IMG/VR virus record: IMGVR_UViG_3300022752_000015
Coordinates: 148,805 to 212,804 of that record
DNA: 64,000 bases
Strand: one strand, 5' to 3'
In this document: piece by piece, positions 1 to 64,000 of the stretch
Layout: every line of letters begins with the position of its first letter
Position numbering within the stretch: the stretch's first letter is position 1
Position numbers and translations under genes: made by a program
The notes under the pieces: generated by a model
What the model saw: the letters and a program-made list of their open reading frames with translations, nothing else
Told to the model about the DNA's origin: nothing
Database searches by the model: none

Positions 1-295
1 ATTCAATTATGTAAAGATATTTGTAATCTCTACTCATTAACGTTTGATAATTTTTCAAACACCAATGTATTGCACTCCAAAGTCCTACGTTTAGTTTAGA
101 TTGATAAACATTATTAAAGTTGTCTGTCAGCAATTTTACGCTACCTGTATAAGAAGAAGCGTTGTCAAATACCAACATGTTATGTAACGTTTTTTTATCA
201 AATACATTACACAAATTATTAACAACTTGATTCAAAATTTCAAATCTTGTAATATCTTTCGTACAAGTAACCAAAAGAAATAAAGTATCTTTCAT
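1..295 (-). CDS. Partial glycosyltransferase-like protein (runs off window start)
   Basis: ATG at 295 overlaps the stop of the upstream ORF. Reads MKDTLFLLVTCTKD...VFDNASS, a GT2-like DN.S motif, within the GT cluster. Confidence 0.55.
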   Translation of the reverse strand, partial: MKDTLFLLVTCTKDITRFEILNQVVNNLCNVFDKKTLHNMLVFDNASSYTGSVKLLTDNFNNVYQSKLNVGLWSAIHWCLKNYQTLMSRDYKYLYIIE

Positions 296-1428
296 GTTAG
301 TTCTCCAATAAAATTTTCCCAATTTTCCCAATAAGAATTATTAAGAATCTCTTTTTGAAGTTCTAACATCCCATTTCTTAATTTTTTAACGTAAGAATCA
401 TCAAATAACAATTTTTCAATCGAGTTTGTTGCTTTAATTGCATCATCAACAAGAATACAATTAATGTTATCTATAAGATATTTTGAAGCATTTGAAGAAT
501 TAACGTATCTATTAGTCGTAATAATAGGAGTTCCAGAATTTAAGCAGTAATAAAAAACTCCTCCGCCCCAATCAGTCTGTTTAAAATGAACAGCCGCTTT
601 TAATCCAGAAGTAATCTTATAAGATTGCCTAGGCGTGATTGTAGGAAATTTACCAGTTACGCCATTTTCTTTTGAATATCTGATGTCAGCTCCTGCGCTA
701 CGGACGTTTCCGCCAAAGTTTATTACTTCTGGAAGATTGATTTCCTTAAGTAAGGAATTCATTTTTTTGAAAATCTTATAGTCGTCTGGTTGTCTTACTT
801 CAAAGTTGTGATTAAACGAAGCAAAAGAAACGTTTTCGTAACCTGAAATAGAGACATTCGTGATATCTAGTAATGACTTTTCGAATGGTAGGCAAAAGAC
901 ATTAACGTTGTTTACGTCTACATTTTTATTTTCATAGTTTGCAGGAATAAATTTGGCGGCATTTCTTGTTTTATAATTTCCAGGCGAACTATCCCAAGCA
1001 TTCATCGTTGAAGATACCCATTTTGCATTTGGGAAATATTCTGAAGCTATTTTGAAATATTGGTATAAAGAACTCTCGCCGCCTCGTAAAGTGTGGAATA
1101 CATCAATTGAACATTTTTGTTTTGTCAAATCTATGATTTGACAAGAGATGTCTTCTTCATAAAGATTATGAGATTTAAAATCTTTCAAAAAGTAATCTTC
1201 TCCAAAAAAAGAAAAATTTTCTTCAAATGGATAAATTTCTAAATTTCTTTTTGTTTTGTCTTCAAAAGATTTACAAAGCATAGCAGGCCAAGTTGCTATT
1301 CTTTGCCAGTTTAGACCAAGAGTTCCTTTTTTAGGAACAAAAACCTTATGTCCCAATTTTGAATAGTGGTAGATCATAGAAGCTAGTCCACTTCTATCAT
1401 CTGTAGGAAATATTAAGACGTTCATCAA
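292..1428 (-). CDS. Glycosyltransferase, GT-B/GT4-like
   Basis: C-terminal ..LNSGTPIITT..YLIDNINCILVD pattern typical of Glycos_transf_1; cluster context. Confidence 0.6.
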   Translation of the reverse strand: MMNVLIFPTDDRSGLASMIYHYSKLGHKVFVPKKGTLGLNWQRIATWPAMLCKSFEDKTKRNLEIYPFEENFSFFGEDYFLKDFKSHNLYEEDISCQIIDLTKQKCSIDVFHTLRGGESSLYQYFKIASEYFPNAKWVSSTMNAWDSSPGNYKTRNAAKFIPANYENKNVDVNNVNVFCLPFEKSLLDITNVSISGYENVSFASFNHNFEVRQPDDYKIFKKMNSLLKEINLPEVINFGGNVRSAGADIRYSKENGVTGKFPTITPRQSYKITSGLKAAVHFKQTDWGGGVFYYCLNSGTPIITTNRYVNSSNASKYLIDNINCILVDDAIKATNSIEKLLFDDSYVKKLRNGMLELQKEILNNSYWENWENFIGELT

Positions 1429-2339
1429 AATTCCTCTTCAGGTCCTTCTAAAAGAATTTTATTTTGTGGATATTTTACCTGGTCTTTATTAACCACTTTG
1501 TATTCCCACCCGTCTGATTTACAGACATCAGTAAACCCTAATGGAATCCTAGAATTTTGCTTTTGTTGATATTGTTCATCAGACAATCTTTCATAGTACA
1601 TACCAGAAGCAGATGGAGCATCTAAATAATAACCATATCTCTTATTGCCTCTAATGAAAGCGTATCCTCCTCTAGGATCATTCCATACTGGGGCGAACAG
1701 TGGAACCCAGCTAGAATAGTTCGTTTGATCTTTTAACTTCAATTTTACTTCATTGTCGTACCAGTCTTCTGATCTTCCCCAATAATCTTGAGTCTGAGGC
1801 CAATCGACTGGGTACTTTCCGATTAAGTCAAAGACTTCTTTTTTGAAAAATCCCATCGTAGGGAAATGATTATCTGTTGGTTTGTAATATTTGTAATTTT
1901 CAAGCTTAAAAACTTCACATCTATCAGCATCATACCTGTTTGATACAGTCGAGTTTCTAACAGCATTTACTTCTAATGCTTTCGCCTCATCAAAGTTGAC
2001 AAAATCTTGAACTGTTTTTTCAAAAACTTCATTATTAACAATCAATTGCAAATCATCTTGTAAGAATAAAATCACATCATTTTTTGCGGTCTCGATGATC
2101 ATGTTCTTAGCGACGTATTCATCATTTACCCAATTTCTTTCTTTGGGATCTCTCAAAAATAAATCGTCTATCAAATTAGATTTTTTAAGATTAAAAAGAT
2201 AATCTTGCAAACCTTTTTCAGTGCTACAATTATCAATAACAATAATTTGATTGTTGCTTTTTACATTTTCTAAAGACTTTAAAAGAGACTTAGCATACTT
2301 TAGTCTATTAAAAGTTGTAACTGCAATAGTAATTGACAT
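1425..2339 (-). CDS. Glycosyltransferase family 2
   Basis: ITIAVTTFNR, IIVIDNCST and LFLQDD (DxD-like) motifs. Confidence 0.85.
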   Translation of the reverse strand: MSITIAVTTFNRLKYAKSLLKSLENVKSNNQIIVIDNCSTEKGLQDYLFNLKKSNLIDDLFLRDPKERNWVNDEYVAKNMIIETAKNDVILFLQDDLQLIVNNEVFEKTVQDFVNFDEAKALEVNAVRNSTVSNRYDADRCEVFKLENYKYYKPTDNHFPTMGFFKKEVFDLIGKYPVDWPQTQDYWGRSEDWYDNEVKLKLKDQTNYSSWVPLFAPVWNDPRGGYAFIRGNKRYGYYLDAPSASGMYYERLSDEQYQQKQNSRIPLGFTDVCKSDGWEYKVVNKDQVKYPQNKILLEGPEEEF

Positions 2340-2360
2340 ATTTGCCTCCTTATCTACTCT

Positions 2361-3263
2361 TCAAATAATGGATATTAAATTTCTATATCCTTGATATCCT
2401 TGTGGTAATTTCCAGGATTCAACGTTGGGGATTGAAGGAATAGCTAAGCTAACATCGTCTTGAATAGAATGAAGAGGAAGAACTTGAGTAGCTATTCCTA
2501 TGTTTCTTGAAACTACTGGAACATTTAATAATCCACATTCTATCAAAGATTGAGGACCTCCTTCACACCTTGCTGTCACAGGATATAAATCAAGAGTTTG
2601 ATATAACTCGTTTATTACATCGTGAGGTGGTCGTTCGACATATGTGAATGGTATTCCAGATTTTTTTAGTCTAGAGATTATATACTGTCTTCTCCATCCA
2701 GCCAAAACAACATGCAAGTCAGGATTCTTTTTAACGACTTTTTCTAGATAATCGGCCAGCAAATCTGGACCTTTTTCTAATTTAGGACTTATCAAATCAG
2801 ATCCTTCTGTGTCTCTTTGAAAAGATCCTATCAAGTATGAATTCAACGGCAAATTATATTTTTTTCTTAAATCGTTTTTACTTCCAGTTGCTTTCCATAT
2901 CTTTTGATTTGCCCAATATGGTACCACGAATACTTCTTTTTTTGTTAATCTACTTATAAAGTCTTTAGTCTGTTCATTGTAAACGTGATACGCTGTCGTT
3001 AACTTATCTCTAAACATAAATTCTTGATAAGCTAAAGAATTAAATTTTTCAGGAACAATGTGGTGAACGGTGGTCAAAACTTTTTTCCCGTTTAACCAAC
3101 CTGATTGATACAGATTTTGCCAAGCCCAATCAGCTAATAACCAAACTACATTTGCGTCTTTTGGGTGATTAACACTTATGTCTGAATTATCTTCATTCCA
3201 TTCTTTGACAAATCTATCGACTATCCAATCCTCAGATGGAGGTAAGACAAACACCTTATTCAT
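2361..3263 (-). CDS. Glycosyltransferase family 4-like
   Basis: EKGPD and EGGPQSLIECG (E-x7-E) motifs. Start moved to the ATG at 3263 that overlaps the upstream stop (ATGA coupling). Confidence 0.8.
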   Translation of the reverse strand: MNKVFVLPPSEDWIVDRFVKEWNEDNSDISVNHPKDANVVWLLADWAWQNLYQSGWLNGKKVLTTVHHIVPEKFNSLAYQEFMFRDKLTTAYHVYNEQTKDFISRLTKKEVFVVPYWANQKIWKATGSKNDLRKKYNLPLNSYLIGSFQRDTEGSDLISPKLEKGPDLLADYLEKVVKKNPDLHVVLAGWRRQYIISRLKKSGIPFTYVERPPHDVINELYQTLDLYPVTARCEGGPQSLIECGLLNVPVVSRNIGIATQVLPLHSIQDDVSLAIPSIPNVESWKLPQGYQGYRNLISII

Positions 3264-4159
3264 TGAAAAATTATATTCCAAAAATGTTTCATTGAATCGG
3301 ACCATCTTAAAATATCATAAGAATTATTCTTCAAATCTCTGCTAAGCAACAACTTTTCAATTTCAAAAAAATTCTTATAGACATGATCTATGCCTGCGAA
3401 TTCTACAGATCCGCCACCTTCAACATGAACGTATGTTGGCAAACCTACAGCAATAGATTCTAAAACATGATTAGGTCCTGGGTCATGTCTTGATCCACTT
3501 ATATAAACATCATGTTTTGCTAACTCTTTTGCTAACTCTTCTCCGTGAATTGGAGGAATTATTTTTGTATTGTTAAAGGTACCTCTTTCTCTTCCGATGT
3601 AAGTAAATTCAATATTTCTTTCTTTCGTGGTCAAATAATCAATAAACTCGTATACGTCAAATCCCTTTAAAGAATTGTTAGACCAATGATGAGTTACTAC
3701 TTTGAGTTTATTATCTGAACGAGTATATGAGTTGTTCTTTCTATTTTCAATGAAAGTGTCATCTACTCCGTTGTGCACAACGTATTGTTTCTTACAATTC
3801 CACCCTTTTTTATTGAAGTAATCTTTCATCCAGTTACTAACAAAAATTGTTTTTGTATTTAAGATGCTACATTGTAAGAGCAAACTATCCATGTGTTCAG
3901 TACCTTTTCTAGCATCACATTCATTGATTCTTTGAACAACTGGAATTTTTTTAACAGAAGACACAAATTTGTAGACGTCATTTGCGTCAAACATTCCATT
4001 TTCTTTTCTAGGATCCATTAGAAATATGGAATCAACATCTTCTGACAGATTATTAGTAATGGTTATGCCAGAAGGAACAGTTGCATATACTGCTCTAACA
4101 AAATTGTTTCCGCCGCCCCAAGGTCCGTCTATTGGCTTTCTATTTATGGCTATTTTCAT
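3260..4159 (-). CDS. Glycosyltransferase family 4-like
   Basis: GGG N-terminal motif, VHNGVD, KG and DPGPNHVLESIAVGLP motifs. Confidence 0.85.
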   Translation of the reverse strand: MKIAINRKPIDGPWGGGNNFVRAVYATVPSGITITNNLSEDVDSIFLMDPRKENGMFDANDVYKFVSSVKKIPVVQRINECDARKGTEHMDSLLLQCSILNTKTIFVSNWMKDYFNKKGWNCKKQYVVHNGVDDTFIENRKNNSYTRSDNKLKVVTHHWSNNSLKGFDVYEFIDYLTTKERNIEFTYIGRERGTFNNTKIIPPIHGEELAKELAKHDVYISGSRHDPGPNHVLESIAVGLPTYVHVEGGGSVEFAGIDHVYKNFFEIEKLLLSRDLKNNSYDILRWSDSMKHFWNIIFQ

Positions 4160-5085
4160 AATAGTTCTTTAAAAAATGTTAGATAATCATTCATGACTCT
4201 ATTCATTGAGACGTCTGTGTCAGGCTTTTTGTCTTTTAGGTCTGGAAGTTTTTCTTTTATTTGGCTCACGTCTATTTTTGGAGGATTATCATAGTTGACT
4301 AGTTCGTAATCATATGGTTGATTCTCTTTTAAAATCACTCCAAAATTCTTAACTAGTTCTTTTGTGCCTCCTTGCTCCGAACAAATAACAGGAGTAAATT
4401 GAGATAAAGATTCTACCACCGTATTAGGACAATGATCTAACCAAGCAAGGTGAATCATCCAATTTGAAGCAGAGAATACTTCTAGACAAACTTCATGAGG
4501 TTGAGGTCCTGTGTAGAATATGTCTACATCAGGAATCATTTTTGGATTTGAACCCATCACTATGAGCGCGGCTGAACTATAAAAACTTTGTAAATGCTTG
4601 AATAACTCAACGTTAGATTCAAGCCTTTTTTGTGAGTGCCAATTTGCTGAACAGACAAAAAGCATTTCATACTTTTGTCTAATTTGTTCTAATGAAGAAA
4701 TTTTAAACTGTTTAACGGGTTCAGCATTTATGCCATTCAATATGATCTTTCCATTTTTTGGAATTCCCCACCATTTCGACGCCATATTCTTATCAAATTC
4801 AGATTGCCAGATCACGCCATCAGCTTTTTGATATAATGATTTTATATTGAAGTTTTTTACGTGAAATTCAGATGGAGAAAACCAAATTCCATCAAGTCTT
4901 TGAACGACTTTCTTTGCCAAGGGTCTACCGCTAGGTTCAATAAAAACCAAAGAAACATCTGAATTTCTTCCATCATAAATTTCTACCTCATGCCCAGATT
5001 CTATAAGACCTTTTGCAAATCTCTTTGCAAAAGAATTTGGACCTGAATTAGATCCCATATTCACATTGTCTAAATGTATTTTCAC
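4156..5085 (-). CDS. Glycosyltransferase family 4-like
   Basis: ILNGIN, KR and DHCPNTVVESL..TPVICS..GGTKE motifs. Confidence 0.85.
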   Translation of the reverse strand: MKIHLDNVNMGSNSGPNSFAKRFAKGLIESGHEVEIYDGRNSDVSLVFIEPSGRPLAKKVVQRLDGIWFSPSEFHVKNFNIKSLYQKADGVIWQSEFDKNMASKWWGIPKNGKIILNGINAEPVKQFKISSLEQIRQKYEMLFVCSANWHSQKRLESNVELFKHLQSFYSSAALIVMGSNPKMIPDVDIFYTGPQPHEVCLEVFSASNWMIHLAWLDHCPNTVVESLSQFTPVICSEQGGTKELVKNFGVILKENQPYDYELVNYDNPPKIDVSQIKEKLPDLKDKKPDTDVSMNRVMNDYLTFFKELL

Positions 5086-5444
5086 GATCTTCGTTTTACC
5101 TCTGAAATAAAAGGTGTGGCAAATTCAGTACCATTTAGCATAACGGCCATTAAAGCAATTTCTTTAGTTTCAATATTTTTTAAACTAGCTCTTTGCGTAA
5201 AGATGTTGGGATCTAATTCTTGGGTCTCGTTTATGTTTATAGAATCATAGTACATTTGAGCTAGAAAATTAACTGATTCATTTGATAGAGGGGTTGCAGC
5301 CGTTTTTATCACTTCAGACAATGTAAAAAATACATCGTTATAAATCTCTATGCAAGTTGCTTTATTTAAAATTTGATTCTTTCTTTTTGAAAGTCTTTCC
5401 ACTAACAGCTTAGTAATAGAATCATGAAAATTTTGCTTTTTCAT
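5082..5444 (-). CDS. Hypothetical protein in GT cluster
   Basis: 120-aa ORF with 4-bp overlaps at both ends. Confidence 0.6.
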   Translation of the reverse strand: MKKQNFHDSITKLLVERLSKRKNQILNKATCIEIYNDVFFTLSEVIKTAATPLSNESVNFLAQMYYDSININETQELDPNIFTQRASLKNIETKEIALMAVMLNGTEFATPFISEVKRRS

Positions 5445-6175
5445 TTTACAAACCCACGTTTTCTTAAAAATACAGCTTCATCTCTTTGAAATTTAGCGTC
5501 ATCTGTTTGATACGTCTCAGGAACATCTTTAATGGTATAATGATACATTATACGAGGCAAAAATAGCCTTTTTTTAGACTTATGAAGAACTGGTAAGTAA
5601 ATCGCTTGATCTCCTGCTCTTCTTATATAGTTGCCGTCCTCTCCTCTAAAGTTTTCATCTTTTACTTCATTTATTAAAATTTTTCTAAACGTTTTTAGAT
5701 GACTTGAAACCCAAGGATAAGCGTAAACATCTGCGTCGTTAGGCATAGTGTTGCTAATATTTTTATCAGAAAAACTCCATCGATGAGCTGTCCAAAGAGC
5801 TTCGCAACCTGTTTCAACATACGCATGGTTAATGATAGATAACGCATCAAGATCTGTCAACCAATCATCTGCATCTATTCTACAAACAATATCATTGTCA
5901 TCGCACTTAGATATTCCTGTTAATACATTAGCTACTTCCCATTTTTTTTCAACATTCCATACAAAATCAATTTTTTTCTTGTAAGCTTGATCTAACATGT
6001 TAGAAAAATCATTTTCTATTTTTTTACATTTTCTAACATGTTCGTCTGAAGATACGTCATCGATCAAAATTACTCGCCAATTTTCATATGATTGACCACA
6101 AATAGAATGAAGCATCCGAGGCAAGGTCTCGGATGCGTTATACATTGGAGCAACAAAAACGAATCTATTTTGCAT
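5441..6175 (-). CDS. Glycosyltransferase family 2
   Basis: PMYNA, QSYENW, LIDDVSSD and RIDADD motifs. Confidence 0.9.
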   Translation of the reverse strand: MQNRFVFVAPMYNASETLPRMLHSICGQSYENWRVILIDDVSSDEHVRKCKKIENDFSNMLDQAYKKKIDFVWNVEKKWEVANVLTGISKCDDNDIVCRIDADDWLTDLDALSIINHAYVETGCEALWTAHRWSFSDKNISNTMPNDADVYAYPWVSSHLKTFRKILINEVKDENFRGEDGNYIRRAGDQAIYLPVLHKSKKRLFLPRIMYHYTIKDVPETYQTDDAKFQRDEAVFLRKRGFVK

Positions 6176-6179
6176 TAGA

Positions 6180-8102
6180 TTATAACATAATTTTGGGCTG
6201 AGATTTGTTCACAACAATATGATAAGTTTTTGTCTTACCATCCCATTTTTTATGCCAAATCCAACCGCCTAAACTTTCCGAAAGTTCAGTAGCTTTAGAA
6301 GCTATCATTTCATCTGTTACTTGCGACCAAGGGACATCAAACATCATATTTGATTCTGCTGTGTCTTCATAAGATTTTCCTGACAAAGATTCCCAATGTT
6401 TGGTCCAATATTTTTTGTAAAGCTTAATCTTTCTATTCAAATCAAACCAACTATAATGAAACACACCAGGTAAATTATCAACGACTTTATTGAACCACTC
6501 TTGATAATTTTTTATTGCGTCAGGATCTCCTAAAACAGCTTTATTACGAACATCATCAACTTCAGAAGTGTAAAAAGTTACGTGAGGTATTCTTTCGTAA
6601 GATGATGAATCTATCATGTCACATCCATCTCCATAAGCCGCATAAAGATTTCCATTTTCATCAGTTCGACGAGCATCTAAAGGTATTCCGTGAGTGATAT
6701 TTTTCTTATTTTTACTTAATCTCCACTTCCAAGGAAGAACATCGGCTCTAACTTTCTCAGGGCCTCCCCAATATTCAACAACTGGCAATGATATAATATC
6801 TACGCTAGTTGGGAACTTAGCACATAAATTTAATATTTTTTCACAATCTTCTTCATGCACTATTTCGTCTGAATCCATTTGCCAACAAAAATCTCCTGTG
6901 CACATGGATCTTGCTTCGGCTTTTTGCATTCCGTCAAAAACAGCAAATCTAGGATGACTCCAATCTCTTATCACTTGTTTCAGTTTGATCTTTGTTTCAG
7001 TAGATGACAATTCTTGAAGCTTCTCCCAAGTGCCGTCTGTAGAACCTCCATCAACAATACAAACCTCCTCACAAAAAGGAAGCATAGACTTAACACACTG
7101 TATAAATGGATATTCTTGAGACAATGCATTATAAACCGTCACATATCCGCTGATATTAGGACGATATTCCATCATCTTTTTTATGTAATTCCAAAATAGA
7201 GTTGGCGCTCCAAATAAGTACTCTTCAATCTCTTCAACGTTATTTGTAGAGAACCAATCTTCATTTTTATGTTGTACGTTTTCATTCAAATGAAGTTTGC
7301 ATCCCAGAAGCTTCGCTTCTATGACCATTCTTGGGCAGGTATCAGCGCCTGCTGGAAGATATACAAAACCTTCTGCATTAGCTAACTTTTCCAACATGAC
7401 TTCGTAAGCTACATTCCAGACAACTTCATATTCTACTTTGTTGTCTAAGCACCACTTTTCTGCAGCTTGAGCTCCTTTTACCCATGATTCTGATCCTAAG
7501 ACTATCCACCTTTTTCGATCTGATGTTGATAAAGAAACAGCTTCTCTGAGCCACTTGATGGTACCTAGAGTTTTTTTCGAAAATACGCTTGATAAGACAA
7601 CATTATCTTTTTCAGATAAAAATGGGAACATTCTATGATAACGATCTTTTTGCGCCTCTGACATCCACCATAGAACTTTTGCTCCATAATAAAAAGCAGA
7701 AATTAATTTTCCATTGAATTGGTTGTGACAATCACATGGAGATCCGGTTTTCTCAGAATGTTTTTCAGGAGATCTGTACTTGCAATATTTGTAATCATAT
7801 TCTAAAATAGAATAATTCAAATTTCCAATTATGCTTGGAACTAGTTCCATGTTCATTTGAGCAAAATTGCCAAAGATCCAAAACTTATTGGTTCCTTGAG
7901 CTAACAAATGCATAGTCAGCTCTTTTGAACGAATTTTCATGTAAGGCAAAGGACATTCATCAATCAAAGCCTGCGTGGTTAGTTCTGCTCCGCCGACATA
8001 ATCTTCTGAAAAAAGATCAGCTACAAAAATAACCTTAACTTCATCAGGGATGATGAGAGGTCTAGAACTATTTTCGAATACGCTTTTATTGAATGTTTGC
8101 AA
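6180..8102 (-). CDS. Two-domain glycosyltransferase (GT4-like N-terminal plus GT2 C-terminal)
   Basis: GGAE and DTCPRMVIEA in the N half; IVDGGSTDGT and QMDSDE in the C half. Confidence 0.85.
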   Translation of the reverse strand: MQTFNKSVFENSSRPLIIPDEVKVIFVADLFSEDYVGGAELTTQALIDECPLPYMKIRSKELTMHLLAQGTNKFWIFGNFAQMNMELVPSIIGNLNYSILEYDYKYCKYRSPEKHSEKTGSPCDCHNQFNGKLISAFYYGAKVLWWMSEAQKDRYHRMFPFLSEKDNVVLSSVFSKKTLGTIKWLREAVSLSTSDRKRWIVLGSESWVKGAQAAEKWCLDNKVEYEVVWNVAYEVMLEKLANAEGFVYLPAGADTCPRMVIEAKLLGCKLHLNENVQHKNEDWFSTNNVEEIEEYLFGAPTLFWNYIKKMMEYRPNISGYVTVYNALSQEYPFIQCVKSMLPFCEEVCIVDGGSTDGTWEKLQELSSTETKIKLKQVIRDWSHPRFAVFDGMQKAEARSMCTGDFCWQMDSDEIVHEEDCEKILNLCAKFPTSVDIISLPVVEYWGGPEKVRADVLPWKWRLSKNKKNITHGIPLDARRTDENGNLYAAYGDGCDMIDSSSYERIPHVTFYTSEVDDVRNKAVLGDPDAIKNYQEWFNKVVDNLPGVFHYSWFDLNRKIKLYKKYWTKHWESLSGKSYEDTAESNMMFDVPWSQVTDEMIASKATELSESLGGWIWHKKWDGKTKTYHIVVNKSQPKIML

Positions 8103-8235
8103 GATTTACCTCTTTAAATTCTCTGAAGAATTATAATTAATTCTATAAGTAAATTGATCTAAATTTATAGATTTAGAACTAAGATTTAGTAAATTATAAA
8201 TCTTAATCTTAGAAAAAATAATAACGTTTAGGAGG

Positions 8236-8844
8236 ATGTATATGTCGAGAAAAAAATCTAACACTCAAGTAAGTTCTCCAAATTTTCCTGATAAACATCT
8301 TGACATCAAAGATTCTCCTGACAGCATTGAAACAAAAAAGACGTTGGATGCTATTGAAAGCAATAGACAGCAGATTTTAGAGATGCAAAAAAGAATCTTA
8401 TCGGCTCCTGCTATGAATGGTGGCTTCTCTAATTTAATGTACAAAATTGAAAAAATAGAGCAATCGCAAACGCAGTTGGTTGTGAAAGTCGATGAGATAA
8501 GAGAAGTCTTATATGATCCTGATAATGGTTTATACGCAAGAATAAAAAACGTTGAAAATAGTTCAGCTGAAATTGAAAGAGTTGAAGAGTTGGAAGAACA
8601 ACTACATTCCATACAAAGCTGGAAAATTCATGAAGAAAAATTAGCTCAAAAAGAAGAGCTCAATGATGAAAATCTTGCAAAGATTATAAATCAACATTCT
8701 GAGGTAATTAAAGAATTACAGTCTTGGTACCAAAAACAAGCAGCTTTTACTAGATGGCTTTCAATTGCAGTAGGTACAGCAATCTTAGGTGCTATTGGTA
8801 AGATAATACATGCTTACATCAATTCTCATGTTCAAATTATTTGA
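8236..8844 (+). CDS. Coiled-coil protein with C-terminal transmembrane helix
   Basis: AGGAGG SD-like sequence just upstream; heptad-rich body; hydrophobic WLSIAVGTAILGAIGKII near the C-terminus. Confidence 0.6.
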   Translation: MYMSRKKSNTQVSSPNFPDKHLDIKDSPDSIETKKTLDAIESNRQQILEMQKRILSAPAMNGGFSNLMYKIEKIEQSQTQLVVKVDEIREVLYDPDNGLYARIKNVENSSAEIERVEELEEQLHSIQSWKIHEEKLAQKEELNDENLAKIINQHSEVIKELQSWYQKQAAFTRWLSIAVGTAILGAIGKIIHAYINSHVQII

Positions 8845-8876
8845 ACATTAAACAAATAATTGGCTACATTGATTTT

Positions 8877-10070
8877 GTGGCAATTTTTCTAAAAAAAGAA
8901 ATACTTGAATCATTTAAAGAAGTCTGTAATGATTTAAGAAATTTTTCAAATACAGAAAAAGTATTATTCCTTGAAAAAGATCAAGTTTTGATTAAAACTT
9001 CATTTCAAGGAATTTTTAATTTAAAATATTCTAATCAGCTAAAATTAGCTATTCATAGGTTGATAGTAGAACACTGCATTTTATCAGAAAAAATATCTCC
9101 TGGAGGGTTTGACTTAACATTACATAAAATTGTAAGTTCTGATTTAAACAATCTAGATAAAGCTTCAAATAAAGCTACTTTGAATGATTTAAAAAATATA
9201 ATTGTTTCTCAAACTAAAGACGATGACTTTCTGAACAAAATGTTATTTGATGCCGTGCTTTTAGCTGGATTTGGCGGTAGAATATCTGTAGAAAAATCCA
9301 GTAATAATTTTGCTTCGATTGAAGTGATTGATGGTTTCACATTTAAAGTAAAAACTTTTGAAGAAAAACCTATCAAAATAGCAAATCCTAAAATCATTGT
9401 TATTGATGGATTTGTTGAATCTGTTTCTGAAATTAATTTATTGCTTGAAGGTGCAAGTGTAACAAAGCATCCTGTAGTCTTAATAACTAGAGGACTTCAT
9501 GAAGAAGTACTAAATACGATAAAAGTTAATAAAATTAGAGGAGTTATTGAAGTTTATCCTATCGTAGTAGAGTTTAATCTAGAAGGTATAAATAAGCTTA
9601 ACGACATCTCAATAGCTTGTTCTACATCTTTGTTTTCTAGCAATTTAGGCCAGCTAATTTCTAACATTTCTATAGATGATGCAAAAAAAATAGATGAAAT
9701 TTCTATTTATGTTAATTCAATTTGCATAAAGAATCAAGCATCAAAATCTGATGTTAATTCTCATATAAAATTCTTATTGTCTAAAAGAGAAGAATCAAAA
9801 AATGTAGAAGAAATTTACGAAGATAGAATAAGATCTTTATCTTCCAATAATGTACTCATTAGACTTCCAGATACTAACGATTTTGTTGTAAAAAGACAAT
9901 CAATTGACTATTGTCTTAGGTCGATAAAATCTATGATAGAATTTGGAGTATTAAATGATTCTAAACCTTATGGATCTTATGTCTCTTCTAATTTATATTC
10001 TAAATTGTTTTTTGAAAAATTAAGTTCATTAGGTGCAGTAATACATAACTCTGCCATTATGTCATACTAG
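8877..10070 (+). CDS. Divergent, shortened GroEL/Cpn60-like chaperonin
   Basis: G.GGRISVE...IEVIDGF, PKIIVID..VESVSEI..LLE and EDRIRSL resemble the GroEL intermediate and apical domains. Start set at the in-frame GTG 8877, 6 nt after a -10 box. Confidence 0.65.
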   Translation: MAIFLKKEILESFKEVCNDLRNFSNTEKVLFLEKDQVLIKTSFQGIFNLKYSNQLKLAIHRLIVEHCILSEKISPGGFDLTLHKIVSSDLNNLDKASNKATLNDLKNIIVSQTKDDDFLNKMLFDAVLLAGFGGRISVEKSSNNFASIEVIDGFTFKVKTFEEKPIKIANPKIIVIDGFVESVSEINLLLEGASVTKHPVVLITRGLHEEVLNTIKVNKIRGVIEVYPIVVEFNLEGINKLNDISIACSTSLFSSNLGQLISNISIDDAKKIDEISIYVNSICIKNQASKSDVNSHIKFLLSKREESKNVEEIYEDRIRSLSSNNVLIRLPDTNDFVVKRQSIDYCLRSIKSMIEFGVLNDSKPYGSYVSSNLYSKLFFEKLSSLGAVIHNSAIMSY

Positions 10071-10872
10071 CAAGTATTGCAGCTAGATCATCTTTATCAG
10101 AAAGTTCAAACCCAAATTTTTCTTTGAATTTTTCATTAAACTTTCTTATATCTTGTTCGTTTGCTCCCTTAAAGATATCTTTAATCTTTACATCAGGTGT
10201 GGCAGGTGTTGGTGGACCACCAGGGGGTGTTGGTGGAGCTGGCGGTTCACTTTCTTGTACTTTTCCTGCAAAAGCGTTTAATGACTTAACTGGCATGTTT
10301 ACAAACTCATCAACTAGACGAGTTATATCAAAAGGAATTTCTAGCTTTTCAGGATTAAGAACTTTAATTTCAGAATTAAAAGAAGAAGTTAAAGCAGATT
10401 TGAACTTTTTATATTCATTAGGAAAAAGTTCTGTCATCTTTTTGCTAACTCTGTTACCGGTTTTACTGTCTTCTAATTCTTTTTTTAGAATATCTTCATA
10501 ATCTCTTATAGATGCTCCTGCCTCTGAAATATCTTTTATTACATTATGAAATCCCACAAAAATTCTTTGTAGTTTTTTTATGCCTTCTATTGCTGCCGCT
10601 TCATCCTTAGGTTTTAAAGAACCTGATTGAATTTTTTCTAGATACTCAAATTGTTTGTCTCGAGCTTTTTCTAAAAAACCTTTGATGGCAGTAGAACTTA
10701 TACCTTCGCTGGTTAAAGCATCCAGATATATTTTTGATTGTTTATTAACAGCTCCAGCGAATTTTATAAATTGTTTTTTTTCTTTTTCAGATATCTCTTT
10801 TAGAACCTTAGATTCTAATAAAGCGATTTTTAACGCTACGATATCTTCATTAACTTTGTTTACTTCACTCAT
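10057..10872 (-). CDS. Hypothetical protein with Pro-rich linker, possibly virion-internal
   Basis: 271-aa ORF with L-x-E sites near the N-terminus and a PPAPPTPPGGPP linker. Confidence 0.6.
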   Translation of the reverse strand: MSEVNKVNEDIVALKIALLESKVLKEISEKEKKQFIKFAGAVNKQSKIYLDALTSEGISSTAIKGFLEKARDKQFEYLEKIQSGSLKPKDEAAAIEGIKKLQRIFVGFHNVIKDISEAGASIRDYEDILKKELEDSKTGNRVSKKMTELFPNEYKKFKSALTSSFNSEIKVLNPEKLEIPFDITRLVDEFVNMPVKSLNAFAGKVQESEPPAPPTPPGGPPTPATPDVKIKDIFKGANEQDIRKFNEKFKEKFGFELSDKDDLAAILASMT

Positions 10873-10893
10873 GTAATAAATTATATCTTACTT

Positions 10894-11136
10894 ATGTTAA
10901 ACAAGAATAAAGTAAGCAAATTAACTTGGGATTTTTTTGAAGTTACAAAAGAAATCGCCAAGAGAAATTTAGTCACGGCTGTCAACACAAAGCAAATTGA
11001 CGTAAATGAAAGCTTACTACCTGCTATTTTAGGGCTTATTGATGCGTCAGTTAATGAAGGATTCAATAAAGGCCACAATAATTTCTTAAATGCTTTATCA
11101 AACATGACTGAAGAACAGCCAAAGAAAAAAAAATAG
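10894..11136 (+). CDS. Hypothetical protein
   Basis: 80-aa ORF, first of a tightly packed + strand run. Confidence 0.6.
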   Translation: MLNKNKVSKLTWDFFEVTKEIAKRNLVTAVNTKQIDVNESLLPAILGLIDASVNEGFNKGHNNFLNALSNMTEEQPKKKK

Positions 11137-11142
11137 TAGATC

Positions 11143-11658
11143 ATGAAGAAAAGAAAAGCCCAAATCCAGGATTCTGGAACAAGCTTAAAAGAATCTTTTG
11201 GACAAAAGCATCTAATAAAATGTAGATGCATTTTGCCGCAAATGAAAAACACTGCAAATCCTGCTCCTCATTGTTTTGTGGTTTTTTCTGAAGTATTTGA
11301 AGGTCAAATAAAACCTAAATTTTCTCAATGTAATAACTGCGGAGTGGTTCACAAGGTTGTTGACATATGCTCTTCGGAAATAATGAGTGGAAAAGATGCA
11401 ATGAGTTCTATTATGACTATAGACGACATTAGATCTTCCATGAACAAAAGCTTATCTTCGATATTAGATAGACACAATTGTGATTTACCTACTTGGGAGT
11501 TTGCTCAATACGTTGTTGAGAATAAAAGATGGGGAGAAATTGTCGTATTATCTACTGACGTAGAAAAAGAAGATAAAATTATAAAATACGTTAGAATTTT
11601 AGGCGATTCATTGTTCAAAGTAGATTCTCACATAAGAAAAGAAACATTAGGTGAGTAA
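11143..11658 (+). CDS. Hypothetical protein with putative Zn-binding motif
   Basis: CRC...CNNCG..H cysteine pattern. Confidence 0.6.
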   Translation: MKKRKAQIQDSGTSLKESFGQKHLIKCRCILPQMKNTANPAPHCFVVFSEVFEGQIKPKFSQCNNCGVVHKVVDICSSEIMSGKDAMSSIMTIDDIRSSMNKSLSSILDRHNCDLPTWEFAQYVVENKRWGEIVVLSTDVEKEDKIIKYVRILGDSLFKVDSHIRKETLGE

Positions 11659-11899
11659 TATGCAAACTTTTGGTAAGCTTTCTTCTGAAAAATTAGCAGA
11701 GGAAAATGAAGAATGTCGAAAGATCGTAAAAGAAATTTTGAATGTAGGTCTTACGCAAAGGCAACAAATGTTCCTTATTTATTTACTTTCTCTTGAATTA
11801 GAGAATATAGAATATGTAAAAGACCTGACAGAAGTGATTAAAGAAATTGCAGGAGACGATATTTTTGTCTCAAGGAGCGATGATGGGAAGATCAATTAA
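11651..11899 (+). CDS. Hypothetical protein
   Basis: 82-aa ORF overlapping both neighbours. Confidence 0.6.
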   Translation: MSNMQTFGKLSSEKLAEENEECRKIVKEILNVGLTQRQQMFLIYLLSLELENIEYVKDLTEVIKEIAGDDIFVSRSDDGKIN

Positions 11900-12497
11900 C
11901 GTAAAAACTCCGTTTACAACAAAAAATAAAACCGGCGATCATGATGAAGCTGAATTAGCAGCTTTGCTCCCTCATCCAAAACATGGAGAAGATTCTAGAA
12001 TCGTAGTATTATACGGAGGGGTCAGCGAACAATCAATTTCCGCAGTAATCTATCAGCTCTTGTATTTAGCAAATCAAAACCACAAACCAATTCATCTAGT
12101 GGTTTCTACTTACGGAGGATCTGTAGATGAAATGTTTTCGCTTTATGATACCATCAGATTTTTGCCATGTCCTGTCCATACCATAGCGTTGGGCAAAGTA
12201 ATGTCAGCAGGCGTGCTACTATTAGCTTCTGGTGTGAAAGGTAAACGTTTAATCGGGTCATCAGCAAGACTTATGATGCATCCTATATCAGGTGGTTTTT
12301 ACGGTAACGTTTTTGAATCTATGAGTGAAACTAACGAATTCAAAAGGTTGCAAGAATTGATGGTTTCATCTCTTCAAAAAGAATCCAACATGACAAAGGA
12401 GCAAGTCGAAAAAATCATGAAATCTGGACATGATTTTTATGTGACTCCTGAAGAAGCAATCAAATTAGGCATCGTGGATAAAATTATTGGTGCATAA
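11883..12497 (+). CDS. clpP: ATP-dependent Clp protease proteolytic subunit
   Basis: STYGGSV, MSAG (catalytic Ser), MMHP (His), HDF (Asp) and EEAIKLGIVDKII motifs; AAGGAG SD upstream. Confidence 0.9.
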   Translation: MGRSINVKTPFTTKNKTGDHDEAELAALLPHPKHGEDSRIVVLYGGVSEQSISAVIYQLLYLANQNHKPIHLVVSTYGGSVDEMFSLYDTIRFLPCPVHTIALGKVMSAGVLLLASGVKGKRLIGSSARLMMHPISGGFYGNVFESMSETNEFKRLQELMVSSLQKESNMTKEQVEKIMKSGHDFYVTPEEAIKLGIVDKIIGA

Positions 12498-12567
12498 ATT
12501 TTGTAATTGATCGATAGTTTGCTTTATGATCGTCTGGGGAGAATAAATCCTCAGACGATTATCATTT

Positions 12568-14223
12568 ATGAAAAAAATCTCTATTGAAGATTGGAAAATG
12601 TATTTTCCATTCGATAAGATTCGCAAAGAGCAAGAAGTCGCAATTAACTTTGCTTTAAACTCTTTCTTAAACGAAAATAAGAAGTATGTAATCTTAGAGC
12701 TAGGCACTGGCGTGGGTAAATCCGCAACAGGAATTACAATTGCTAGATACATGGAAAATCATGCTCCGATTTCAATTGGAGAGAATGGTGATCGTTTGGT
12801 TGGTTCTTACGTGGTTACAACGCAAAAAATTCTTCAAGAGCAGTATCTAAGAGACTTTGGCCCAAGTTGTGGGAAGAACCTTGTCAAATCTATAAAATCT
12901 TCCAGCAACTATATGTGTTCTTTTTATTCAGATCAAACGTGCGCTGAATCTAAAAGAATCTTGATGAATTTAGGAAAACAGTTAAATGGAACTGATTTTC
13001 AAAAAAACTGTAAAACTAATTGCAAGTATTCTATAGAAAAGCAAGAATTTATAGATTCTTCTATCGCTGTTACTAATTTTCCTTATCTTCTTGCAGAATC
13101 TACTTATGCAGGGAAATTAGAACCTAGAGCTATGCTTATCGTAGACGAAGCTCACAATGCTGAAACTGAGCTCGGAAAATTCATTGAGATTACTTTTTCA
13201 GAAAAATTTGCTAGAGACATTCTAAAGTGTAAGTCTCCAAAATCAGAATCTCAATCTGCTATTTTTGAATGGATTAATTCAACTTACAAAAAAGCTTTGT
13301 TGAAACATATTAAAGAAGTAGAAAAGGCTCTAGAAAAACTTAGTAATGATATTGAAGGATATGGCAATTTTTCAAAGCAATATGAGATTTTAGATAAACA
13401 TGTGTGTAAAATCAATCGATTTACAGAAGTCTATAAACCTGAAAATTGGATCATGAACGTAGCTTTACCTTCATACGATAACAAGAAGGCAGGTAAAAAA
13501 TTCGAATTTAAACCAATTGATGTTTCACCTTATGCATATTCAAGTTTTTTTAGATTAGGAAATAGAGTGTTGCTAATGTCTGCAACAATTGTCAACAAAG
13601 AGATTTTTTCTCGATCTATAGGCATCGAAGAGAAAGATGTTTCTTATCTTTCTATACCTTCTCCATTTCCTGTAGAAAACAGACCTGTTCATTTTTTGCC
13701 TGTAGGATCTATGTCAAAATCGACGATTGATTCTACGCTACCAAAAATGGTAGAAGTTGTAAAATTGTTGCTAGAAAAGCATCCTCAAGAAAAAGGAATC
13801 ATTCATTGTACTAATTTCAAAGTAGCAAAATACATCAAAGAGAATGTAGATTCTAATAGGTTAGTGCTTCATGATTCAAGCAATAGAGAAGAAATGCTAA
13901 AGTTTCATGTCAATAGCAAAGATCCAACTGTATTAGTCAGCCCTTCTATGATGGAAGGAGTAGACTTACATGATGATTTAAGTCGTTTTCAAATTATATG
14001 CAAGATTCCTTTCCCTTATCTAGGAGACTTGGTCGTAAAAAAGAGAATGGAAAAAAACAAGTTTTGGTATCCTTATATGACAGCCAAATCAATAATCCAA
14101 TCTTTAGGTAGATCAATTAGGAATGAAAGTGACCATGCAATCTCTTACATATTAGATTCTGATTGGGAAAAGTTTTTTCGAATGAACAGAACGTTATTTG
14201 ACGAGACATTTAAAATTTTTTAA
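12568..14223 (+). CDS. DinG/YoaA-like SF2 helicase
   Basis: Q motif (RKEQ), GTGVGKS, DEAH, MSAT, EGVD and QSLGRSIR; Cys cluster suggests an Fe-S site. Confidence 0.85.
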   Translation: MKKISIEDWKMYFPFDKIRKEQEVAINFALNSFLNENKKYVILELGTGVGKSATGITIARYMENHAPISIGENGDRLVGSYVVTTQKILQEQYLRDFGPSCGKNLVKSIKSSSNYMCSFYSDQTCAESKRILMNLGKQLNGTDFQKNCKTNCKYSIEKQEFIDSSIAVTNFPYLLAESTYAGKLEPRAMLIVDEAHNAETELGKFIEITFSEKFARDILKCKSPKSESQSAIFEWINSTYKKALLKHIKEVEKALEKLSNDIEGYGNFSKQYEILDKHVCKINRFTEVYKPENWIMNVALPSYDNKKAGKKFEFKPIDVSPYAYSSFFRLGNRVLLMSATIVNKEIFSRSIGIEEKDVSYLSIPSPFPVENRPVHFLPVGSMSKSTIDSTLPKMVEVVKLLLEKHPQEKGIIHCTNFKVAKYIKENVDSNRLVLHDSSNREEMLKFHVNSKDPTVLVSPSMMEGVDLHDDLSRFQIICKIPFPYLGDLVVKKRMEKNKFWYPYMTAKSIIQSLGRSIRNESDHAISYILDSDWEKFFRMNRTLFDETFKIF

Positions 14224-14276
14224 GATATTTACCTGCAAACGTGATTCCGTATATTAATTCTGGAGGTAACAATCAA

Positions 14277-14480
14277 ATGTCCGATAATGAAGTTTTAGCA
14301 AAATGGAATGAAGTTAAATCTTTAGTTGAATCTCTTGAACATGACGTTGCAAAGTCAGCTAGAGGCGTCGCGGCGGCAGGCGTCAGAGTTAGAAAAGGAT
14401 TAAGAGAATTAAAGACAAAAGCATCCGACATGGTGAAAACAACGATTGCTTTTGAAAAAAGTTCAAAAGATTCAAAGTGA
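14277..14480 (+). CDS. Hc1-like (histone H1-like) small nucleoid protein
   Basis: G..AAGVRVRK.L.ELK motif matches the Hc1-family N-terminal domain; GGAGG SD upstream. Confidence 0.7.
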   Translation: MSDNEVLAKWNEVKSLVESLEHDVAKSARGVAAAGVRVRKGLRELKTKASDMVKTTIAFEKSSKDSK

Positions 14481-14489
14481 ATAATTATT

Positions 14490-14513
14490 AAACGGGTGCT
14501 GAAGCACCCGTTT
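14490..14513 (+). terminator. Probable intrinsic terminator hairpin
   Basis: AAACGGGTGCT-GA-AGCACCCGTTT inverted repeat just after the Hc1-like gene. Confidence 0.6.
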
Positions 14514-14551
14514 GAATTAATATTCAAATTTTAATTGAATAAGAGGAAAAA

Positions 14552-14965
14552 ATGCCAGCACCTAGAGCAGTCCTAGCAGATATCTTAAACTTGGGATTAG
14601 ATCCAAAAAAATCCCATAGATCTTTGTCTAAAGATGGAAAGCTTAAGAATGCTTCTTTAGAAAAGAAGAAAGATCTTAAACCAGGTTTTGTTTTTGTACC
14701 GACGCAAGAAGAATCCGCCAAGGTGGAAACTCTAAAGCAAGAAAAGCATACCGAAATTATGGACGTTAGTCCTAACGTTGAAAACGAAAAAGTTACCATT
14801 ACTACTGATGCTTCCTTAAAAGAAAAAGAAGCTGACACTACATCCACAATTATTAAAGAAAAAGTGGAAGTTAATTTTTCAACTGATAAAAGTGTTGATG
14901 AACAGTCAGAAAAGCAAAAGAAAAAGCAATTATTTCAAAAGAAATCATTATCAAACAACAGCTGA
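14552..14965 (+). CDS. Hypothetical Lys/Glu-rich protein
   Basis: GAGG SD; 137-aa low-complexity ORF. Confidence 0.55.
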   Translation: MPAPRAVLADILNLGLDPKKSHRSLSKDGKLKNASLEKKKDLKPGFVFVPTQEESAKVETLKQEKHTEIMDVSPNVENEKVTITTDASLKEKEADTTSTIIKEKVEVNFSTDKSVDEQSEKQKKKQLFQKKSLSNNS

Positions 14966-15213
14966 AACTTTAACTTTTGAATGATGTTTTTTTCTATTTG
15001 ACAAATTCTCATTCTTGTCAATCCATATATTTTTCCTATATTTTGTAGGGTATATGGTCCTTTTTGAGCTGCAATGATTACACAGTTTTGATTATTTTTA
15101 TCATTCATGTAATTTTTGCAGCTGTCTTTATTGCAGTTGACGTTGTATTTAGCATGCGTCTCAAAGCAAGTAGCTGATTGTTTTAGTATTGGTAAACTTT
15201 TGCCTTTTGTCAT
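14935..15213 (-). CDS. Stand-alone sigma-70 region 4 HTH protein with Cys-rich N-terminus
   Basis: YTLQNIGKIYGLTRMRICQIEKNIIQKLK matches sigma region 4.2 (TLEEIG..GVTRERIRQIE..AL.KL). Confidence 0.75.
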   Translation of the reverse strand: MTKGKSLPILKQSATCFETHAKYNVNCNKDSCKNYMNDKNNQNCVIIAAQKGPYTLQNIGKIYGLTRMRICQIEKNIIQKLKFQLLFDNDFF

Positions 15214-15276
15214 TAGAATTTGTTTATACTTTAGGCAAAAAAAGGTACATTGTTCAAAGAAGATATTGAAATCAAC

Positions 15277-16668
15277 ATGAAAAAAACATACGTCCTTGAC
15301 ACGAACGTTCTTTTAAGCGATCCTAATGCTATATTTTCATTTCAAGATAATGATGTCATTATTCCAATGGTGGTTTTAGAGGAATTAGACCACCATAAAA
15401 GCAGAATGGATGAAGTAGGACACAACGCCAGAAGCGTGAGCAGAACGTTGGATGGTATGAGATCATCTAATGATAGTTTGATAGACGGAGTTGCATTGCC
15501 TGAAGGCGGAATTTTACGAGTAGTATCAGTTGATTCTACAGTTGTAAAAGAAAAACTACCAGTAGAACTAGATCCAACGAAGGCAGACAACGTAATCATA
15601 AGCTTAATGTTAGGATTACCAAGAGATTACATACTGGTTTCTAAAGATATTAACGTAAGAATTAAGTGTGATGCTTTAGGAATAGTATCTGAAGATTATT
15701 TGAAATTAAGAATTACTAATGATCCAAAAACTTTTTACAAAGGAGTAGAAGTTGTAGAGCTATCTGAAGATGAAATAGACAATTTTTATCATCAGGAAAA
15801 ATTAGTAATCGATGTTCCTCAAGTCAGATATCCAAACCAAGTCGTCATAATCAAGCACGTAGAGAACGAAAAGACAGTAAAATCAGCAATAACGAAGTTA
15901 AAAGTTGTTGACGGAGTTAAAACACTTGTTCCAATCGAGAAGTTTGAAAGTGTTTTTGGGTTAAAACCTAGAAACAAAGAACAAGCATTTTCTTTAGATT
16001 TGCTTTTTGATCCTGACGTTAAACTTTTAACCTTGGTCGGGTTAAGTGGAAGTGGAAAAACCCTATTAGCGTTAGCCGCAGCATTAGAACAGCTAAAAGG
16101 AATAGGAAGTCCAGAAGTAGCCAGATATTCAAAGTTGATAGTAACTAAGCCAGTTCAACCCGTAGGAAAAGATATCGGATTTTTGCCTGGAACTTTACAG
16201 GAAAAAATGGAACCCTGGATATCTCCTATCAAAGACAATTTAAATTTCTTAATGGGAAGTAAGAGAGGCAACGCAGCAAAAGTCAGAGGCGGAACAAAAG
16301 CAGATAGCGGGTGGAACAAGACCGATAGCAACGCGTATTTGTCTTTAATGCAAGAAAAAGGGTTAATTGAGATTGAAGCGATCACCTTCATCAGAGGAAG
16401 ATCTATACCTAATTCTTTTATAGTCATTGATGAAGCGCAAAATCTTACTATGCATGAATTAAAGACGATTATAACCAGAGTAGGAGACGGAACAAAAATA
16501 GTTCTTACTGGAGATATTGAGCAGATCGACAATGTGCATGTTGATGCATACACATGCGGTTTAACATACGCAATTGAAAAATTTAAAGAGTATGATATAG
16601 CTGGACACGTTACTATGCTAAAAGGAGAAAGAAGCGAACTTGCTACATTGGCTTCTCAAATATTGTAA
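15277..16668 (+). CDS. phoH: PIN domain-PhoH ATPase fusion
   Basis: VLDTNVLL PIN motif; GLSGSGKT, IGFLPG, RGRS, DEAQN and GDIEQID PhoH motifs. Confidence 0.92.
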   Translation: MKKTYVLDTNVLLSDPNAIFSFQDNDVIIPMVVLEELDHHKSRMDEVGHNARSVSRTLDGMRSSNDSLIDGVALPEGGILRVVSVDSTVVKEKLPVELDPTKADNVIISLMLGLPRDYILVSKDINVRIKCDALGIVSEDYLKLRITNDPKTFYKGVEVVELSEDEIDNFYHQEKLVIDVPQVRYPNQVVIIKHVENEKTVKSAITKLKVVDGVKTLVPIEKFESVFGLKPRNKEQAFSLDLLFDPDVKLLTLVGLSGSGKTLLALAAALEQLKGIGSPEVARYSKLIVTKPVQPVGKDIGFLPGTLQEKMEPWISPIKDNLNFLMGSKRGNAAKVRGGTKADSGWNKTDSNAYLSLMQEKGLIEIEAITFIRGRSIPNSFIVIDEAQNLTMHELKTIITRVGDGTKIVLTGDIEQIDNVHVDAYTCGLTYAIEKFKEYDIAGHVTMLKGERSELATLASQIL

Positions 16669-16711
16669 ATTGTTTGGTTGCATATAATGACATCAAACAT
16701 AATTTATTGCT

Positions 16712-17695
16712 ATGAGTGGTATATTAGACAGCCGAAAACGTATCATGGATACCATCGTTACGTTGGAAGGCAGGAAGCAAATTGCTGATGGAAAATTAAA
16801 GATAGAATACATCAGCTTTACTGATAGTTCCACTTTTTATAGTGCGGATGTCGTTAGCGGATCTGCTGATGTAACCAAAAGATTGTATTTTGAGCAATGT
16901 CATTTACCTCAAGATCAAATCACTTTTGAAGCAGATGATTCAGGAAAATTAAAACCGTTCAAAAACGCTAACGAAATTGACGTATTGAATGGAAAATTAT
17001 CCAAAAAAGTCATTAATCAAGTCTTTGAAGGTTCTTCTAGAGAAGAGACTGTTTATTTGACAGGCTCTCAGTTTGCTTCAACAGCAGAGAGCTTGTTGAA
17101 CTCTTCAATAGATAACTACAAAAAGCTTTATGTCTTAGGAACTAGAGATTATTTGTTTGAAGATGATGGATTTGGTATTGGAAATAACGAGATAGAATTT
17201 AAGATATTGAAAGACAATCCAATTTCTAGCCCGCAATTTTATGAAAAAAACTTGAATGACATACCAAGTTTATTCAACGATAAGCTACTAAGTAATGTAT
17301 TAAATTTCAAATTTTTGCCGCCAATAAACAAGGTGCAAAACGATTTGGTGGACAAATCTTCAAAAGAAATAATCGAATCTAACAAGATCGGCGATTATCA
17401 ACCTTTAAATCAAGCTGAAAAGTATAATTTTGTTCAACTAGAAGACGATTTAGCAAACTTTGAAAAATTAGGATACAAAAAAACTATAGTTTTTGATCCG
17501 ACGTCTTTAAATAACAAATTAGTTTCTCAATTCTTTGAAGTGAACGAAGAAGAAATGAAAAAACTAGACGTGATAGATTACGGATCTTATCGTTACAAAA
17601 ATAAGATGAAACAAGCATTTTTCGTAGGAAAAGTGTTGTTGGATGATAATGGTACTAACACGTTCGTTAGACTTTTTACAGTGGTTTTTGAATAG
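16712..17695 (+). CDS. Probable virion structural protein
   Basis: N-terminus (GILD..IMDTIVT.EGR) resembles that of the 26138 ORF; first gene of a large co-directional block. Confidence 0.5.
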   Translation: MSGILDSRKRIMDTIVTLEGRKQIADGKLKIEYISFTDSSTFYSADVVSGSADVTKRLYFEQCHLPQDQITFEADDSGKLKPFKNANEIDVLNGKLSKKVINQVFEGSSREETVYLTGSQFASTAESLLNSSIDNYKKLYVLGTRDYLFEDDGFGIGNNEIEFKILKDNPISSPQFYEKNLNDIPSLFNDKLLSNVLNFKFLPPINKVQNDLVDKSSKEIIESNKIGDYQPLNQAEKYNFVQLEDDLANFEKLGYKKTIVFDPTSLNNKLVSQFFEVNEEEMKKLDVIDYGSYRYKNKMKQAFFVGKVLLDDNGTNTFVRLFTVVFE

Positions 17696-17713
17696 CAAAG
17701 GTAAATAACTGTT

Positions 17714-20203
17714 ATGTACTTTAATCCAGCAAATAACGTAAAAGGATTATTAGAAATAGATGATAATTTTGCCGAGTTGGTAGAAATTACAGGACCACCA
17801 GCTTCTTCTAGTTCTGATTTTAAAAGCCAACGTATTGATTCATGTTTAAAGTTTAAATTTACTTACAAGGTTTCTCAAATAAAAGTCACGCAAGAGAATG
17901 CGTTGTTAGTTAGAATCACAGTAAAAAAGAAAAACAAAACAAAAAATAGCATTACTCAATCTACTAAAGTAGGATCAGTTGATACTAAAAAGTTAGTAGA
18001 AAATATCTTAATGCAAAAGATAAACATTGTCAATTCAAACAAAGAAGAGAAAGATTCTATAATACTGGTCAAAGAATCTGATATTGGTTCAAGAGTAAAC
18101 AACCAAATCTTAAATGCTCTAAAAAATGGTGACGACATAAGCGAGCTTAAAGGATTAAAAAAATCCAAGCTAGTGTTCTTAGCAAAAAACGAAATAAATA
18201 ATTTTTCAAAGAACTCCATTTTAGAAGCTCAAGTAGGGCATAACTCTGTAGAAATAAAAGACAATGATACATTGTTGAAAAACAATCTTTCTACATTCGT
18301 TAATGTCAAGAATGAAAGACTAAAGCTAATCTTCAATAAAGAAAATTCGCCATCTCAGATAACTCAACTCTCAGATAGATCTTTATCAATTCATAATGCA
18401 TCTTCAGGAACTTCTAGAAAACAAAAAACAGAAGAATATGCAGGAGACATAAAAACAAAATTACTTAATGCTCATCTTTTTGAGGGTCAAAGAAATCTTG
18501 AAACAAAAAAAGATTTTTTTGCATCTATTCAAGATATTTTTGACGATAAAATTTTGATAGATACTGAAATTAACATAAAAGAATCAGTTGCAAAAGATCA
18601 GTCTACGGTTTTGGTCAGCTTCGAACTTCTAAAGTCAACAACAAAAAAATCTGGCGTTAAAGAAGTCAAGGTTATCGAAAAAATAGAAAAAGATCTAAAC
18701 ATACAGTCTTACATTTCGAATCTTTTTCGTCCTACGACTCCGCCTCTTGTTAGATTTTCAAAGACAAATCAAAACATCACTTTCAAAATAAAACAATTGG
18801 ATGCAAACGCTAATTTTGTTTCGGTGTATAAACGAACAATAAACAATGGAAATTTAAGAGAGAAATATGTAAAACTAGCTTCTGTTCCTGTTACAACGAA
18901 AGAAGGAGAAGCTAGTTTCAACATTATTAATTTAAAAGACAACATAGCGATTTTTCGATTTGTGCCTTTTAACGGGATAACAAAAATTCAATCTTATGAA
19001 TTTACTGATGTGGTGATAAGAGATAATCCTAGAGTAAATGAAAGAAAATTAATCATTATTCCTTCCTTATCGAAACAAGGAGGAGAAGGAATAGAGATAA
19101 CAGCACATAACGATTATTTGCCAGACGTCGTCGCCGCTAAACTCTTAGTAAGAAACGCAACCACTGGAAAGAAAAACTTTGAAGTTGTAAATAATTTTAA
19201 TTTTTCTGATAAACAAAACAGCTCTAGATTAATTGTAAAAAATTTAATCCCATATAACCTTTACGAATTTAAGACGATTTTAATTACCGAAATGGGAGAT
19301 GAAATACCATCAAATTATTCTGCTTGTCTAGAGTATATTCCGCCCGTTGGAACTCCGCTAAACGTTGTTATATCTAAACCGTTAACTGTTTCTAACAGTG
19401 GAAATACCATAGACGTTCAATTTTCTGTGGCTGCTAACGTAGTTGATGATCAAACCAAGATGCTGAGGACTATGTTGGATCAATTGCAGATTTCAGATCC
19501 CGTAGGTAGAAGCACGCTTTCTGAATTAATAGCATTCAGCATAACCAGATACAACACGTTAACGGGCGATGTCGATGACATGGGAATCATTTCCAATGAT
19601 TCTACTTTTTCTGATTCTATAGAATCAGGTAAAAGAGGAATAAAGACAGTAGAAATCGGCCAATCTTACAAGTACATAATATATCCGTTGGTCAGAGATC
19701 CAAATACCGTCGTTGACAAAGTCATCGACATGGTTGATACTGAAACAAAGAAAAGTTACAAAATAACCCCACAAAAACACCACCATCCAGCGACCTTGTT
19801 AAAAGGAAATGTTGTATCAGATCACTTTATAAAAAACGACCCAAGACCAGAGATGATGAAAGGTATGCTTGGAATTAGTTATGAAGTTCCTATCTCATTT
19901 GCCAATAAAAATCCGCGGATAAATGGTCTTTCAATTAGACAAACGAATAGCAAAAATTATCTAACTTGGAAAATTGATGGAGATCCTAATTTAATTGATC
20001 ATATACTTGTAATGAAAACAACTGATGACGTTAGAACCTTGGTGGGCAAGTCGGCTAGCTTTTCTGATTTGCATAATTTTATTCATAACTTAACAAAAGA
20101 TGATATAGGACTTGTTTCTTACCTTTTGACGCCCGTTTATTTAGATTATACTTCAGGTAATACTGTAGAATCTTCTAAGATTTTAATAGAACAGGCAAAT
20201 TAA
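17714..20203 (+). CDS. Large protein with Ig/Fn3-like beta domains, probably structural
   Basis: 829 aa with NLIPYNLYEF, YKYIIYP and LTW Fn3-like patterns. Confidence 0.5.
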   Translation: MYFNPANNVKGLLEIDDNFAELVEITGPPASSSSDFKSQRIDSCLKFKFTYKVSQIKVTQENALLVRITVKKKNKTKNSITQSTKVGSVDTKKLVENILMQKINIVNSNKEEKDSIILVKESDIGSRVNNQILNALKNGDDISELKGLKKSKLVFLAKNEINNFSKNSILEAQVGHNSVEIKDNDTLLKNNLSTFVNVKNERLKLIFNKENSPSQITQLSDRSLSIHNASSGTSRKQKTEEYAGDIKTKLLNAHLFEGQRNLETKKDFFASIQDIFDDKILIDTEINIKESVAKDQSTVLVSFELLKSTTKKSGVKEVKVIEKIEKDLNIQSYISNLFRPTTPPLVRFSKTNQNITFKIKQLDANANFVSVYKRTINNGNLREKYVKLASVPVTTKEGEASFNIINLKDNIAIFRFVPFNGITKIQSYEFTDVVIRDNPRVNERKLIIIPSLSKQGGEGIEITAHNDYLPDVVAAKLLVRNATTGKKNFEVVNNFNFSDKQNSSRLIVKNLIPYNLYEFKTILITEMGDEIPSNYSACLEYIPPVGTPLNVVISKPLTVSNSGNTIDVQFSVAANVVDDQTKMLRTMLDQLQISDPVGRSTLSELIAFSITRYNTLTGDVDDMGIISNDSTFSDSIESGKRGIKTVEIGQSYKYIIYPLVRDPNTVVDKVIDMVDTETKKSYKITPQKHHHPATLLKGNVVSDHFIKNDPRPEMMKGMLGISYEVPISFANKNPRINGLSIRQTNSKNYLTWKIDGDPNLIDHILVMKTTDDVRTLVGKSASFSDLHNFIHNLTKDDIGLVSYLLTPVYLDYTSGNTVESSKILIEQAN

Positions 20204-20232
20204 AAGCGCAATAAATTAAAGAAGGATCAAAG

Positions 20233-23200
20233 ATGTTTAGATTCCCTAAGTCAAGCAATGGAACGTTTCTTAAGTCAGGAAACATGCAAACAAGAGTTGT
20301 TAGTTCTGATTCAAACAACTCTAGAAAAACATCTACCGTTTATATACCAAAAAAAGACCTAGATCCGTCTTCTGATCCGTCTGCAACTTCTACAAATTCT
20401 CATAAACGTAAGTTAACAAAATATGAAGAACTAGCAAATCTTTCAGAAGACAGACCTGAAATGATTGCGCTAACTAATTTTTCTCCTATCTTGACTGATT
20501 CTCAAACAAAGACTGCATATGGAGAATTATTCGATCTATACGTAGAAACATTAAGGCAGATTGATGCTTCAACTCAATCTGCCATGAACTCAGAAAAAAA
20601 TAAGAAGTTAATAAAAGACAACAACAAACAGTTCAAACAACAAATTTCCATTTTGAGAAACAGATTGAGCGAACTCAATAACATTCTTAAAATGTTAGCA
20701 ACAGCCAACAAGAACATTAATTCTCACAACTCAATATACAGATTTTCTCCAACTGAGTTTGTTTCTAGAATGTTTGAAGGCTCGCAAAGAAAAACTAAAA
20801 AAGAAGATTTAGATGCCATAGCAGAAAAGCTACCTGAAACATTAACCCTAGAAACATCTCTGGCAGATGCTATCATCTCTACGCCTTCAACTGCAAAAAA
20901 TTATTCTTCTACAAAGCTATGGTTGATGTGTGTAGGTGAATTAGCAAAATTAATAAAAACTCACTCAAAGAAGTCTTTGAATGTAAATCCGCTTGAAGAA
21001 AAGCAGTCATCTATTAAAGGGCAGATTCCTCCTCTCGATGGTGGAAAAAACAGGATATCATTAAGTAGTATTCAAAAAAATGCTAATGTACCTTCAAATT
21101 TAGTGATTGCTCCCACTTTTCAAACTTCTCTTACTGATTCAGAACAAAAAAAATTAGAGCAAGCACAAAAAGACTTAAAAAATCTTGGAGTTTCTTTCGA
21201 AATTCCAACAGGAGTAAAAGATCAAAAAGTAAATCAACAGAAGTTAAATTCCGACTTAACATCTCTTGCTTCTAATTTAAAAGTATCTATGTTAGAAATA
21301 GATACAGCTCTTAACAATAATTTAAAAAGCGAAAATTATATAGCTCCTGTATTGATTCACTTGTTGTCAAAAGAGTTGAGACATTCTGCTTGTTTCGATC
21401 AAAACTTCCAATTTTTAAGAAATTTTCGTTCAACTGGGACAGGAGTCGTTAACTCTACAAATTACATTGAAAAAATATTTGGACAAGACCCAGGCGGTTT
21501 TGATGTTTTTCAGGCACCCAGTAAAAATGTTAACGTAAATTCATTTTCTTTATTTGATCTTACTTACTCTAGACATGTAGAAGATAGCTCTAAAATAGTG
21601 TTAACTCTTGAAGAGAATGAATCTTCTAACATGTCTACAACATTGGTTCCTGGAGGTCGTTATTTTTTTGATTCACAAGCGCTATTCAATAACATATCTC
21701 AAAATAGCATAAATCTATCTAGAATGTTTGAAATTTCTAGAGAAATTGAAAGATTAGATTCTGGCTTTTTTGAAATTATTTCAAACTTTGGATTTTTGCC
21801 GATAGATGACAGCATGTTTGAGACCATGAAAAATGACAGTTCTCAAAAACCTTCATTTACATCCTTTAATCCAGCAACTTTTGCTAAAAATATTCTTAAT
21901 GTTCTTGTCGATGGAGAAGGAAACTCTAAAACGTATGATTTTGCCGATAGAGAATCAGATCTTGAGATATTTGCTCAAAAAGACAGGGGAATAGTTGCTA
22001 TTTTAGCAAAAGCTGGAGAAAACAGTGATTTTGGTAGAGAACTAAGAGCTTCTCTATTAATTTCTTTGATTGAATTAGTGGAAGATTCTGTTAACGCAGG
22101 TAATAATGATGAAAATCTAAAGATGCTCTTGATTAATGAATCCAAAAACGTTCCTCCTGAGTTATTATCTCAAATAATCGCCGACCGCGCCGCATTTTCA
22201 GCTTTTTTTGGCGTGAGCAATTATAATGATATCTTTCAAAAGACTGCAGAAGTTCTTAAAACATCATTGACAGCTAATTACGAAAGCAAAAATATAATCA
22301 ATAGAATTCCTTGCAAATATGATAACACTGCAGATTTAGGAAATTCTCTAAGAAGTAACAAGTTATTTCTTTCAATTGTTAACATAATAAAAGATATCAA
22401 GGCTGCATTCTCTAACTATGCGACTTCAAGTTCTACCAATAACACTATTTTCTCTGAATTAAACATTAATACAATAATTGTGCTAGCTTTTACTGTTATT
22501 TGCTCGTTAGTCAAGAAATTCTCAGACAACAATTTTGCTGCTACTAATGCATTTCAAGATTTTTTAACGCCATACTCAAATGGCATAAATCTTTCAACGG
22601 CCAATGGAAATTTTTCATTAACCCCTGAAGACAAAAAATTTCTCGTAAGCGTAGGAGCTTCCTTTTACGAACTTGTCGTATATGTTGATTCTAATCCAAC
22701 AAATCATTCTATAGGCCAACAAGAAATTATCTCCATAATTGAAGACGAAATGAAAACTTTGACTTCAATGATATTTTCTGTAACCAATTTTTTGGATACC
22801 TTGAATGGAAAAATTCAAACGATATACAACACGATTAACAAATTCAATAAAGAAGCAATAGCTTATTTGCTAGGATATCTGGAAACTACTGAAAAGTTGT
22901 CAATTTTGATGAGAGAGCAACAACTTATGATGTTGCTCTCATCAGTAGAAGATGTGTATCAAAATTTTCAAACTTTTACTGAAAACTTTTCGACGGAAGA
23001 AACTGATCCTGATATGATCTTAGCGACCAAGTATCTTAAAAGCTTGCATTATTCTCCACAAATGGTATCAGTTTTACAAAGATTCTTTTCAGACTCAGAA
23101 TTCACTGAGACAAAAGGATACAATAAAAAAATTGCCACAATTGGAATTCCGCAAGGGTTGCTTAAAGGTTTGTTAAAAAATCCCTTGATGGCTGACAGTA

Positions 23201-24213
23201 ATAAACATAATGATATTATAAAGATCTTAATCTATAAGATAGACGTCTTTAATAGTGATATTGTGTATAAACCAAAGGAATTTTTGTTTGAAGCTTCTAG
23301 ATTTCCAACTCGTGTTTATTCATCAGTAAAGCCAATCAACACAGACGTGAGAGGAATCAGTGACATAGCTAATGCAATTCCAACTAGAAATTACTCTTTA
23401 TTTACAAGCTTGAACTTGATAGACACAGGAGCATCTACGTATTGGGACGATAAAACCAGCTCTTTTGGAGAAGAATATAATTTTCTAACATCAAGAGAAA
23501 AAAATGAAATTATAGAAAATCACATAACTAGTTTTCTTTTGGAAAATTACATAAAAATCTTGACAGGTTTTGATGTTGGAGATGTTCAATTTAATCTATC
23601 GAATATAGAAGCAGATGCTCTTGCTGAAGCTGGTAATTCAACTAACGATGACGTAACTAAGAATTTGCAAAGTTCTACTTCGACCACTAAAGATTCTAAA
23701 TCTTCTAACTCTTTATCTAAAGGATTAGGAAATGCAGGAAAATCTGTTTTAAATTCTTCTGGTCTCAATAAGATACCGAAGATAAAGAATGAAGCTTTAA
23801 AAAATTTGATAGTTGCAGATGTTTTGATTCCAAGACAAGATTTGTATATTAAGAACTTGGTTCAGCCTAAAAAATTTGATAGAGTCTTTAACATTATATT
23901 CGATCCTGAGTTTGAAATAGATTATGAAAAATCAACATCAACCCAAAGTAGTTCTTCTAAATTAGAATTTTTAATAAAAACTGCAAAATCTATTAAACAA
24001 AAAAGTAATCCCAATGTCTATGTTGATGTAGATAAATCTTTTGAAAATCCATCCCTAGACGCTTTTTTTGCGGTCGTAGAAACTCATGCAGAGCCTTTTG
24101 TTGCGGATCCAAAATTGTTAACTTCAATTCAAAAGAGCGAAAATGCGCAGGAATCAGCAAGAAAGCAACAAGACAAAAAATCCATAACGAAAAAAAGCGT
24201 TGGTAAGCTATAA
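20233..24213 (+). CDS. Very large hypothetical protein, probably virion-associated
   Basis: Uninterrupted 1326-aa ORF in the structural block; no recognised catalytic motif. Confidence 0.5.
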   Translation: MFRFPKSSNGTFLKSGNMQTRVVSSDSNNSRKTSTVYIPKKDLDPSSDPSATSTNSHKRKLTKYEELANLSEDRPEMIALTNFSPILTDSQTKTAYGELFDLYVETLRQIDASTQSAMNSEKNKKLIKDNNKQFKQQISILRNRLSELNNILKMLATANKNINSHNSIYRFSPTEFVSRMFEGSQRKTKKEDLDAIAEKLPETLTLETSLADAIISTPSTAKNYSSTKLWLMCVGELAKLIKTHSKKSLNVNPLEEKQSSIKGQIPPLDGGKNRISLSSIQKNANVPSNLVIAPTFQTSLTDSEQKKLEQAQKDLKNLGVSFEIPTGVKDQKVNQQKLNSDLTSLASNLKVSMLEIDTALNNNLKSENYIAPVLIHLLSKELRHSACFDQNFQFLRNFRSTGTGVVNSTNYIEKIFGQDPGGFDVFQAPSKNVNVNSFSLFDLTYSRHVEDSSKIVLTLEENESSNMSTTLVPGGRYFFDSQALFNNISQNSINLSRMFEISREIERLDSGFFEIISNFGFLPIDDSMFETMKNDSSQKPSFTSFNPATFAKNILNVLVDGEGNSKTYDFADRESDLEIFAQKDRGIVAILAKAGENSDFGRELRASLLISLIELVEDSVNAGNNDENLKMLLINESKNVPPELLSQIIADRAAFSAFFGVSNYNDIFQKTAEVLKTSLTANYESKNIINRIPCKYDNTADLGNSLRSNKLFLSIVNIIKDIKAAFSNYATSSSTNNTIFSELNINTIIVLAFTVICSLVKKFSDNNFAATNAFQDFLTPYSNGINLSTANGNFSLTPEDKKFLVSVGASFYELVVYVDSNPTNHSIGQQEIISIIEDEMKTLTSMIFSVTNFLDTLNGKIQTIYNTINKFNKEAIAYLLGYLETTEKLSILMREQQLMMLLSSVEDVYQNFQTFTENFSTEETDPDMILATKYLKSLHYSPQMVSVLQRFFSDSEFTETKGYNKKIATIGIPQGLLKGLLKNPLMADSNKHNDIIKILIYKIDVFNSDIVYKPKEFLFEASRFPTRVYSSVKPINTDVRGISDIANAIPTRNYSLFTSLNLIDTGASTYWDDKTSSFGEEYNFLTSREKNEIIENHITSFLLENYIKILTGFDVGDVQFNLSNIEADALAEAGNSTNDDVTKNLQSSTSTTKDSKSSNSLSKGLGNAGKSVLNSSGLNKIPKIKNEALKNLIVADVLIPRQDLYIKNLVQPKKFDRVFNIIFDPEFEIDYEKSTSTQSSSSKLEFLIKTAKSIKQKSNPNVYVDVDKSFENPSLDAFFAVVETHAEPFVADPKLLTSIQKSENAQESARKQQDKKSITKKSVGKL

Positions 24214-24225
24214 AGAGAAACGAAC

Positions 24226-26055
24226 ATGGGAATAAAATCAATACCGACAAGAATCATCTATTCAGTAGACGTACCTGAAGTCACTGAGTTGAAGACAGAA
24301 TTTGTTTACAATTATTATGTTCCTAATGAAGCTGTCAGAGACAAAGATATCTTAACCGATGACGCGATAAAAAATATGAATTTATCGCAAAATATCATCT
24401 CTAAACCACGTACTGAGTTAGCAGAATCTTATTTGGATTATGGTAGCAGAAAATTCCCAAGGTACGTAAAAATTACATTCAAAGGTCCTAAAAAGATACC
24501 TTACATAGAATCTGGAGAAGAGAACGACATAATTGCTCAAAATTTTGACAAGATTGTGTCAGAAAGTCAGTTTGCTACCAGCTATTACACTGCTGTAAAT
24601 TTAAAAAATAATGAAATAGACAAACAGACTGCTTCGATTTTTAAAAATGCTTCAATGCTGCTTCATGATACTGAAGAAATTGATTCTTCAAAGTCTGTAC
24701 AGTCTGTAAAAAATTTGGTAGGAAGTTCTAATGAAAAAGTAGTAGGAAATGTGCTAAGCCAGCAAGAATACATTTCTAACACTATCTATAAAAAAAATGA
24801 TGGTAAAAAAACAATAAACAACTACTTGAATAGTTTAAAGAATGTTTCGACCAACATGCAGATTAGTAATAATTTGCTATACGACTTGGTTCAAAGAGCA
24901 TCCAATGATTCATTGAATTTAAACAAGGACTCTTTTAAAAAATTAAAAAATTCGGTTGGTAATAAAAGAAATAGCAACAGCAATTTTGACCTGACCGAAG
25001 ATGAATTTAAGACGAACGTACAATATATCAATGTAGTATCTTCAGCGGATGATGCGAATGTTCCAACCACCTACAAGCTTGTTGGTTATGTTATAGAAAA
25101 AACAGAAATCTTCCCCGATGGAACCCAAAGAGATTTTAATCCAATTATTATAGAGGATCCAAGATCAACTAGCTATGCAGATTTTGATGTACGGTATGGT
25201 ACTGTCTACATTTACCAAGTTAAATCAATAATGGAAGCAACCTTTGCCGCTGTCGATAACGTCGGACTAGGAATATCGATGATCAGCTCTTTGATCAGTT
25301 CAAAACCTGTGATTTCTTATGTAGAAACGACAGAGGATATAGCTCCTCCTCCGCCTACAGGATTAAAGTTTGTTTGGGATTTTGACAGGATAAATCCTGT
25401 AACCGCAGAATTTGATCATATCTCGAACAGCATTATACCCGGAACTGGTGTTAGAGGAAGTTTATTAATTTGCTGGTCATTCCCAGTAAATTCGCAAATG
25501 GACATCAAAAAATTTCAAGTATTTAGAAGAAAAAATCTGGAACACCCATTTGAGTTATTAAAAGTTTTTGACTTTAACGATGCATCTATCAAATTCCCAG
25601 ATGATGAAAAAAAGATTGATCAAAAGTTGGTAGAAATAGTTACACCAAATCCAGAATCTTCTTATTATGATGATGATTTTTTTAAGAATTCAGAGTACAT
25701 TTACGCAGTTGCGTCTGTAGATGCTCACGGAATTAGCTCCAATTACTCTGAACAGTTTCAAGTGAAATTTGATCAATATGCAAATAAACTAATAATAAGA
25801 TTAGTTTCTACTCAAAATGCTCCTAAGAGTTATCCTAACATGTATCTTGAAAAAGATCTATTCTTGGATTCAGTAAAAACAAGCAACAAAAATACGATGC
25901 ATGTTTATTTCACACCAACCTGTTATTCCGTCAACAACGATAACGTCAAAACTGATGTAGTCGTGACAGAAAATGGAAGATACAAGATAAATTTTATAAA
26001 CATAGAGAATCAAGCTTCTACGCAACTCACTATTAACTTGAAAGATTTTCGATAG
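24226..26055 (+). CDS. Fn3-like domain protein, probably structural
   Basis: D.DV.YG.VY.YQV, PPPPTGL and YIYAVASVD.HG..SNYS Fn3-type motifs. Confidence 0.55.
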   Translation: MGIKSIPTRIIYSVDVPEVTELKTEFVYNYYVPNEAVRDKDILTDDAIKNMNLSQNIISKPRTELAESYLDYGSRKFPRYVKITFKGPKKIPYIESGEENDIIAQNFDKIVSESQFATSYYTAVNLKNNEIDKQTASIFKNASMLLHDTEEIDSSKSVQSVKNLVGSSNEKVVGNVLSQQEYISNTIYKKNDGKKTINNYLNSLKNVSTNMQISNNLLYDLVQRASNDSLNLNKDSFKKLKNSVGNKRNSNSNFDLTEDEFKTNVQYINVVSSADDANVPTTYKLVGYVIEKTEIFPDGTQRDFNPIIIEDPRSTSYADFDVRYGTVYIYQVKSIMEATFAAVDNVGLGISMISSLISSKPVISYVETTEDIAPPPPTGLKFVWDFDRINPVTAEFDHISNSIIPGTGVRGSLLICWSFPVNSQMDIKKFQVFRRKNLEHPFELLKVFDFNDASIKFPDDEKKIDQKLVEIVTPNPESSYYDDDFFKNSEYIYAVASVDAHGISSNYSEQFQVKFDQYANKLIIRLVSTQNAPKSYPNMYLEKDLFLDSVKTSNKNTMHVYFTPTCYSVNNDNVKTDVVVTENGRYKINFINIENQASTQLTINLKDFR

Positions 26056-26137
26056 GCGTTAATCAATTCTTGGCAAATAAAGGAAAGCAATATTTAACTA
26101 ACTAATACTTACGTGTAGATTTAAGAGTAGAGGAATT

Positions 26138-26857
26138 ATGGGTTTTCTTGATCATTCGACCAATAACATCATCCTTGATGCTGTTTTAACGGACACGGGC
26201 CGACAATTTTTGTCAAGAAATAATGGCGATTTTACTTTGACTAAGTTCGCTCTGGGAGATGATGAAGTAAACTACAGCATTATACAAAAATACGGTAGAA
26301 CGGTAGGCAGAGAAAAAATCGAAAAAAACACTCCTATTTTTGAAGCATTAACGAATCAAGCTCATTCTCAGAAATATAGGCTCATAAGTGTATCTAATCC
26401 TAATTTAGTTAGATTACCGAGCTTCACATACACTGGAGATGCAGCTTCATCTGGAAGTGTTATAACCTTATACACCGTGTCTACTTCTGGAAAAGCTACA
26501 TCTTCTAAGATTAATTTAGAACAGACAGTGCTGAATGAAACGTTGATTGATGTCGAATTAAGAGATCAAACTTTTATTGTTGACGTACCAAATTTGTTCT
26601 TGTTGGTAGATTCTGGTAACAAATCTCCAAACAATATAGACAATCAGCAAAGAGCGTATTATACTCTTACCAAATCAGGAACTAATAGCATAGCTGGATC
26701 TACTTTAATGTTTACTGTTAATGCAAAATCTTTAACGCAAACTGTATTTGATGTGTACGGAACAGGTACACAAAAAAATACAATAAAGACCTATGTTCGC
26801 GTGACAGGTATGCAATCAGGCGCTGTGAAAGACATAGCCGTTGAACTCAAACGTTGA
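26138..26857 (+). CDS. Probable tail/baseplate structural protein
   Basis: GFLD..IILDAVLTD.GR..L...ITKFALGDDEVNY-type N-terminus; GAGG SD; structural context. Confidence 0.55.
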   Translation: MGFLDHSTNNIILDAVLTDTGRQFLSRNNGDFTLTKFALGDDEVNYSIIQKYGRTVGREKIEKNTPIFEALTNQAHSQKYRLISVSNPNLVRLPSFTYTGDAASSGSVITLYTVSTSGKATSSKINLEQTVLNETLIDVELRDQTFIVDVPNLFLLVDSGNKSPNNIDNQQRAYYTLTKSGTNSIAGSTLMFTVNAKSLTQTVFDVYGTGTQKNTIKTYVRVTGMQSGAVKDIAVELKR

Positions 26858-26869
26858 AAAAAGAAATAT

Positions 26870-28078
26870 ATGGCCACCTATAAAAACTTAGATCCATCAG
26901 ACGTAAAAACTGCTCGTTCTTTTTTAAGTCAATTGATTGACGTAATTCAAGAAGACATCAGCGGATCAACTTCAAGAAGAAAATATCAAGTTTTCGTAAC
27001 TGGAGGTGTTGGTCCCGGAATTACGTCTTCATTATTTCAAACCGTCTATGATCAAGATTTTACGTTACAAACGGCTAACCCTGTTTTTGACTGTACTGTT
27101 GGAATTTATCCCAACTCGGATATTACTTCATCTTCTTTATCATCAGTAGATTCCGCAGGAAAAGAAATTTTTCCTTCATCTTCATTGATGATGAGAGAAA
27201 AGCTTGACAACTATCGTCAGTTTGCGCAACTTTTGTTAGGAGATGCTAATTCTCAATTTGTCGCTCCATATGGATCAGTTAGCGCAAATGATAAAATTGA
27301 TGCCGCGTTCTTTATAGCATTTAAGAGATTATTCGCTCGTGATGCGATAAAGAGAGAATCATTTGCAATGAGATTCTTTCAATCAGCTTCTCTTTGCAGA
27401 TACGACGGAGCTCCTAACATTCCTAATCTTTATAAAACATCAGAGATTGGAATGTCGATTTACACTGATATCGGAGCTTCCACCAACAAACTAACTGAGT
27501 TTGGTGGTCAATTAGGCAACATAGTTGATGCCGCTGACACGAATAGAACTGTCGGTCTGCTGTTCTATGACAGAGGAATTGCCGTGATGGATCTAGAAAA
27601 GATCACATCAGCTAGCCAATTCGTGTCTGGAAATATTGATGCCATGTCTCCAACAGGATTGGCTGTGTTAGGTGGACCTGGGACCGAAACTTCAGGAATC
27701 TCTAAATTTATTCCTGACTTTATAGTTTCAGCTTCTATTGACAATGTAGTAGATCACATTTGTGCCACCAGATTTAGTTCGGGATCGCAGACGGCAATTA
27801 CTTTTCAAAACACGACAAATATTAACAGCACGTTAGTCTTTTGCAGAGCAGCGGCTGATGAGTTCAACTATTCTTCGAATCCTACTTTTACAGATTCACA
27901 AAACAGAATAGTTGTAATTGATTCGGGGCAAGAAGACACGCAACAGACTTTCACTTTCGTGACGTCGGTTGGGCTTTATGATCCGAATGATAACTTGCTC
28001 GCAGTTGCTAAGTTAAGTAGACCAGTAGAGAAGAGTCCAGAAAGAGACTTGACCTTTAGAGTACGTCTAGATTTCTGA
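26870..28078 (+). CDS. Probable tail/baseplate structural protein
   Basis: C-terminal FNYSSNPTF...VGLYD..LLAVAKLSRPVEK..RLDF domain shared with the next ORF. Confidence 0.55.
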   Translation: MATYKNLDPSDVKTARSFLSQLIDVIQEDISGSTSRRKYQVFVTGGVGPGITSSLFQTVYDQDFTLQTANPVFDCTVGIYPNSDITSSSLSSVDSAGKEIFPSSSLMMREKLDNYRQFAQLLLGDANSQFVAPYGSVSANDKIDAAFFIAFKRLFARDAIKRESFAMRFFQSASLCRYDGAPNIPNLYKTSEIGMSIYTDIGASTNKLTEFGGQLGNIVDAADTNRTVGLLFYDRGIAVMDLEKITSASQFVSGNIDAMSPTGLAVLGGPGTETSGISKFIPDFIVSASIDNVVDHICATRFSSGSQTAITFQNTTNINSTLVFCRAAADEFNYSSNPTFTDSQNRIVVIDSGQEDTQQTFTFVTSVGLYDPNDNLLAVAKLSRPVEKSPERDLTFRVRLDF

Positions 28079-28100
28079 TCCTTAACGAGTTGAAGCGTGA

Positions 28101-30596
28101 ATGTCAATATACAAAGTAAACCCGACCGACTTTCAAAGCATCACTGTCGCCACTAATCCTAGTAGATATTATTCTTCAAGCTCAAGTGGCGTCACGGGAT
28201 CCGTTCACGTTTTTGCGCGCAGATCAAAAATAGAAAAAGAGACAGCGCCTTTATCTTCCTTCATTGAAGCGACACACAATGACGTTGACATCGCTTCGAC
28301 GATACAGGGAATAAAGCAACAGATAAAAAGTAAAAAGAATTCGACGACAGGCTCAATAGATGTAAAAAATGCAGTCGAATCTTTTTTAAATTTTGTAAAT
28401 GATCAGGGAGTATCTGCAAAGAAGAAAAAAGTTCTTGACGTAATAAGATTCACACCTTCTTTTAACTTCACTTCGAATACAGTGCGAAAGATGGTGATAA
28501 AAGAGAACTTATCTTCTTATTACAGAGGTGCATACCCATCATCTCACTGGGCTTATGTTAACTATAATTCTTTAAATTTTTTTTCTTCTTCCGATATCCC
28601 ATCTTCATCGGTCCTGTTGTATCCTAACTATGACAATGGGACAATCCACGAAGGTTACTCCTACGGCGCTTACATGCCAAGTGGAGCCATCAGTTTTGAT
28701 TTTTACATAAATCCCAGATATAACAATATAGATGAAGGATTTAAAGCAGGAACCATTTTTCATCTTTCATCAACGTATGCGTTATCTTTGGTGTCAGGTA
28801 GCTTAAAAGATGGTCGAGGACGACCCCTGGGGTTTAAGATGCTGTTACAGCTAAGTCACAGCGCCGATATTCCTCCATCAATTGCTACGCAAGGTTCTTA
28901 CCCAAATAATTTAGTATTTGAGTCTCAGGACAATGCATTGACATTTAATAAATGGCATCATGTTGTCGTCAGGTGGGGTACAAGTGAAATTAATGCAGGT
29001 ACCGGTTCATTCAATGTTGACGGAGTTGACAAAGGTTACTTTGTAGTTCCTTCCGGAACAATAGCTCCGTTGGTATTTCCAGACAACGGAACCGATCCAA
29101 CAAATCCAGATGTTTTGTGCATCGGAAATTATTACGAAGGCAGTAATAGTGGGTTTAATACTCTTAAAAGTTTTTTTGCAAGAGACACGTCTAACAGAGA
29201 AGGTCTGTTAGAACTAGATCCAGCGACGGGCGTAGATGAACCTGACAAATATGCTTTTAATCACCCTCTTAGAGCAGAGGTCCATGATTTATCAATAAAA
29301 AACTACTATATGTCAGAAGCCGACTTACAAGTTTCTAGCTCGATAGGTCCTTCAAGCATTGATTCTAGAGTGGCTTTTTATGTTCCTCCTTTCTTTGTCG
29401 AAGCAACGCCTGTTAGAAAATTCGTAAATACGTGGGGAGGAATACTACAAACTCCTTTTATTGAAGTCGATGGAACCACGGCTGATCCATTCAACATTGC
29501 AATGGCATTTGGTGTGGCAGGCCATTACATCAACACTGAAAACTTTTTAAAAGATTTTGCCACCAACAACTTTCCTAGGCAACATCACCTTTCAGCATCA
29601 GCATTAAACAGCACAACGACAGCTAGATCAGCGAATGAATTTCTTTACGATCAACCTATGGTCAGAAAAAGAAACTTGTTGATCATGCCATGTGATGATG
29701 GAAATTTCTATCCTGATTACGATTTGCTTAAGAATGAAGAATTGCAAAACCTCTATTCAGATGATTTAGATAACTTCACTCCTGGATTTATCAGCCTTAA
29801 TAACATGCTTTTGACATCTTCATTAGTGTTTAACACCTCTTTTGAAGATTCTGAATCTACTAATAAAGCAGAAAAAGACCCAGATTTCTTCATAAAAGAG
29901 ACGATCGGCGTCACGCCTGAAAATCCCGCTTCATCTGGTGGGCCTGCTTACAAGAATTATTTGAGAAATACCAACAAAGCAATTTATGCAGGACAATCAG
30001 GACAAGGTCTTCAAGAAAATGCTCCATTGACGATATATCAAAGAACAGGAGATTCTAGCTCTAATCAAGTAACTTTCTTTGATATCAGCAATCTGTACTA
30101 TGGGATGAGTATTTTACCCGGCAGTTTCATGATAAAAGATGTTTCTCTTTCAGGCTCTAACGGAGAAATGAAGATTACCATTAGAGACAACGGCAACGGA
30201 GGGTTGTATAGAGCAGATAGCGATTCGCCTACTTGCAAGTGGAACACTGTAGGAACAATCTATTACAATGAAGGAATCATTGCAATAAAGAGTCCGCATC
30301 TGTACTTCTTTGGTAAGGAAAACTTTGAAGTTTCATTTAAAGGTGAACAAAACATTCACGTTTTGAAGTTAGACATGTCAGCACCAGTCAATCATCTAAA
30401 TTCATCTTCAAATCCCACATTCGTGAAGGTTCCATCCACGCTGAATCCTAATGAATATGACTCTGACTTCGTGTATATTTCAGGCATAAATTTTCATGAT
30501 GATAATCTAAACGTGATCATGAAAACTCAGCTTGCACAGCCCATCATGAAACGACACTCTGATAAGATAGCTTTCAGAGTGAAATACGATTGGTAA
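28101..30596 (+). CDS. Probable structural protein with LamG-like domain
   Basis: ISFDFYI...WHHVVVRW LamG/concanavalin-like motif; C-terminal domain paralogous to the 26870 ORF. Confidence 0.55.
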   Translation: MSIYKVNPTDFQSITVATNPSRYYSSSSSGVTGSVHVFARRSKIEKETAPLSSFIEATHNDVDIASTIQGIKQQIKSKKNSTTGSIDVKNAVESFLNFVNDQGVSAKKKKVLDVIRFTPSFNFTSNTVRKMVIKENLSSYYRGAYPSSHWAYVNYNSLNFFSSSDIPSSSVLLYPNYDNGTIHEGYSYGAYMPSGAISFDFYINPRYNNIDEGFKAGTIFHLSSTYALSLVSGSLKDGRGRPLGFKMLLQLSHSADIPPSIATQGSYPNNLVFESQDNALTFNKWHHVVVRWGTSEINAGTGSFNVDGVDKGYFVVPSGTIAPLVFPDNGTDPTNPDVLCIGNYYEGSNSGFNTLKSFFARDTSNREGLLELDPATGVDEPDKYAFNHPLRAEVHDLSIKNYYMSEADLQVSSSIGPSSIDSRVAFYVPPFFVEATPVRKFVNTWGGILQTPFIEVDGTTADPFNIAMAFGVAGHYINTENFLKDFATNNFPRQHHLSASALNSTTTARSANEFLYDQPMVRKRNLLIMPCDDGNFYPDYDLLKNEELQNLYSDDLDNFTPGFISLNNMLLTSSLVFNTSFEDSESTNKAEKDPDFFIKETIGVTPENPASSGGPAYKNYLRNTNKAIYAGQSGQGLQENAPLTIYQRTGDSSSNQVTFFDISNLYYGMSILPGSFMIKDVSLSGSNGEMKITIRDNGNGGLYRADSDSPTCKWNTVGTIYYNEGIIAIKSPHLYFFGKENFEVSFKGEQNIHVLKLDMSAPVNHLNSSSNPTFVKVPSTLNPNEYDSDFVYISGINFHDDNLNVIMKTQLAQPIMKRHSDKIAFRVKYDW

Positions 30597-30608
30597 CAGA
30601 TCTAGTTC

Positions 30609-31001
30609 ATGACAGTAAAAAAGAGAAAGAAAAAAGGAAGGTATCATAGAGGTACTCATAATTCTCCTCTGGCTGGCGAGTGTAAATTTCGTTCAGGATG
30701 GGAGCAAAAGTACATGGAGTATTTAGATGCTGACCCGAACGTAGAATCTTGGTCTTACGAAAAGATCGTTATCAAATACATCTCTAATAAGTCTTCAGGA
30801 AAAATTCGAAAGTACTATCCTGATTTTTTTGTGAAGATGAAAAATGGCGATCTACTCGTCGTGGAGATCAAACAAAAAAGGAAGTTAGATTCCTCGGCCG
30901 TCAAGAAAAAATCGGCAGCGGCACAACAGTGGTGCATGATCAACAATGCCTCTTTCTTAATTCTTACTGAATTAGAATTAAAAGATATGGGAATCTTATA
31001 A
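30609..31001 (+). CDS. Head completion nuclease (T4 gp4-like, TnsA N-terminal PD-(D/E)xK)
   Basis: FRSGWE, W.YE, YYPDF and VEIK motifs. Confidence 0.8.
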   Translation: MTVKKRKKKGRYHRGTHNSPLAGECKFRSGWEQKYMEYLDADPNVESWSYEKIVIKYISNKSSGKIRKYYPDFFVKMKNGDLLVVEIKQKRKLDSSAVKKKSAAAQQWCMINNASFLILTELELKDMGIL

Positions 31002-31041
31002 AAAGATTTTACCTGATGTCACCTGATGATGATAATCAGAT

Positions 31042-31599
31042 GTGTCAAAAATTGTTTTAGGTCTTGACGTTTCAACTTCAGTGACAGGTGTTTGCGTTAT
31101 AGATAAAGATGTTCAACCTGATGACAAGGGTTCTCACATCCTTCTCCTCGACAAAGTAGAGTTCAAGAAGTGTAAAACATTTTGGGAGAAGTCTGATGTT
31201 ATTGAATCAGTTTTATCAGACATATTCCATCGACAGAAACTAGCACCAGTCGTATTCGCTCTTGAGGAACCGTTGTTGGGATTTCAAAAAGGAATGTCAT
31301 CAGCAACAACCATCACCACCCTCATGAGGTTTAATGGTATAGTTTCTTATATCGGTAGAAGAATATTTCAGGTGGACCCAACCTACATCTCATCCTCGCA
31401 CGCCAGAAAACTATGCGGAATAAAGATGCAACGAACATCTATCGCCGGAATGAATGGTAAGGAGCAGGTCTTCAAACACATGTCTGAAAACGACCTGAAG
31501 CATGTGGATTGGCCGAAGAAGAAAAATGGTCAACCCGTCGATTGGAGCCGTGATGCTACAGATGCATATGTAATAGCTCGAGCTGCATGTCTCTTATAA
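31042..31599 (+). CDS. RuvC-like Holliday junction resolvase
   Basis: VLGLDVSTSVTG, ALEEP and C-terminal DATDAYVIA catalytic pattern. Confidence 0.75.
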   Translation: MSKIVLGLDVSTSVTGVCVIDKDVQPDDKGSHILLLDKVEFKKCKTFWEKSDVIESVLSDIFHRQKLAPVVFALEEPLLGFQKGMSSATTITTLMRFNGIVSYIGRRIFQVDPTYISSSHARKLCGIKMQRTSIAGMNGKEQVFKHMSENDLKHVDWPKKKNGQPVDWSRDATDAYVIARAACLL

Positions 31600-31661
31600 T
31601 TTTTGTAAATGATATTTCTTAACTATAATATAATTAGTTACATCCCAAAGGAGTATTTCAC

Positions 31662-31961
31662 ATGAAGATTACCCCTTCGCAATTACGTAAAATCATAAAA
31701 GAAGAAGTCAAAAGATTGTCAGAAGGTCCTGAAGAGGAACAAAAGGTTTTTTATGACGCTTTACGTCAAGCAGAAGATGCCTTAATGAAAGTCGTAGAGA
31801 TCGTAGAAAAATCCGGAAAGGGAAGCCCTGAAAAATTTGGAGGACAAGGTTCTCAACAGGTTAATCTAAAGGCGGTCCTTGCACAGATTTCCAACCAAAG
31901 AGAAATTGAACAAGACGCACCAGATTATGGCGGCGGTTTATTCGATCTGCCTGGCAAATAA
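31662..31961 (+). CDS. Small protein with MKIT..LRKIIKEE N-terminus
   Basis: AAGGAG SD; N-terminal motif shared with five other ORFs. Confidence 0.7.
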   Translation: MKITPSQLRKIIKEEVKRLSEGPEEEQKVFYDALRQAEDALMKVVEIVEKSGKGSPEKFGGQGSQQVNLKAVLAQISNQREIEQDAPDYGGGLFDLPGK

Positions 31962-31997
31962 TTGAACATATAACTCTACAAGTATTACGATGCTATC

Positions 31998-32981
31998 GTG
32001 GCCATTCGTTCGGTCTCCGATAGCATTAATTTTTTTGAATCTGTTTTTGGTAAGGGGCGTATATCTTCCAACGGTATCAACTTTGACGTTCGTTGTCCAA
32101 TATGCGCCTCGGCAGATCCAACGAAAAAGAAACTTTCTATTCGCACTGACACCACCGCAAATCATTGTTGGGTTTGTGGGTGGAAGTCTCGTACCATAGT
32201 TCCTCTAATAAGAAAATTTGGAACTCAAAATCAACTAGCAGAATTCAAAGAGTTGTTTGGACTGTTCGATAACTCTTTTCATCTGGTTACTGGTGAAAAA
32301 GAAGAAAAACAAAAGCTCGAACTTCCAAAAGATTTTAGGCTTTTGACGTTAGCAAATAGTATGGATCCTGACGTAAAGGCCGCCTGGCGCTATGTGTACT
32401 CTCGAGGACTTACTGACAGAGATGCTTGGTACTTCAAACTAGGAGTTTCTGATGAGCCTAGATGGAAGAGAAGAATCATCATGCCTTCATTTGATGCGCA
32501 AGGAAATTTAAATTTTTTTGTAGCTAGAGCGATCGATAAGGACAAAAAGCCAAAGTATGATAGCCCAGACGTAGATAAAAATCCTATCGTCTTTAACGAT
32601 CTAAACATAGATTGGTCAAAGAGATTGGTGCTAGTAGAAGGTTCATTCGATCTAGTAAAGTGCCCAGAAAACTCTACTGCAATATTAGGATCGGATCTTG
32701 ACGAGAGACACGAAATCTTTAATAAAATCTTACTACACAACACACCAATTGCGTTATCTTTAGATGGAGACATGTGGGACAAAAAGACTCCTAAAATAGC
32801 GAAAAAGTTGCAGGAATATAATGTAGACGTCATCGTAGTTGATGTTCGTCCGTGGGGAGACCCAGGTAGCATGTCTAAAATCGAATTTGAAGAAGCGTTA
32901 AAAGAAGCAAAGCAAATTAGCTGGGACGATAACTTTAGTAGAAAGTTAAAAAAAGCTACTGCAGTAAGTTTTGCATTTTAG
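31998..32981 (+). CDS. DNA primase (Zn finger plus Toprim)
   Basis: CPIC...HCWVC, FVARAI..KY, LVEGSFD and LDGD Toprim motifs. Confidence 0.85.
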   Translation: MAIRSVSDSINFFESVFGKGRISSNGINFDVRCPICASADPTKKKLSIRTDTTANHCWVCGWKSRTIVPLIRKFGTQNQLAEFKELFGLFDNSFHLVTGEKEEKQKLELPKDFRLLTLANSMDPDVKAAWRYVYSRGLTDRDAWYFKLGVSDEPRWKRRIIMPSFDAQGNLNFFVARAIDKDKKPKYDSPDVDKNPIVFNDLNIDWSKRLVLVEGSFDLVKCPENSTAILGSDLDERHEIFNKILLHNTPIALSLDGDMWDKKTPKIAKKLQEYNVDVIVVDVRPWGDPGSMSKIEFEEALKEAKQISWDDNFSRKLKKATAVSFAF

Positions 32982-32996
32982 TGATAATTAGTTATT

Positions 32997-33911
32997 GTGA
33001 GAAAGCACGTAATTACAGAAGCCAGGATTAGAGAAATAATCCAAGAAGAAATAGCAATTCAACAGCTCCTTGAAGAAGGATTTTTAGATTCTGCTAAAGA
33101 TGCAATAAAAAAATTGTCAGTTGCAGTTACTAATAGATTTAAGGAAGCAGCAGACAAGTGGGCAAACGTTATCTCTGAAAAGATAAACATGATGCAGACG
33201 ATCCCTCCAGAGATATTGACAATCGTCAATGCACTCGAAGAAGGAAAGAAGTCGACAGGAGAATCAATAGAGTTAGATGAAACGTTAAAGCTAGCTCAGT
33301 CTCTCAGTAAAGAAAATCCTCTTGCTTCTGCTGAAGAAGAATTATCTGGTCCTATCTACGCAAAAGCAAAAGAATTAAAAGAAATGTATGTTGTATTGTC
33401 CGATAATTCTTACGTCAAACAAAGAAAAAACTTACACGAAGCAGGAATAATAACTGGAGCAGGTATTGGATTAGCGATCATCGGAGGTTTACCTTTGTTA
33501 TTTAAAGGGTTAACTAAGCTGGCTGTCTATTTGAAAGCTGAAAAATTAGCTTCAATCTTTGAAAAAGCTGAACATGTTACTCACGCTTTTGAGCAAAAAT
33601 TTATAAAATTTGTAATCCCTAGCAAACTTTCATATTTCGTATATAAGTTTTTAGCTGAAAAAGGATTTCATACGGCTGGTGAAAAAGAAGTTTTATCTTA
33701 CGAAAGATATAAATCTTCGAAATCAGAGCAAAAAACAGCAGAATTAATCTATAAGGCTTTATTGATATATTTTGCTTTTCAAGGACTAGCAGGCGCTCTC
33801 AAGGCTGGTGCATCCTTGTTAGGATTTGTTGAAGGAACTGCAACAACAGTGAAAGGCATCGAACTAGCAAAAGGATTTGCTGACGTTCGAAAAATTGTCA
33901 GCGGAGCATGA
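32997..33911 (+). CDS. Hypothetical protein with IREIIQEE N-terminus and hydrophobic segments, possibly ejected
   Basis: Shared N-terminal motif, L-x-E sites and Gly-rich hydrophobic helices. Confidence 0.6.
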   Translation: MRKHVITEARIREIIQEEIAIQQLLEEGFLDSAKDAIKKLSVAVTNRFKEAADKWANVISEKINMMQTIPPEILTIVNALEEGKKSTGESIELDETLKLAQSLSKENPLASAEEELSGPIYAKAKELKEMYVVLSDNSYVKQRKNLHEAGIITGAGIGLAIIGGLPLLFKGLTKLAVYLKAEKLASIFEKAEHVTHAFEQKFIKFVIPSKLSYFVYKFLAEKGFHTAGEKEVLSYERYKSSKSEQKTAELIYKALLIYFAFQGLAGALKAGASLLGFVEGTATTVKGIELAKGFADVRKIVSGA

Positions 33912-33949
33912 GATATGAACATACGCATTATCTACGTTACATTTAGATA

Positions 33950-36900
33950 ATGCTACGAATTGCGCATACAGCAGACGTGCACTGGCGTGGGCTTAGTCGA
34001 CATGATGAATATCGAGAGATATTTTCTGCTTTTATAAATGACTGTAAGAAGAGCCGCGTCGACCACATCTTCATTGGTGGTGATATCTTTCATACAAAAA
34101 CATCAGGAATTTCTCCTGAATACATCAACCAACTAACGTGGTGGCTAAATGCCATGTCTGAAGTTGCAGTGGTGCACATCATATTGGGTAACCATGATGG
34201 TAACCTAACTAATCTTTCTAGGCAAGACGCAGTTTCTCCGATTGTTGATGCAATGAAAAATGATCGGATAAAGCTCTACAAGAAAAGTGGTACTTACGAA
34301 TTTTCTCCTGGATACAATTGGTGTGTTTTTAGTCTCTTTGACGAAGAAGGTTGGAAAGATGTAAAACCAGTCCCAGGAATGATCAACATCGCGTGTTTCC
34401 ATGGATCAGTAAGAGGATGCGTAACGGAAACAGGATGGGACATAACAGAAGGCATCAGCACTGATTTTTTCAATGAATATGACTTTGTATTTCTAGGTGA
34501 CATACACAAACGACAAATGTTAGCCTACAGAGATGGAAAGCCTTGGATAGGATTTCCAGGTACACCCATTCAGCAAAACTACGCAGAAGAGTTAGATCAT
34601 GGATATTTGCTTTGGGATATTGGTTCAGCATCCAACTGGGATGTTAAGTTTTGTCAACTTCCTAATGTTAAGCCTTACGTAACGATTGATTGGCAAGAGA
34701 ATCATGAAAAGTTAATCAACGAAGCTTTGCTTTATCCAAAGCAGTCAAGATTTCGTATTAGATCTAACGTACCAATGTCACAAGGTGACATTCAGACGAT
34801 TTCTAATCAACTGAAAACTACATTTCAAGCAACGGAAGTTACTTTTAAAACAGACTGTAAAGTAGAGACGAAAAAAATCTCAACGTCAGATGTTGTAATA
34901 GAGAAATCTGATATTAGATCTAATGAAGTGATCTTATCTCTTTTGCGTTCTTATGCAAAAGAAAACAAATATTCTAACGTAAACTGGGAAGCGGTAGAAA
35001 ATGATGTAAAAAAGTATCTTTCTTTGGTCACAACGACGGATGATTTAGCTAGAGGATCTTCATGGTCTCTTAAACAGTTGAAATGGGATAACATTTTTGC
35101 TTATGGCGAAGGCAATGAGATAGATTTTTCAAACTTGAATGGAATAGTAGGAATTTTTGGTCCCAACAGGATTGGAAAATCTTCGATTATAGGCACAATC
35201 ATGTATTCTTTATTCAACACGACCGATAGAGGATCCATGAAGAACATTTACGTTTGTAACGTAAGAAAGCCTTACTGTTCATCCAGGGCAATATTTGAAC
35301 ACAACGGTAAATCTTATGTTGTAGAAAGGCAAACGACAAAACAGCTGAATAAAAAAGGCGGAGTAAGTGCTTCAACAGCTCTTAACCTTTTTAAGATTAA
35401 TGACGATGAAGCAGAAGATCTAGGCGGCGAGCAAAGAACAGACACTGAAAAGATCATTAGATCGTTGTTAGGATCTCCTGATGACTTCTTGCTGACTTCT
35501 TTTTCTGCACAAGGAGAAACCAACGCATTCATTGCATTATCATCAGCCAAAAGAAGATCATTGTTGTCTAGATTTCTAGATTTAGATGTCTTTGATAAAA
35601 TGTACGAAAATTGCAACAAAGAGCTAAATGGATTTAAAGCAAGGTTAAAGAATTACCCAGAAAAAGATTGGGATGCCTTGAAGAAACAAGGAGAAGATCT
35701 TTGTATAGACCTTCAAAAAAAGATTGAAGATCTGCAGATCAAAATATCTGATACTCAAAATTTGCTAACGGACGTCAAGTACAAGCTGTCTTTGCATAAA
35801 GATCTAAAGCCAGTAACAAAAATTCAGCTTGAAGCTCAAGAGAAAAAAGTTTCTTCGCTAGAAAAGCAAGCGCAAGAATGTTCTTCTTATATCGATTCAT
35901 TAAAAGCAGAAATATCATCTTTAACTTCAAAACTTGAAACTGTCAATTCTTTTATTGAAAGTGAAGACATTGATGAACTTAAAACCAAACTTACCGCAAT
36001 AGATTCTATCGAAAAATCTATCACAAGTCTAAAACATTCTTACGAGTTAGAAACTGCTACTTTAAAACAACAACAAAAATCTCTTGCGTTGTTGGATGAA
36101 GTCCCTTGTGGTGATGAATACCCCACTTGCAAATTCATCAAAGATGCTCACTTAGATAAGTCAAAATTTCAAAATCAAAAAGAAAAAGAAGCCAATATAA
36201 AAGCATCTCTTGACAAGGCAATCAACTCTTTAAATTTGTTAGATAAAAATTCCATAATTTCAAAAATCTCTAAATATGAAAAAGCTGTTGGTTTATTGTC
36301 TAACATCAAATTGGAAATCTCTAAGAAAGAAACAGAAATTGAAAAGTGCAAATCTTCCTGCGAGATTTGTTTAGAGAACTTAAAAGAAGCAAAGACCAAG
36401 TTAGTTGACATTCAAAAGGCTTTAAAAAATAATGAAAATTATGAGGTTGTTGCCTTACGTTCAAAATTAGAAGAATTATCTAGTATTGCTAGAGATCATG
36501 ACGATGAAAAGATACGATTAGCGACTCAGCATGGAAGAGCTTTATCTGATCTAGAAAAATTGAAATCTGAAAAAGATTCTAGAGAGAGTTTGATTCGTGA
36601 GATGAAATCGACGGAAATGATATGCGATGCCTTTTCAAAAAAAGGTCTTCCTTTAATGATCACGAAAACTCAGCTTCCTGTCATCAATCAAGAGATTTCA
36701 AAAATTTTACAAGGTATCGTAGATTTTACAGTAGAACTTGAAAATGATGATGAAACAGACTCTACGGAAATATACATCAACTATGGAGACAGCAGGAGGA
36801 TAATTGAGCTATGTTCAGGAATGGAAAAAACTATCTCATCAATTGCAATTAGAGTAGCCTTAGTTAATATTTCAACTCTTCCAAAATTGGATATGTTTAT

Positions 36901-37087
36901 AATCGACGAAGGATTTGGAACGTTAGACGAATCTGGAGTGGAAGCATGTAGTAGATTGCTCAATAGCCTGAAGAGGTATTTTAAGACAATTTTGATGATT
37001 ACCCATGTGGATGGAATAAAAGATATGGCAGATCATATTATCGAAATAACCAAGCAAGAAAAAGATTCTAAGGTGGTTGTCACATGA
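33950..37087 (+). CDS. Fused SbcD/Mre11 nuclease and SbcC/Rad50 ATPase (gp47-gp46-like)
   Basis: DVH, GGD, GNHD and GDIH phosphoesterase motifs; Walker A GPNRIGKS, coiled coil, CGDEYPTC hook, CSGME signature, IDEGFGTLD, ITH. Confidence 0.9.
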   Translation: MLRIAHTADVHWRGLSRHDEYREIFSAFINDCKKSRVDHIFIGGDIFHTKTSGISPEYINQLTWWLNAMSEVAVVHIILGNHDGNLTNLSRQDAVSPIVDAMKNDRIKLYKKSGTYEFSPGYNWCVFSLFDEEGWKDVKPVPGMINIACFHGSVRGCVTETGWDITEGISTDFFNEYDFVFLGDIHKRQMLAYRDGKPWIGFPGTPIQQNYAEELDHGYLLWDIGSASNWDVKFCQLPNVKPYVTIDWQENHEKLINEALLYPKQSRFRIRSNVPMSQGDIQTISNQLKTTFQATEVTFKTDCKVETKKISTSDVVIEKSDIRSNEVILSLLRSYAKENKYSNVNWEAVENDVKKYLSLVTTTDDLARGSSWSLKQLKWDNIFAYGEGNEIDFSNLNGIVGIFGPNRIGKSSIIGTIMYSLFNTTDRGSMKNIYVCNVRKPYCSSRAIFEHNGKSYVVERQTTKQLNKKGGVSASTALNLFKINDDEAEDLGGEQRTDTEKIIRSLLGSPDDFLLTSFSAQGETNAFIALSSAKRRSLLSRFLDLDVFDKMYENCNKELNGFKARLKNYPEKDWDALKKQGEDLCIDLQKKIEDLQIKISDTQNLLTDVKYKLSLHKDLKPVTKIQLEAQEKKVSSLEKQAQECSSYIDSLKAEISSLTSKLETVNSFIESEDIDELKTKLTAIDSIEKSITSLKHSYELETATLKQQQKSLALLDEVPCGDEYPTCKFIKDAHLDKSKFQNQKEKEANIKASLDKAINSLNLLDKNSIISKISKYEKAVGLLSNIKLEISKKETEIEKCKSSCEICLENLKEAKTKLVDIQKALKNNENYEVVALRSKLEELSSIARDHDDEKIRLATQHGRALSDLEKLKSEKDSRESLIREMKSTEMICDAFSKKGLPLMITKTQLPVINQEISKILQGIVDFTVELENDDETDSTEIYINYGDSRRIIELCSGMEKTISSIAIRVALVNISTLPKLDMFIIDEGFGTLDESGVEACSRLLNSLKRYFKTILMITHVDGIKDMADHIIEITKQEKDSKVVVT

Positions 37088-37377
37088 CGTGGAAAGATTA
37101 TTCGCACGAAAGATTGATTAAAGAATGTTCAGGTTACTACGTGATCAAACCAAAAATTGCAAGAGAAATTGTACCATTGATTTGTCCAGTCTGCGAATGT
37201 ATTTTTAGATCTTCAGAAGATGAAAAATCTTATAAAAGCTTTGGATGCTGTGAAAGCTGTGAGACGTTATGGGCAAGACCCAACCAAGAAAAATGGAAAA
37301 ATGGGTGGAGACCTGAAAAAGAGATTGTTCTTTTGAAAGCAGAACAAAAAAAGTTAGATATTCATTTAGAATTTTAA
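37084..37377 (+). CDS. Small Cys-rich (Zn finger-like) protein
   Basis: CPVC...CCESC pattern; ATGA coupling to the upstream gene. Confidence 0.6.
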   Translation: MTWKDYSHERLIKECSGYYVIKPKIAREIVPLICPVCECIFRSSEDEKSYKSFGCCESCETLWARPNQEKWKNGWRPEKEIVLLKAEQKKLDIHLEF

Positions 37378-37419
37378 ATGTGATGATACATAGTTATCTT
37401 TGTTTTTGAAGAGGAAAAA

Positions 37420-37800
37420 ATGGCTGATATTGATCTTAGTTCTCTTGGAGAAGCAATCGATACATCATGGGGTAGATCTTCCATGCCTTTGACTTCAGGT
37501 TTTTCAGCAAAAATGTCGCTTGCTGGTCAAAATCAACTTCACTTGGTTTATCAGACTGTGATTAACTTTGCTTCAGAGCGAGAAATGCTTAGAGTAAAAT
37601 TATTTGAGTCTGAGCAAGCTGTAAAAAATGTGAAATCGATAGTTGATAACGTTAAAAGCAAATATAAAGATCTGTCTGGACAGTCTTTAAAAGTTAAAGA
37701 AGTTTCTTCAGGCGAATCTGTTGAAATAATTGGTCTTAATGTTCACAATCCAAAAAGAACTGCTTTGTACAGAAGAAAGTGTATATTTGAACTAGCATAA
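37420..37800 (+). CDS. Hypothetical protein upstream of terminase
   Basis: GAGG SD; TAATG coupling to terminase. Confidence 0.65.
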   Translation: MADIDLSSLGEAIDTSWGRSSMPLTSGFSAKMSLAGQNQLHLVYQTVINFASEREMLRVKLFESEQAVKNVKSIVDNVKSKYKDLSGQSLKVKEVSSGESVEIIGLNVHNPKRTALYRRKCIFELA

Positions 37801-39443
37801 TGTCTGAAAAAACGTTAACAAAACAGCAACAAGTCAACGAGATAATTCGTTGTGGCAAAGATCCGTCGTATTTTATAAAGCACTACGCAAGAATCCAGCA
37901 TCCATTAAAAGGTACGATTCCATTTGAGTTGTATCCTTTTCAAGATGAATGCTTAGAAAACTTTCAAAAGCATAGATTTAACATTGTGCTAAAATCCAGA
38001 CAGCTGGGTTTATCAACGGTTTCAGCTGCATATGCCACTTGGTTAGCTATTTTTTACAAAGATAAAAACGTATTAGTTATTGCAACAAAACTTGCTACTG
38101 CTCAGAACTTTATTAAGAAAGTAGCTGTTTTACTACAATCTTTGCCAAAATGGCTTTTGATGCCCAAGTTTGAGCCATCAAAGCAACAAATATCTTTTAG
38201 CAATGGATCTCAGATAAAGGCTGTACCTACGTCGGAAGATGCAGGCCGTTCTGAAGCTCTATCTTTGCTAATTGTAGACGAGTGTGCATTTATTAGAGAT
38301 TTTGACACGATATGGACAGGTCTCTATCCCACGCTTACGACAGGTGGTAACGCTATTCTAATTTCTTCTCCTAATGGAGTAGGTGGTTTATATTACAGAT
38401 TATGGGTTGAAGCAGAAGCTGGGGCTAACGAATTTAATCCGATAAGACTTCCGTGGACTGTTCACCCAGAGCACGATGAAATTTGGTTTGCAAAAGAAAC
38501 TAGAAATCTACCAAAAAGAAAAGTTAGTCAAGAATATCTTTGCGATTTTATCACGTCTGGAGATACGTTCTTACAGTCAGAAGATCTAGAAGATTTAAGA
38601 TCCAAAATATCTCCTCCTATTGAAAAATCAGGATTTGATAGAAACGTTTGGATATGGGATCACCCTTCACCAGAAAAATCATATGTAATTTCTGCAGATG
38701 TTGCTAGAGGCGATGCATCAGATTATTCTGCGTTTCATGTAATAGATCAATCTGCTTGTGAGATTGTAGCAGAATACATGGGTAAAATACCTCCAGAAAA
38801 GTTTGCAGAGTTATTGGCTGAATGGGGTAAAAAATATAATAATGCTTTCATCTGTCCAGAGAATAACACATTTGGATATTTCGTGAATGTTAAGCTTAGA
38901 GACTCCGGATATCCACGATTGTATTACCACAACAATAAAGGTGATCCGTTTTCTTACTCTTCAGTAGATCCTTCAGAACTACCAGGGTTCCCAACGAATC
39001 AAAAAACGAGAGTTCAAGTTTTAACAAAGCTTGAAGAACTTATAAGAAATAAGGTTTTAAGGTGCCATTCTCAACGCCTGTACGATCAACTTCAGGCTTT
39101 TATTTGGAATGGTAATAAGCCTATGGCTTCTAAAGATAGTCATGATGATTTAATCATGAGTCTTGCTATTGGTGCGTGGCTAGTTGAAGACGGAAGTGGT
39201 GCTAATGAATCTGCTATGGCTATGGCATATGCTATGCTAAAAGCGACGGGTATCTCTAGAAGAGAATTAAATGAAATTCCTAATGGCCCTAATTCAGCTA
39301 GTCCATACATCAGTCCTTCATTAAGAGCTTCAACTGGAATTAATCCTCAAAATGTGTATAAATTGCGAGAACCAACCGACGTTAAACATGTCAACGCTAA
39401 TTCTGATCCACTAATTGCAGATTTATCTTGGTTGTATCGTTGA
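37800..39443 (+). CDS. Terminase large subunit (T4 gp17-like)
   Basis: LYPFQ, KSRQLGLST (Walker A), LIVDECAF (Walker B), SSPNG, ADVARG..DYS and HDDLIMS nuclease motifs. Confidence 0.95.
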   Translation: MSEKTLTKQQQVNEIIRCGKDPSYFIKHYARIQHPLKGTIPFELYPFQDECLENFQKHRFNIVLKSRQLGLSTVSAAYATWLAIFYKDKNVLVIATKLATAQNFIKKVAVLLQSLPKWLLMPKFEPSKQQISFSNGSQIKAVPTSEDAGRSEALSLLIVDECAFIRDFDTIWTGLYPTLTTGGNAILISSPNGVGGLYYRLWVEAEAGANEFNPIRLPWTVHPEHDEIWFAKETRNLPKRKVSQEYLCDFITSGDTFLQSEDLEDLRSKISPPIEKSGFDRNVWIWDHPSPEKSYVISADVARGDASDYSAFHVIDQSACEIVAEYMGKIPPEKFAELLAEWGKKYNNAFICPENNTFGYFVNVKLRDSGYPRLYYHNNKGDPFSYSSVDPSELPGFPTNQKTRVQVLTKLEELIRNKVLRCHSQRLYDQLQAFIWNGNKPMASKDSHDDLIMSLAIGAWLVEDGSGANESAMAMAYAMLKATGISRRELNEIPNGPNSASPYISPSLRASTGINPQNVYKLREPTDVKHVNANSDPLIADLSWLYR

Positions 39444-39489
39444 AGCGTAATAAATATTTGACATTACTGTTACGATAAAAGAGACTAAT

Positions 39490-39798
39490 ATGCCAAAAAA
39501 GTTAAATTCTGTTGAACTTCATGCAAAAATTTTGCTACAAAAAGAAGCACTAATGGAAGGAGTGGATTCTTCAGGGGTAAAATCTTTAATTTCTTCTGCA
39601 GCAGATTTATATGAAGAAATCATAGATTTCGAACAGAATGCAACCGCCGATGCTATTAATGCATTGACTCCTCATTTAAAAAACGTGAAGGACACTCTTG
39701 AAAAAATGATAGAGAATCCTACAAGCTACGTGCCACAATCAACAACAATGGCCGAAAAGCAAAGAGTAACTTTTAAACCAACTAAAGATGTTGATTGA
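39490..39798 (+). CDS. Hypothetical protein in head module
   Basis: 102-aa ORF between terminase and portal. Confidence 0.6.
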   Translation: MPKKLNSVELHAKILLQKEALMEGVDSSGVKSLISSAADLYEEIIDFEQNATADAINALTPHLKNVKDTLEKMIENPTSYVPQSTTMAEKQRVTFKPTKDVD

Positions 39799-39856
39799 AG
39801 AATTTATTACCCAAGATAACTCTATAGTAATATATTCATACGTAGGGTTATAGAAC

Positions 39857-41827
39857 GTGGCAAAAGAAGAAAAAAATTTATTTCAGCGTCTTACTCGCTT
39901 ATTTAAAAGCGGTCCTGTAGTCAAGAGAAAGATTCGGACATTAGACACTACAATAGCGGTTGCTGACAAAGCTAAATCGTCAGCGGCCTTGTTGTTTCAG
40001 CGTTCAATGTCTCCCACTTATTCTACTATAACTGCAAATTCTTATAACTTGTCAGAACGTTTGATGAGATATCAAGATTTTGCAGAGATGGAATATACGC
40101 CTGAAATTGCTGCGGCGCTCGATATCTACGCCGACGAAACATGCGCGCAAGATGAAAAGGGCAGAGTACTTCACATTTATTCAGATAACGAAAAAATAAA
40201 ACAGATATTAGAAGATCTATTCTACAACACTCTAAATGTAGAATTTAACTTACGTTCATGGGCTAGAAATTTGGTTAAGTATGGAGACTTCTTTCTCTAT
40301 AATGATGTATCTCCCACACAAGGAGTTATCAACGCATTCCCAATTCCAGTAAACGAAATTGAAAGAGAAGAAAATTACGATAGAGAAGATCCATTTGCAG
40401 TAAGATATCGTTGGACGACTATGGGAAATAGAACATTAGAAAATTGGGAAATTTCTCATTTTAGGTACATCGGAAATGACATGTTTCTACCTTATGGATC
40501 TTCCGTCATAGAAGCCGCCAGAAGAATCTGGCGTCAACTAATTCTTCTTGAAGACGCTATGCTTGTGTATAGAGTTGTCCGCGCACCAGAACGTCGTGTA
40601 TTTTACGTAGACGTTGCGAATATTCCGGCCGAGAACGTTCCAATGTACGTTGAAGAACAAAGAAAGAACCTTAGAACTAATCAAGTTGTTGATAGGAACA
40701 CAGGTAGGGTCGATCTAAGATATTCTCCTTTGAGTGTAGAAGATGATTATTTCATTCCAGTGAGAGGCGGAGAAAGCGGAACAAAGATTGACACCTTGGC
40801 AGGTGGTCAAAATGCAGCTTCGGTTGAAGATGTAGCTTACATTCAAAAAAAGCTATTTGCCGCATTAAAAATTCCAAGAGCTTATTTGGGATATGATGAA
40901 ATGTTGTCTTCAAAAGCTACATTAGCTCAAGAAGATATCAGATTTTCTAGAACGATAAATGTGGTTCAAAAGACGATTGTTTCTGAACTTAATAAGTTGG
41001 CGATTATACATCTTTATGCAAATGGATTTGACAACGAAGATTTACAAAACTTTACTTTACGTCTTTCTAACCCTTCGACTGTTGCCCAACAACAGAAGCT
41101 AGAACTCTGGAGATCAAAGTTTGAAATAGGTGGTGCTTTACCTGAAGGAATGGGAAGCAAAAGATTTATTCAAAAAGAAATTTGGGGATTGAATGACGAA
41201 CAAATTCTTGCAATCAATGAACAAAGAAAGCAAGAAAAGATCATTGATGCTGAAGTAGAAGCTGCTAAACCTGAAGGTGAAGAAGAAGCGCCTGCTGGTG
41301 GCGAAGAAGAAGCGCCTGCTGGAGAAGAAGCAGGAGGCGAAGAAGAAGAAGAAGCAGGCGGCGGAGGAGGCGGATTATTTGCAGGAGATAAACCTTCAGA
41401 TGATGCATCTCCTGATGCAAAGTTGCTATTATCGGTAGATGAACCCGAACAAATGCCAAATTTATACGAAAAAGACAAGCTACCCATAAAGAAATCAAAT
41501 AAGACTAAATACAGCAATAAAAAAGCGCAGTATGATAGTTCTAGAAGAAAAAAATGGCAACTACATGAACCAGATTTCGTAAAAATGACGTCAACTCATC
41601 AAGCGTTGAATGACCCGTATGATACGAAGTGGTTAAAAAACCAATTTAAAGATCCATTAGGATTATCAGAGTCGATAAACGAAACTTATCACGTGACAAG
41701 TCTTCCTCCTGATGTAATGTCTTCTCTAAAAAAGATGACAGTAGCTTTGAAGATTCAAAAAAATAAAGAAGGATTATTAACAGAATCTAACGAGGAAGCG
41801 GCTTTAGATCTTGACATCGAAGACTGA
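39857..41827 (+). CDS. Portal protein (T4 gp20-like)
   Basis: EDAMLVYRVVRAPERRVFYVDV, EDDYFIP and TKIDTLAGG motifs; acidic C-terminal tail. Confidence 0.93.
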   Translation: MAKEEKNLFQRLTRLFKSGPVVKRKIRTLDTTIAVADKAKSSAALLFQRSMSPTYSTITANSYNLSERLMRYQDFAEMEYTPEIAAALDIYADETCAQDEKGRVLHIYSDNEKIKQILEDLFYNTLNVEFNLRSWARNLVKYGDFFLYNDVSPTQGVINAFPIPVNEIEREENYDREDPFAVRYRWTTMGNRTLENWEISHFRYIGNDMFLPYGSSVIEAARRIWRQLILLEDAMLVYRVVRAPERRVFYVDVANIPAENVPMYVEEQRKNLRTNQVVDRNTGRVDLRYSPLSVEDDYFIPVRGGESGTKIDTLAGGQNAASVEDVAYIQKKLFAALKIPRAYLGYDEMLSSKATLAQEDIRFSRTINVVQKTIVSELNKLAIIHLYANGFDNEDLQNFTLRLSNPSTVAQQQKLELWRSKFEIGGALPEGMGSKRFIQKEIWGLNDEQILAINEQRKQEKIIDAEVEAAKPEGEEEAPAGGEEEAPAGEEAGGEEEEEAGGGGGGLFAGDKPSDDASPDAKLLLSVDEPEQMPNLYEKDKLPIKKSNKTKYSNKKAQYDSSRRKKWQLHEPDFVKMTSTHQALNDPYDTKWLKNQFKDPLGLSESINETYHVTSLPPDVMSSLKKMTVALKIQKNKEGLLTESNEEAALDLDIED

Positions 41828-41878
41828 AAGTATATCTATTCATTAGAGTAATTCAACTGTTGAAAGGAATTGACCAGA

Positions 41879-42739
41879 ATGTCATCCTCACATAATAAAA
41901 AAAGAAATACTGGATTAATTTACGAGTTTCTAATTAAAACCATATCAAAAGCGCTCGTAGAAAATAACAAACCTCAATCATCAAAAGCGCTTAAAATCAT
42001 TAAGCAAAATTTCAAATCTGGTACTGAGTTATATAGAGAATTTAGACTCATAAATGCTTTAATGAAAACTACAGTTGGATCAGAATCAATTGCTGCTTCA
42101 ATAATTTTTGAAGCAAAAAACGCTGCTAGAAGTCATGATATGCATGAATTAGACAGAGAAAAATCAATTTTAATTAGGAGTATAAACCACCAATTAAAAG
42201 ACGATAATTTTTATGACCAGCATATCAATGAATACAAGATGTTTGCAACAATACAGAATTTGCTCAACAGTTGGAGGAACCCTAATTCTGACTTGCAAAA
42301 AACAGCTGAATATGAAGAAGCATTGATGAAGTGGCTTGTTTCTCCAAAGAGTCAGTTGCAAGAAGAAAAGGTCAACGAAAACTCAGTAGGAACGAATCGT
42401 CTTCTTATGAAAGTCATGATGAAGAAGTTAAGCGAAAAATACGATGGAGCTCTTACGTCTGATCAAAAATCTCTTATCAAAGCTTATGCTTTTGCTACAG
42501 CCAATGACGACAGCTCTACGATCTTAAAAAAATTGAGTGAAATAAGAGAAAGATTATTGGAATCTATCAATGATTATCTGGAGTCAAAAGAATCTTCAAA
42601 GTATTTGAACACTAAATTATTAGAAGTAAAGAATAAGTTGTTCGAACCGTTAAATGAAGTTAACGATTCCACTATTTCTGAATACATGTTATACGCAAAG
42701 TTAGTTGATGAACTAACTTCAGGAGGGTCAGATGTCTGA
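41879..42739 (+). CDS. Hypothetical head-module protein (possible prohead core)
   Basis: AAAGGA SD; lies between portal and protease; helical with L-x-E sites. Confidence 0.6.
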   Translation: MSSSHNKKRNTGLIYEFLIKTISKALVENNKPQSSKALKIIKQNFKSGTELYREFRLINALMKTTVGSESIAASIIFEAKNAARSHDMHELDREKSILIRSINHQLKDDNFYDQHINEYKMFATIQNLLNSWRNPNSDLQKTAEYEEALMKWLVSPKSQLQEEKVNENSVGTNRLLMKVMMKKLSEKYDGALTSDQKSLIKAYAFATANDDSSTILKKLSEIRERLLESINDYLESKESSKYLNTKLLEVKNKLFEPLNEVNDSTISEYMLYAKLVDELTSGGSDV

Positions 42740-43340
42740 CTTGAAACTCTTAAATTCTTATGAAATATTTGATTATTCTTCTGAAACTATAAAAGAGTCC
42801 AGAGAAAAGAACGATGGAAAAATCTTGATGAAAGGTATTCTGCAAAAAGCAGATACCTTGAATCAAAATGGCAGAATCTACCCGAAAAATATTCTAGAAA
42901 GAGAAATAAGAAACTATCAAAAGTTTATAGCTGAAAATAGAGCTTTAGGAGAGTTAGATCATCCTGATTCTTCAGTGGTAAATTTAAAAAATGTTTCTCA
43001 TATAGTTCGTGAAGCATACTTAGACGGAGATGTCGTCTATGGAAGCGTGGAAATTCTAGACACCCCTTCTGGTAAGATACTACAATCCTTAGTCGAAAGC
43101 GGAGTAAAATTAGGAATATCATCTAGAGGAGTTGGTTCTACAAAAAAGCAAGGCGATTACCAGATAGTTCAAGATGATTTTCAATTGATCTGTTGGGACT
43201 ATGTTTCTGAACCATCAACACCAGGTGCGTTCATGATGGCAGAAGGAAAAACAATAAATCCCTCTGAGGTAAGAGGAATTTTTAATCGTTCTGACAGAAT
43301 CAATAGAATTATTAATGATATTTTATCTACAAAGAAGTAA
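42732..43340 (+). CDS. Prohead core protease (T4 gp21-like)
   Basis: NQNGRIY, GELDHP, SH, LGISSRGVGS and DYVSEPSTPGA motifs. Confidence 0.93.
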   Translation: MSDLKLLNSYEIFDYSSETIKESREKNDGKILMKGILQKADTLNQNGRIYPKNILEREIRNYQKFIAENRALGELDHPDSSVVNLKNVSHIVREAYLDGDVVYGSVEILDTPSGKILQSLVESGVKLGISSRGVGSTKKQGDYQIVQDDFQLICWDYVSEPSTPGAFMMAEGKTINPSEVRGIFNRSDRINRIINDILSTKK

Positions 43341-43370
43341 TATTGTAAGGGTCAAAAAGGAAGCAGCCAT

Positions 43371-43796
43371 ATGAAAATGACTCGTAATGAACTGAAAGAT
43401 CTAGTGAAAGAATGTCTTGTGGAAATTTTATCCGAAGGCATGGGAAATTCCACAAAATTAAAAGAGTCATTCGCTTTTCAAGAAAAAAAAGTGCATAAAA
43501 AACCTGCTGATATGATTTCTTATGGCCAAAGAAATCAGATAATGGATAAGAAAAGAATAAGCGAAGTCATAAAGACAGAGTCTAAAGGTGATCCTATTCT
43601 TGCTGCAATTTTAGCTGACACAGCTTCAACTACACTACCAAACATGTTAATGAATGAAGGTCACAATCACACACCACAACCGGTTGGTTCTGTAGAAAGA
43701 ATCGTAGCTTCTACAAATCCAGAAGAACTATTTGGGGATGAAGCAGCGTCGAAATGGGCAGCGTTAGCGTTTATGGACACATCAAAGAAATTTTGA
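43371..43796 (+). CDS. Head-module protein with MKMT..LKDLVKE N-terminus
   Basis: Shared N-terminal motif; position in the head module. Confidence 0.65.
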   Translation: MKMTRNELKDLVKECLVEILSEGMGNSTKLKESFAFQEKKVHKKPADMISYGQRNQIMDKKRISEVIKTESKGDPILAAILADTASTTLPNMLMNEGHNHTPQPVGSVERIVASTNPEELFGDEAASKWAALAFMDTSKKF

Positions 43797-43853
43797 TGTT
43801 TTAAAATAGATTAGAATACTTAGCCTATATATTTGCACGAAAGGTGTCTTTTT

Positions 43854-44090
43854 ATGAAACTAACATCGAATTTGTTGAAGAGAATCATCATGCAAGAGGT
43901 CGCAAAATTTAAGGCAGAACGTAGCACAGAAGATGCAGCAAAAGATGCCGAAGAAGTAGATGCTGATGAATTTGCAGATACTATTGAGAATCCTCATAAT
44001 TATTACAAGGCACTTGGTCTTGAAGAAGCTAGACTAGTGAAACGTTTAGAGAAAATTCGTGAAGCAAAAAGAGCTCTTCGAAACAAGTGA
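43854..44090 (+). CDS. Small head-module protein with MKLT..LKRIIMQE N-terminus
   Basis: AAGG SD before ATG 43854; shared motif. Confidence 0.65.
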   Translation: MKLTSNLLKRIIMQEVAKFKAERSTEDAAKDAEEVDADEFADTIENPHNYYKALGLEEARLVKRLEKIREAKRALRNK

Positions 44091-44117
44091 CCTTACTTAA
44101 TCTTTAAGGAGGAAATT

Positions 44118-44612
44118 ATGCCTGGACAAGGGAAATACACGGTGTACGCACCGGAATCGAACGCAAAAAATAATTTAATGAGCAAGCTGTATCCAGAATC
44201 CCCGACAGCAAATTTTGTTGGAAAAGAAAATGAGTATAGAGCAGCTGTCGTTAGCACAGGCAATGCATATCTAGCTCCTTCTTCAACGACAGGCGACGCA
44301 TTCTTTGGTCCCAAGGTAAGTCTTAACTACGAAAATTCTCCAGATATATTAGCAGGTGCTGACGGCGCTTGGAAAAATCCTGGAGACCCTGCTAATTCTT
44401 TTACACCAGATCTCTCATCACCTGGACCTGGAAAGACGGATGGTGTCGACAAGTCCGCAGATCCTGGAATAAAGGCAGTCGATGTTAAACCAAACTATGT
44501 CCCTGGAGGTCCTGCAACTGGCACTCGTTCACCAGCACAATACGCTAAGAAAATTGGATCTTTGATGCTGAATGGTGCCACCAAAATGGGAACCTCTGAT
44601 TCATCAACATGA
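44118..44612 (+). CDS. Pro/Gly-rich hypothetical protein, possibly head-associated
   Basis: AAGGAGG SD; 164 aa. Confidence 0.65.
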   Translation: MPGQGKYTVYAPESNAKNNLMSKLYPESPTANFVGKENEYRAAVVSTGNAYLAPSSTTGDAFFGPKVSLNYENSPDILAGADGAWKNPGDPANSFTPDLSSPGPGKTDGVDKSADPGIKAVDVKPNYVPGGPATGTRSPAQYAKKIGSLMLNGATKMGTSDSST

Positions 44613-44640
44613 CAATAATTGAAATGGAGAATTTTTGAAA

Positions 44641-46575
44641 ATGTCTAAACAGCTCTACGAAGAAGCAATAGCAGACGTAAAAAAACTAAAAGAAATAGCT
44701 GAAGATAACGCTAAAAGAGCAGTTATCGAGGCAGTTGCTCCACGAATTCGTGAGCTGATAGAAAAAGAGTTATTGGAAGAATCCTCCGCAGACATGTCTG
44801 CGGAGGATGATCATGATGATAAAAATCATGATAAAATATTGACAGATGATCCTACTAAAAAAGGACCTGAAGCTAAAAATAACGAAATGTCCATGTCAAT
44901 TGGCGAATTAACCTCAGAAGAAGATGAGAAAAAAGTTGAAGAGGACCAAACCGCTTCCGAGGTAACGCTTGAAGATGTCATGGAGATAATCGCGTCGAAG
45001 AGCAAGAACGAAACGCTCCGCGAATTTGAAGAAAAGTTACGCTATGTCGAAAAGATGATCGATTCGTTATCATCAATTGAACAAAGCATGAAAGAATCAA
45101 AAAGCTTTGAAAACAAAGTCTCTTCTCTTGAAGAAACGATCTCAGAGCTTTATGAACATGCAAACACGCGTATCGTAAGTTCAACTCAAAAGTTGAGCTG
45201 TAACCTTAAAATACAAAATTGCTTAAAAAAACTAGAAAAGCTTCAGGAGATTAAAATGAAGAAGAGAAATGGTCGTTTGGATGAAGAAACAATTAGCATT
45301 GAATTAACAGGAGTTCCTGACGACGTCGACCTCGAGAGCCTTGGAGTCAATTTGGTCTCCGGAGGCGGCGAAGAGGAAGACGAAGAAGCAGGCGAAGACA
45401 TGGAAGACCTCGGCGGCGAGGAAGAGGGTGGCGAAGACATGGAAGATCTCGGCGGAGATGACGAAGAAGGCGATGAGGACGAAGAAGACATGGAAGAAAT
45501 GTCTATGCCTAATACGCCGCAGACAGAATCTCGTCGTCTCAACGACAATTTGATTGTCGAGATTGACGAAGGTATGTTACGTCGTGAAATTGCACGCATG
45601 AAGGCTATTCGTGAAGAGGCAGTTCCTTCAACCAAGGGAGAAGCCCCAGGATCAGATGAGTTTGACGACTTTGGCGACGCCGAAGAAGAAGGCGAGCCTC
45701 TTGAGATGACATTGAGTGAAGTCGACGAAGTTGATGAAGTCGATGAAGCTGCTATGACAGATGAGACCTACGAAGCCTATGGCGTAGAAGGTGAAGCAGC
45801 CGACAGAACCGATTCATCACCTGCCGCAGTGAATCGCCGCGAACAATACGCACAAACAAAAAAGCAAGGTGATTCTCCAGTCAATGAAGCTGACAAAGAT
45901 GAAGAGGACGAGGAAGCTGAAAAGTCTGCCGATGAAGCAGCTAAGTGTGAGTCAATCCGTCGTCAGATGGTCGCAGAGCTCAAGCTTCAAGAGTCTCTCC
46001 GTGCAAGAGCCCGTGGTGCAGCGCGCCTTTATGAGGCATCTAAAGCAAAGTTCAATAAGACCCGTACGCTTTCTGAACGCAAGGAAATTGCTCGTCATGG
46101 AGATGCTCACAAGGCAGCCTACACGGGATTCGCAAAGCGTTACAACGAATCTGTTAAACGATTCAACAAACTTTCAGAGGCGCTTGCTGAAGCAAAGCGT
46201 CCAAGCAACGTTCGCTCTAATAGCAACGTGAAACCTGGTGCGAGCGCAGGCGATGTTCAGCTCCGCAACAAGTTGGCAGAAACGAATCTGCTCAACGCCA
46301 AGCTCATGTTCACGAACAAGCTTCTTCAATCAGAAGCCTTAACCTCGCGCCAGAAATCGCAGGTTATTGCGCAGCTCGATGAAGCAGCCACGCTCCGCGA
46401 AGTGAAGCTTGTATATGAGAGCCTCGCCAAGACATTGGCAGCTCCGCGTAAGCCTGTAACAGAAGGTCGCGTTCTTGGATCTTCTTCTCAGGCAACACGT
46501 TCGGCTTCGGCACAATCCCTCAACGAGGGTTATGAAGCAGAGCGTTGGGCAAAGCTCGCAGGCATAGCTAAGTGA
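44641..46575 (+). CDS. Prohead scaffolding/core protein
   Basis: Immediately upstream of the major capsid gene; very acidic and coiled-coil; repeated EDMEDLGG; many L-x-E sites. Confidence 0.75.
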   Translation: MSKQLYEEAIADVKKLKEIAEDNAKRAVIEAVAPRIRELIEKELLEESSADMSAEDDHDDKNHDKILTDDPTKKGPEAKNNEMSMSIGELTSEEDEKKVEEDQTASEVTLEDVMEIIASKSKNETLREFEEKLRYVEKMIDSLSSIEQSMKESKSFENKVSSLEETISELYEHANTRIVSSTQKLSCNLKIQNCLKKLEKLQEIKMKKRNGRLDEETISIELTGVPDDVDLESLGVNLVSGGGEEEDEEAGEDMEDLGGEEEGGEDMEDLGGDDEEGDEDEEDMEEMSMPNTPQTESRRLNDNLIVEIDEGMLRREIARMKAIREEAVPSTKGEAPGSDEFDDFGDAEEEGEPLEMTLSEVDEVDEVDEAAMTDETYEAYGVEGEAADRTDSSPAAVNRREQYAQTKKQGDSPVNEADKDEEDEEAEKSADEAAKCESIRRQMVAELKLQESLRARARGAARLYEASKAKFNKTRTLSERKEIARHGDAHKAAYTGFAKRYNESVKRFNKLSEALAEAKRPSNVRSNSNVKPGASAGDVQLRNKLAETNLLNAKLMFTNKLLQSEALTSRQKSQVIAQLDEAATLREVKLVYESLAKTLAAPRKPVTEGRVLGSSSQATRSASAQSLNEGYEAERWAKLAGIAK

Positions 46576-46628
46576 TGCTTGAGGGCATGTAGATTAATCT
46601 TTCAATTTGTTTATAGGAGAATATAAGA

Positions 46629-48509
46629 ATGAAATCTTTTACAATTGATCAGCTTGCACAGGGCATCAAAGAGCGTCACGTCGGCGCCGAGCGTGCCCGT
46701 CTTACAGAGAAGTGGAGCCGCACAGGTCTCCTCCGTGGCCTCGATGGCACACGTCGCGAAGTGATGGCACAGCTCCTTGAGAACCAGGCAGCACAGGTCC
46801 TCAAAGAGAGCAACAGCCTCTCAACAGGCGGTGGCAACGTGACATCAAGCGGACAGATCCAGGGCTTCACAAACATCGCGTTCCCAATCGTCCGTCGCGT
46901 CTTCGGCGGTCTCGTTTCAAACGAGCTTGTTTCAATCCAACCAATGAGCCTCCCCTCAGGTCTCATCTTCTACCTTGATTACACATATGGTACGAACGTT
47001 GGACAGGCAGCAGGCGACACAACAAACTCGACATACACACGCGGTCAGTCTATCTATAACAACCCCACGGGCAAGGGAGTCCAGAGCGGATCTCTCGCAA
47101 CGGGCGGTATGTATGACCTCGTAGGATCAGGTTACTCAAAGGTGACCGGTTCTCTCCAGGCATTCAACGTTGCAGGAGCAGGCGTTGCAGAGCTCGGTAT
47201 GTGGGTCGGTGCAGACGGTCAAGGTAGCTTCTACAACGGTATGCTTTCAAGCTCGTTGGATTTCAGCGGAAGCAACGCTCGTCTCATGGACTTCGATGGT
47301 CAGGTCGAGACAGCTCTCAGCCTCAACCAACTTGATGCATGCTTCCTCTACGTTTCGTCATCTGTCTTCACGACAGCAAACGCAGCAGCAGATCTCCTCG
47401 CAGTCGATCAGATCGCACTCTTCGGTGGTGTAACGGGAGCAACAGCATGGGGCAGCAGCTACCAAGGTGGAACGGGCGTTCTCAACCTCCGTCGCCTCAA
47501 TAAGCGTGGTAACTGGTCTACGACAGGGTTCACACCTGATGCACTTAACGGTACTCACGTACAGTTCGTCGTCAAGGGCGCAAATGCAGCTAATCTCGTC
47601 AAGACCTCAGGTGCTAATCTCGCGTTCTCTCTCAAGGCAGGCCTCACAGTTGACAGCTCAAGCGGCGCGACCCTAACGGTTCCCTCGTTCGAGTCTGACT
47701 TCGGAGCAACACCAGCACCAGCAATCCCAGAGATCGACATCAAGATCGAGTCGATTGCAATCACAGCAACAACCCGCAAGCTCCGTGCTCGCTGGTCACC
47801 AGAGCTCGCACAGGACCTCAACGCCTACCACAGCATGGACGCAGAGGTTGAGCTCACCTCGATCCTCTCAGAGCAGATCGCCCTTGAGATCGATCGCGAG
47901 ATTCTCAACGACCTCGTCACACAGGCCAACGGCGCCAATTACTACTGGTCACGCGCTCCTGGCAAGTTTGTCAACAAGACAACAGGCCAGCCTGTAACAC
48001 TCGCATCAAGCCTCTCAATCGGACCACAATTCACCGGTACGGTTCGCGAGTGGTACGAGACTCTCGTCGAGACAGTCATCGACGTTGCCAACACGATCCA
48101 CCGTAAGACACTCCGCGGATCAGCAAACTTCATGGTCACAGGACCAGACGTTGCAACAATCCTCGAGAGCTCGGTCCTCTACAAGCCCAAGTTCTCGATC
48201 GATGGCGAAGGTCAGGTCGGCAGCCCCTTCACAATCGGTGCAGAGGCAATCGGTACAGTCAGCAACCGCTTCACAGTCTACAAGGATCCTTACTTCCCAC
48301 GTAACAAGATCCTCGTCGGCTACAAGGGCGGAAGCTACCTCGAGACAGGATACGTATACGCACCATACGTTCCACTCATCGTGACGCCAACAATCTTCGC
48401 ACCTGAGGACTTCACACCACGTAAGGGCGTGATGACCCGCTACGGTAAGAAGATGGTCCGTTCGGACTTCTACGGCACCGTCACGGTACTCGACATGAAC
48501 ATCATCTGA
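46629..48509 (+). CDS. Major capsid protein (T4 gp23-like)
   Basis: LLENQ, QPMSLPSGLIF, RKLRARWSPELAQDL.A.H..DAE.EL and YAPYVP..TRYG motifs; AGGAG SD. Confidence 0.97.
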   Translation: MKSFTIDQLAQGIKERHVGAERARLTEKWSRTGLLRGLDGTRREVMAQLLENQAAQVLKESNSLSTGGGNVTSSGQIQGFTNIAFPIVRRVFGGLVSNELVSIQPMSLPSGLIFYLDYTYGTNVGQAAGDTTNSTYTRGQSIYNNPTGKGVQSGSLATGGMYDLVGSGYSKVTGSLQAFNVAGAGVAELGMWVGADGQGSFYNGMLSSSLDFSGSNARLMDFDGQVETALSLNQLDACFLYVSSSVFTTANAAADLLAVDQIALFGGVTGATAWGSSYQGGTGVLNLRRLNKRGNWSTTGFTPDALNGTHVQFVVKGANAANLVKTSGANLAFSLKAGLTVDSSSGATLTVPSFESDFGATPAPAIPEIDIKIESIAITATTRKLRARWSPELAQDLNAYHSMDAEVELTSILSEQIALEIDREILNDLVTQANGANYYWSRAPGKFVNKTTGQPVTLASSLSIGPQFTGTVREWYETLVETVIDVANTIHRKTLRGSANFMVTGPDVATILESSVLYKPKFSIDGEGQVGSPFTIGAEAIGTVSNRFTVYKDPYFPRNKILVGYKGGSYLETGYVYAPYVPLIVTPTIFAPEDFTPRKGVMTRYGKKMVRSDFYGTVTVLDMNII

Positions 48510-48535
48510 TAGTCGGAAACGACCATCTTTGATGG

Positions 48536-48568
48536 AAAAGGCCTTCGAAAGAAGGCCTTTTTCTTTTT
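48536..48568 (+). terminator. Intrinsic terminator after major capsid gene
   Basis: AAAAGGCCTTC-GAAA-GAAGGCCTTTT followed by a T-rich tail. Confidence 0.85.
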
Positions 48569-48763
48569 GTAATCGACACTTTTATAACAGAAAAATCATA
48601 ACGACGTCGTACTATTGGACATTGGCAACGTCTCTTAAGAACTTAAAAAGTAAAATCAAGATTCTAATGCAAGTTTTCGAAATCTTAAAAGAGGCTTTTG
48701 AAGTATATCATAATGTGAGAATGACATGTGATAATCTATGAATAATTCTTATAATTATTGGTC

Positions 48764-49165
48764 ATGCAAGATTGGATAATTATTCTAGGGGTTGTTCCCT
48801 TCATCATAGGGATGTGTGGGCAGGTCGCCCGTAACATCGTTCTTGGGAACAAGAGAAGAGAATCAGATGGGCACGTCGGGTGGAGAAGGATCTATTGGGC
48901 AACTCTACCTCTTCATGCCCTAGCTGTGGGAGCAGGAGTTGGACTGATCGGATATGAGTATGGTTTGCCTGTGCCAATCGCATTTGGAAAGACATTAGCA
49001 GGATCGATCCTAGCCTACACACTTTCAGGTGGGGTCTCTGTGGTCGGATACGATGCTATAGTTAAAACGTTACGTAGGATGTTGGAAACGTACAAAGGAC
49101 CTGTTACCGAACTGCAACGACGAACATCAGACCCACAGAACTCGTTGAATGACAGAACAGGATAA
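48764..49165 (+). CDS. Membrane protein with about 3 TM helices (holin-like candidate)
   Basis: Three hydrophobic segments and a charged C-terminal tail. Confidence 0.5.
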   Translation: MQDWIIILGVVPFIIGMCGQVARNIVLGNKRRESDGHVGWRRIYWATLPLHALAVGAGVGLIGYEYGLPVPIAFGKTLAGSILAYTLSGGVSVVGYDAIVKTLRRMLETYKGPVTELQRRTSDPQNSLNDRTG

Positions 49166-49195
49166 GAGTTCTACGTTCTTTTATATAATATCCTG

Positions 49196-49540
49196 ATGAT
49201 CTATCGTCGGTTTAGAAATCAAACAAAGTTAAAGAAAAAAGAGTGTGAGATTTGCAAATATGACAATCCTGCGGCTCTCAACATTCATCACATAATTCCG
49301 CGACGAGATCCTAGATCAACGAACAACAACTACAATCTCAGCATTGTGTGTCATGTCTGTCACGATTTAATTCACGCAGGACAAATAACGATCATCGGTG
49401 TTTATGACTCGACAGAAGGACGCAAACTGATGTGGTTCAAGGAAGGACAAGAACCACCATTAGAAAAACAATTTTGGAAAATAAAAGATAACCCGTTGGT
49501 CGTTATGAAGATTAAATCAAGGTCTTCAGATGCATCCTGA
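49196..49540 (+). CDS. HNH endonuclease-like protein
   Basis: CEIC...HHI...N...NL..VCHVCH..IH pattern. Confidence 0.8.
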   Translation: MIYRRFRNQTKLKKKECEICKYDNPAALNIHHIIPRRDPRSTNNNYNLSIVCHVCHDLIHAGQITIIGVYDSTEGRKLMWFKEGQEPPLEKQFWKIKDNPLVVMKIKSRSSDAS

Positions 49541-50747
49541 TAAGGTTTCTGAGCTGAGATTGCCCTGCTGATTCTTGCAACGTCAAGATCCCGTCCAATC
49601 CGTCGAGAAGAGAATCTTTCAAGGAAGCGTCTGAGATTTTTTCAATGAGTCCAACGATCTTGTCATACTGATCTCTCAATGTTTTAGAAGCAGAACGTAT
49701 TTCAAACTTTGATAATCCCTTGTCAGGATCATAGGAAAAGACAGCACGAGGAAGAGGTTCAACCAATCCTCTCACATAGAGAAGCAAGGCTGTTTCTTCA
49801 GGATAGGATGACAGTTGTAGAGCGTCCTTGGCAAACTCTTCATTTTGAGAACGTCTGGATTCGACAGAAGAAGATCTAGATGATTCTTTTTCGGCTTTGG
49901 CCTGTTCGGCTTGTTCAGATCCAGCGAACAGTAGGCCTCCGCCTGTGCTCTTATAATAGCTCTTGCTAATCGATTTTGTCAACCCGGCATCCAGTAATTT
50001 GATGCTATCACCACTCACTCCCCAAGAGTCAGGTTTGTAAAGATCTCCTGTATTTATTTCAGAATACCTCGTGACAAGCTTTGCAAAAGATCCAAGGAAT
50101 TCATCAGTCAACATTTTGTCCAACCCAGTCGATTGAAGTTGAGAAGTCACATTGGCTGCTTGCTTCGCTGCGGCTCCTTGAGGAACTGCAACCTTAGTGG
50201 CATCAGGATCAACCTGCACGTTAGGAGTCTTTTTAGTTGTGGCGGCCAAGGCTGCGGGTGGAGGTGGAGCCTTAGGCGTTTTTCCCGAAGCTGCATCGCT
50301 TGCTGCTTGCTTCAACGCTGACCTAACCATCTGCCATTCTTTAGAAAATCCTGGGATTGTTAAGGGTTTGACCTTCTGCGAAACTATCCATAAAAATCCG
50401 TCATGATCCGTGAAATCGCTGGCGCTAAGAACAGGAACGACTATATCGCTCACTTCAGAGTCATTTCCTGCCGTCGCCTCAATCCCATTCTGCGCAAAAC
50501 CTGCTTCATTGAGTGCAACCTTAATGACCTCATCTCCATGAATAACTGCCAACCTTGAAGAACCCATATCAGGAGAACCCCCAGCGGTATATGCCATGAC
50601 TTGATCTATGAAATCATCAAGAGCTCTCTTCTTATCACCACCAGAATCTTTTAAAATGTCTTCGTATAAAGAATCGAATAACTTCCCTAGTCCAGAAGCC
50701 TTCTTCATTTCTACGAGCGGACGACGATTGGTTCTCTTGTTTTTCAT
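49512..50747 (-). CDS. Protein-kinase-like fold protein
   Basis: GSSR, VIKVA, N..E, GDLYKPDSWG and LLDAG motifs in kinase order. Confidence 0.55.
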   Translation of the reverse strand: MKNKRTNRRPLVEMKKASGLGKLFDSLYEDILKDSGGDKKRALDDFIDQVMAYTAGGSPDMGSSRLAVIHGDEVIKVALNEAGFAQNGIEATAGNDSEVSDIVVPVLSASDFTDHDGFLWIVSQKVKPLTIPGFSKEWQMVRSALKQAASDAASGKTPKAPPPPAALAATTKKTPNVQVDPDATKVAVPQGAAAKQAANVTSQLQSTGLDKMLTDEFLGSFAKLVTRYSEINTGDLYKPDSWGVSGDSIKLLDAGLTKSISKSYYKSTGGGLLFAGSEQAEQAKAEKESSRSSSVESRRSQNEEFAKDALQLSSYPEETALLLYVRGLVEPLPRAVFSYDPDKGLSKFEIRSASKTLRDQYDKIVGLIEKISDASLKDSLLDGLDGILTLQESAGQSQLRNLIRMHLKTLI

Positions 50748-50827
50748 TTCGAATCTTAAATATAATCTTTTTTTGCAAATAAAACTATCGTGGTTAATTA
50801 CATAGATATATTACAGAAGGACCCAAC

Positions 50828-51175
50828 ATGAAACTAACAGAACGTCAGTTGCGCAAGATCATACTAGAAGAATTAAACAACATTCATGAAGCAGGAGAAG
50901 AAGCTGCTGCAACAGGAAAAGTAGAAGGCCCAATAGAACAGCTAAGAATGAAGCTACAAAAATTAGCTCCAGAAGCTAATGCAACGAAGTTAGCTTCAGC
51001 AATAAAAGACGTAGCAAAATCTAAAGATGCAGCTGCTGCTATAAGCGACGAAAAACTTATCGACAAGATGGAAAGACAAGCGTTAGGAACAGCTTTCTTA
51101 AAGATTATAATATCTGATCCAGGAGATATCCAGTCTATCATTGGGTTAATAAAACAGATTAAAACAGGTTCTTGA
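50828..51175 (+). CDS. Small protein with MKLTERQLRKIILEE N-terminus
   Basis: AAGGA SD; shared motif. Confidence 0.7.
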   Translation: MKLTERQLRKIILEELNNIHEAGEEAAATGKVEGPIEQLRMKLQKLAPEANATKLASAIKDVAKSKDAAAAISDEKLIDKMERQALGTAFLKIIISDPGDIQSIIGLIKQIKTGS

Positions 51176-51176
51176 T

Positions 51177-51371
51177 TTAATTGACCTTTGAAAATCTATA
51201 CCAGGTCTTGTTCTCATCGTGCAATCTAACTTTAGATTGTCCGTGAAATCCCCAATCAAGATTGATGATCCAATCAAAAGAGGTAGCATCCCAACAAACA
51301 GATGCTACCTTTGCTTCTTGTAGCATTCCATAAACGACGATTCTTTCGCCAATTTCAGGTAAAGAGTTCAT
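51177..51371 (-). CDS. Small hypothetical protein (SH3-like beta fold possible)
   Basis: 64-aa ORF filling the gap below the tRNA terminator. Confidence 0.5.
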   Translation of the reverse strand: MNSLPEIGERIVVYGMLQEAKVASVCWDATSFDWIINLDWGFHGQSKVRLHDENKTWYRFSKVN

Positions 51372-51374
51372 AAT

Positions 51375-51402
51375 AAAAAAGCCATCTATTATAGATGGCT
51401 TT
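51375..51402 (-). terminator. Intrinsic terminator after tRNA
   Basis: AAAGCCATCTA-loop-TAGATGGCTTT hairpin with a minus-strand T-run. Confidence 0.7.
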
Positions 51403-51405
51403 CAG

Positions 51406-51477
51406 CGATCCCAGGGGGAATTGAACCCCCGCAAGCGCCTTGAAAGGGCACTGTCCTAACCTCTAGACGATGGGACC
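51406..51477 (-). tRNA. tRNA-Glu(TTC), CCA not encoded
   Basis: Minus strand reads GGTCCCA...GTGCC-CTTTCAA-GGCGC...GGTTCAATTCC...TGGGATC-G and folds as a cloverleaf. Confidence 0.92.
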
Positions 51478-51520
51478 ATTATGGGACTACTTATAATACA
51501 AGCAGTCCCATTTGTTCAAA

Positions 51521-51742
51521 TCACTTTGCAGCTGGTGTTGCACTGACTGCGGCGCTTGGAGCAACCACAGGTGCAGCTGACTCGACAACAGTTGCCGCCG
51601 TTGCAGGAGCTGCAGAAGCAGCAGGCTCTGCCGAAACTGCAACATCAGCCGTGGCTGTAGCGGATGCAGCTGGTGCTGGTGCGTCGGTTGATGCACATGC
51701 GACGAGACAAACTGAAGCGATAACGAATACAAACTTTGACAT
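51521..51742 (-). CDS. Ala/Pro-rich lipoprotein
   Basis: AGGAG SD; MSKFVFVIASVCLVAC signal with lipobox, then a low-complexity APAASA tail. Confidence 0.7.
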   Translation of the reverse strand: MSKFVFVIASVCLVACASTDAPAPAASATATADVAVSAEPAASAAPATAATVVESAAPVVAPSAAVSATPAAK

Positions 51743-51811
51743 TTTATATAATCTCCTGTAAGAGGCTGTGTTCAATTGTGATACAACCCGTGACATAACT
51801 ATAAGGTAAAT

Positions 51812-53149
51812 TCAAACTATGTTTAAGAATTTTTGACCGACCTCAGCAATTTTAGGATCGACATCGTTGATGCTTCTCTCGCGGATAAAGACAGGAAATC
51901 TGACTTTTCCGTCCTTCGTCAATCCATTCGACGTGGAAGGTTCAGGTTGACCTTCTAGCTCAACCACTTTTCCAATCCATGAGTCAGGATCCATTCCGAT
52001 CTCAGCTTTTAATGCGTCGGTGAAACCTCCACCCACACGTGTGATGATCCCGTTTGGCATCATGACCTCAAATCCACCCCACAGACCTTCTCTCTTTGAA
52101 CCTCTATTTCCCATGTAGTGACCGACAATCATACCTTCATAGGTGGCAATCGGCTTCATCTTTTTAACTGAGTTAGATCTCTTAAACGAATAAAGAGCCG
52201 AGAGATCCTTGATCATGATTCCTTCGAATCCGCCTTCTAGATTTTTTGAATAAAAATCCAATAGTTCACCTGAATCATTAACGGTGATGCCTTTAACATG
52301 TGCTACCGAAGAGTTATTGACCTGCGAAACTAGTTCTTCGGTCAGTTCAATTCGAGTCAGCAGCTCCATCGAACTTTCTTGATCGTGCCAATCAGAAAAA
52401 GGCATGGAATCGAACACATGAAACATGATGTTAGAATCATCCTTGCCTCGTTTATGAGACATCATCACAGACGCAGACTCGTTCCAATCGGAACCCATTG
52501 CCTCACCATCCAAGACAAAGTTGTCCCATGGTGCGTCTTCGATCACTTTCTTAATCTTCGGAAGCGTCTCTAGAACCGTACCACTTCTGGTAAACATGGT
52601 GGCTAGACCATCTTTCTTCACGATGATGCATCGCAATCCGTCCAACTTAGGTTCAACGCGGACAGGATAACTGATGCTGTCGTTGATGATGATTCCTGAA
52701 TTAAGATCGAATCTTGTCTGCAAGCTCTCAGCTAACTGCACTGAAAACCCGACGATAGAATTCGGCCAAATCTTATTGACCGTGGTGGACTGCACGCCAC
52801 ATCGCAAATTTTTCAATAGAATTCTTAGACACCACTTCTGCTGGCTTGCCGTCAAACGCGAGAAAAAAGAAACAACGGCATCTTTTGCAGCATTTCCTGT
52901 GATGTTTCGTTGAGCCAACGAATGATTTACAAAATCTAGAAAACTATCAATGACTTCATCATCATCTTCTCCAACATCACGAGAAGAAGGCATCTTAAAC
53001 TTGTTAACAAAAAAGTTTGTATAAGGATCACCAACAGATACAAAAATCCTTTGCAAGAGTTGATTGTTGCTATGAGTGTCCAACAGTTCTTCTTTAAAGA
53101 TTCGAGAATTGTTAGACTCTAGAGATTCTAGAATATCGATGACTGTCAT
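51812..53149 (-). CDS. ATP-dependent DNA ligase
   Basis: EPKLDGLR (motif I), LDGE, FD, EGIMIK, KMKP and RFPVF motifs. Confidence 0.93.
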   Translation of the reverse strand: MTVIDILESLESNNSRIFKEELLDTHSNNQLLQRIFVSVGDPYTNFFVNKFKMPSSRDVGEDDDEVIDSFLDFVNHSLAQRNITGNAAKDAVVSFFSRLTASQQKWCLRILLKNLRCGVQSTTVNKIWPNSIVGFSVQLAESLQTRFDLNSGIIINDSISYPVRVEPKLDGLRCIIVKKDGLATMFTRSGTVLETLPKIKKVIEDAPWDNFVLDGEAMGSDWNESASVMMSHKRGKDDSNIMFHVFDSMPFSDWHDQESSMELLTRIELTEELVSQVNNSSVAHVKGITVNDSGELLDFYSKNLEGGFEGIMIKDLSALYSFKRSNSVKKMKPIATYEGMIVGHYMGNRGSKREGLWGGFEVMMPNGIITRVGGGFTDALKAEIGMDPDSWIGKVVELEGQPEPSTSNGLTKDGKVRFPVFIRERSINDVDPKIAEVGQKFLNIV

Positions 53150-53230
53150 TATGAGGTTATATTAACCAACCTTATTCAAAGATTTCACGGTTTTCTCGAC
53201 ATGAATCTAATTCAGATTCATTCAAGCTTC

Positions 53231-53497
53231 TCAAAACTTGTAGTTTTTCCTGAAATCTACCTTTAATTCTTCGATCACTCCGTCAATCTTAGCGATGGCA
53301 ACTTTCAAATCCGAATCTGGATTCTTTTCTAGAACGTTCCTGCAAGCCTGAACTGCGTCGGTCAAAATTGAAGCATTATTAATCAACTTAAAAGCAATTT
53401 TTTGCTTTTCAAATGACCAATCATTTTGCTTTTCGTTTACCTTATTACTATTGATCTTTTCTACTTCGTATACGATTCGTCTCATCTTTATTTCCAC
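53231..53497 (-). CDS. Hypothetical protein
   Basis: 88-aa ORF abutting the upstream gene. Confidence 0.5.
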   Translation of the reverse strand: MEIKMRRIVYEVEKINSNKVNEKQNDWSFEKQKIAFKLINNASILTDAVQACRNVLEKNPDSDLKVAIAKIDGVIEELKVDFRKNYKF

Positions 53498-53926
53498 CTA
53501 CTTTTTTAGCTTCTTCTTCTGGTAATTCCTTGTTTCTGATGTTGGATCTAGCTTGGATGCATCGCTATCTTCATCTTCAACAAGGGAAAGATTTTCCTGA
53601 GACAGAACGTCTTCATACGCGGTAGTTGGAGGAATAGCTGCAAAAACCTCGTGCAGATTTTCTTTCTCACCAGTCGCCTCTGCAACGACATCTAACGGAG
53701 GAACAACAACGACACCTGCCGTTGGATCAGAAACGTACGAAGGAATGCATAAATTGAATGCTTCGAAACCAGGAGTCACAACACCCAATCTATTGCAAGT
53801 CTCTTCAAGAACGCTATAGGTGGTGATACCTCTCTCAATCAAAAACTTTTTTAACGTGGTCTTTCTGCGACGAAGAAGATCTTCTAGTCTGATCAAAGAC
53901 TTCTTTTGATACTTAGTTGCTTTCAT
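53498..53926 (-). CDS. Hypothetical protein
   Basis: 142-aa ORF in a coupled run downstream of the sigma gene. Confidence 0.6.
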   Translation of the reverse strand: MKATKYQKKSLIRLEDLLRRRKTTLKKFLIERGITTYSVLEETCNRLGVVTPGFEAFNLCIPSYVSDPTAGVVVVPPLDVVAEATGEKENLHEVFAAIPPTTAYEDVLSQENLSLVEDEDSDASKLDPTSETRNYQKKKLKK

Positions 53927-54227
53927 TTTTCACCAATTTTCTATGAGACTCTAGATCTTGTAACAAGTCAGAGATTCCACTTTGGAACAACGGAGATTTC
54001 GAAATCATCTCAGCTGATTCAGAATCGACGTGAATGTTATGCTGATCTGCTATTGCATCAACAAACTTGCGCATGACTCGAAGTACGTAATTCCTCGCTG
54101 AGGAATGGTTCATTTTATACCCAAGCTCTGTCATTGTATCCGCAATATCACGATAATTAACACCATTATCGTCAATTGTTGCGTAACCACCAACAAATTT
54201 GCTACCTTTTTTCATTGTCATTGTCAT
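53913..54227 (-). CDS. Putative HTH DNA-binding protein
   Basis: NYRDIADTM...MNHSSARN HTH-like pattern. Confidence 0.55.
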   Translation of the reverse strand: MTMTMKKGSKFVGGYATIDDNGVNYRDIADTMTELGYKMNHSSARNYVLRVMRKFVDAIADQHNIHVDSESAEMISKSPLFQSGISDLLQDLESHRKLVKNESN

Positions 54228-54462
54228 TTTTCCTATGAAATGTCTCGCCCCTAGAATGAGGTACCATTGATGGACCGAATCTGGTCGTCTGCAAGTATCG
54301 CAATCGTGAATTTAAGTTCCGTTCGACCAGCAGATCTTCTTTTACGTCTTCTTCCTCCTCAATTTCATCAGATTTTTTGTCACGGATCAACGTGTACAAA
54401 CTAACAAAAGAAGTGATCAGATTGATCGAACATAGGACAAGAATCAGACTTTCGCTGGTCAC
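54202..54462 (-). CDS. Small protein with N-terminal membrane anchor
   Basis: Hydrophobic N-terminus followed by an acidic patch; overlaps the sigma stop. Confidence 0.55.
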   Translation of the reverse strand: MTSESLILVLCSINLITSFVSLYTLIRDKKSDEIEEEEDVKEDLLVERNLNSRLRYLQTTRFGPSMVPHSRGETFHRKNDNDNEKR

Positions 54463-55292
54463 GTGAGACCTTCTCCCGTTGAGATCTTCTCAACTTGCTC
54501 TTGAGTGATCTTATAAGATTCATCGCTCAACACATCGTCGACCAGCCCGAACCGCAACCTCAAAATCGCAGCTTCCTTTGGAGAAAGGCCCACGATGACT
54601 CGTTGAGCCAACTCTAACATTTGCTTGGAAGAAAAAATCTCGAGTGGATCTGACGTAGGATCCGCCTCAATCTTATCTTCAATCGTGTCAGCATCTGGAT
54701 CTGAGGACAGAGGTTGATCAAGCGAAATAATCGATCGACCACTGATCCTCATCGCATTGAAGATTGCATCTGAAGTGCCTGTCAACTCCTTCAACTCTTC
54801 AGGAGTTGGCTCACATCCCATCGCGTTCCTGTATTCTTCGGCGGCTGTCAACAACTTCTTTTGAGTATTCACGGCATGCGCGGACATTCTGATGACCCGC
54901 TTCTGCTTCAGGATGTGTTGACCAATCGCTTGCCTAACCCACCAGGTCGCGTAGGTCGAGAACCTAAATCCCTTCTTCCAATCAAACTTCTCAATCGCTC
55001 GCATCAACCCCATGTTGCCTTCTTGAATGATGTCTTCGAGAGGCATGCTGTGGTTCTTGTACTGCTTCGCCACGTAAACGACCAAACGTAGATTGGCCTC
55101 GATCAACTTTTTCTTCGCAATTGCCGCGTCAGATCCTCCTGCTTCGAGAATCTTAAAGAGCTCCATCATCTGTTCGTGCGAAAGCTGCTGGTGATTCTTT
55201 AGAGAAGAAAAGTAGCGATTCATTGAATCGCCGCCGAAGGCTGACTCTCGAGAGTTTTCTCGAGAAATTGTGCCTTGAGAACTCAAATTCAA
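54459..55292 (-). CDS. RpoD/RpoS-like sigma-70 factor
   Basis: LIEANLRLVV, DIIQEGNMGLMRAIEKFD..KGFRFSTYATWWVRQAI, SLD and ILRLRFGL motifs. Confidence 0.92.
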   Translation of the reverse strand: MNLSSQGTISRENSRESAFGGDSMNRYFSSLKNHQQLSHEQMMELFKILEAGGSDAAIAKKKLIEANLRLVVYVAKQYKNHSMPLEDIIQEGNMGLMRAIEKFDWKKGFRFSTYATWWVRQAIGQHILKQKRVIRMSAHAVNTQKKLLTAAEEYRNAMGCEPTPEELKELTGTSDAIFNAMRISGRSIISLDQPLSSDPDADTIEDKIEADPTSDPLEIFSSKQMLELAQRVIVGLSPKEAAILRLRFGLVDDVLSDESYKITQEQVEKISTGEGLT

Positions 55293-55570
55293 TCCTCCTC
55301 CGTGACGGAAACAGCCGAAACATACTTTGCGTGGGCCTCACGACGAGCTGTTCGAATCTGCAGCTCTCGTTGTACATAACACATCTCAACCTCCCATGCG
55401 GAAGGATTCAACCCATGACTATTCACCCTAGCGATGGAATCCGTCAGCGATCGCTGCATATTGTTCAATGAATCGTCGTCGATGATAGCCAGCTCATCAA
55501 ACGTGTGCACCTGAGGAAAAGGAATCGGGGAATCAACGTTGATCTTGTTTGTCTTTGCTTTCTTTGCCAT
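55289..55570 (-). CDS. Hypothetical protein coupled to sigma gene
   Basis: 93-aa ORF overlapping the sigma start. Confidence 0.6.
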   Translation of the reverse strand: MAKKAKTNKINVDSPIPFPQVHTFDELAIIDDDSLNNMQRSLTDSIARVNSHGLNPSAWEVEMCYVQRELQIRTARREAHAKYVSAVSVTEED

Positions 55571-55652
55571 TTTTTTCTCACTTTCGTGCGTTCATCAAAT
55601 CCAGGGAACAAATTCTTTTTATACCATGCAACATTAACATTGCACTGGAAGA

Positions 55653-56588
55653 TTAAAGGGGCACATCAAATTTCTTAGGCATCTCGAGGACAGCGAGATT
55701 TTTCATCTTCGCCTCCACCTCTAGATCCACTGCATCGCGCCGCAGGCGCTCGAGCTGCACCGCAGGAATATAATGGATCATGTCGCTGTGCTTGCGCCGC
55801 TCGGTGAAAGATCCACCCTCCATGCCTGGCTCAGTGTTGCTGATGTGTTGCAGGGGTTTCACACCTTTAGGCCACGTCTCATCGGCTGCGTCCGCAGCCT
55901 CTGCGCCGTCCAATCCATCGTCGTTGAAAACATGATGATGCGAATCCCACACGATCGGCACACCCGTCTCCATCGACACCGGCAACAGATCCACCAACGA
56001 ATAGCACGTCTCGCAATTCTCCAGCGTCAATCGCGATCGACTAGCCTCAGGCAATGACCGAATCGCGTCGATCAGCCTCGTCTGCCGATCCGCCTTACCA
56101 CCATGCACGTTGATCGCGGCGTACGGACTCCGCGGCATCCCCATCGAATCAAACATCCACGCGTGATGCTCGAGCTCGACGATCGACTTCTCAACCACCG
56201 AGTCAGAATCCGACGACAACACGCAGAACTGACCCGGATGCGTCGTCAACCGAACGCCATGCTTCCTCGCCACCTCACCACACATCGCCAGCTCTCGCTT
56301 GAGAACATCGTTGTCCCACAATCCCCGAGGCACGCGATCATTCAACGGAAACATGGCGCTCGACACGCGAAACAACCGCACGCCACTCGCTGCCACCTTC
56401 CGTAACACGTCTCGCAACATTCGAGCATTGTGAAGGTACAACGATCGAATCGCATCCTCAGAGTATGCACCCCGCTCATATCGACCCAATTGCAACGTCT
56501 TCTCCTCCAACTCGTTGATGACCTGCAACTTGCCGCTCCGCGGCGCATTCTCGTGCCTAATCCAATGACAACAGACACCTAGTGCCAT
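55653..56588 (-). CDS. uvsE: UV-damage endonuclease
   Basis: FRVSS.MFP, HPGQF..LSS, NVHGG, LENCE, DSHHH, HSD and EVEAKMK motifs. Confidence 0.92.
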   Translation of the reverse strand: MALGVCCHWIRHENAPRSGKLQVINELEEKTLQLGRYERGAYSEDAIRSLYLHNARMLRDVLRKVAASGVRLFRVSSAMFPLNDRVPRGLWDNDVLKRELAMCGEVARKHGVRLTTHPGQFCVLSSDSDSVVEKSIVELEHHAWMFDSMGMPRSPYAAINVHGGKADRQTRLIDAIRSLPEASRSRLTLENCETCYSLVDLLPVSMETGVPIVWDSHHHVFNDDGLDGAEAADAADETWPKGVKPLQHISNTEPGMEGGSFTERRKHSDMIHYIPAVQLERLRRDAVDLEVEAKMKNLAVLEMPKKFDVPL

Positions 56589-56654
56589 AAGCTTGTGTAT
56601 ACCTTAATCCCTTAAGGCCACTTGTACAACAAACCACGTCCTCTATGCACCACG

Positions 56655-56690
56655 GGCCACATGAATTATTCCTGGATAATTCATGTGGCC
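56655..56690. repeat. Perfect 15-bp inverted repeat
   Basis: GGCCACATGAATTAT-TCCTGG-ATAATTCATGTGGCC. Confidence 0.85.
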
Positions 56691-56718
56691 TTCTACACAG
56701 ACGATTATTACAGTTTAT

Positions 56719-57093
56719 TCAGGTGCCACCGAAGGCGTCATCCACCACGTCCATCATGGTGCGATCGTCTCGAGAATCTCCCTTCAAGACGTCAATCTTC
56801 GTACGTGCCGCGGCGGCGGCCCAGCGCACGACCACCTCTCCTGGCTCTCTGAGAGACAACTCGACGAATGCCCCCGTCTCAGGATCGCTCAACCTCGCAA
56901 TGGTTCCATCACGCATCCCATCTAGATCAGGACCCATGTCGTACACGAGATCAGGATTGGTCGCGGCCTCGTCTGCCAATATCTCCATCACCGGCTCAGC
57001 CACAAGCCTCCACTGAATCTCTTCGGCCCCTCCGGTCAACGACTCAAACTCTTCTCTAATGATCTGTTTCAATCTCGGCAACGTCAACTTCAT
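56719..57093 (-). CDS. Small protein with MKLTLPRLKQIIREE N-terminus
   Basis: GGAG SD before ATG 57093; shared motif. Confidence 0.7.
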   Translation of the reverse strand: MKLTLPRLKQIIREEFESLTGGAEEIQWRLVAEPVMEILADEAATNPDLVYDMGPDLDGMRDGTIARLSDPETGAFVELSLREPGEVVVRWAAAAARTKIDVLKGDSRDDRTMMDVVDDAFGGT

Positions 57094-57368
57094 ACTAACT
57101 CCAGTACATATATATATCACGCTATACATCGTCTACCGGAGAAGTCGACGAAACGGTGCCAACAATGCCCCAATGATCAATCGAAACACCGAAGCCACGA
57201 ACATCCTCTCAAACATCCGACCATATTTCATCCGCATCTCATCACCTCAGCACCCATGGTACGTCGCTCCAGCTGCGAAGAACAACGGTCATTTCGACGC
57301 AAAAAATTTCCCGAGAAATTTTCGAGCACCACAACAGCTCCAGAAAATCCGCGGAGCCGGAACTCAGT

Positions 57369-57551
57369 TCACAACCTTTTTAGAAAGGCTATGTACTCGA
57401 AGTCAACCGTCCCGTCGTTGCACAGGAAGATTCCCTCATCCGGCTGTTCATCGAGATGATACAGGAACACCAAGACTCGATCCAAGATCTCTCTCGGTGC
57501 CACGCCATCATCTTCGTAGACGCACAGATCTCCGGGGCTGAGCTTTAACAT
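57369..57551 (-). CDS. Small hypothetical protein
   Basis: 60-aa ORF, same orientation as neighbours. Confidence 0.4.
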   Translation of the reverse strand: MLKLSPGDLCVYEDDGVAPREILDRVLVFLYHLDEQPDEGIFLCNDGTVDFEYIAFLKRL

Positions 57552-57878
57552 GCTTATAAATAGGCATGTGCCCCCACGAGTGTGGGTAATGACCGTTTCA
57601 ATCTCAAAATTTCTCGAGATTTGCGCGCGGGTTTAGCGCTCCCCGGAGGCCCCAAAAACCCCACAGAAAATGCCCCTTTTGGGGGCGGGGCCGGGGCCCC
57701 ATTTTAGGGGCCTAAAGAGGGGCCCTTCGAGGGGCCCTTGCAAGGGGGCTGCCCCTCCGCCCGATTGCTGTCTCCTCGGGCCCCCTTGTATTTCAACCTT
57801 GCAGCAGGCCCCACCGCAGAACCCAGCCGATCGCTGCTCCGATGATTGCTCCTTCGGCGAAGGCCGCCGCGTGATCCT

Positions 57879-58244
57879 TCAGCAGCCCTCCTTGAGGAGT
57901 CGGAAGAACTTCTTCGGAGCCGACGGCCCGATACCGAGCTTGAGGAGGAGGGGGAAGGCCGCAAGCTTCTCGTTGAGCTGCGCCGTCTTCTCCGAGATCT
58001 CGCTGATGAGCGAGCCGTTCGTCGGAGGAGACATGTGCGACCCACCGTCCCTGACGTAGGTGGCGAAGGAGGTGCAGCTCTTGGCGAGCCTCTCGGCGCA
58101 GTCGGCAAGATCCTCGCGCAGCTGGTCGATCTTGCAGGCCGCCTCACGGACCTCCAGGAAGGCGGCCGTGCTCGCGAGGTACATCAGGCCGAGCGACTTG
58201 ATGGTAGCTTCCAGGGTGGACTCGTACTTGCCGGGGTTCTTCAT
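57879..58244 (-). CDS. Array unit protein, 121 aa, hypothetical
   Basis: ATG belongs to element 58242-58280; reads MKNPGKYE... Confidence 0.7.
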   Translation of the reverse strand: MKNPGKYESTLEATIKSLGLMYLASTAAFLEVREAACKIDQLREDLADCAERLAKSCTSFATYVRDGGSHMSPPTNGSLISEISEKTAQLNEKLAAFPLLLKLGIGPSAPKKFFRLLKEGC

Positions 58245-58297
58245 GGTCCTAGTATACCCTTTCTCAAATGAACTTTGCACCGACGGGACGAACTTTT

Positions 58298-58483
58298 TCA
58301 GCCCCACTGTTTGGGGATGGCGAGCCGCAGCTTCTCGAGGATGTCACCGTAGGCGGTCAGTTCCTCGGCATCGAATTCGCTCAAGGCCGCGCGGATCCGT
58401 TTCGCCTCCTCGAGGGAGAGGTAGAGGTTGATGCCGTCTTCCTTGGTGCCGGTGGGGGAGGTGGCGGTCCGGGTGATCTTCAT
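58298..58483 (-). CDS. Array unit protein, 61 aa
   Basis: ATG of element 58481-58519. Confidence 0.7.
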   Translation of the reverse strand: MKITRTATSPTGTKEDGINLYLSLEEAKRIRAALSEFDAEELTAYGDILEKLRLAIPKQWG

Positions 58484-58523
58484 GGTTCTACCTTATCCTG
58501 TTCTGGGGTGACTTTGCACCGGA

Positions 58524-58700
58524 TCAGAGGATGGGATCGACCCCTTCGATCAAGGGGTAGTAGGAGACCTGGATTCCGTGGTAGCCGGCGTCGTAGAGCT
58601 TTTGGGCTTCCTTGACGATTCGCGACTGGCGGACTTGTTTCCGCCCGGGCTTGCCCTTGGGGGTGAAGTAGGCGATCTCGTAGATGGCTTCGTTCTTCAT
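58524..58700 (-). CDS. Array unit protein, 58 aa
   Basis: ATG of element 58698-58736; reads MKNEAIYE... Confidence 0.7.
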   Translation of the reverse strand: MKNEAIYEIAYFTPKGKPGRKQVRQSRIVKEAQKLYDAGYHGIQVSYYPLIEGVDPIL

Positions 58701-58751
58701 GGTCCCAGTATATCCTTTCCTCGTTGAACTTTGCACCGATCCGCGAACTTT

Positions 58752-58937
58752 TTACACACCCATCTCTTCGAGGGCGTCCTGGCGCAGGATGTCGGTCACC
58801 TCCTCGCGGAGGTCCTTCCGGGCCGCCAGCTCCCAGAGGGAGGCGGTGAGGTTGGCCTGCATCTCGTGGTCGATCTTCCCCGCGGTGAGGAGATCGGTCA
58901 CCTGGGCGATGAGCTGGGCGATGTGTTTGGCGTCCAT
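58752..58937 (-). CDS. Array unit protein, 61 aa
   Basis: ATG of element 58935-58973; reads MDAKHIAQ... Confidence 0.7.
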   Translation of the reverse strand: MDAKHIAQLIAQVTDLLTAGKIDHEMQANLTASLWELAARKDLREEVTDILRQDALEEMGV

Positions 58938-58973
58938 GGCCTCAGTATACCCTTTCGAGGAGGAACTTTGCAC

Positions 58974-59147
58974 TCAGCCGTTGAGCTTTTCGCCGATCCG
59001 GGCCTTGAGTTCCTCGAGGGCGACCCGGTCCCGGAGATCCTTGAGGGCAACCAACTCCTCCTTCCAGTCGGGATCACCGTTGTAGGTCTCGATCTGGGTC
59101 ACGAGTGCCTCATAGAGGCGATTGAGGTCGATCTCGTCGAATTCCAT
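58974..59147 (-). CDS. Array unit protein, 57 aa (not in ORF track)
   Basis: Reads MEFDEIDLNRLYEALV...GEKLNG*; its TGA abuts the next element. Confidence 0.7.
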   Translation of the reverse strand: MEFDEIDLNRLYEALVTQIETYNGDPDWKEELVALKDLRDRVALEELKARIGEKLNG

Positions 59148-59183
59148 GGTTCTACCTTACCTCGTTCAGGTGTGACTTTGCAC

Positions 59184-59354
59184 TCAGTAGGGAAGATTCT
59201 CCAGGTGCTCGATGAGCTTCACCTGGAGCTTGAGGAGCGACCGGTAGTCAGGATCGTCGCGGAGGTCGATGGAGGTGTCCAGACGCATCCTCTCCCGGAC
59301 GGAGTCGAGGCCTTCGAGGATGAGCTTCGTTTCGGAGCGGGAGAGGTGTTCCAT
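59184..59354 (-). CDS. Array unit protein, 56 aa (not in ORF track)
   Basis: Reads MEHLSRSETKLILEGL...ENLPY*; its TGA abuts the next element. Confidence 0.7.
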   Translation of the reverse strand: MEHLSRSETKLILEGLDSVRERMRLDTSIDLRDDPDYRSLLKLQVKLIEHLENLPY

Positions 59355-59394
59355 GGTTCTAGTATACCTCGTTCAGGGGTGACTTTGCACCGAC

Positions 59395-59607
59395 TCAGGC
59401 CCGGTTCAGGATCCGGTCGGCAGCCCGAGCTGTCATGATGTCCCGCCCACCGAGCCCGATTCGGTTGGCCTTGCGGACCGCGGCGGCGATGGAGGTCGAC
59501 CCGAAGTACCAGCCGACCGGGATGCAGTCTTCCTTGGAGAAGCCGTAGTAGGCCACGGCGGCGTAGAGGTAGGTGCGACGTGAGGGCTTCTTGGAGGTGG
59601 TCTTCAT
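59395..59607 (-). CDS. Array unit protein, 70 aa, basic
   Basis: ATG of element 59605-59643. Confidence 0.7.
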   Translation of the reverse strand: MKTTSKKPSRRTYLYAAVAYYGFSKEDCIPVGWYFGSTSIAAAVRKANRIGLGGRDIMTARAADRILNRA

Positions 59608-59648
59608 GGTTTTACCTTATCCTGTTCGTGGTTGACTTTGCACCGGGT

Positions 59649-59735
59649 TCAGGCGGCCATCATCCACCAGGCCGCGAAGGCCGTGGAAGCGACGGTGACG
59701 ATGGCTCCGAGGATGTCAGCTGCGGCGTTCTTCAT
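59649..59735 (-). CDS. Array unit peptide, 28 aa, single hydrophobic helix
   Basis: Reads MKNAAADILGAIVTVASTAFAAWWMMAA* from element 59733-59771. Confidence 0.6.
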   Translation of the reverse strand: MKNAAADILGAIVTVASTAFAAWWMMAA

Positions 59736-59753
59736 GGTCCTAGTATATCCTAT

Positions 59754-59930
59754 TCAGATGTGACTTTGCACCGACGCAGGAGGAACCAACTCCTCCGGCA
59801 CCACATTCTCTGGAGTCAAGACGTGACCACGGTAAAATGGCTGGAGCAACACGATGGCTCCCTCGACGGTCCGCGCCCGGACACACTCGCCGGTCTCGAC
59901 GTAGACCCACCACTTCGTCTTGGTCTTCAT
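59754..59930 (-). CDS. Array unit protein, 58 aa
   Basis: Reads MKTKTKWWVY...; its 3' end runs into the next element. Confidence 0.65.
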   Translation of the reverse strand: MKTKTKWWVYVETGECVRARTVEGAIVLLQPFYRGHVLTPENVVPEELVPPASVQSHI

Positions 59931-59995
59931 GCCACCAGTATATCCTTTCCCGGCGGAACTTTGCACCGACCTGGGAACTTTTTCTCAGATCACCC

Positions 59996-60076
59996 AGGAT
60001 GCCCTTGGGGAGGCCGGAGGCAATTCGACCTAGGTTACCCCATTCCTAGATCCAAGAACCTCCCCAAGGGCATCCT
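59996..60076. repeat. Hairpin element copy 1 (18-bp arms, conserved core GACCTAGGTTACCCCAT)
   Basis: AGGATGCCCTTGGGGAGG (59996-60013) pairs with CCTCCCCAAGGGCATCCT (60059-60076); core at 60027-60043. Confidence 0.85.
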
Positions 60077-60093
60077 AGGGGTTCAGGCGTGGG

Positions 60094-60837
60094 TCAGAAC
60101 TTCTCTGCCGGGACCCACTGGACGTTACCTGCCGAGTCCTTCACCCCTGCCCGGGCGTTCCACTTGCCGCGGTACTTGGAGACGCCGATCCAGAAGACCT
60201 TGCCGGTGAAGCCGTCGACTGTGACCGTGGTGCCCTTGGCAGGGATCCGGGCCAGCTGACCCTCAGCCACCGCCTTCTCGGCCTGGAGCTTGGCGTCACG
60301 CTTAGCCTGGCGGGCGTCCTTCTTCGCCTTCTCGGCGGCGGCGATGGCAGCCTGCTCAGCGCGTTTGGCCGCCCGTTCCGCCTCGATGCGGGCCATCCGG
60401 GCCGTGTGGAATGCCTCCCAGGCGGCACATCCGTCGAGCATCTCAGGACCACCGTGGAGGAGCTGCATGTCGAAGGGATCGACCGTGGCCGACAGCGAGT
60501 AGCCGTTGCGGTCGGAGAAGAGGTTGGTGCAGTCCACCCAGGCGAACTGTTCGTGGACCTCGAGATCGCGGACCTTGTCGGCATCCCACTTGAGGGCATC
60601 GATGTAGGCGAGGATCCGCTCACCGGCGTAGTGGTGCGGGCTGGGAGGGACGTTGCAGGTGCCGAGCCAGACGAGGGCCCAGGTGCACTCAGTCGAGCGG
60701 TGGTCCGAGTAGTCGAGGGTGTCCGACCAGTTGCGGGTCTCCGTCGTCTTCTCGATCCGCAGGACGCGGTGCTGGAAGAAGACCTCCGACGTGGAGGGGC
60801 CGGGACCGTAGGCGTAGCTCTTCTTGATGATCGGCAT
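60094..60837 (-). CDS. Array unit protein, 247 aa, with Ala/Lys helix and C-terminal SH3-like domain
   Basis: ATG of element 60835-60873; C-terminus contains KGTTVTV..TGKVFWIG. Confidence 0.75.
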   Translation of the reverse strand: MPIIKKSYAYGPGPSTSEVFFQHRVLRIEKTTETRNWSDTLDYSDHRSTECTWALVWLGTCNVPPSPHHYAGERILAYIDALKWDADKVRDLEVHEQFAWVDCTNLFSDRNGYSLSATVDPFDMQLLHGGPEMLDGCAAWEAFHTARMARIEAERAAKRAEQAAIAAAEKAKKDARQAKRDAKLQAEKAVAEGQLARIPAKGTTVTVDGFTGKVFWIGVSKYRGKWNARAGVKDSAGNVQWVPAEKF

Positions 60838-60888
60838 GGTTCTACCCTATCCTGTTCAGGGTCGACTTTGCACCACCGCCGCACTTTT

Positions 60889-61131
60889 TCAGTCGTCGTC
60901 CACCCCGAAGGTGGAGAGGGGCTCTTCCTCCTCTTCGTCCTCACCCAACTCTTCCTCCTCCTCGTCCTCGTCGATCTCTGCATCCTCCTCCTCGAGGAAC
61001 CCCTCACCCACTGCCATCTCGGCTACGTCGGCCTCCGACATGAAGGTCAGGCAGGCCCTCACGAGCACCTCGGCGTCCAAGGCACCCTCTTCCATCATCT
61101 CCAGCAGCTTGTTCGTAACTCGTCGCGTCAT
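60889..61131 (-). CDS. Array unit protein, 80 aa, extremely acidic
   Basis: ATG of element 61129-61167; about 40% Asp/Glu. Confidence 0.75.
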   Translation of the reverse strand: MTRRVTNKLLEMMEEGALDAEVLVRACLTFMSEADVAEMAVGEGFLEEEDAEIDEDEEEEELGEDEEEEEPLSTFGVDDD

Positions 61132-61170
61132 GTTGTTACCTTATCTTGTCGGGGGTTGACTTTACACTGC

Positions 61171-61557
61171 TCAGGGGAGGGGCTTGAACTCGGGACCCTT
61201 GCCGAAGACCTCACGGTCTGCGTAGTGCCAGCTGTAGGTAGTCCCTCGCTCGTCCCCCGGCCGAAAGAGGTAGACGAACTCGTAACCACCGTCGTCGAAG
61301 CGGATGCTGCTCGCCTGGGTGTAGGTGGCGATGTCGAGTTCCTCACCACGGTCGCGGTGGTAGGCCTGCGTGTAATCCAGGTCCTCACCGAGCGACGACA
61401 AGCAACCGAGCGCCACGAGGTCGAGCACCTGACGGACCGTCGTGTAGTGTGCTTTGAGGGTGGCACCGACGCCTTTGAGGTAGCCGTCGTGGTGGCAGTA
61501 GACGCCGGTGACAGTGCCGTCGAGGTTCTGGATGCCGATGAAAGAGCGAGTGGACAT
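61171..61557 (-). CDS. Phage hypothetical protein (MSTRS.IG...YCH.DGY...VG..L..HY type), 128 aa
   Basis: AGGAG SD before ATG 61557; the motif pattern recurs in phage proteins, function unknown. Confidence 0.75.
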   Translation of the reverse strand: MSTRSFIGIQNLDGTVTGVYCHHDGYLKGVGATLKAHYTTVRQVLDLVALGCLSSLGEDLDYTQAYHRDRGEELDIATYTQASSIRFDDGGYEFVYLFRPGDERGTTYSWHYADREVFGKGPEFKPLP

Positions 61558-61594
61558 GAGGTTCTCCTGGACGAGGGTTGGTGGCCGGATTGGT

Positions 61595-61621
61595 TCAGAT
61601 GCCGATCTTGATCGTTTCCAT
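61595..61621 (-). CDS. 8-aa leader micro-ORF (METIKIGI)
   Basis: ATG of element 61619-61657, with a stop at codon 9. Confidence 0.4.
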   Translation of the reverse strand: METIKIGI

Positions 61622-61651
61622 GGTTCTACTCTATCAGGTCGTTGAGGAACT

Positions 61652-62383
61652 TTACACTGCCTCTGTGCGACGAATTGCGACCGTCGGGGGAAGGGTACCA
61701 TCCCCACACCCGTACACCCGGATCGAATAGTTGGCGATTTCCTTGGGGTAACCCCTTCGGTCAGCCCGGCGGATGTGACGGAATCGATAGGTCCCAGGAT
61801 CCGGATACTTCCCAGTCATAGAAATGTAGGTCGGGGTGAGACGTAGAGTGCGGGAGCTTCCTCCGATGCGGAGACCCTTGAAGGCCGCATCGCCGAGCGT
61901 GTCATAGATCTGCTTACCAACGAGCTGCTCTGCAGTCCGTTGTGTCCTCTCGACCACCTGTGCGGGTGACTCCATGGTCAAAGTGATCTTCTGGGGCAAC
62001 ATTGTTGTCAGCATCTCCCCCAGCATGGCAACCATCGAGACCATGTTTTCCCGCCGCTTCAACGTCTCCAGGTCCATGTCGCCACCTGAGGTCGCCACTG
62101 CGATGCGGAGGTAGTTATCCAACACCATGGCACCTTCCTCATTGAGCTGTGCCCCCTTCGGGTCCGAGTTGTAGACGACGACCAGCGTGACGGAGGGGTT
62201 GGACTCGTGCCACGCGCTCCTCGTGGGATCCAGGTTGAAGTCGTACCGAATCCCCGTCGAGCCCTCCGTCACCTCCCGAGCGAGCACGTCTTGGTTGTAC
62301 TTGTTCATGTGCGCGACCACACCGTGAGAGCCGATGATGGCCTTGGCGGTGCGGAGGGCTTCGATCCGGGGTGTGGCGTCCAT
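61652..62383 (-). CDS. Array unit protein, 243 aa
   Basis: ATG of element 62381-62419; its TAA lies inside the GTGTAAAG of the next element. Confidence 0.75.
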   Translation of the reverse strand: MDATPRIEALRTAKAIIGSHGVVAHMNKYNQDVLAREVTEGSTGIRYDFNLDPTRSAWHESNPSVTLVVVYNSDPKGAQLNEEGAMVLDNYLRIAVATSGGDMDLETLKRRENMVSMVAMLGEMLTTMLPQKITLTMESPAQVVERTQRTAEQLVGKQIYDTLGDAAFKGLRIGGSSRTLRLTPTYISMTGKYPDPGTYRFRHIRRADRRGYPKEIANYSIRVYGCGDGTLPPTVAIRRTEAV

Positions 62384-62419
62384 GGTTCTACCTTACCTCA
62401 TTCGTCGTGCGCTTTGCAC

Positions 62420-62638
62420 TCAGGTCACACCCCGCCGTGACAGTTCGATGCCGAGGAGCTTGTAGGCCGTGCGCCAGTTGCGGTGGCGGGCCCGGGCGAG
62501 GACTTGGGTGCCGGTGTCCACCTCGACGTGGAAGTCTCCCTTGACGCGGACGCTGCGGACCTCAAGGGGCGTGCCCTCACTGACGCAGAAGGAAGCAAGT
62601 TCGAGAACCTTTGCCTTGGGAGAGGAGTTGCGCTTCAT
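62420..62638 (-). CDS. Array unit protein, 72 aa, basic
   Basis: ATG of element 62636-62674; its TGA abuts the next element. Confidence 0.7.
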   Translation of the reverse strand: MKRNSSPKAKVLELASFCVSEGTPLEVRSVRVKGDFHVEVDTGTQVLARARHRNWRTAYKLLGIELSRRGVT

Positions 62639-62679
62639 GGTTCTAACTTACCTTGTTTGAGGTTGACTTTGCACTGCCT

Positions 62680-62952
62680 TCAGCCAACCGCGAGAGAAAG
62701 TGCGCAGTAGCGGCCGTCGGGCAGAGTACCTTCGTAGTTGAGGCTGACGTTACCCTCGCCATCGTCGGCGATCTCGACGAAGTTGAAGGCGACAACCTTG
62801 CCCGTCCGGTGGCTGCGGACTGCGACCTTGGCCGGAGCACGACCACTTTGGGGGAAGTCAATGTGGTCGCTGACCGACCCCATACCGTGAGCGGCCTTGG
62901 CGTTGTACCAGTCGAACTTCGAACCGTCGAGGATGATCGGGAAGGTGTTCAT
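62680..62952 (-). CDS. Array unit protein, 90 aa
   Basis: Reads MNTFPIILDG... from element 62950-62988. Confidence 0.7.
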   Translation of the reverse strand: MNTFPIILDGSKFDWYNAKAAHGMGSVSDHIDFPQSGRAPAKVAVRSHRTGKVVAFNFVEIADDGEGNVSLNYEGTLPDGRYCALSLAVG

Positions 62953-63005
62953 GGTCTCAGTATATCCTTTCGAGGTTGAACTTTGCACTGGATGGGTTGG
63001 GGTTT

Positions 63006-63344
63006 TCAGCCGCCGTCGGCCATGCGCATGGCGGCGTAGGCGTCGGCCGGTTTGGCGGGCTTCTTGCGCTTGGCCTTGCGTTGAGCTGCCCGATCCGCGG
63101 CCGCCGAGGCGGCCGGGTTGCAGACGGCCTTCTCCTTGCCGACGGAGTAGAGGATGTTGTCCCCTGGTTGGAATGGGCCGCTGAGGACCACGACGTCGCC
63201 GTCCTCGAGCTGTCCTGCTCGGGCGGCCATTGCGAGTTTGTCGAAGGCTGCGCGGGCTGCCGGCTCGCTGAGGAAGACGTGCTGGGCGGCGGAGCCTTCG
63301 TAGGAGACCAGGACCGAGACGACGTAGATTCCGATGTTCTTCAT
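63006..63344 (-). CDS. Array unit protein, 112 aa
   Basis: Reads MKNIGIYVV... from element 63342-63380; basic C-terminal tail. Confidence 0.7.
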   Translation of the reverse strand: MKNIGIYVVSVLVSYEGSAAQHVFLSEPAARAAFDKLAMAARAGQLEDGDVVVLSGPFQPGDNILYSVGKEKAVCNPAASAAADRAAQRKAKRKKPAKPADAYAAMRMADGG

Positions 63345-63384
63345 GGTTGTAGTATACACTTTCGAGGTTGAACTTTGCACGGAC

Positions 63385-63594
63385 TCAGTACAACTTTCGG
63401 CCGTGGGACAGGACCTCCGCCGCTCGAGCGAATGCCCTCGACAGAATCTCACATTCGGCACGGTTGAGGTACAGGGTGGCGGTGCCTCCGGAATCCTTGT
63501 CCGGACACCGGCCCTTGTGCTCGTCTCCCCGGACCGTCTGGACCAGGTCGAGGCGGAGGATGTCGTTGATGATGTCGAGGGGGTCGCGGTCCAT
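63385..63594 (-). CDS. Array unit protein, 69 aa
   Basis: Reads MDRDPLDII... from element 63592-63630. Confidence 0.7.
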   Translation of the reverse strand: MDRDPLDIINDILRLDLVQTVRGDEHKGRCPDKDSGGTATLYLNRAECEILSRAFARAAEVLSHGRKLY

Positions 63595-63648
63595 GGTCCT
63601 AGTATACCCTTTCTGCTGGGAACTTTGCACCGGGTGGAGAACTTTTTT

Positions 63649-63837
63649 TCAGACGTCCGAAGCGATCTGCGCCAGGAAGTGGGCGAGCGTCGAGGCATCG
63701 TCGTTCTGGAGGGTGATCGAGAAGCTCGGCCCGAACACGATCCGCGTCGTGTAAGGCAGCGGACCTTCCTCCACCTCGATGCGGTACTCGCGGGAGGTGT
63801 CTGCGTCGACGACCGTGAGCTTCTTGATGTGATCCAT
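63649..63837 (-). CDS. Array unit protein, 62 aa
   Basis: Reads MDHIKKLTV... from element 63835-63873. Confidence 0.7.
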   Translation of the reverse strand: MDHIKKLTVVDADTSREYRIEVEEGPLPYTTRIVFGPSFSITLQNDDASTLAHFLAQIASDV

Positions 63838-63904
63838 GGTCCTAGTATACCCTTTCCACTGTGAACTTTGCACTGACGGTCGCGCTTTTTTTCGCGATCC
63901 CCTG

Positions 63905-63983
63905 GGATGACCCAGGAGAGGTCGGGGAATGCCGGACCTAGGTTACCCCATCCGACCCCACGGTAGCCTCTCCTGGGTCATCC
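63905..63983. repeat. Hairpin element copy 2 (17-bp arms, same core)
   Basis: GGATGACCCAGGAGAGG (63905-63921) pairs with CCTCTCCTGGGTCATCC (63967-63983); core GACCTAGGTTACCCCAT at 63935-63951. Confidence 0.85.
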
Positions 63984-64000
63984 TCAGGCCCAGGACCTGG

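What the first reader, a model, noticed from the sequence alone, without database searches (positions are those of the whole stretch)
31662..57093. Six unrelated proteins share an N-terminal MK(L/I/M)T..L+.II.EE motif: candidate capsid-targeting and processing tag
Seen: MKITPSQLRKIIKEEV (31662), MRKHVITEARIREIIQEEI (32997), MKMTRNELKDLVKECL (43371), MKLTSNLLKRIIMQEV (43854), MKLTERQLRKIILEEL (50828) and MKLTLPRLKQIIREEF (57093, minus strand). The scaffold has the similar RIRELIEKELLEE. Most are followed closely by an L/I-x-E site (RLSE, LLEE, ILSE, NIHE). Established: T4 gp21 cleaves after (L/I)-x-E, and T4 internal proteins carry a short cleaved N-terminal capsid-targeting sequence. Inference: this is a portable tag that loads diverse cargo into the head for injection, and could be useful for engineering.
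Basis: partly seen in the sequence, partly recalled or inferred. Interest (0 to 1): 0.6.

Follow-up and report, generated by a model that had tools for sequence, protein, structure and literature searches.

The report
Shared leader peptide on phage proteins
An uncultured freshwater jumbo phage related to T4 puts the same 22-residue N-terminal leader, ending in a T4-type protease site, on about 11 otherwise unrelated proteins; relatives carry it on up to about 40, so it is most likely a ticket into the assembling head, as with T4's injected internal proteins.

Summary
The core motif occurs 5 times in the six-frame translation of the window, against 0.44 expected, and each time at an ORF start. 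The 212.8-kb contig has 10-11 tagged ORFs. Related contigs of 100-300 kb have 5-40, some in back-to-back arrays of up to 31 genes.

Across 405 non-redundant copies the consensus is MKITKRQLRRIIKEE[LIV]x[RK][LIV]LxE, and conservation collapses after residue 22. A [LIVM]-x-E ends at residues 19-25 in 71% of copies (background 13%). An I-x-E sits at residues 12-14 in 97%. The proteins behind the leader share no similarity and match no annotated family. Synonymous codons vary, so selection acts on the peptide.

The genome has a T4 gp21-family (S77) protease with the catalytic triad, and two tagged genes lie directly after it.

Best reading (confidence 0.6): a prohead-targeting propeptide that the head protease removes, working like the T4 internal-protein leader but longer, different in sequence and far more widely used.

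Verdict: a new variant of a known kind, and moderately to highly interesting.

The parts
31662..31961 (+). Tagged ORF, 99 aa: MKITPSQLRKIIKEEVKRLSE|GPEEE. It is the best match to the tag profile. Only 3 relatives were found by the word search restricted to residues 1-40.
   Evidence: (43.3 bits, E 8.6e-12)
32997..33911 (+). Tagged ORF, 304 aa, GTG start. The tag core is at residues 11-18 and the putative cut is LLEE27|G28. It is a conserved gene of the clade. The predicted fold is all-helical with hydrophobic segments.
   Evidence: 127 homologues; G28 invariant, E27 nearly invariant; pTM 0.70, pLDDT below 50 at residues 20-29; no PDB match
37800..39443 (+). Large terminase, T4 type.
39857..41827 (+). 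Portal protein (T4 gp20 family).
   Evidence: PF07230, E 6e-73
42732..43340 (+). Prohead maturation protease, MEROPS S77 / T4 gp21 family. H77, S131 and D156 align with the T4 catalytic triad. It is the presumed enzyme that removes the leader.
   Evidence: 35% identity to T4 gp21
43371..43796 (+). Tagged ORF, 141 aa, immediately after the protease gene: MKMTRNELKDLVKECLVEILSE|G. The leader is nearly invariant across 26 orthologues. It is the same length as T4 gp68 (141 aa) and lies in the head block, but shows no detectable homology to it.
43854..44090 (+). Tagged ORF, 78 aa: leader plus an acidic tail. It resembles T4 prohead core protein gp67 in size and composition only.
44641..46575 (+). 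Acidic coiled-coil protein of 644 aa, scaffold-like by position and composition. It has a conserved internal PRIRELIEKELLEE at nt 44740-44781, weakly tag-like.
46629..48509 (+). Major capsid protein (gp23 family). Its N-terminus MKxFTxxQLxxGI+E is conserved and weakly tag-like. A conserved QVL[KR]E|S at nt 46794-46808 lies where T4 gp23 is cut (LTE|A).
50828..51175 (+). Tagged ORF, 115 aa: MKLTERQLRKIILEELNNIHE|AGEE.
   Evidence: 40.1 bits
56719..57093 (-). Tagged ORF, 124 aa, start at 57093 with GGAG 8 nt upstream: MKLTLPRLKQIIREEFESLTGG. It is GC-rich (GC3 0.66), has only 5 homologues, and is predicted as helix plus a small beta domain (low confidence).

Best explanation
The motif is a roughly 22-residue N-terminal leader, a propeptide that forms an amphipathic helix. 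It directs otherwise unrelated proteins into the scaffolding core of the assembling prohead.

Once the shell is complete, the phage's gp21-family serine protease would cut the leader off after Glu. The main site would be the [LIV]-x-E at residues 20-22, and a second site the I-x-E at residues 12-14. The mature bodies would stay in the head, or in some cases be degraded as core components. By analogy with the T4 internal proteins, many would enter the host with the DNA.

Shown here:
- The leader is a discrete module under selection at the peptide level.
- It ends in a T4-type site at a fixed position.
- The protease is present and has its catalytic residues.
- Two tagged genes lie inside the head-assembly gene block.

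Inferred, not shown: binding to the core, cleavage, retention in the virion, and injection.
For: 1. N-terminal position. Of 610 tag matches (18 bits or more) in 2.9 Mb of related sequence, 96% begin with M, V or L at profile position 1, and 79% lie within 20 codons of the preceding stop.

2. A sharp module boundary. The column profile is MKITKRQLRRIIKEE[LIV]x[RK][LIV]LxE. After residue 22 the composition turns to G/D/E/P/S with no conservation.

3. The cleavage motif. [LIVM]-x-E ends at residues 19-25 in 289 of 405 non-redundant tags (175 at residue 22, 64 at residue 21). The background in the same proteins is 13%. The following residue (P1') is mostly G, A, Q or S. I-x-E at residues 12-14 occurs in 393 of 405. 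T4 leaders read from NC_000866 likewise end I-A-E|A and I-T-E|A.

4. The enzyme. An S77 protease, 35% identical to T4 gp21, has its triad aligned. The S77 family was found in 15 of 18 large tag-bearing contigs and in 6 of 6 that are at least 90% complete.

5. Context. Tagged genes 43371 and 43854 lie between the protease and the scaffold and capsid genes. In T4 the small core proteins gp67 and gp68 also lie in this head-gene block, just before the protease gene. They assemble into the core and are cut by gp21 (PMC9958956).

6. A conserved junction in a conserved cargo. In the 57-sequence alignment of the family of the ORF at 32997, G28 is invariant and E27 nearly invariant. The AF2 model loses confidence exactly at residues 20-29.

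7. The capsid protein keeps L-[KR]-E|S at the place that corresponds to the T4 gp23 cut.

8. [quoted passage not shown]

9. Weak support. An ATATAT-type element lies upstream of the portal gene and of 5 tagged genes. Contigs from RNA libraries match the protease, both adjacent tagged genes, the scaffold and the capsid gene in the same lake sample.
Against: - There is no direct evidence of packaging, cleavage or injection.
- No cultured phage in the 50,697-record collection carries the tag, so no proteome exists.
- The leader shows no detectable homology to the T4 capsid-targeting sequence. The tag profile finds none of the T4 internal-protein genes.
- The family of the ORF at 43371 is not detectably related to T4 gp68.
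- The mature bodies are mostly acidic (median pI 4.9).
- Up to about 40 tagged genes per genome is far more than any known set of packaged proteins defined by one leader.
- The tagged ORFs at 31662 and 32997 lie among replication genes (primase, SbcCD) rather than head genes.
- L-x-E in a Glu- and Leu-rich helix is a low-information motif. Its fixed position carries the argument, not its mere presence.
- The promoter-like element is absent from most array genes in relatives.
Confidence: 0.6

Rival explanations
1. The leader does bring the proteins into the prohead, but they are building blocks of the scaffolding core. The amphipathic helix bundles with the scaffold and with other tags. They are degraded and expelled at maturation, like T4 gp22, gp67 and gp68, so there is no injected cargo.
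For: Two tagged genes lie inside the head-gene block, and one is a small acidic protein like T4 gp67. The scaffold and the capsid propeptide carry weakly similar helices in the expected register. Many bodies are small, acidic, low-complexity and helical.
Against: Ten to forty different, rapidly diverging, often lineage-restricted proteins (5 homologues for the ORF at 57093) are hard to reconcile with a structural scaffold role. Some bodies look folded. Hypervariable tandem arrays look like arms-race genes.
Confidence: 0.15
2. The tag has nothing to do with the capsid. It is the conserved docking helix of an expanding family of small cytoplasmic host-takeover or anti-defence proteins. The helix binds a common hub, such as a host or phage enzyme, an adaptor or a chaperone, and the variable body supplies specificity. 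The L-x-E is simply part of the helix.
For: A conserved N-terminus with a hypervariable C-terminus in tandem arrays near genome ends is typical of accessory host-interaction genes. Neighbouring array members are sometimes clearly paralogous. No function could be assigned to any body. Several tagged genes in the window lie among replication genes.
Against: This does not explain why the two genes directly after the prohead protease carry the tag in every relative examined. It does not explain why conservation stops exactly at a Glu preceded by [LIV]-x. It does not explain why the E|G junction stays invariant in a conserved 300-aa protein while the residues before the tag vary freely in number.
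Confidence: 0.2
3. The conservation lies at the nucleic-acid level: a shared translation-initiation or regulatory element, or a recombination cassette boundary at the 5' end of the genes. The peptide would be a by-product.
For: Tags within one array are 81% identical in DNA, and some codons are nearly fixed (AGA AGA ATC ATC AAA GAA GAG). Such repeats would promote cassette shuffling, as proposed for the T-even hyperplastic regions (PMC2839356).
Against: Leu8 uses CTT, CTC, CTA and TTA about equally, and Arg and Ile codons vary, while the residue is 99% conserved. The peptide is conserved between phages whose capsid proteins are only 37% identical. Residues 16-22 are conserved by class rather than by identity.
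Confidence: 0.05

Closest known systems
Capsid-targeting sequence (leader) of the T-even internal proteins IPI, IPII, IPIII and Alt
   Same: - A short N-terminal leader is shared by proteins with no other similarity.
- It starts MK.
- It ends in (L/I)-x-E, the gp21 protease site.
- The genome encodes a gp21-family protease.
- The genes are variable and clustered.
- The known cargo are small injected anti-restriction proteins (PMC3012670, PMC12373910; T4 leaders read).
   Different: - The sequence is different and about twice as long (22 against 10-19 residues), with two nested sites.
- No detectable homology to the T4 leader.
- It is used on 10-40 genes per genome, in arrays of up to 31, against 3-4 in T4 and at least 10 types reported across T-even phages.
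- It is also present on conserved genes of the clade.
- The bodies are mostly acidic.
- Nothing has been tested experimentally.
T4 prohead core proteins gp67 and gp68
   Same: They are small proteins encoded in the head-gene block next to the protease gene. gp68 has the same length as the ORF at 43371 (141 aa). gp67 is acidic like the ORF at 43854, and contains TIDLIKEE...LIEG, which is reminiscent of the tag core plus a cleavage site.
   Different: In T4 they lie before the protease gene; here the two tagged genes lie after it. No homology is detectable (hhalign probability 0.1%; no Pfam or PHROG hit).
Long propeptides of head and ejection proteins in phiKZ-like giant phages (SPN3US, phiKZ, 201phi2-1)
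   Same: These are jumbo phages in which many head proteins are cut after Glu by a gp21-related protease. Their propeptides are thought to target the proteins into the prohead (PMC5694885).
   Different: Those phages use the S80 protease family and the motif A/S/G-x-E. Their propeptides are mostly longer than 100 residues, and they have no single shared leader. Here the protease is S77 and the leader is one short, uniform sequence.
Encapsulin cargo-loading peptides
   Same: A short portable peptide loads diverse cargo into a shell with the HK97 fold.
   Different: It is C-terminal, it is not removed by a protease, and it is not a virus. The likeness is in how it works only.

Membership tests
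T4-type capsid-targeting leader / internal-protein system | A short N-terminal leader shared by proteins that are otherwise unrelated | tested here: met
   Without the tag, BLASTP gives no pair below E 0.06. 405 non-redundant tagged proteins share only residues 1-22.
T4-type capsid-targeting leader / internal-protein system | The leader ends in the prohead-protease site (L/I)-x-E | tested here: met
   [LIVM]-x-E ends at residues 19-25 in 71% of tags against 13% background, with the mode at residue 22. I-x-E at residues 12-14 occurs in 97%.
T4-type capsid-targeting leader / internal-protein system | The genome encodes a gp21-family (S77) prohead protease with catalytic His, Ser and Asp | tested here: met
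   PF03420 at E 2.4e-28. 35% identity to T4 gp21, with H77, S131 and D156 aligned. Present in 6 of 6 near-complete tag-bearing genomes.
T4-type capsid-targeting leader / internal-protein system | Sequence homology of the leader to the T4 CTS (MKTYQEFIAE) | tested here: not met
   The tag profile finds no internal-protein gene in T4. Its single hit is weak and lies elsewhere in the genome (E 0.024). Only the initial MK and the terminal I-x-E are shared.
T4-type capsid-targeting leader / internal-protein system | The proteins are incorporated into the prohead core and found in virions | not testable with these tools
   No cultured carrier exists.
T4-type capsid-targeting leader / internal-protein system | The leader is removed during maturation | not testable with these tools
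   This needs N-terminal proteomics or an in-vitro protease assay.
T4-type capsid-targeting leader / internal-protein system | The leader is sufficient to package a foreign protein, and the cargo is injected | not testable with these tools
   This needs experiments.
T4 prohead core proteins gp67 / gp68 | Sequence homology to T4 gp68 | tested here: not met
   hhalign of the 26-sequence family against T4 gp68 gives probability 0.1%.
T4 prohead core proteins gp67 / gp68 | Small genes encoded in the head-gene block next to the protease gene | tested here: met
   The order here is portal, a 289-aa ORF, protease, tagged 141-aa ORF, tagged 78-aa ORF, a 164-aa ORF, scaffold, capsid protein. The order in T4 is 20, 67, 68, 21, 22, 23. 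The small genes therefore lie after the protease here and before it in T4.
phiKZ-type propeptides | S80-family protease, A/S/G-x-E sites and propeptides mostly longer than 100 residues | tested here: not met
   The protease is S77. The leader is 22 residues, and P3 is L, I or V.

The most novel reading that the evidence does not exclude
A large, widespread and so far uncultured lineage of aquatic jumbo T4-like phages marks up to about 40 genes per genome (an estimated tenth of them) with one leader peptide, and so loads a hypervariable set of small proteins into the capsid for co-injection with the DNA. This would be a much expanded counterpart of the three T4 internal proteins that disarm GmrSD restriction enzymes. 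If so, the leader is a one-line sequence filter that pulls hundreds of candidate first-strike anti-defence proteins out of metagenomes. The tandem arrays would be the place where that repertoire diversifies.
Probability: 0.35. Interest if true: 0.8.

Novelty: new variant of a known kind. Interest (0 to 1): 0.62.

Why it matters
How proteins are sorted into a phage head is still described as 'mysterious' even for T4 (PMC9958956). The only well-defined signal is the T-even leader, known from a handful of proteins.

This is a second, independent-looking leader with hundreds of natural variants. That gives a statistical picture of which parts of such a signal must stay constant: L8, I11, I12, E14 and the terminal [LIV]-x-E.

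If the tagged proteins are packaged and injected, they are a ready-made catalogue of candidate anti-defence effectors from phages that cannot yet be grown.

The leader would also be a second candidate handle for packaging foreign proteins into T4-like capsids.

If the tag is not a capsid signal, then a 22-residue helix shared by a sizeable share of a jumbo phage's genes still needs an explanation.

Tried and rejected
- **Families.** Pfam and PHROGs on 61 tagged proteins gave nothing with an annotated function.
- **Protein atlas.** The look-up for the ORF at 31662 returned only unnamed viral clusters scoring below 0.9.
- **Fold of the ORF at 32997.** The model is usable (pTM 0.70), but Foldseek found no PDB match at E <= 0.001.
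- **Fold of the ORF at 57093.** The model is low-confidence (pLDDT 64, 5 sequences), so no fold search was run.
- **Homology to T4 gp68.** None. Homology to the Mel-JY01 gene at the same position is marginal and confined to the leader.
- **Leader-only tblastn against cultured phages.** Only the uncultured LR756508.1 was hit.
- **Word search restricted to residues 1-40.** It returned only 3 orthologues, so it cannot count tag carriers.
- **First DNA pattern.** It was rewritten.
- **Late-promoter idea.** An ATATAT-type element precedes the portal gene and 5 of about 11 tagged genes in this contig. It is absent from most array genes in relatives, so it is kept only as weak support.
- **Scaffold and capsid N-terminal resemblance to the tag.** Both align in the right register but weakly (P 0.0085 and 0.014). 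This is not treated as established.
- **RNA-library contigs.** They cover the two head-block tagged genes, but contigs cannot prove transcription.
- **A chimeric assembly as the cause of the GC jump.** Rejected, because relatives L001 and L002 show the same GC profile and the same tagged gene in the GC-rich part.


Full report
**Setting**

The window is the last 64 kb of a single 212,804-bp viral contig. CheckV rates the contig 59% complete. It carries a T4-type head module:
- large terminase, 37800-39443
- gp20-family portal, 39857-41827
- a conserved 289-aa ORF, 41870-42739
- an S77 (gp21-family) prohead protease, 42732-43340
- two small ORFs, a 164-aa ORF and a 644-aa acidic coiled-coil protein in the scaffold position
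- a gp23-family capsid protein, 46629-48509

The protease is 35% identical to T4 gp21, and its H77, S131 and D156 align with the T4 catalytic residues.

The nearest sequenced phages by capsid protein are only 35-47% identical: an uncultured 484-kb phage (LR756508.1), Microcystis phage Mel-JY01, Flavobacterium phage immuto and Rhodothermus phage RM378. IMG/VR holds hundreds of closer relatives, with 65-85% identical capsid proteins. A complete member with terminal repeats measures 297,894 bp. Near-identical DNA occurs in lake and freshwater metagenomes of at least 12 studies. This is an uncultured freshwater jumbo phage related to T4.

All six N-termini are at the stated coordinates. The core [LI][KR]x[LIV][IVL]x[EQ]E occurs five times in the six-frame translation of the window, always 7-10 residues behind a start codon. 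Shuffled sequence gives 0.44 on average and never more than 2. The full N-terminal pattern never appears in shuffles.

With the first 20 residues removed, no two tagged proteins resemble each other (best E 0.068). Inside the tag, Leu, Arg and Ile codons differ between copies, so the peptide is what is conserved.

The ORF at 32997 starts with GTG and scores weakly on the profile. Homologues such as P0002 start with Met at the same position. Most of the 120 listed homologues carry the tag core, preceded by a basic extension of variable length (about 5-20 residues).

The rest of the contig has five or six more tagged ORFs. A 24-column profile of the tag (A1) gives these counts:

| Record | Tagged ORFs |
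|---|---|
| Five closest large contigs | 6-20 each |
| LR756508.1 (484 kb) | 25 |
| T4, Mel-JY01, immuto | one weak hit each, not a tag |
| RM378, a cyanomyovirus | none |
| 18 further large contigs | 5-37 each at E <= 0.001 |
| One near-complete 284-kb genome | 40 |

In 596 billion bases of bacterial and archaeal genomes the same pattern hit only nine stretches. All nine are in metagenome bins, and at least two lie on contigs of phage size.

In some relatives the tagged genes form arrays. One has 31 consecutive small ORFs in 16 kb, each opening with MKITKRQLRRIIKEE.

**Anatomy of the tag**

- 96% begin with M, V or L at profile position 1, and 79% lie within 20 codons of the preceding stop.
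- The column profile is M1 K2 I3 T4 K5 R6 Q7 L8 R9 R10 I11 I12 K13 E14 E15 [LIV]16 x [RK]18 [LIV]19 L20 x E22.
- L8 is 99% conserved, E14 97%, I11 91% and I12 89%.
- After position 22 the composition switches to G, D, E, P and S, and nothing is conserved.
- A [LIVM]-x-E ends at residues 19-25 in 289 of 405 tags: 175 at residue 22 and 64 at residue 21. In equivalent windows elsewhere in the same proteins the rate is 13%. The next residue is mostly G, A, Q or S.
- A second I-x-E sits at residues 12-14 in 393 of 405.
- Drawn as a helix, L8, I11, I12, L16, L19 and L20 fall on one face.

The bodies have a median total length of 105 residues and a median mature pI of 4.9.

The set includes genes conserved across the clade: the ORF at 32997 with at least 127 homologues, and the ORFs at 43371 and 43854 in every relative examined. 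It also includes narrowly distributed genes, such as the ORF at 57093 with five homologues and the ORF at 31662 with three by a search restricted to its first 40 residues.

**Why a head-targeting, protease-removed leader is the best reading**

What is established for T4 is as follows.
- The scaffolding core contains gp22, gp21, gp67, gp68, IPI-III and Alt.
- A short N-terminal capsid-targeting sequence places the internal proteins in the core, and will carry foreign proteins there.
- gp21 then degrades gp22, gp67 and gp68, and removes small N-terminal peptides from IPI-III, Alt, gp23 and gp24 (PMC9958956, PMC5694885).
- All the characterised proteases of this kind cut after Glu (PMC5694885). 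That T4's motif is (L/I)-x-E is my own knowledge, and it agrees with the T4 leaders read here: MKTYQEFIAE|A and ...TITE|A.
- T4 Ip1, Ip2 and Ip3 each block a different GmrSD restriction enzyme, and share only the leader (PMC12373910).

The present tag reproduces every sequence-level feature of that system:
- It is N-terminal.
- It sits on unrelated bodies.
- It ends at a T4-type site at a fixed distance.
- It co-occurs with an S77 protease, found in 15 of 18 large carriers and in all six that are at least 90% complete.
- It is on the two genes directly after the protease gene, inside the head block where T4 also keeps its small core proteins gp67 and gp68.

Two further details fit. In the conserved family of the ORF at 32997, the E27|G28 junction is the most conserved feature of the N-terminal region, and the AF2 model loses confidence exactly at residues 20-29. 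The capsid protein of the whole clade keeps QVL[KR]E|S about 30 residues before the conserved IVRRV segment, which corresponds to the gp23 cut LTE|A in T4.

**What is weak or missing**

- Nothing shows that these proteins are in virions, that the leader is removed, or that anything is injected.
- No cultured phage carries the tag.
- The leader is not detectably homologous to the T4 leader.
- The family of the ORF at 43371 is not detectably related to gp68.
- The resemblance of the leader to a conserved scaffold helix (PRIR[ED]LIExxLLxE) and to the capsid N-terminus (MKxFTxxQLxxGI+E) is in the expected register but statistically weak (P 0.0085 and 0.014). The idea that the leader mimics a scaffold helix is therefore only a lead.
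- An ATATAT-type element precedes the portal gene and five tagged genes in this contig, but not most array genes in relatives.
- Contigs from lake RNA libraries match the protease, both adjacent tagged genes, the scaffold and the capsid gene. Contigs cannot prove transcription.
- No body has a recognisable function.

**Rivals**

(a) The tagged proteins enter the prohead but are core material that is degraded, not cargo. This probably applies to the two head-block genes. It is unlikely for dozens of fast-evolving array genes.

(b) The helix docks a family of cytoplasmic accessory proteins onto some common hub unrelated to the capsid. This fits the arrays. It does not fit the head-block genes, the sharp boundary at Glu, or the invariant E|G junction.

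(c) The conservation is at the DNA or RNA level. The synonymous variation contradicts this, although the repeated 5' ends very probably do promote cassette shuffling.

**Comparison and novelty**

The tag works like the T-even internal-protein leader. It is not a sequence member of that family: it is longer, it has two nested sites, and it is used one order of magnitude more often, in far larger arrays. It also occurs on conserved genes.

It differs from the phiKZ-type systems, which have an S80 protease, A/S/G-x-E sites and long heterogeneous propeptides.

Four full-text literature searches found no description of this tag, and the tagged proteins match no Pfam family and no PHROG of known function. 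I therefore class it as a new variant of a known kind.

**Verdict**

Interest is 0.62.

Noticed in passing
window 44000-64000 (for example MCP 46629-48509, UvdE 55653-56588, 60406-63698): GC content differs sharply from gene to gene within one phage. GC3 is 0.25-0.31 for the portal, protease and terminase genes, 0.61 for the capsid gene and 0.62-0.75 for the last 8 kb, where overall GC is 0.61. Relatives L001 and L002 show the same profile, so this is not an assembly chimera.
   Followed up: partly
L250 (G012:146000-162000), L251, L253: Relatives carry tandem arrays of 16-31 back-to-back small genes, each starting with the same leader and continuing with an unrelated body. Tags within one array are 81% identical in DNA.
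   Followed up: partly
L250:7297-8949 (second tag at 7981); G009 186140/185630 and 275030/274661: Some open frames contain a second complete leader in frame in the middle of the protein. These may be fused cassettes, internal starts, or small polyproteins that the protease would split.
   Followed up: no
window 33950-37087 (+): One 1045-aa ORF combines an SbcD-like phosphoesterase (residues 1-350) with an SbcC/Rad50-like ATPase. In T4 these are two genes (47 and 46).
   Followed up: no
window 54459-55292 (-): A sigma-70-type factor (regions 2 and 3) is encoded by the phage. RM378 has one too. An ATATAT[AT]-type element lies 7-30 nt upstream of the portal gene and of five tagged genes in this contig, and may be its promoter.
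   Followed up: partly
window 41870-42739 (+): A 289-aa ORF lies between the portal and protease genes and matches no family. ORFs at the same position in Mel-JY01 and immuto share its N-terminal KxxNTG[LM]I[YF]E[FL]L, so it is a conserved unknown head-module gene.
   Followed up: no
L081:6110-6337 (Mel-JY01) against window 43854-44090: In Mel-JY01 a ribosomal protein bS21 gene follows the protease and the gene that corresponds to the ORF at 43371. In this window the tagged acidic 78-aa ORF stands at about that place. A paper describes bS21 inside the head module of freshwater phages (10.1101/2021.10.11.463225).
   Followed up: no
window 51405-51477 (-), 51812-53149 (-), 55653-56588 (-), 49196-49540 (+): The window also holds a tRNA-Glu(UUC), an ATP-dependent DNA ligase and a UvdE UV-endonuclease. 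A 114-aa ORF just after the capsid gene has an HNH-like Cys/His pattern, judged from the sequence only and not scanned against families.
   Followed up: partly
L255/L261 (NHDW01000006.1, 305,838 bp), L256/L260 (PBIO01000025.1, 101,404 bp): Contigs of phage size that carry several leaders are filed inside metagenome bins labelled Methylococcaceae and Halobacteriovorax. These are probably mis-binned jumbo-phage contigs and should not be read as host assignments.
   Followed up: no

What the first reader, a model, noticed from the sequence alone, without database searches (positions are those of the whole stretch)
57879..63873. Array of 18 one-promoter-one-gene cassettes, each headed by a fixed 39-bp element that predicts leaderless mRNA
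Seen: 18 minus-strand elements are all exactly 39 nt from GTGYAAAG to the end of ATG, e.g. GTGCAAAGTTCATTTGAGAAAGGGTATACTAGGACCATG and GTGCAAAGTCACCCCAGAACAGGATAAGGTAGAACCATG. The layout is TGYAAA, 17 nt, TAnnnT (mostly TATACT or TAAGGT), 6 nt, ATG. Each element heads an unrelated ORF, mostly 28-121 aa, with two of about 245 aa and one micro-ORF. Several have an AAAAAGT(T) tract about 10-12 nt further upstream. Established: -35/17/-10 is sigma70 geometry, transcription usually starts about 6-7 nt after -10, and upstream A-tracts act as UP elements. Repeated early promoters are known in phage host-takeover regions (SPO1, T4-like PeSLs). Inference: every gene has its own strong promoter and an mRNA beginning at AUG. 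The result is a modular library of immediate-early effector cassettes, and the shared element may also provide homology for cassette gain, loss and shuffling. The strict one-to-one design combined with leaderless starts is the unusual part.
Basis: partly seen in the sequence, partly recalled or inferred. Interest (0 to 1): 0.85.

Follow-up and report, generated by a model that had tools for sequence, protein, structure and literature searches.

The report
Leaderless promoter-gene cassette array in phage
A roughly 286-kb uncultured freshwater T4-type phage carries a run of small genes, each headed by the same 39-base promoter-like element ending on the start codon; this probably yields messages with no leader, and relatives show genes being swapped by recombination inside that element.

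Summary
Eighteen 39-nt elements lie on the minus strand between 57879 and 63873 (0.05 expected by chance) and none lie elsewhere in the window. The window is the last 64 kb of a 212.8-kb IMG/VR contig from a T4-type jumbo phage.

About 310 further copies occur in 20 related contigs. The box-to-(-10) spacing is fixed, and the ATG sits 7 nt after TANNNT in about 82% of copies.

The cassette ORFs are real genes: dN/dS has a median of 0.22 and homologues align from Met1.

Leaderless starts are supported indirectly. When the same promoter sits 18-59 nt from a gene, an SD appears in 78% of cases, against 17% when the ATG is at the canonical position.

Cassette shuffling is supported directly. Relatives differ by single-cassette indels and replacements, and two junction elements are clear crossover chimeras.

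This is a leaderless, mostly stem-loop-free variant of the PeSL cassettes of T4-type phages, so it is a new variant of a known kind. Leaderless phage transcripts are already known from Thermus phages.

Three points remain untested: the real 5' ends, the temporal class ("immediate-early") and any "effector" role. The invariant upstream box GTGCAAAGT matches TTGACA poorly, so what reads it is open.

Side finding: cassette genes have GC3 of about 0.85, against about 0.25 in the structural genes of the same contig.

The parts
63904..63984 (-). 81-nt hairpin (AGGATG...GGGGTAACC...CATCC), 30 nt upstream of element 1
   Evidence: Fold energy -74.9 kcal/mol, z -6.3. Compensatory stem changes relative to the second copy.
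63835..63873 (-). Element 1 (subtype A); heads W1, 62 aa (63837-63649)
   Evidence: homologues at 84-85% aa, dN/dS 0.28
63592..63630 (-). Element 2 with upstream AAAAAAAGTTC tract; heads W2, 69 aa (63594-63385). No homologue found among the cassettes of the fetched contigs.
   Evidence: part of the W2-W3 insertion
63342..63380 (-). Element 3; heads W3, 112 aa (63344-63006). No homologue found among the cassettes of the fetched contigs.
62950..62988 (-). Element 4; heads W4, 90 aa (62952-62680)
   Evidence: 90% aa homologues, dN/dS 0.15
62636..62674 (-). Element 5 (subtype B, TAAGTT); heads W5, 72 aa (62638-62420)
62381..62419 (-). Element 6 (TAAGGT); heads W6, 243 aa (62383-61652)
61619..61657 (-). 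Element 7 (GTGTAAAG, TAGAGT); heads the 8-codon micro-ORF METIKIGI (61621-61595)
   Evidence: the micro-ORF is nucleotide-identical in 4 of the 5 other contigs that carry it and differs by one synonymous base in the fifth
61171..61557 (-). SD-led 128-aa gene (family f4 / phrog_1987) behind the micro-ORF. It is the only gene in the array without its own leaderless element.
   Evidence: CAGGAGAAC-N3-ATG. In 6 other contigs the homologues start M-[AS]-T-[RH]-[SC]-[FY]-I-G at the element's ATG. PHROG and T4-like gene-cluster hits.
61129..61167 (-). Element 8 (GTGTAAAG, TAAGGT); heads W8, 80 aa, very acidic (61131-60889)
60835..60873 (-). Element 9; heads W9, 247 aa (60837-60094), the most widespread cassette family
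   Evidence: structure model and weak fold hits
59996..60076 (-). Second copy of the 81-nt hairpin, 29 nt upstream of element 10; splits the array into two nine-cassette blocks
   Evidence: Fold energy -69 kcal/mol, z -5.6; alignment and pair counts
59928..59966 (-). Element 10; heads W10, 58 aa (59930-59754). Its stop codon lies inside element 11.
   Evidence: present or absent between relatives, with a chimeric junction
59733..59771 (-). Element 11 (5' half subtype B, -10 of subtype A); heads W11, a 28-aa hydrophobic peptide (59735-59649)
59605..59643 (-). Element 12; heads W12, 70 aa (59607-59395)
59352..59390 (-). Element 13; heads W13, 56 aa (59354-59184)
59145..59183 (-). Element 14; heads W14, 57 aa (59147-58974)
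58935..58973 (-). Element 15; heads W15, 61 aa (58937-58752)
58698..58736 (-). Element 16 with upstream AAAAAGTTC; heads W16, 58 aa (58700-58524)
58481..58519 (-). Element 17; heads W17, 61 aa (58483-58298)
58242..58280 (-). Element 18 with upstream AAAAAGTTC; heads W18, 121 aa (58244-57879). W18 is the last cassette of the array in five of the related arrays too; in 3300016471_000965 its homologue lies mid-array.
57640..57864 (-). GC-rich non-coding block closing the array: several hairpins and one canonical terminator (stem 57686-57672 followed by a T-run)
   Evidence: 93.5% identical to contig 3300044641_009805, although the adjacent W18 is only 72% identical

Best explanation
The region is the distal half of a hyperplastic 'small-gene' region of an uncultured freshwater T4-type jumbo phage of about 286 kb. 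Each cassette is one compact promoter fused to one gene. The promoter has an invariant 9-bp upstream box (GTGCAAAGT, about -36 to -28), a 15-bp spacer, a -10 box of the TANNNT type with flanking G's (GNTANNNTNG), and six more bases (usually AGGACC or AGAACC). The A of the ATG then sits where RNA polymerase normally starts. Each gene is therefore expressed mainly from its own transcript beginning at AUG, which ribosomes translate without a Shine-Dalgarno site. A leaderless start needs a 5'-terminal AUG, so one promoter per gene follows from this translation mode; it is not an extra design feature. There are no terminators between most cassettes, so transcripts are probably nested and 3'-coterminal. 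They would end at the two large hairpins or at the terminator block after W18. Internal cistrons mostly lack an SD, which insulates each gene translationally from its neighbours. The 39-57 bp of shared sequence also acts as portable homology. The phage's own recombination system (a gp46/47-like SbcCD is present in the window) crosses over between elements, which inserts, deletes and replaces single cassettes. Shown here: the anatomy, its conservation, that the ORFs are real genes, that the ATG is the start codon, the SD contrast, and the chimeric junctions.
For: Count and geometry. Family-wide: anchoring only on GTGYAAAG gives 354 unique sites in relatives; 307 have TANNNT at exactly the same offset, and 251 of those have ATG exactly 7 nt after it. 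There are 312 cassettes in 21 multi-copy contigs, window included, with a median of 73 aa. Real genes: 14 of 18 window cassettes have element-headed homologues at 33-98% aa identity; dN/dS is 0.04-0.53, with a median of 0.22 over 125 pairs and all below 1. True start codon: six f4 homologues begin at the element's ATG, and 80% of 241 homologous pairs align from within the first 6 residues. Leaderless versus leadered: none of the 18 has GGAG/GAGG at 4-10 nt. Across the family an SD-like core occurs in 17% of 248 canonical cassettes and in 78% of 36 cases with a leader of at least 18 nt; in the leadered cases the base 7 nt after the -10 is a purine in 34 of 36. The window's own leadered gene has CAGGAGAAC. 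No intrinsic terminators lie between cassettes, and one lies after W18. The -10 region fits the actinobacterial extended -10 GNTANANTNG (PMC3917453). The -10-to-ORF geometry matches tested leaderless promoters in Deinococcus-Thermus (PMC12340547) and mapped 5' ends in Thermus phage Lalka27a. Shuffling: cassette order, breakpoints, chimeric junction elements. Context: T4-type core genes. Conserved synteny array-UvdE-sigma-ligase in 4 other assemblies, with core proteins 96-100% identical to contig 3300044641_009805 (one uncertain neighbouring ORF 73%) while cassettes are 54-98% identical or replaced.
Against: There are no transcript data, so promoter activity and 5' ends are inferred. The upstream box matches TTGACA at 3 of 6 positions, and an E. 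coli-type scan does not call it. Near-invariance of nine bases is more than a host -35 usually shows. The loci were fetched with a pattern that required the geometry, so the family percentages are partly ascertained; the contrast between classes and the anchor-only analysis reduce this bias but do not remove it. About 29% of the -10 variants (TAAGGT, TAGGAT) contain an SD-like core 7 nt from the ATG, so some cassettes could also be translated from read-through RNA. The host is unknown. Breakpoints at intergenic elements are also what any gene-by-gene replacement would give; only the two chimeras point specifically to crossover inside the element.
Confidence: 0.68

Rival explanations
1. The anatomy and leaderless output are the same, but the invariant upstream box is read by a phage-specified factor instead of region 4 of the host primary sigma. 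This factor could be an activator or sigma-appropriation pair like T4 MotA/AsiA, or a virion-delivered protein. The cassettes would then be a phage-controlled class (middle, or factor-dependent early) and would not be immediate-early.
For: The box GTGCAAAGT is nearly invariant over nine bases in phages whose sigma and UvdE proteins are only 50-66% identical. It resembles TTGACA poorly. T4-type phages are known to use a box near -30 plus TANNNT for middle promoters (my own knowledge of MotA-dependent promoters). Phage-specific late -10 variants in Thermus phages were interpreted the same way.
Against: No MotA- or AsiA-like gene was identified, though only 64 kb of about 286 kb was inspected. 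The phage's own sigma lacks a recognisable region 4.2, so it is an unlikely reader of a -35-position box. T4 early promoters are also unusually conserved and deviate from the host consensus (own knowledge). An upstream A-tract at a fixed position in 24% of elements fits host alpha-CTD contact.
Confidence: 0.2
2. The elements are not promoters. The array is transcribed as long polycistronic RNA from upstream, and the repeat is a translation or 'start-associated' signal (like the SAS of Cluster K mycobacteriophages) or an operator for a regulator (like the stoperators of L5-type phages).
For: The repeat sits immediately upstream of start codons. Some variants contain AAGG or AGGA 7 nt from the ATG. 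There are no terminators between cassettes.
Against: In 36 family members the same element lies 18-59 nt from the start codon. There a separate SD appears, and a purine sits exactly 7 nt after the TANNNT. So the element is tied to a transcription-start geometry and not to the start codon. Most canonical cassettes (83%) have no SD-like core. The bipartite layout with a fixed 15-bp spacer and TANNNT conservation limited to T1, A2 and T6 is the signature of a sigma70-family promoter. The phage is a T4-type lytic myovirus, and no repressor context was seen.
Confidence: 0.06
3. The repeat is primarily the recombination site of a dedicated cassette-mobilising system (integron-like or homing-like), and its resemblance to a promoter is secondary.
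For: Cassette-level indels have both breakpoints in the repeat. A conserved hairpin accompanies some copies. The PeSL authors raised a similar possibility of a helper protein (PMC2839356).
Against: The two mapped crossovers lie at different positions within the element (in the box, and between the -10 and the ATG). That fits homologous recombination and not a fixed cleavage site. No integrase or recombinase was seen near the array. This model does not explain the strict register to the ATG or the TANNNT.
Confidence: 0.04

Closest known systems
PeSL (promoter-early stem-loop) cassettes in hyperplastic regions of T4-type phages (Arbiol et al. 2010, PMC2839356; Comeau et al. 2014, PMC4122927)
   Same: The host genome is a T4-type myovirus. 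The repeated element is a conserved promoter-bearing intergenic sequence heading small ORFan genes clustered in a plastic region. An A-rich tract lies upstream of the -35 position. Single-cassette indels and replacements separate close relatives. Crossovers map inside the element, including between the -10 and the ATG. A stem-loop plus promoter composite exists at some junctions.
   Different: There is no Shine-Dalgarno site or leader: the ATG sits at the predicted start site. Only 2 of 18 junctions carry a stem-loop, which is a large 81-nt hairpin with a conserved loop instead of a short polyG/polyC stem. The -35-position box does not match the sigma70 consensus. The element is shorter (39-57 bp against about 100 bp). 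The cassettes are GC-rich (GC3 about 0.85) in an AT-rich genome. Mini-circles, promoter activity and terminator activity were shown experimentally for PeSLs and were not tested here.
Leaderless transcription programmes of Thermus phages phiYS40 and Lalka27a (Sevostyanova et al. 2007 as summarised in PMC3594737; bioRxiv 10.64898/2026.04.20.719267)
   Same: [quoted passage not shown]
   Different: Those phages are unrelated in gene content as far as tested. In phiYS40 the leaderless class is middle/late. No tandem cassette array with an invariant upstream box, and no cassette shuffling, has been described there.
-10-adjacent-to-ORF leaderless promoters of Deinococcus-Thermus (PMC12340547) and the sigmaA promoters of Corynebacterium (TTGNCA / GNTANANTNG, PMC3917453)
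   Same: A TANNNT -10 at a fixed short distance from the ORF. A -35 at 17 bp enhances expression. The flanking G's of the extended -10 match.
   Different: Those are host chromosomal promoters with weak or absent -35 boxes. Here an invariant non-consensus 9-bp box is present in every copy.
SPO1 host-takeover module and T4 early-gene clusters
   Same: Clusters of small early genes of unknown function driven by many repeated strong promoters.
   Different: Those genes have strong Shine-Dalgarno sites and several genes per promoter.
Start-associated sequences (SAS) of Cluster K mycobacteriophages (own knowledge)
   Same: A repeated motif lying just upstream of many start codons.
   Different: SAS is a 13-bp single motif without -35/-10 architecture. 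Here the element can sit 18-59 nt from the start codon and is then followed by a separate SD.

Membership tests
PeSL cassettes of T4-type phages | Located in a T4-type phage genome, clustered in a hyperplastic region rich in small ORFans | tested here: met
   Gp23, portal, TerL, gp46/47-like and PhoH genes are present. Cassette proteins have no Pfam or PHROG family except f4. Core proteins are 96-100% identical to a relative while cassettes are 54-98% identical or replaced.
PeSL cassettes of T4-type phages | Contains a sigma70-consensus early promoter with an AT-rich upstream region | tested here: inconclusive
   The -10 and the spacing fit. The upstream box matches TTGACA at only 3 of 6 positions and is not called by the consensus scan. 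An A-tract is present in 24% of copies. Activity was not tested.
PeSL cassettes of T4-type phages | Contains a stem-loop acting as a terminator in each element | tested here: not met
   Only 2 of 18 junctions have a hairpin. The other junctions leave 0-18 nt between the stop codon and the next element. No terminators lie between cassettes.
PeSL cassettes of T4-type phages | Shine-Dalgarno site between the -10 and the ATG (leadered mRNA) | tested here: not met
   The ATG lies 7 nt after the -10 in all 18, and none has GGAG/GAGG.
PeSL cassettes of T4-type phages | Recombination between elements causes cassette indels and replacements between close relatives | tested here: met
   Cassette-order differences, block ends at elements, chimeric junction elements. 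Mini-circles are not testable here.
Leaderless (-10-adjacent ORF) promoters | TANNNT -10 with the start codon's first base at the usual start-site distance (six intervening bases) | tested here: met
   18 of 18 in the window. In relatives, 251 of 307 elements that have the -10 at the fixed offset.
Leaderless (-10-adjacent ORF) promoters | Transcript 5' end coincides with the start codon | not testable with these tools
   No RNA data. Indirect support comes from the SD contrast.
Leaderless (-10-adjacent ORF) promoters | The annotated ATG is the real translation start | tested here: met
   Homologues align from Met1.
T4 MotA-dependent middle promoters | MotA box (TGCTT core) centred at -30, 11-13 bp from the -10, with MotA and AsiA genes in the genome | tested here: not met
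   The box sequence is GTGCAAAGT and lies 15 bp from the -10. No MotA- or AsiA-like hit among the window proteins scanned. Only 64 kb of the genome was inspected.
Cluster K mycobacteriophage start-associated sequences | Short single motif fixed 3-8 bp upstream of start codons, independent of promoter architecture | tested here: not met
   The layout is a bipartite box/-10 arrangement. In 36 copies the element lies 18-59 nt from the start codon with a separate SD.
Integron-type gene cassettes | Site-specific recombination site plus a dedicated integrase; cassettes lack their own promoters | tested here: not met
   No integrase was found near the array. Crossovers occur at different positions in the element. 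Each cassette carries its own promoter-like element.

The most novel reading that the evidence does not exclude
The array is a self-contained leaderless expression-cassette system. A dedicated phage factor, not the host sigma's region 4, reads the invariant 9-bp upstream box. Leaderless starts replace terminators as the means of insulating mobile cassettes. The genome speaks two codon dialects split by temporal class: the early cassettes, and partly the major capsid gene, are tuned to a high-GC host (GC3 about 0.85), while the rest of the genome drifts to GC3 about 0.25.
Probability: 0.2. Interest if true: 0.8.

Novelty: new variant of a known kind. Interest (0 to 1): 0.6.

Why it matters
It extends the PeSL idea beyond enterobacterial and Vibrio T4-type phages to a deep-branching uncultured freshwater lineage. 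In that idea, repeated promoter elements double as recombination linkers that let large phages swap small accessory genes. The two chimeric junctions are unusually clean.

It also offers a rationale for one promoter per gene: leaderless translation requires it. A leaderless cassette is translationally insulated wherever it lands, which may make it an especially portable module.

The 39-nt element is a ready-made, testable minimal promoter-plus-start unit for hosts that translate leaderless mRNA well.

The extreme codon split within one genome is a separate, striking observation. It bears on how AT-rich phages cope with GC-rich hosts.

Tried and rejected
- **Assembly chimera.** The jump from 32% to 60% GC is real. 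The same array-UvdE-sigma-ligase synteny occurs in four other assemblies.
- **Known phage relatives.** INPHARED gave no nucleotide match for the array, no match for W9, and no multi-copy match to the elements.
- **Known RNA families.** Rfam found nothing for the hairpins or the terminal block.
- **Cassette function.** There were no Pfam hits. PHROGs hit only f4, of unknown function. The W9 model (pLDDT 74) gave only weak SH3/Tudor-like matches, with the CarD/Mfd RNAP-interacting domain at E about 0.2 and no sequence-profile support. I did not adopt this.
- **Host identification.** Atlas look-ups of UvdE and sigma were uninformative. The genome-collection scan found multi-copy hits only on short contigs binned into MAGs of discordant phyla, which are probably mis-binned phage. 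An exact look-up of W9 found nothing.
- **Archaeal TATA/BRE reading.** Rejected: the genome has a sigma70-family gene, T4-type bacterial-phage core genes, SD use and a TANNNT box.
- **Phage sigma as reader of the box.** Disfavoured because region 4.2 is missing.
- **Second promoter class.** TATAAATA is not enriched, and no other repeated upstream 8-mer was found.
- **phiYS40 primary paper.** It could not be read, so I relied on secondary summaries.

Full report
**1. The observation.**
The pattern TGYAAA-N17-TANNNT-N6-ATG occurs 18 times in the window. All copies are on the minus strand between 58242 and 63872. Shuffles give 0.05 expected, and none of 100 reached 18. A weight matrix built from the 18 copies finds nothing else on either strand of the 64 kb. 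Every copy is exactly 39 nt from the G of GTGYAAAG to the G of ATG.

Translating from each ATG gives ORFs of 62, 69, 112, 90, 72, 243, 8, 80, 247, 58, 28, 70, 56, 57, 61, 58, 61 and 121 aa. The stop codon of one cassette lies 0-18 nt from the next element in 13 junctions. Two ORFs end inside the next element. The two larger gaps hold an SD-led gene and a hairpin.

Two subtypes are visible. One reads GTGCAAAGTTC...GAAAGGrTATACTrgGACC. The other reads GTGCAAAGTCA...GAACrgGaTAAGGTAGAACC. Mixed forms also occur.

An E. coli-type consensus scan does not call any of the elements, because the upstream hexamer matches TTGACA at only 3 of 6 positions. The same scan finds no terminators between cassettes.

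**2. Where the window comes from.**
Composition is heterogeneous: 32-37% GC up to about 44 kb, mixed from 44 to 57 kb, and 60% in the array.

The window encodes a T4-type core: Gp23 major capsid protein, portal, large terminase, helicase, gp46/47-like SbcCD and PhoH. It also encodes UvdE, an ATP-dependent DNA ligase, a sigma70-family protein and a tRNA-Glu. The capsid protein is only 35-47% identical to those of uncultured huge phages, Microcystis, Flavobacterium and Rhodothermus phages.

A pattern scan of IMG/VR returned 86 loci. One of them, L018, is bases 202,889-212,804 of the 212,804-bp contig IMGVR_UViG_3300022752_000015 and corresponds to window 54085-64000. So the window is the last 64 kb of that contig.

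The terminal 127 nt of the window are 100% identical to the end of a 73-kb contig from the same sample. The assembly broke at the repeated hairpin/promoter. The array therefore continues upstream, and the genome is about 286 kb, similar to a 278-kb relative.

The order array, UvdE, orf93, sigma..., ligase recurs in four other assemblies. The GC jump is therefore real and is not a chimera.

**3. The element family.**
I anchored only on the 8-mer GTGYAAAG in the related loci. Of 354 unique sites, 307 have TANNNT at exactly the same offset. Of those, 251 have ATG exactly 7 nt after it. The loci were fetched with a pattern that required this geometry, so these fractions are partly ascertained.

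Twenty-one contigs from 16 samples, counting the window's own contig, carry three or more strict copies, up to 30 per contig. Together they give 312 cassette ORFs with a median of 73 aa.

Within the -10 box only T1, A2 and T6 are fixed. TATACT, TAGGAT, TAAGGT and TATAGT dominate, and TATAAT occurs twice in 312. A G two bases upstream and a G two bases downstream are favoured. This gives GNTANNNTNG, which is the extended -10 reported for Corynebacterium sigmaA promoters (PMC3917453).

An upstream AAAAGT(T) tract is present in 24% of copies, at a fixed position 15-16 nt before the element.

No deposited phage genome carries the element. In the genome collection it occurs in multiple copies only on short contigs binned into freshwater MAGs of discordant phyla, which are most likely mis-binned phage.

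**4. Are the ORFs genes, and is the ATG the start?**
Fourteen of the 18 window cassettes have homologues at 33-98% identity in other contigs, each again headed by the element. Pairwise dN/dS is 0.04-0.53 for the window cassettes. The median is 0.22 over 125 cross-contig pairs, and none exceeds 1.

In 241 homologous pairs of 30-85% identity, 80% align from within the first six residues of both proteins. Six members of family f4 begin M-[AS]-T-[RH]-[SC]-[FY]-I-G at the element's ATG.

**5. Leaderless or not?**
There is no RNA evidence. The indirect case rests on an internal control.

When the first long ORF starts 5-8 nt after the -10 (n=248), an SD-like core at 4-11 nt is found in 17% of cases. 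Most of these come from -10 variants that happen to contain AGGA.

When the same promoter sits 18 nt or more upstream (n=36), 78% have an SD. In those, the base 7 nt after the -10 is a purine in 34 of 36.

The window itself shows both modes. Seventeen cassettes have no GGAG/GAGG. The f4 homologue behind the micro-ORF has CAGGAGAAC-N3-ATG. So the phage uses an SD when there is a leader and omits it when the ATG sits at the predicted start site.

The geometry equals that of experimentally tested leaderless promoters in Deinococcus-Thermus (PMC12340547). It also equals that of mapped 5' ends in Thermus phage Lalka27a, which were reported as similar to phiYS40.

One caveat: TAAGGT and TAGGAT variants place an SD-like core 7 nt from the ATG. 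These variants could allow some translation from read-through RNA.

**6. Transcription-unit structure.**
Two 81-nt hairpins lie 29-30 nt upstream of elements 1 and 10, at 63984-63904 and 60076-59996. They fold at -75 and -69 kcal/mol (z about -6).

Ten copies from six contigs share a 20-bp basal stem. It is kept through compensatory changes at 4-5 positions, has G.U pairs that work only on the sense strand, and carries a conserved GGGGTAACC apical motif. The hairpins have no U-tract and no Rfam match. I infer that they are attenuators or 3'-end stabilisers that split the array into two blocks of nine.

After W18 comes a conserved GC-rich block with one canonical terminator.

Within a block, transcripts are probably nested and 3'-coterminal. 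Only the first cistron of each transcript has a 5'-terminal AUG, so each gene's output would depend on its own promoter.

**7. Cassette shuffling.**
Cassette order in the window is W1 [W2 W3] W4 W5 W6 uORF/f4 W8 W9 W10 W11 [W12-W17] W18. The closest relatives differ as follows.

- **3300035703_000516:** the part of the array that was recovered reads W1 W4 W5 W6 uORF, so W2 and W3 are absent.
- **3300044641_009805:** a W18 paralogue sits between W1 and W4, W10 is absent, and a different set of cassettes lies between W11 and W18.
- **3300042453_005804:** W10 is kept, but W17 and another cassette lie upstream of W5.
- **More distant contigs:** the same families appear in other orders.

Nucleotide homology blocks end in or within a few bases of an element in about two thirds of cases, although elements cover about 16% of the region.

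Two junctions are explicit chimeras.

- The single element between W1 and W4 in 3300035703_000516 matches window element 2 in its flank and box, and element 4 from the spacer onward.
- The element heading W11 in 3300044641_009805 matches element 10, with its hairpin, up to the -10, and element 11 from there to the ATG.

Core proteins of 3300044641_009805 are 96-100% identical to the window's, apart from one uncertain ORF next to the array at 73%. The shared cassettes are 54-98% identical, and the others are replaced.

**8. Comparison with what is known.**
The closest described system is the PeSL of T4-type phages. A PeSL is a conserved early promoter plus stem-loop that flanks ORFans in hyperplastic regions. 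It was shown to act as promoter and terminator and to recombine, with crossovers mapped for instance between the -10 and the ATG (PMC2839356; PMC4122927).

The present array shares the phage type, the location, the ORFan cargo, the A-rich upstream tract, the cassette indels and the crossover positions. It fails two PeSL features: it has no SD or leader, and most junctions have no stem-loop. Its -35-position box is also not the sigma70 consensus. I therefore call it a PeSL-like system in a leaderless form and do not file it as a PeSL.

Leaderless phage transcripts are themselves known, from phiYS40, Lalka27a and lambda cI. Tandem early promoters are known from SPO1 and T4.

**9. What stays open.**

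The phage's own sigma aligns to RpoD models only as far as the start of region 4 and lacks region 4.2, so it is an unlikely reader. The candidates are the host primary sigma or an unidentified phage factor.
- **Timing and function.** The only functional hints are a very acidic 80-aa protein (W8), a 28-aa hydrophobic peptide (W11), and a weak CarD/Mfd-like barrel in W9.
- **The host.** The leaderless geometry, the GNTANNNTNG -10 and GC-rich early genes point to a high-GC host. I could not name it.

**10. Side finding.**
Cassette genes have GC3 of 0.75-0.92. Structural genes in the first 44 kb have 0.16-0.35. Values decline through the genes next to the array (UvdE 0.68, sigma 0.56, ligase 0.43), and the major capsid gene stands out at 0.61. 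Cassettes in relatives show the same high GC3. I found no paper describing such a split.

Possible causes are codon adaptation of early and highly expressed genes to a GC-rich host, GC-biased gene conversion in a recombination-prone region, or import from a GC-rich cassette pool.

**Verdict.**
The promoter/leaderless reading is well supported indirectly. The shuffling idea is supported directly. The labels 'immediate-early' and 'effector' are unproven. This is a new variant of a known kind, in a previously undescribed phage lineage.

Noticed in passing
whole window; cassettes 57879-63837 versus structural genes 1-44000: There is an extreme codon-composition split inside one phage contig. GC3 is 0.75-0.92 in the cassette genes and 0.16-0.35 in the structural genes. 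Values decline next to the array (UvdE 0.68, sigma 0.56, ligase 0.43), and Gp23 is 0.61. Cassettes in relatives are likewise GC3-rich.
   Followed up: partly
63904-63984 (-) and 59996-60076 (-); L010, L011, L023, L027, L037, L057, L074: An 81-nt hairpin family has an AGGATG/CATCCT basal stem, compensatory changes, sense-strand G.U pairs and a conserved GGGGTAACC apex. It always lies 20-30 nt upstream of an element, and it heads different cassettes in different phages. It has no Rfam match.
   Followed up: partly
61595-61621 (-): The 8-codon micro-ORF METIKIGI is nucleotide-identical in 4 of the 5 other contigs that carry it; the fifth differs by one synonymous base. In one contig it precedes a different gene. 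Its peptide resembles the N-terminus of the f4 gene that follows it (MSTRSFIGI). It may be a recombination scar or a regulatory upstream ORF. A second micro-ORF, MERNGAAR, heads the divergent array in relatives.
   Followed up: partly
63874-64000 and L057:10695-10821: The window's last 127 nt are 100% identical to the end of a 73-kb contig from the same sample. The assembler broke at the repeat. The genome is about 286 kb, and the array continues with at least seven more co-directional cassettes plus a divergent four-cassette arm.
   Followed up: yes
54462-55292 (-): A phage-encoded RpoD-like sigma factor (277 aa) has regions 1.2-3 but no recognisable region 4.2. It is conserved at 50-98% identity in four relatives, about 2.6 kb downstream of the array.
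   Followed up: partly
57401-57864: The non-coding GC-rich block after the last cassette is 93.5% identical to a relative, although the neighbouring gene W18 is only 72% identical. It contains several hairpins and one canonical terminator. Any function beyond termination is unknown.
   Followed up: no
60094-60837 (-): The W9 model has an N-terminal beta domain, a helix of about 70 residues, and a confident C-terminal small barrel. Its nearest PDB folds are the CarD/CdnL and Mfd RNA-polymerase-interacting domains, at E about 0.2. There is no sequence-profile support.
   Followed up: partly
L090, L092, L095, L099-L101, L100 (genome collection): Short contigs full of these phage elements are included in representative MAGs labelled Proteobacteria, Gammaproteobacteria, 'bacterium', Ca. 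Aquidulcis (Chloroflexota) and Bdellovibrionota. This is probably phage contamination of the bins.
   Followed up: no
L080/L073 region of contig 3300044641_009805 (between its W1 and W4 homologues): A paralogue of W18 sits at a different array position. It is headed by a 40-nt variant of the element, with one extra base and TATATA in place of TANNNT.
   Followed up: no
55653-56588 (-) and 51405-51477 (-): The phage carries a UV-damage endonuclease gene (UvdE) and a tRNA-Glu(UUC). No T4-type late-promoter motif (TATAAATA) and no other repeated upstream 8-mer was found for the AT-rich genes.
   Followed up: no

What the first reader, a model, noticed from the sequence alone, without database searches (positions are those of the whole stretch)
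59996..63983. Two copies of a fixed-geometry hairpin element with covarying arms and an invariant 17-nt core
Seen: copy 1 (59997-60075) and copy 2 (63905-63983) share the same layout of 17-bp arm, 13 nt, GACCTAGGTTACCCCAT, 15 nt, 17-bp inverted arm. The left arms differ at 4 positions (GGATGCCCTTGGGGAGG vs GGATGACCCAGGAGAGG), and every change is compensated in the right arm. The 13- and 15-nt linkers are largely divergent in sequence but identical in length. Both copies sit in non-coding gaps just upstream of an A-tract plus 39-bp element, and copy 1 splits the array 9 elements to 9. Inference: pairing and spacing are under selection, so this is a folded ssDNA or RNA element that presents a conserved core. 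Candidates are a recombination or nicking site, an ejection or replication signal, a structured ncRNA or terminator, or a hairpin promoter (the minus-strand core ATGGGGTAACCTAGGTC contains a -10-like TAACCT). I do not recognise it as a known family.
Basis: partly seen in the sequence, partly recalled or inferred. Interest (0 to 1): 0.75.

Follow-up and report, generated by a model that had tools for sequence, protein, structure and literature searches.

The report
Conserved long hairpin between phage gene cassettes
Two of a small family of about 79-base hairpins that sit between a gene's stop codon and the next promoter in a GC-rich, fast-shuffling island of a freshwater jumbo phage; they most likely fold in the messenger RNA to mark the ends of transcript blocks, which makes them an elaborate variant of the promoter/stem-loop cassettes known from T4-type phages.

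Summary
Both copies (59997-60075, 63905-63983) have perfect 17-bp arms and a 45-nt interior.

The window is the end of a roughly 280-350 kb T4-like jumbo phage from lake metagenomes. The contig end beside copy 2 is an assembly break.

I collected 27 distinct copies from relatives and metagenomes.
- Arm pairing is kept through double changes in 6 of 17 pairs, and the stem extends to 19 bp.
- Non-Watson-Crick positions are G.U on the gene-sense strand 34 times, against 6 on the other strand.
- The sense strand folds more stably in 23 of 27 copies.
- The "invariant 17-nt core" is not invariant. Only GGTWACC, usually GGGGTAACC, is family-wide.
- The interior is 45 nt in most copies but also 44, 43 or 34.

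Every copy lies 7-40 nt upstream of a promoter-like box. All types except C and the hybrid start 0-18 nt after the TGA stop of a real gene. The family has 4-5 copies per genome, all in one 35-kb GC-rich mosaic island, and none in 185,579 bacterial and archaeal genomes or in Rfam.

Best reading (0.42): an mRNA-sense stem-loop marking transcript-block ends, the stem-loop half of a PeSL-like cassette. It is not a canonical terminator. A single-stranded-DNA recombination or fragile site is the main rival.

The parts
59997..60075 (-). Hairpin copy 1 (type A1, class II arms). Arms are 59997-60013 and 60059-60075. The central GGTTACC is 60033-60039, with the centre base at 60036. On the minus (gene-sense) strand the centre reads GGGGTAACC.
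   Evidence: 82 bits on the minus strand, 55 on the plus strand
63905..63983 (-). Hairpin copy 2 (type A2, class I arms). Arms are 63905-63921 and 63967-63983. The central GGTTACC is 63941-63947.
   Evidence: 87 bits on the minus strand, 53 on the plus strand
60094..60837 (-). 247-aa gene of unknown function. Its TGA stop (60094-60096) lies 18 nt upstream of hairpin copy 1 in the direction of transcription. Homologues in other phages are followed by the orthologous hairpin.
   Evidence: no Pfam or PDB match
59928..59987 (-). Promoter-like module directly downstream (in the sense direction) of copy 1. Read on the minus strand it is TGAGAAAAAG (A-tract), GTGCAAAGT box (59958-59966), TATACT, 6 nt, then ATG (59928-59930) of a 58-aa gene (59754-59930).
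63835..63895 (-). Promoter-like module directly downstream (in the sense direction) of copy 2. It has an A7 tract (63886-63892), the box (63865-63873), and the ATG (63835-63837) of a 62-aa gene (63649-63837).
58242..63880 (-). Array of 18 promoter-like modules, each running from a TGA/A-tract to the ATG of a small gene. On the plus strand the start codons read CAT at 58242, 58481, 58698, 58935, 59145, 59352, 59605, 59733, 59928, 60835, 61129, 61619, 62381, 62636, 62950, 63342, 63592 and 63835.
   Evidence: contig junctions in other lake metagenomes fall at these modules
55600..64000 (.). Left part of a GC-rich island (53-66% GC) inside a genome of 31-47% GC. In the relative G005 the island is internal and about 35 kb long.

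Best explanation
The element is a cis-acting stem-loop that folds on the gene-sense strand, most likely in the mRNA.

Anatomy: a perfect 17-19 bp basal stem, a 41-45 nt interior that is type-specific and only partly paired, and an apical GG-GUAA-CC motif.

Position: at the end of a block of small, individually promoted early or accessory genes. It starts 0-18 nt after the last gene's TGA and lies 7-40 nt before the A-tract and promoter box of the next block.

Inferred function: it defines and protects the 3' end of the upstream transcripts and insulates the next promoter. It would do this by acting as an exonuclease barrier and/or a double-strand-RNase processing site, as the intercistronic RNase III hairpins of T7 do. 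The conserved apex would be the contact for a host or phage factor.

Together with the promoter module it forms a PeSL-like cassette boundary, so it also travels and recombines with cassettes.

Shown: anatomy, conservation, pairing, strand bias, position and mosaicism. Inferred: that the folded molecule is RNA, and what it does.
For: - Pairing: 27 distinct copies, 97.8% of cells paired, 6 of 17 pairs with double changes, covariation score reached by 0 of 500 shuffles. RNAalifold adds two more covarying pairs, CG/UG/UA.
- Strand bias: non-Watson-Crick cells are 34 G.U on the sense strand against 6 on the antisense strand. The sense fold is more stable in 23 of 27 copies, by 5.0 kcal/mol on average. 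The covariance model scores the sense strand 25-35 bits higher.
- Spacing: the 5' spacing from arm to core is nearly constant, and almost all length changes are on the 3' side.
- Position: types A1, A2, B, D, E and F all start 0-18 nt after the TGA of a real ORF of 63 to more than 230 codons. A promoter box follows at 7-40 nt in every copy.
- Decay where transcription is unlikely: type C sits between divergent promoters with no upstream gene. Its arms are decayed there, with 3 mismatches in G003, G004 and G005 and about 7 in G001.
- Inner helix: in type A2, GGGG/CCCC changes to GAGG/CCTC.
- Deep conservation: the hairpin stays behind the same gene down to about 51-55% protein identity, with new compensated arms.
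- Context matches the PeSL description in PMC2839356 and PMC4122927. The phage has a T4-like portal and head protein. The island is mosaic, and cassette junctions fall at the promoter modules.
Against: - No transcript data could be laid on it. Only assembled contigs were available, and RNA runs hold only 7-17% of the words.
- No U-tract follows the stem on either strand, and the scan finds no terminator there. Canonical intrinsic termination is therefore unlikely.
- Only about 1 junction in 9 carries the hairpin. G005 has a hairpin-less allele with the same flanking genes, so a single copy is dispensable.
- Type C and the hybrid H persist where no sense transcript is evident.
- The strand bias could also come from single-stranded DNA of the same strand, or partly from base composition.
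- The middle of the interior has no family-wide structure.
- The phage encodes no RNase III.
Confidence: 0.42

Rival explanations
1. A DNA-level structure. The sense strand folds when it is single-stranded, for example as lagging-strand template or displaced strand. It then acts as a recombination hotspot or fragile site, or as a replication signal, that drives cassette exchange in the island. The phage's Mre11/Rad50-type (SbcCD-like) nuclease could process it.
For: - Arms occur in discrete classes that are swapped as blocks between orthologous copies. Copy 1 has class II arms in G000 and class I arms in G003 and G005, with a similar interior.
- A hybrid with one arm of each class exists in two samples.
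- The type C interior is inverted relative to the others.
- Homology blocks between genomes break within about 30-80 nt of hairpins.
- Type C lies in a divergent, apparently untranscribed gap.
- The phage encodes an SbcCD-like nuclease.
- G.T wobble and sense-strand bias fit single-stranded DNA as well.
Against: - No tyrosine recombinase, serine recombinase or Y1 HUH enzyme was found in G000 or in the 84%-complete G005.
- Most population-level junctions are at the promoter modules, not at the hairpins.
- The order of types along the genome is stable across relatives.
- A 45-nt spacer makes cruciform extrusion from duplex DNA unlikely (established DNA biophysics).
- The tight placement after stop codons is not explained.
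Confidence: 0.24
2. A double-stranded DNA binding site for a regulator of the adjacent promoter, or a roadblock. Two arm half-sites and a central palindrome are read by a symmetric protein complex.
For: - The inverted-repeat arms sit 62 bp apart centre to centre, with a palindrome exactly midway.
- The site is always upstream of a promoter box in one polarity.
- The one large length change is 11 nt, about one helical turn.
Against: - Two arm classes coexist within one genome, yet the two arms of an element almost always match. A shared protein would not require this.
- G.U-type one-sided changes and the sense-only extra pairs are unexplained.
- In type F the centre is no longer equidistant from the arms.
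- The distance from hairpin to box varies from 7 to 40 nt.
Confidence: 0.1
3. A processed small RNA or decoy. The hairpin is cut out of the transcript, and its conserved apex (GG-GUAA-CC, a GNRA-type tetraloop in 21 of 27 copies) binds or titrates a host or phage factor. It does not act merely as a 3' end.
For: - The apex is the only family-wide conserved sequence besides the arms.
- The stem is long enough to be cut by a double-strand RNase.
- The type A apex resembles the -10-to-start segment of the island's own promoters, an observation made by eye on sequence.
Against: - Types B, C and H have GGUUACC in the sense strand, not a GNRA loop.
- No RNA data are available.
- One copy is lost without other change in G005.
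Confidence: 0.1
4. A selfish miniature palindromic (MITE- or REP-like) element with no function for the phage.
For: - It has terminal inverted repeats.
- There is a presence/absence polymorphism with short imperfect direct repeats at the flanks of copy A2.
- Several sequence types share the same ends.
Against: - There are only 4-5 copies per roughly 280-kb genome. All are in the island, in a conserved order, in one polarity relative to promoters, and right after stop codons.
- No copies occur in 185,579 bacterial and archaeal genomes.
- No transposase was found.
- No consistent target duplication is seen.
- Arms and apex are conserved while the interior diverges, which indicates purifying selection.
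Confidence: 0.06

Closest known systems
PeSL (promoter-early stem-loop) regulatory cassettes of T4-type phages (Arbiol et al. 2010, PMC2839356; Comeau et al. 2014, PMC4122927)
   Same: - A stem-loop lies between an upstream stop codon and an AT-rich tract, promoter and start codon.
- The cassettes are concentrated in a hyperplastic region of small ORFan genes of a T4-like phage.
- The repeated module is the junction at which cassettes are exchanged among related phages.
   Different: - PeSL stems are short G-run/C-run terminator hairpins found at most junctions. Here the hairpin is 79 nt, with a 17-19 bp stem, a 41-45 nt interior and a conserved apex, no U-tract, and it occurs at about 1 junction in 9.
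- The promoter is not sigma-70-like.
- The promoter geometry (-10, 6 nt, ATG) suggests leaderless mRNAs.
Intercistronic RNase III processing hairpins of phage T7 early mRNA (own knowledge)
   Same: Long, imperfect hairpins with shared sequence features that lie between cistrons just after stop codons. Several occur per early region. They define and stabilise mRNA ends.
   Different: No sequence similarity. T7 sites have an internal loop that directs single-strand cleavage, whereas here the basal stem is perfect. Cleavage is untested.
REP/BIME and other intergenic palindromes that stabilise upstream mRNA (own knowledge)
   Same: Intergenic hairpins after stop codons, with compensated stems.
   Different: REPs are 20-40 nt, have hundreds of copies, and are chromosomal and linked to RAYT transposases. 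This family is confined to the phages, has few copies, and was found with no transposase.
Integron attC sites (own knowledge)
   Same: A cassette-associated imperfect palindrome whose structure is conserved rather than its sequence, and which folds on one strand.
   Different: There are no R''/L''-L'/R' boxes, no integron integrase, and the element is not present at every cassette.

Membership tests
PeSL cassette (T4-type phages) | Lies in a hyperplastic, mosaic region of a T4-type phage genome | tested here: met
   T4-like portal, head protein and SbcCD-like nuclease by PHROGs. The island is mosaic between relatives and in lake metagenomes.
PeSL cassette (T4-type phages) | Stem-loop immediately upstream of an AT-rich tract, promoter and start codon of the next gene | tested here: met
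   Hairpin, then 7-40 nt including an A-tract, then the box, -10 and ATG, in all copies.
PeSL cassette (T4-type phages) | Sigma-70-like -35/-10 early promoter | tested here: not met
   No sigma-70-type match at any of the 18 modules. The conserved GTGCAAAGT box replaces a -35.
PeSL cassette (T4-type phages) | Short G-run/C-run stem-loop acting as terminator, present at most junctions | tested here: not met
   The stem is 17-19 bp with a 41-45 nt interior and no U-tract. Only 2 of 18 junctions in the window carry it. Terminator activity was not tested.
Intrinsic (Rho-independent) terminator | GC-rich stem, 3-8 nt loop, U-tract within a few nt after the stem | tested here: not met
   No site was called at either element. 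The sense strand has an A-tract after the stem, and the other strand has its T-tract before the stem.
Any Rfam 15 family | Covariance-model score at or above the gathering threshold | tested here: not met
   Only a tRNA passes in the window. At the elements there are only microRNA-precursor models at 20-26 bits against thresholds of 57-100.
Integron attC | Integron-type tyrosine recombinase nearby and conserved R/L boxes | tested here: not met
   No PF00589 match in G000 or G005. The arms lack GTTRRRY-type boxes.
MITE / REP-RAYT / IS200-IS605 ends | Dispersed multicopy distribution, target duplications, cognate transposase | tested here: not met
   4-5 copies, all in one island. No Y1 transposase. 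No copies in bacterial genomes. Flanking direct repeats are seen at one copy only.
N4-type hairpin promoter | 5-7 bp stem with a 3-nt loop, read by a virion single-subunit RNA polymerase | tested here: not met
   The stem is 17-19 bp. PF00940 gave no match, but that search had no positive control.
RNase III processing site (T7-like) | Cleavage by RNase III within a duplex of roughly two helical turns between cistrons | not testable with these tools
   The duplex length (17-23 bp) and intercistronic position are compatible. The phage has no RNase III of its own.

The most novel reading that the evidence does not exclude
The hairpin is a previously undescribed, phage-specific structured signal. 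Its conserved apex (GG-GUAA-CC at a fixed distance from a perfect stem) would be read by an unknown host or phage factor. That factor would either end or process transcripts without a U-tract, or nick or recombine the folded strand. The same element would then both punctuate expression and catalyse cassette exchange in a compositionally foreign 'accessory island' of a jumbo phage.
Probability: 0.25. Interest if true: 0.75.

Novelty: new variant of a known kind. Interest (0 to 1): 0.5.

Why it matters
How large phages shuffle and express their accessory (host-takeover and anti-defence) genes is an open question. PeSL cassettes are the only described mechanism, and their stem-loop has never been shown to be more than a terminator. 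This island has unusually clean modules that run exactly from stop codon to start codon. It also carries a distinct, selected hairpin with measurable covariation and natural with/without alleles, which makes the role of the stem-loop directly testable. The family could also be added to RNA-motif libraries for annotating uncultured jumbo phages.

Tried and rejected
- Chimeric assembly as the cause of the GC jump: rejected. G001 and G005 are collinear across it.
- Physical genome end at copy 2: rejected. G004, from the same metagenome, overlaps the last 127 nt at 100% and continues. G003 and G005 are contiguous there.
- Regular 3.5-4.2 kb spacing: rejected.
- Known RNA family: none.
- Restriction-site avoidance of GGTWACC, CCWWGG or CCWGG: none.
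- Mini-ORF inside the hairpin: stops differ between types, so rejected by inspection.
- Family-wide helices in the interior: none. Only type-specific ones exist.
- Read ends and junctions at the hairpin: only assembled contigs were available, so there was no read-end information. RNA runs hold too little to judge.
- Function of the 247-aa upstream gene: no Pfam, PDB or atlas lead.
- Megablast against deposited phage genomes: no match.
- A looser DNA pattern scan gave mostly chance hits.


Full report
**What is there.** The two elements are as described. Window 59997-60075 and 63905-63983 each have perfect 17-bp inverted arms around 45 nt, with the same 17-mer in the middle. Either strand folds far better than shuffled sequence, with z about -5. 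The palindrome GGTTACC lies exactly at the centre of each element.

**Where the window comes from.**
- The window is the last 64 kb of a 212.8-kb virus contig from a lake metagenome.
- PHROG matches to portal protein, major head protein, an SbcCD-like nuclease and DNA ligase indicate a T4-like jumbo phage.
- Most of the genome is 31-47% GC, but the last 8 kb rise to 53-66%.
- This is not a chimera. A 38-kb relative (G001) is collinear across the switch.
- A 278-kb relative (G005, 88-97% identical) shows the GC-rich stretch as an internal island of about 35 kb.
- The contig end 17 nt after copy 2 is an assembly break. Another contig of the same metagenome (G004) overlaps the last 127 nt at 100% identity and continues.

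**The island.**
- It consists of dozens of small genes, all diverging from one point.
- Each gene is preceded by a conserved module that reads, in the gene direction: TGA-GAAAAAGT, about 10 nt, GTGCAAAGT, about 15 nt, a TANNNT hexamer, 6 nt, ATG.
- The module therefore spans exactly from a stop codon to the next start codon. Its fixed -10-to-ATG distance suggests leaderless transcripts (inference).
- None of the modules looks like a sigma-70 promoter, and there are no canonical terminators.
- In four other lake metagenomes, contig junctions relative to this window fall at these modules. Homology blocks between relatives also break there.
- This is the behaviour described for PeSL cassettes of T4-type phages (PMC2839356, PMC4122927).

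**The hairpin family.** Pattern scans of viral and metagenome contigs, scripts and a covariance model gave 27 distinct copies.
- Each genome has 4-5 copies, all in the island, in a conserved order of interior types (D, A1 or E or F, A2, B, C).
- The model finds nothing else in 278 kb of G005.
- 185,579 bacterial and archaeal genomes hold only unpaired chance matches.
- Every copy is followed, in one polarity, by a promoter box 7-40 nt away.
- In types A1, A2, B, D, E and F the hairpin starts 0-18 nt after the TGA of a real upstream gene.
- Type C sits in the gap between the divergent promoters, with no upstream gene.

**What is conserved.**
- The arms and the centre are conserved. The 17-mer as a whole is not.
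- The centre is GGTWACC, which reads GGGGTAACC on the sense strand in 21 of 27 copies.
- The rest of the interior differs even between orthologous copies. The copy behind the 247-aa gene has unalignable 5' halves in G000, G003, G001 and L045.
- The 5' distance from arm to centre is nearly constant. The 3' distance is 19, 18, 17 or 8 nt.
- The interior has no family-wide helices, only type-specific ones. These include a 13-bp inner helix in type B and a compensated GGGG/CCCC to GAGG/CCTC change in type A2.

**Pairing and strand.**
- 97.8% of arm cells pair.
- 6 of 17 pairs show changes on both sides. The covariation score exceeds all 500 shuffles and all slid controls.
- Two further pairs (CG/UG/UA) extend the stem to 19 bp.
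- A more distant phage, about 70% nucleotide identity, carries a third arm version with three more compensated positions.
- Over the 19 pairs, non-Watson-Crick cells are G.U on the gene-sense strand 34 times and on the other strand 6 times.
- The sense strand folds more stably in 23 of 27 copies.
- The structure therefore forms on the sense strand, either as RNA or as that strand of DNA.

**Caveats on the covariation.**
- The two main arm versions behave as blocks. Orthologous copy 1 has one version in G000 and the other in G003 and G005. One element, seen in two samples, has one arm of each version and four mismatches.
- Part of the 'compensation' is therefore arm exchange, not point mutation.
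- My scans fixed most arm positions in one arm, so variation there could only appear as mismatch.
- The synteny-anchored search partly removes this bias. It shows the hairpin retained down to about 51-55% protein identity of the upstream gene. In other lineages the hairpin is decayed (L193), very divergent (L197), replaced by a promoter plus tRNA-Asn (L195, L196), or absent (L198, L199, L201).

**Dispensability.** G005 lacks copy A2 but keeps the same upstream gene, promoter and downstream gene. The gene end there retains what looks like the last bases of the right arm, so this is probably a deletion.

**Interpretation.**
- The placement after stop codons, sense-strand pairing with wobble, constant 5' spacing, and decay of the arms in the one position that is apparently untranscribed (type C) favour an RNA stem-loop that marks the end of multi-gene transcript sets.
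- With no U-tract it is not a canonical terminator. A role as a 3'-end barrier or as a double-strand-RNase processing site, as in T7 early mRNA, fits better.
- The phage has no RNase III of its own.
- The same facts, apart from the stop-codon placement, fit a single-stranded-DNA structure that stimulates recombination. Arm swapping, the hybrid, the inverted type C interior and the SbcCD-like nuclease point that way. However, no tyrosine recombinase, serine recombinase or HUH (Y1) enzyme was found.
- I could not obtain read-level RNA or DNA data, so the choice between these readings remains inference.

**Verdict.** This is a real, selected family confined to this group of phages and not yet catalogued. 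It is best filed as an elaborate variant of the stem-loop part of PeSL-like cassettes. Its mechanism is unproven.

Noticed in passing
window 55600-64000 (G005: about 45-80 kb): A roughly 35-kb island of 52-66% GC inside a jumbo phage genome that is otherwise 31-47% GC. The junction is conserved in relatives, and the promoter-like box is almost confined to the island. The reason for the composition is unexplained.
   Followed up: partly
window 58242-63880, 18 modules: A conserved module runs exactly from a TGA stop (inside TGAGAAAAAGT) to the next ATG, with the -10-like hexamer a fixed 6 nt before the ATG. This suggests leaderless mRNAs. Contig junctions in four other lake metagenomes fall at these modules, which is natural evidence of cassette shuffling.
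   Followed up: partly
window 61556-61657 (minus strand): One module is followed by a conserved 8-codon mini-ORF (METIKIGI, 61595-61621). Next comes a classical AGGAG ribosome-binding site and a gene of about 126 aa starting at 61556. This mini-ORF is also present in G001, G002 and G003. So both leaderless-type and Shine-Dalgarno-type starts occur in the island.
   Followed up: partly
L010:17784-17857; L009:15463-15542; G004 59600-59673: A second, unrelated long hairpin with 16-17 bp perfect arms and a 40-48 nt interior lies inside the coding sequence of a conserved 162-aa gene. Its interior contains a reverse-oriented promoter -10/ATG-like string.
   Followed up: no
L045:8147-8224 and L133: A hybrid hairpin with a class I-like left arm and a class II right arm (4 mismatches) was found in two independent samples. 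It looks like an intermediate of arm exchange.
   Followed up: partly
L195:1920-2050 and L196: In one lineage, the place behind the 247-aa gene homologue holds a variant promoter box plus a tRNA-Asn(GTT) gene instead of the hairpin.
   Followed up: partly
window 33950-37087 (+): A single 1045-aa ORF matches both the SbcD-like and SbcC-like subunits of the palindrome-specific nuclease (gp47/gp46-type), apparently fused.
   Followed up: no
window 51405-51477 (-); 51812-53149 (-): A tRNA-Glu(TTC) gene and an ATP-dependent DNA ligase gene lie just outside the island.
   Followed up: no
L010:8960-9802 (-), L010:13374-14138 (+), L009:13020-14138 (+): Beyond the window's end, the island encodes a Sir2-family protein, a KaiC/RecA-like ATPase, a MoxR-type AAA ATPase and a weak IrrE/M78-like peptidase match, among ORFans.
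   Followed up: no
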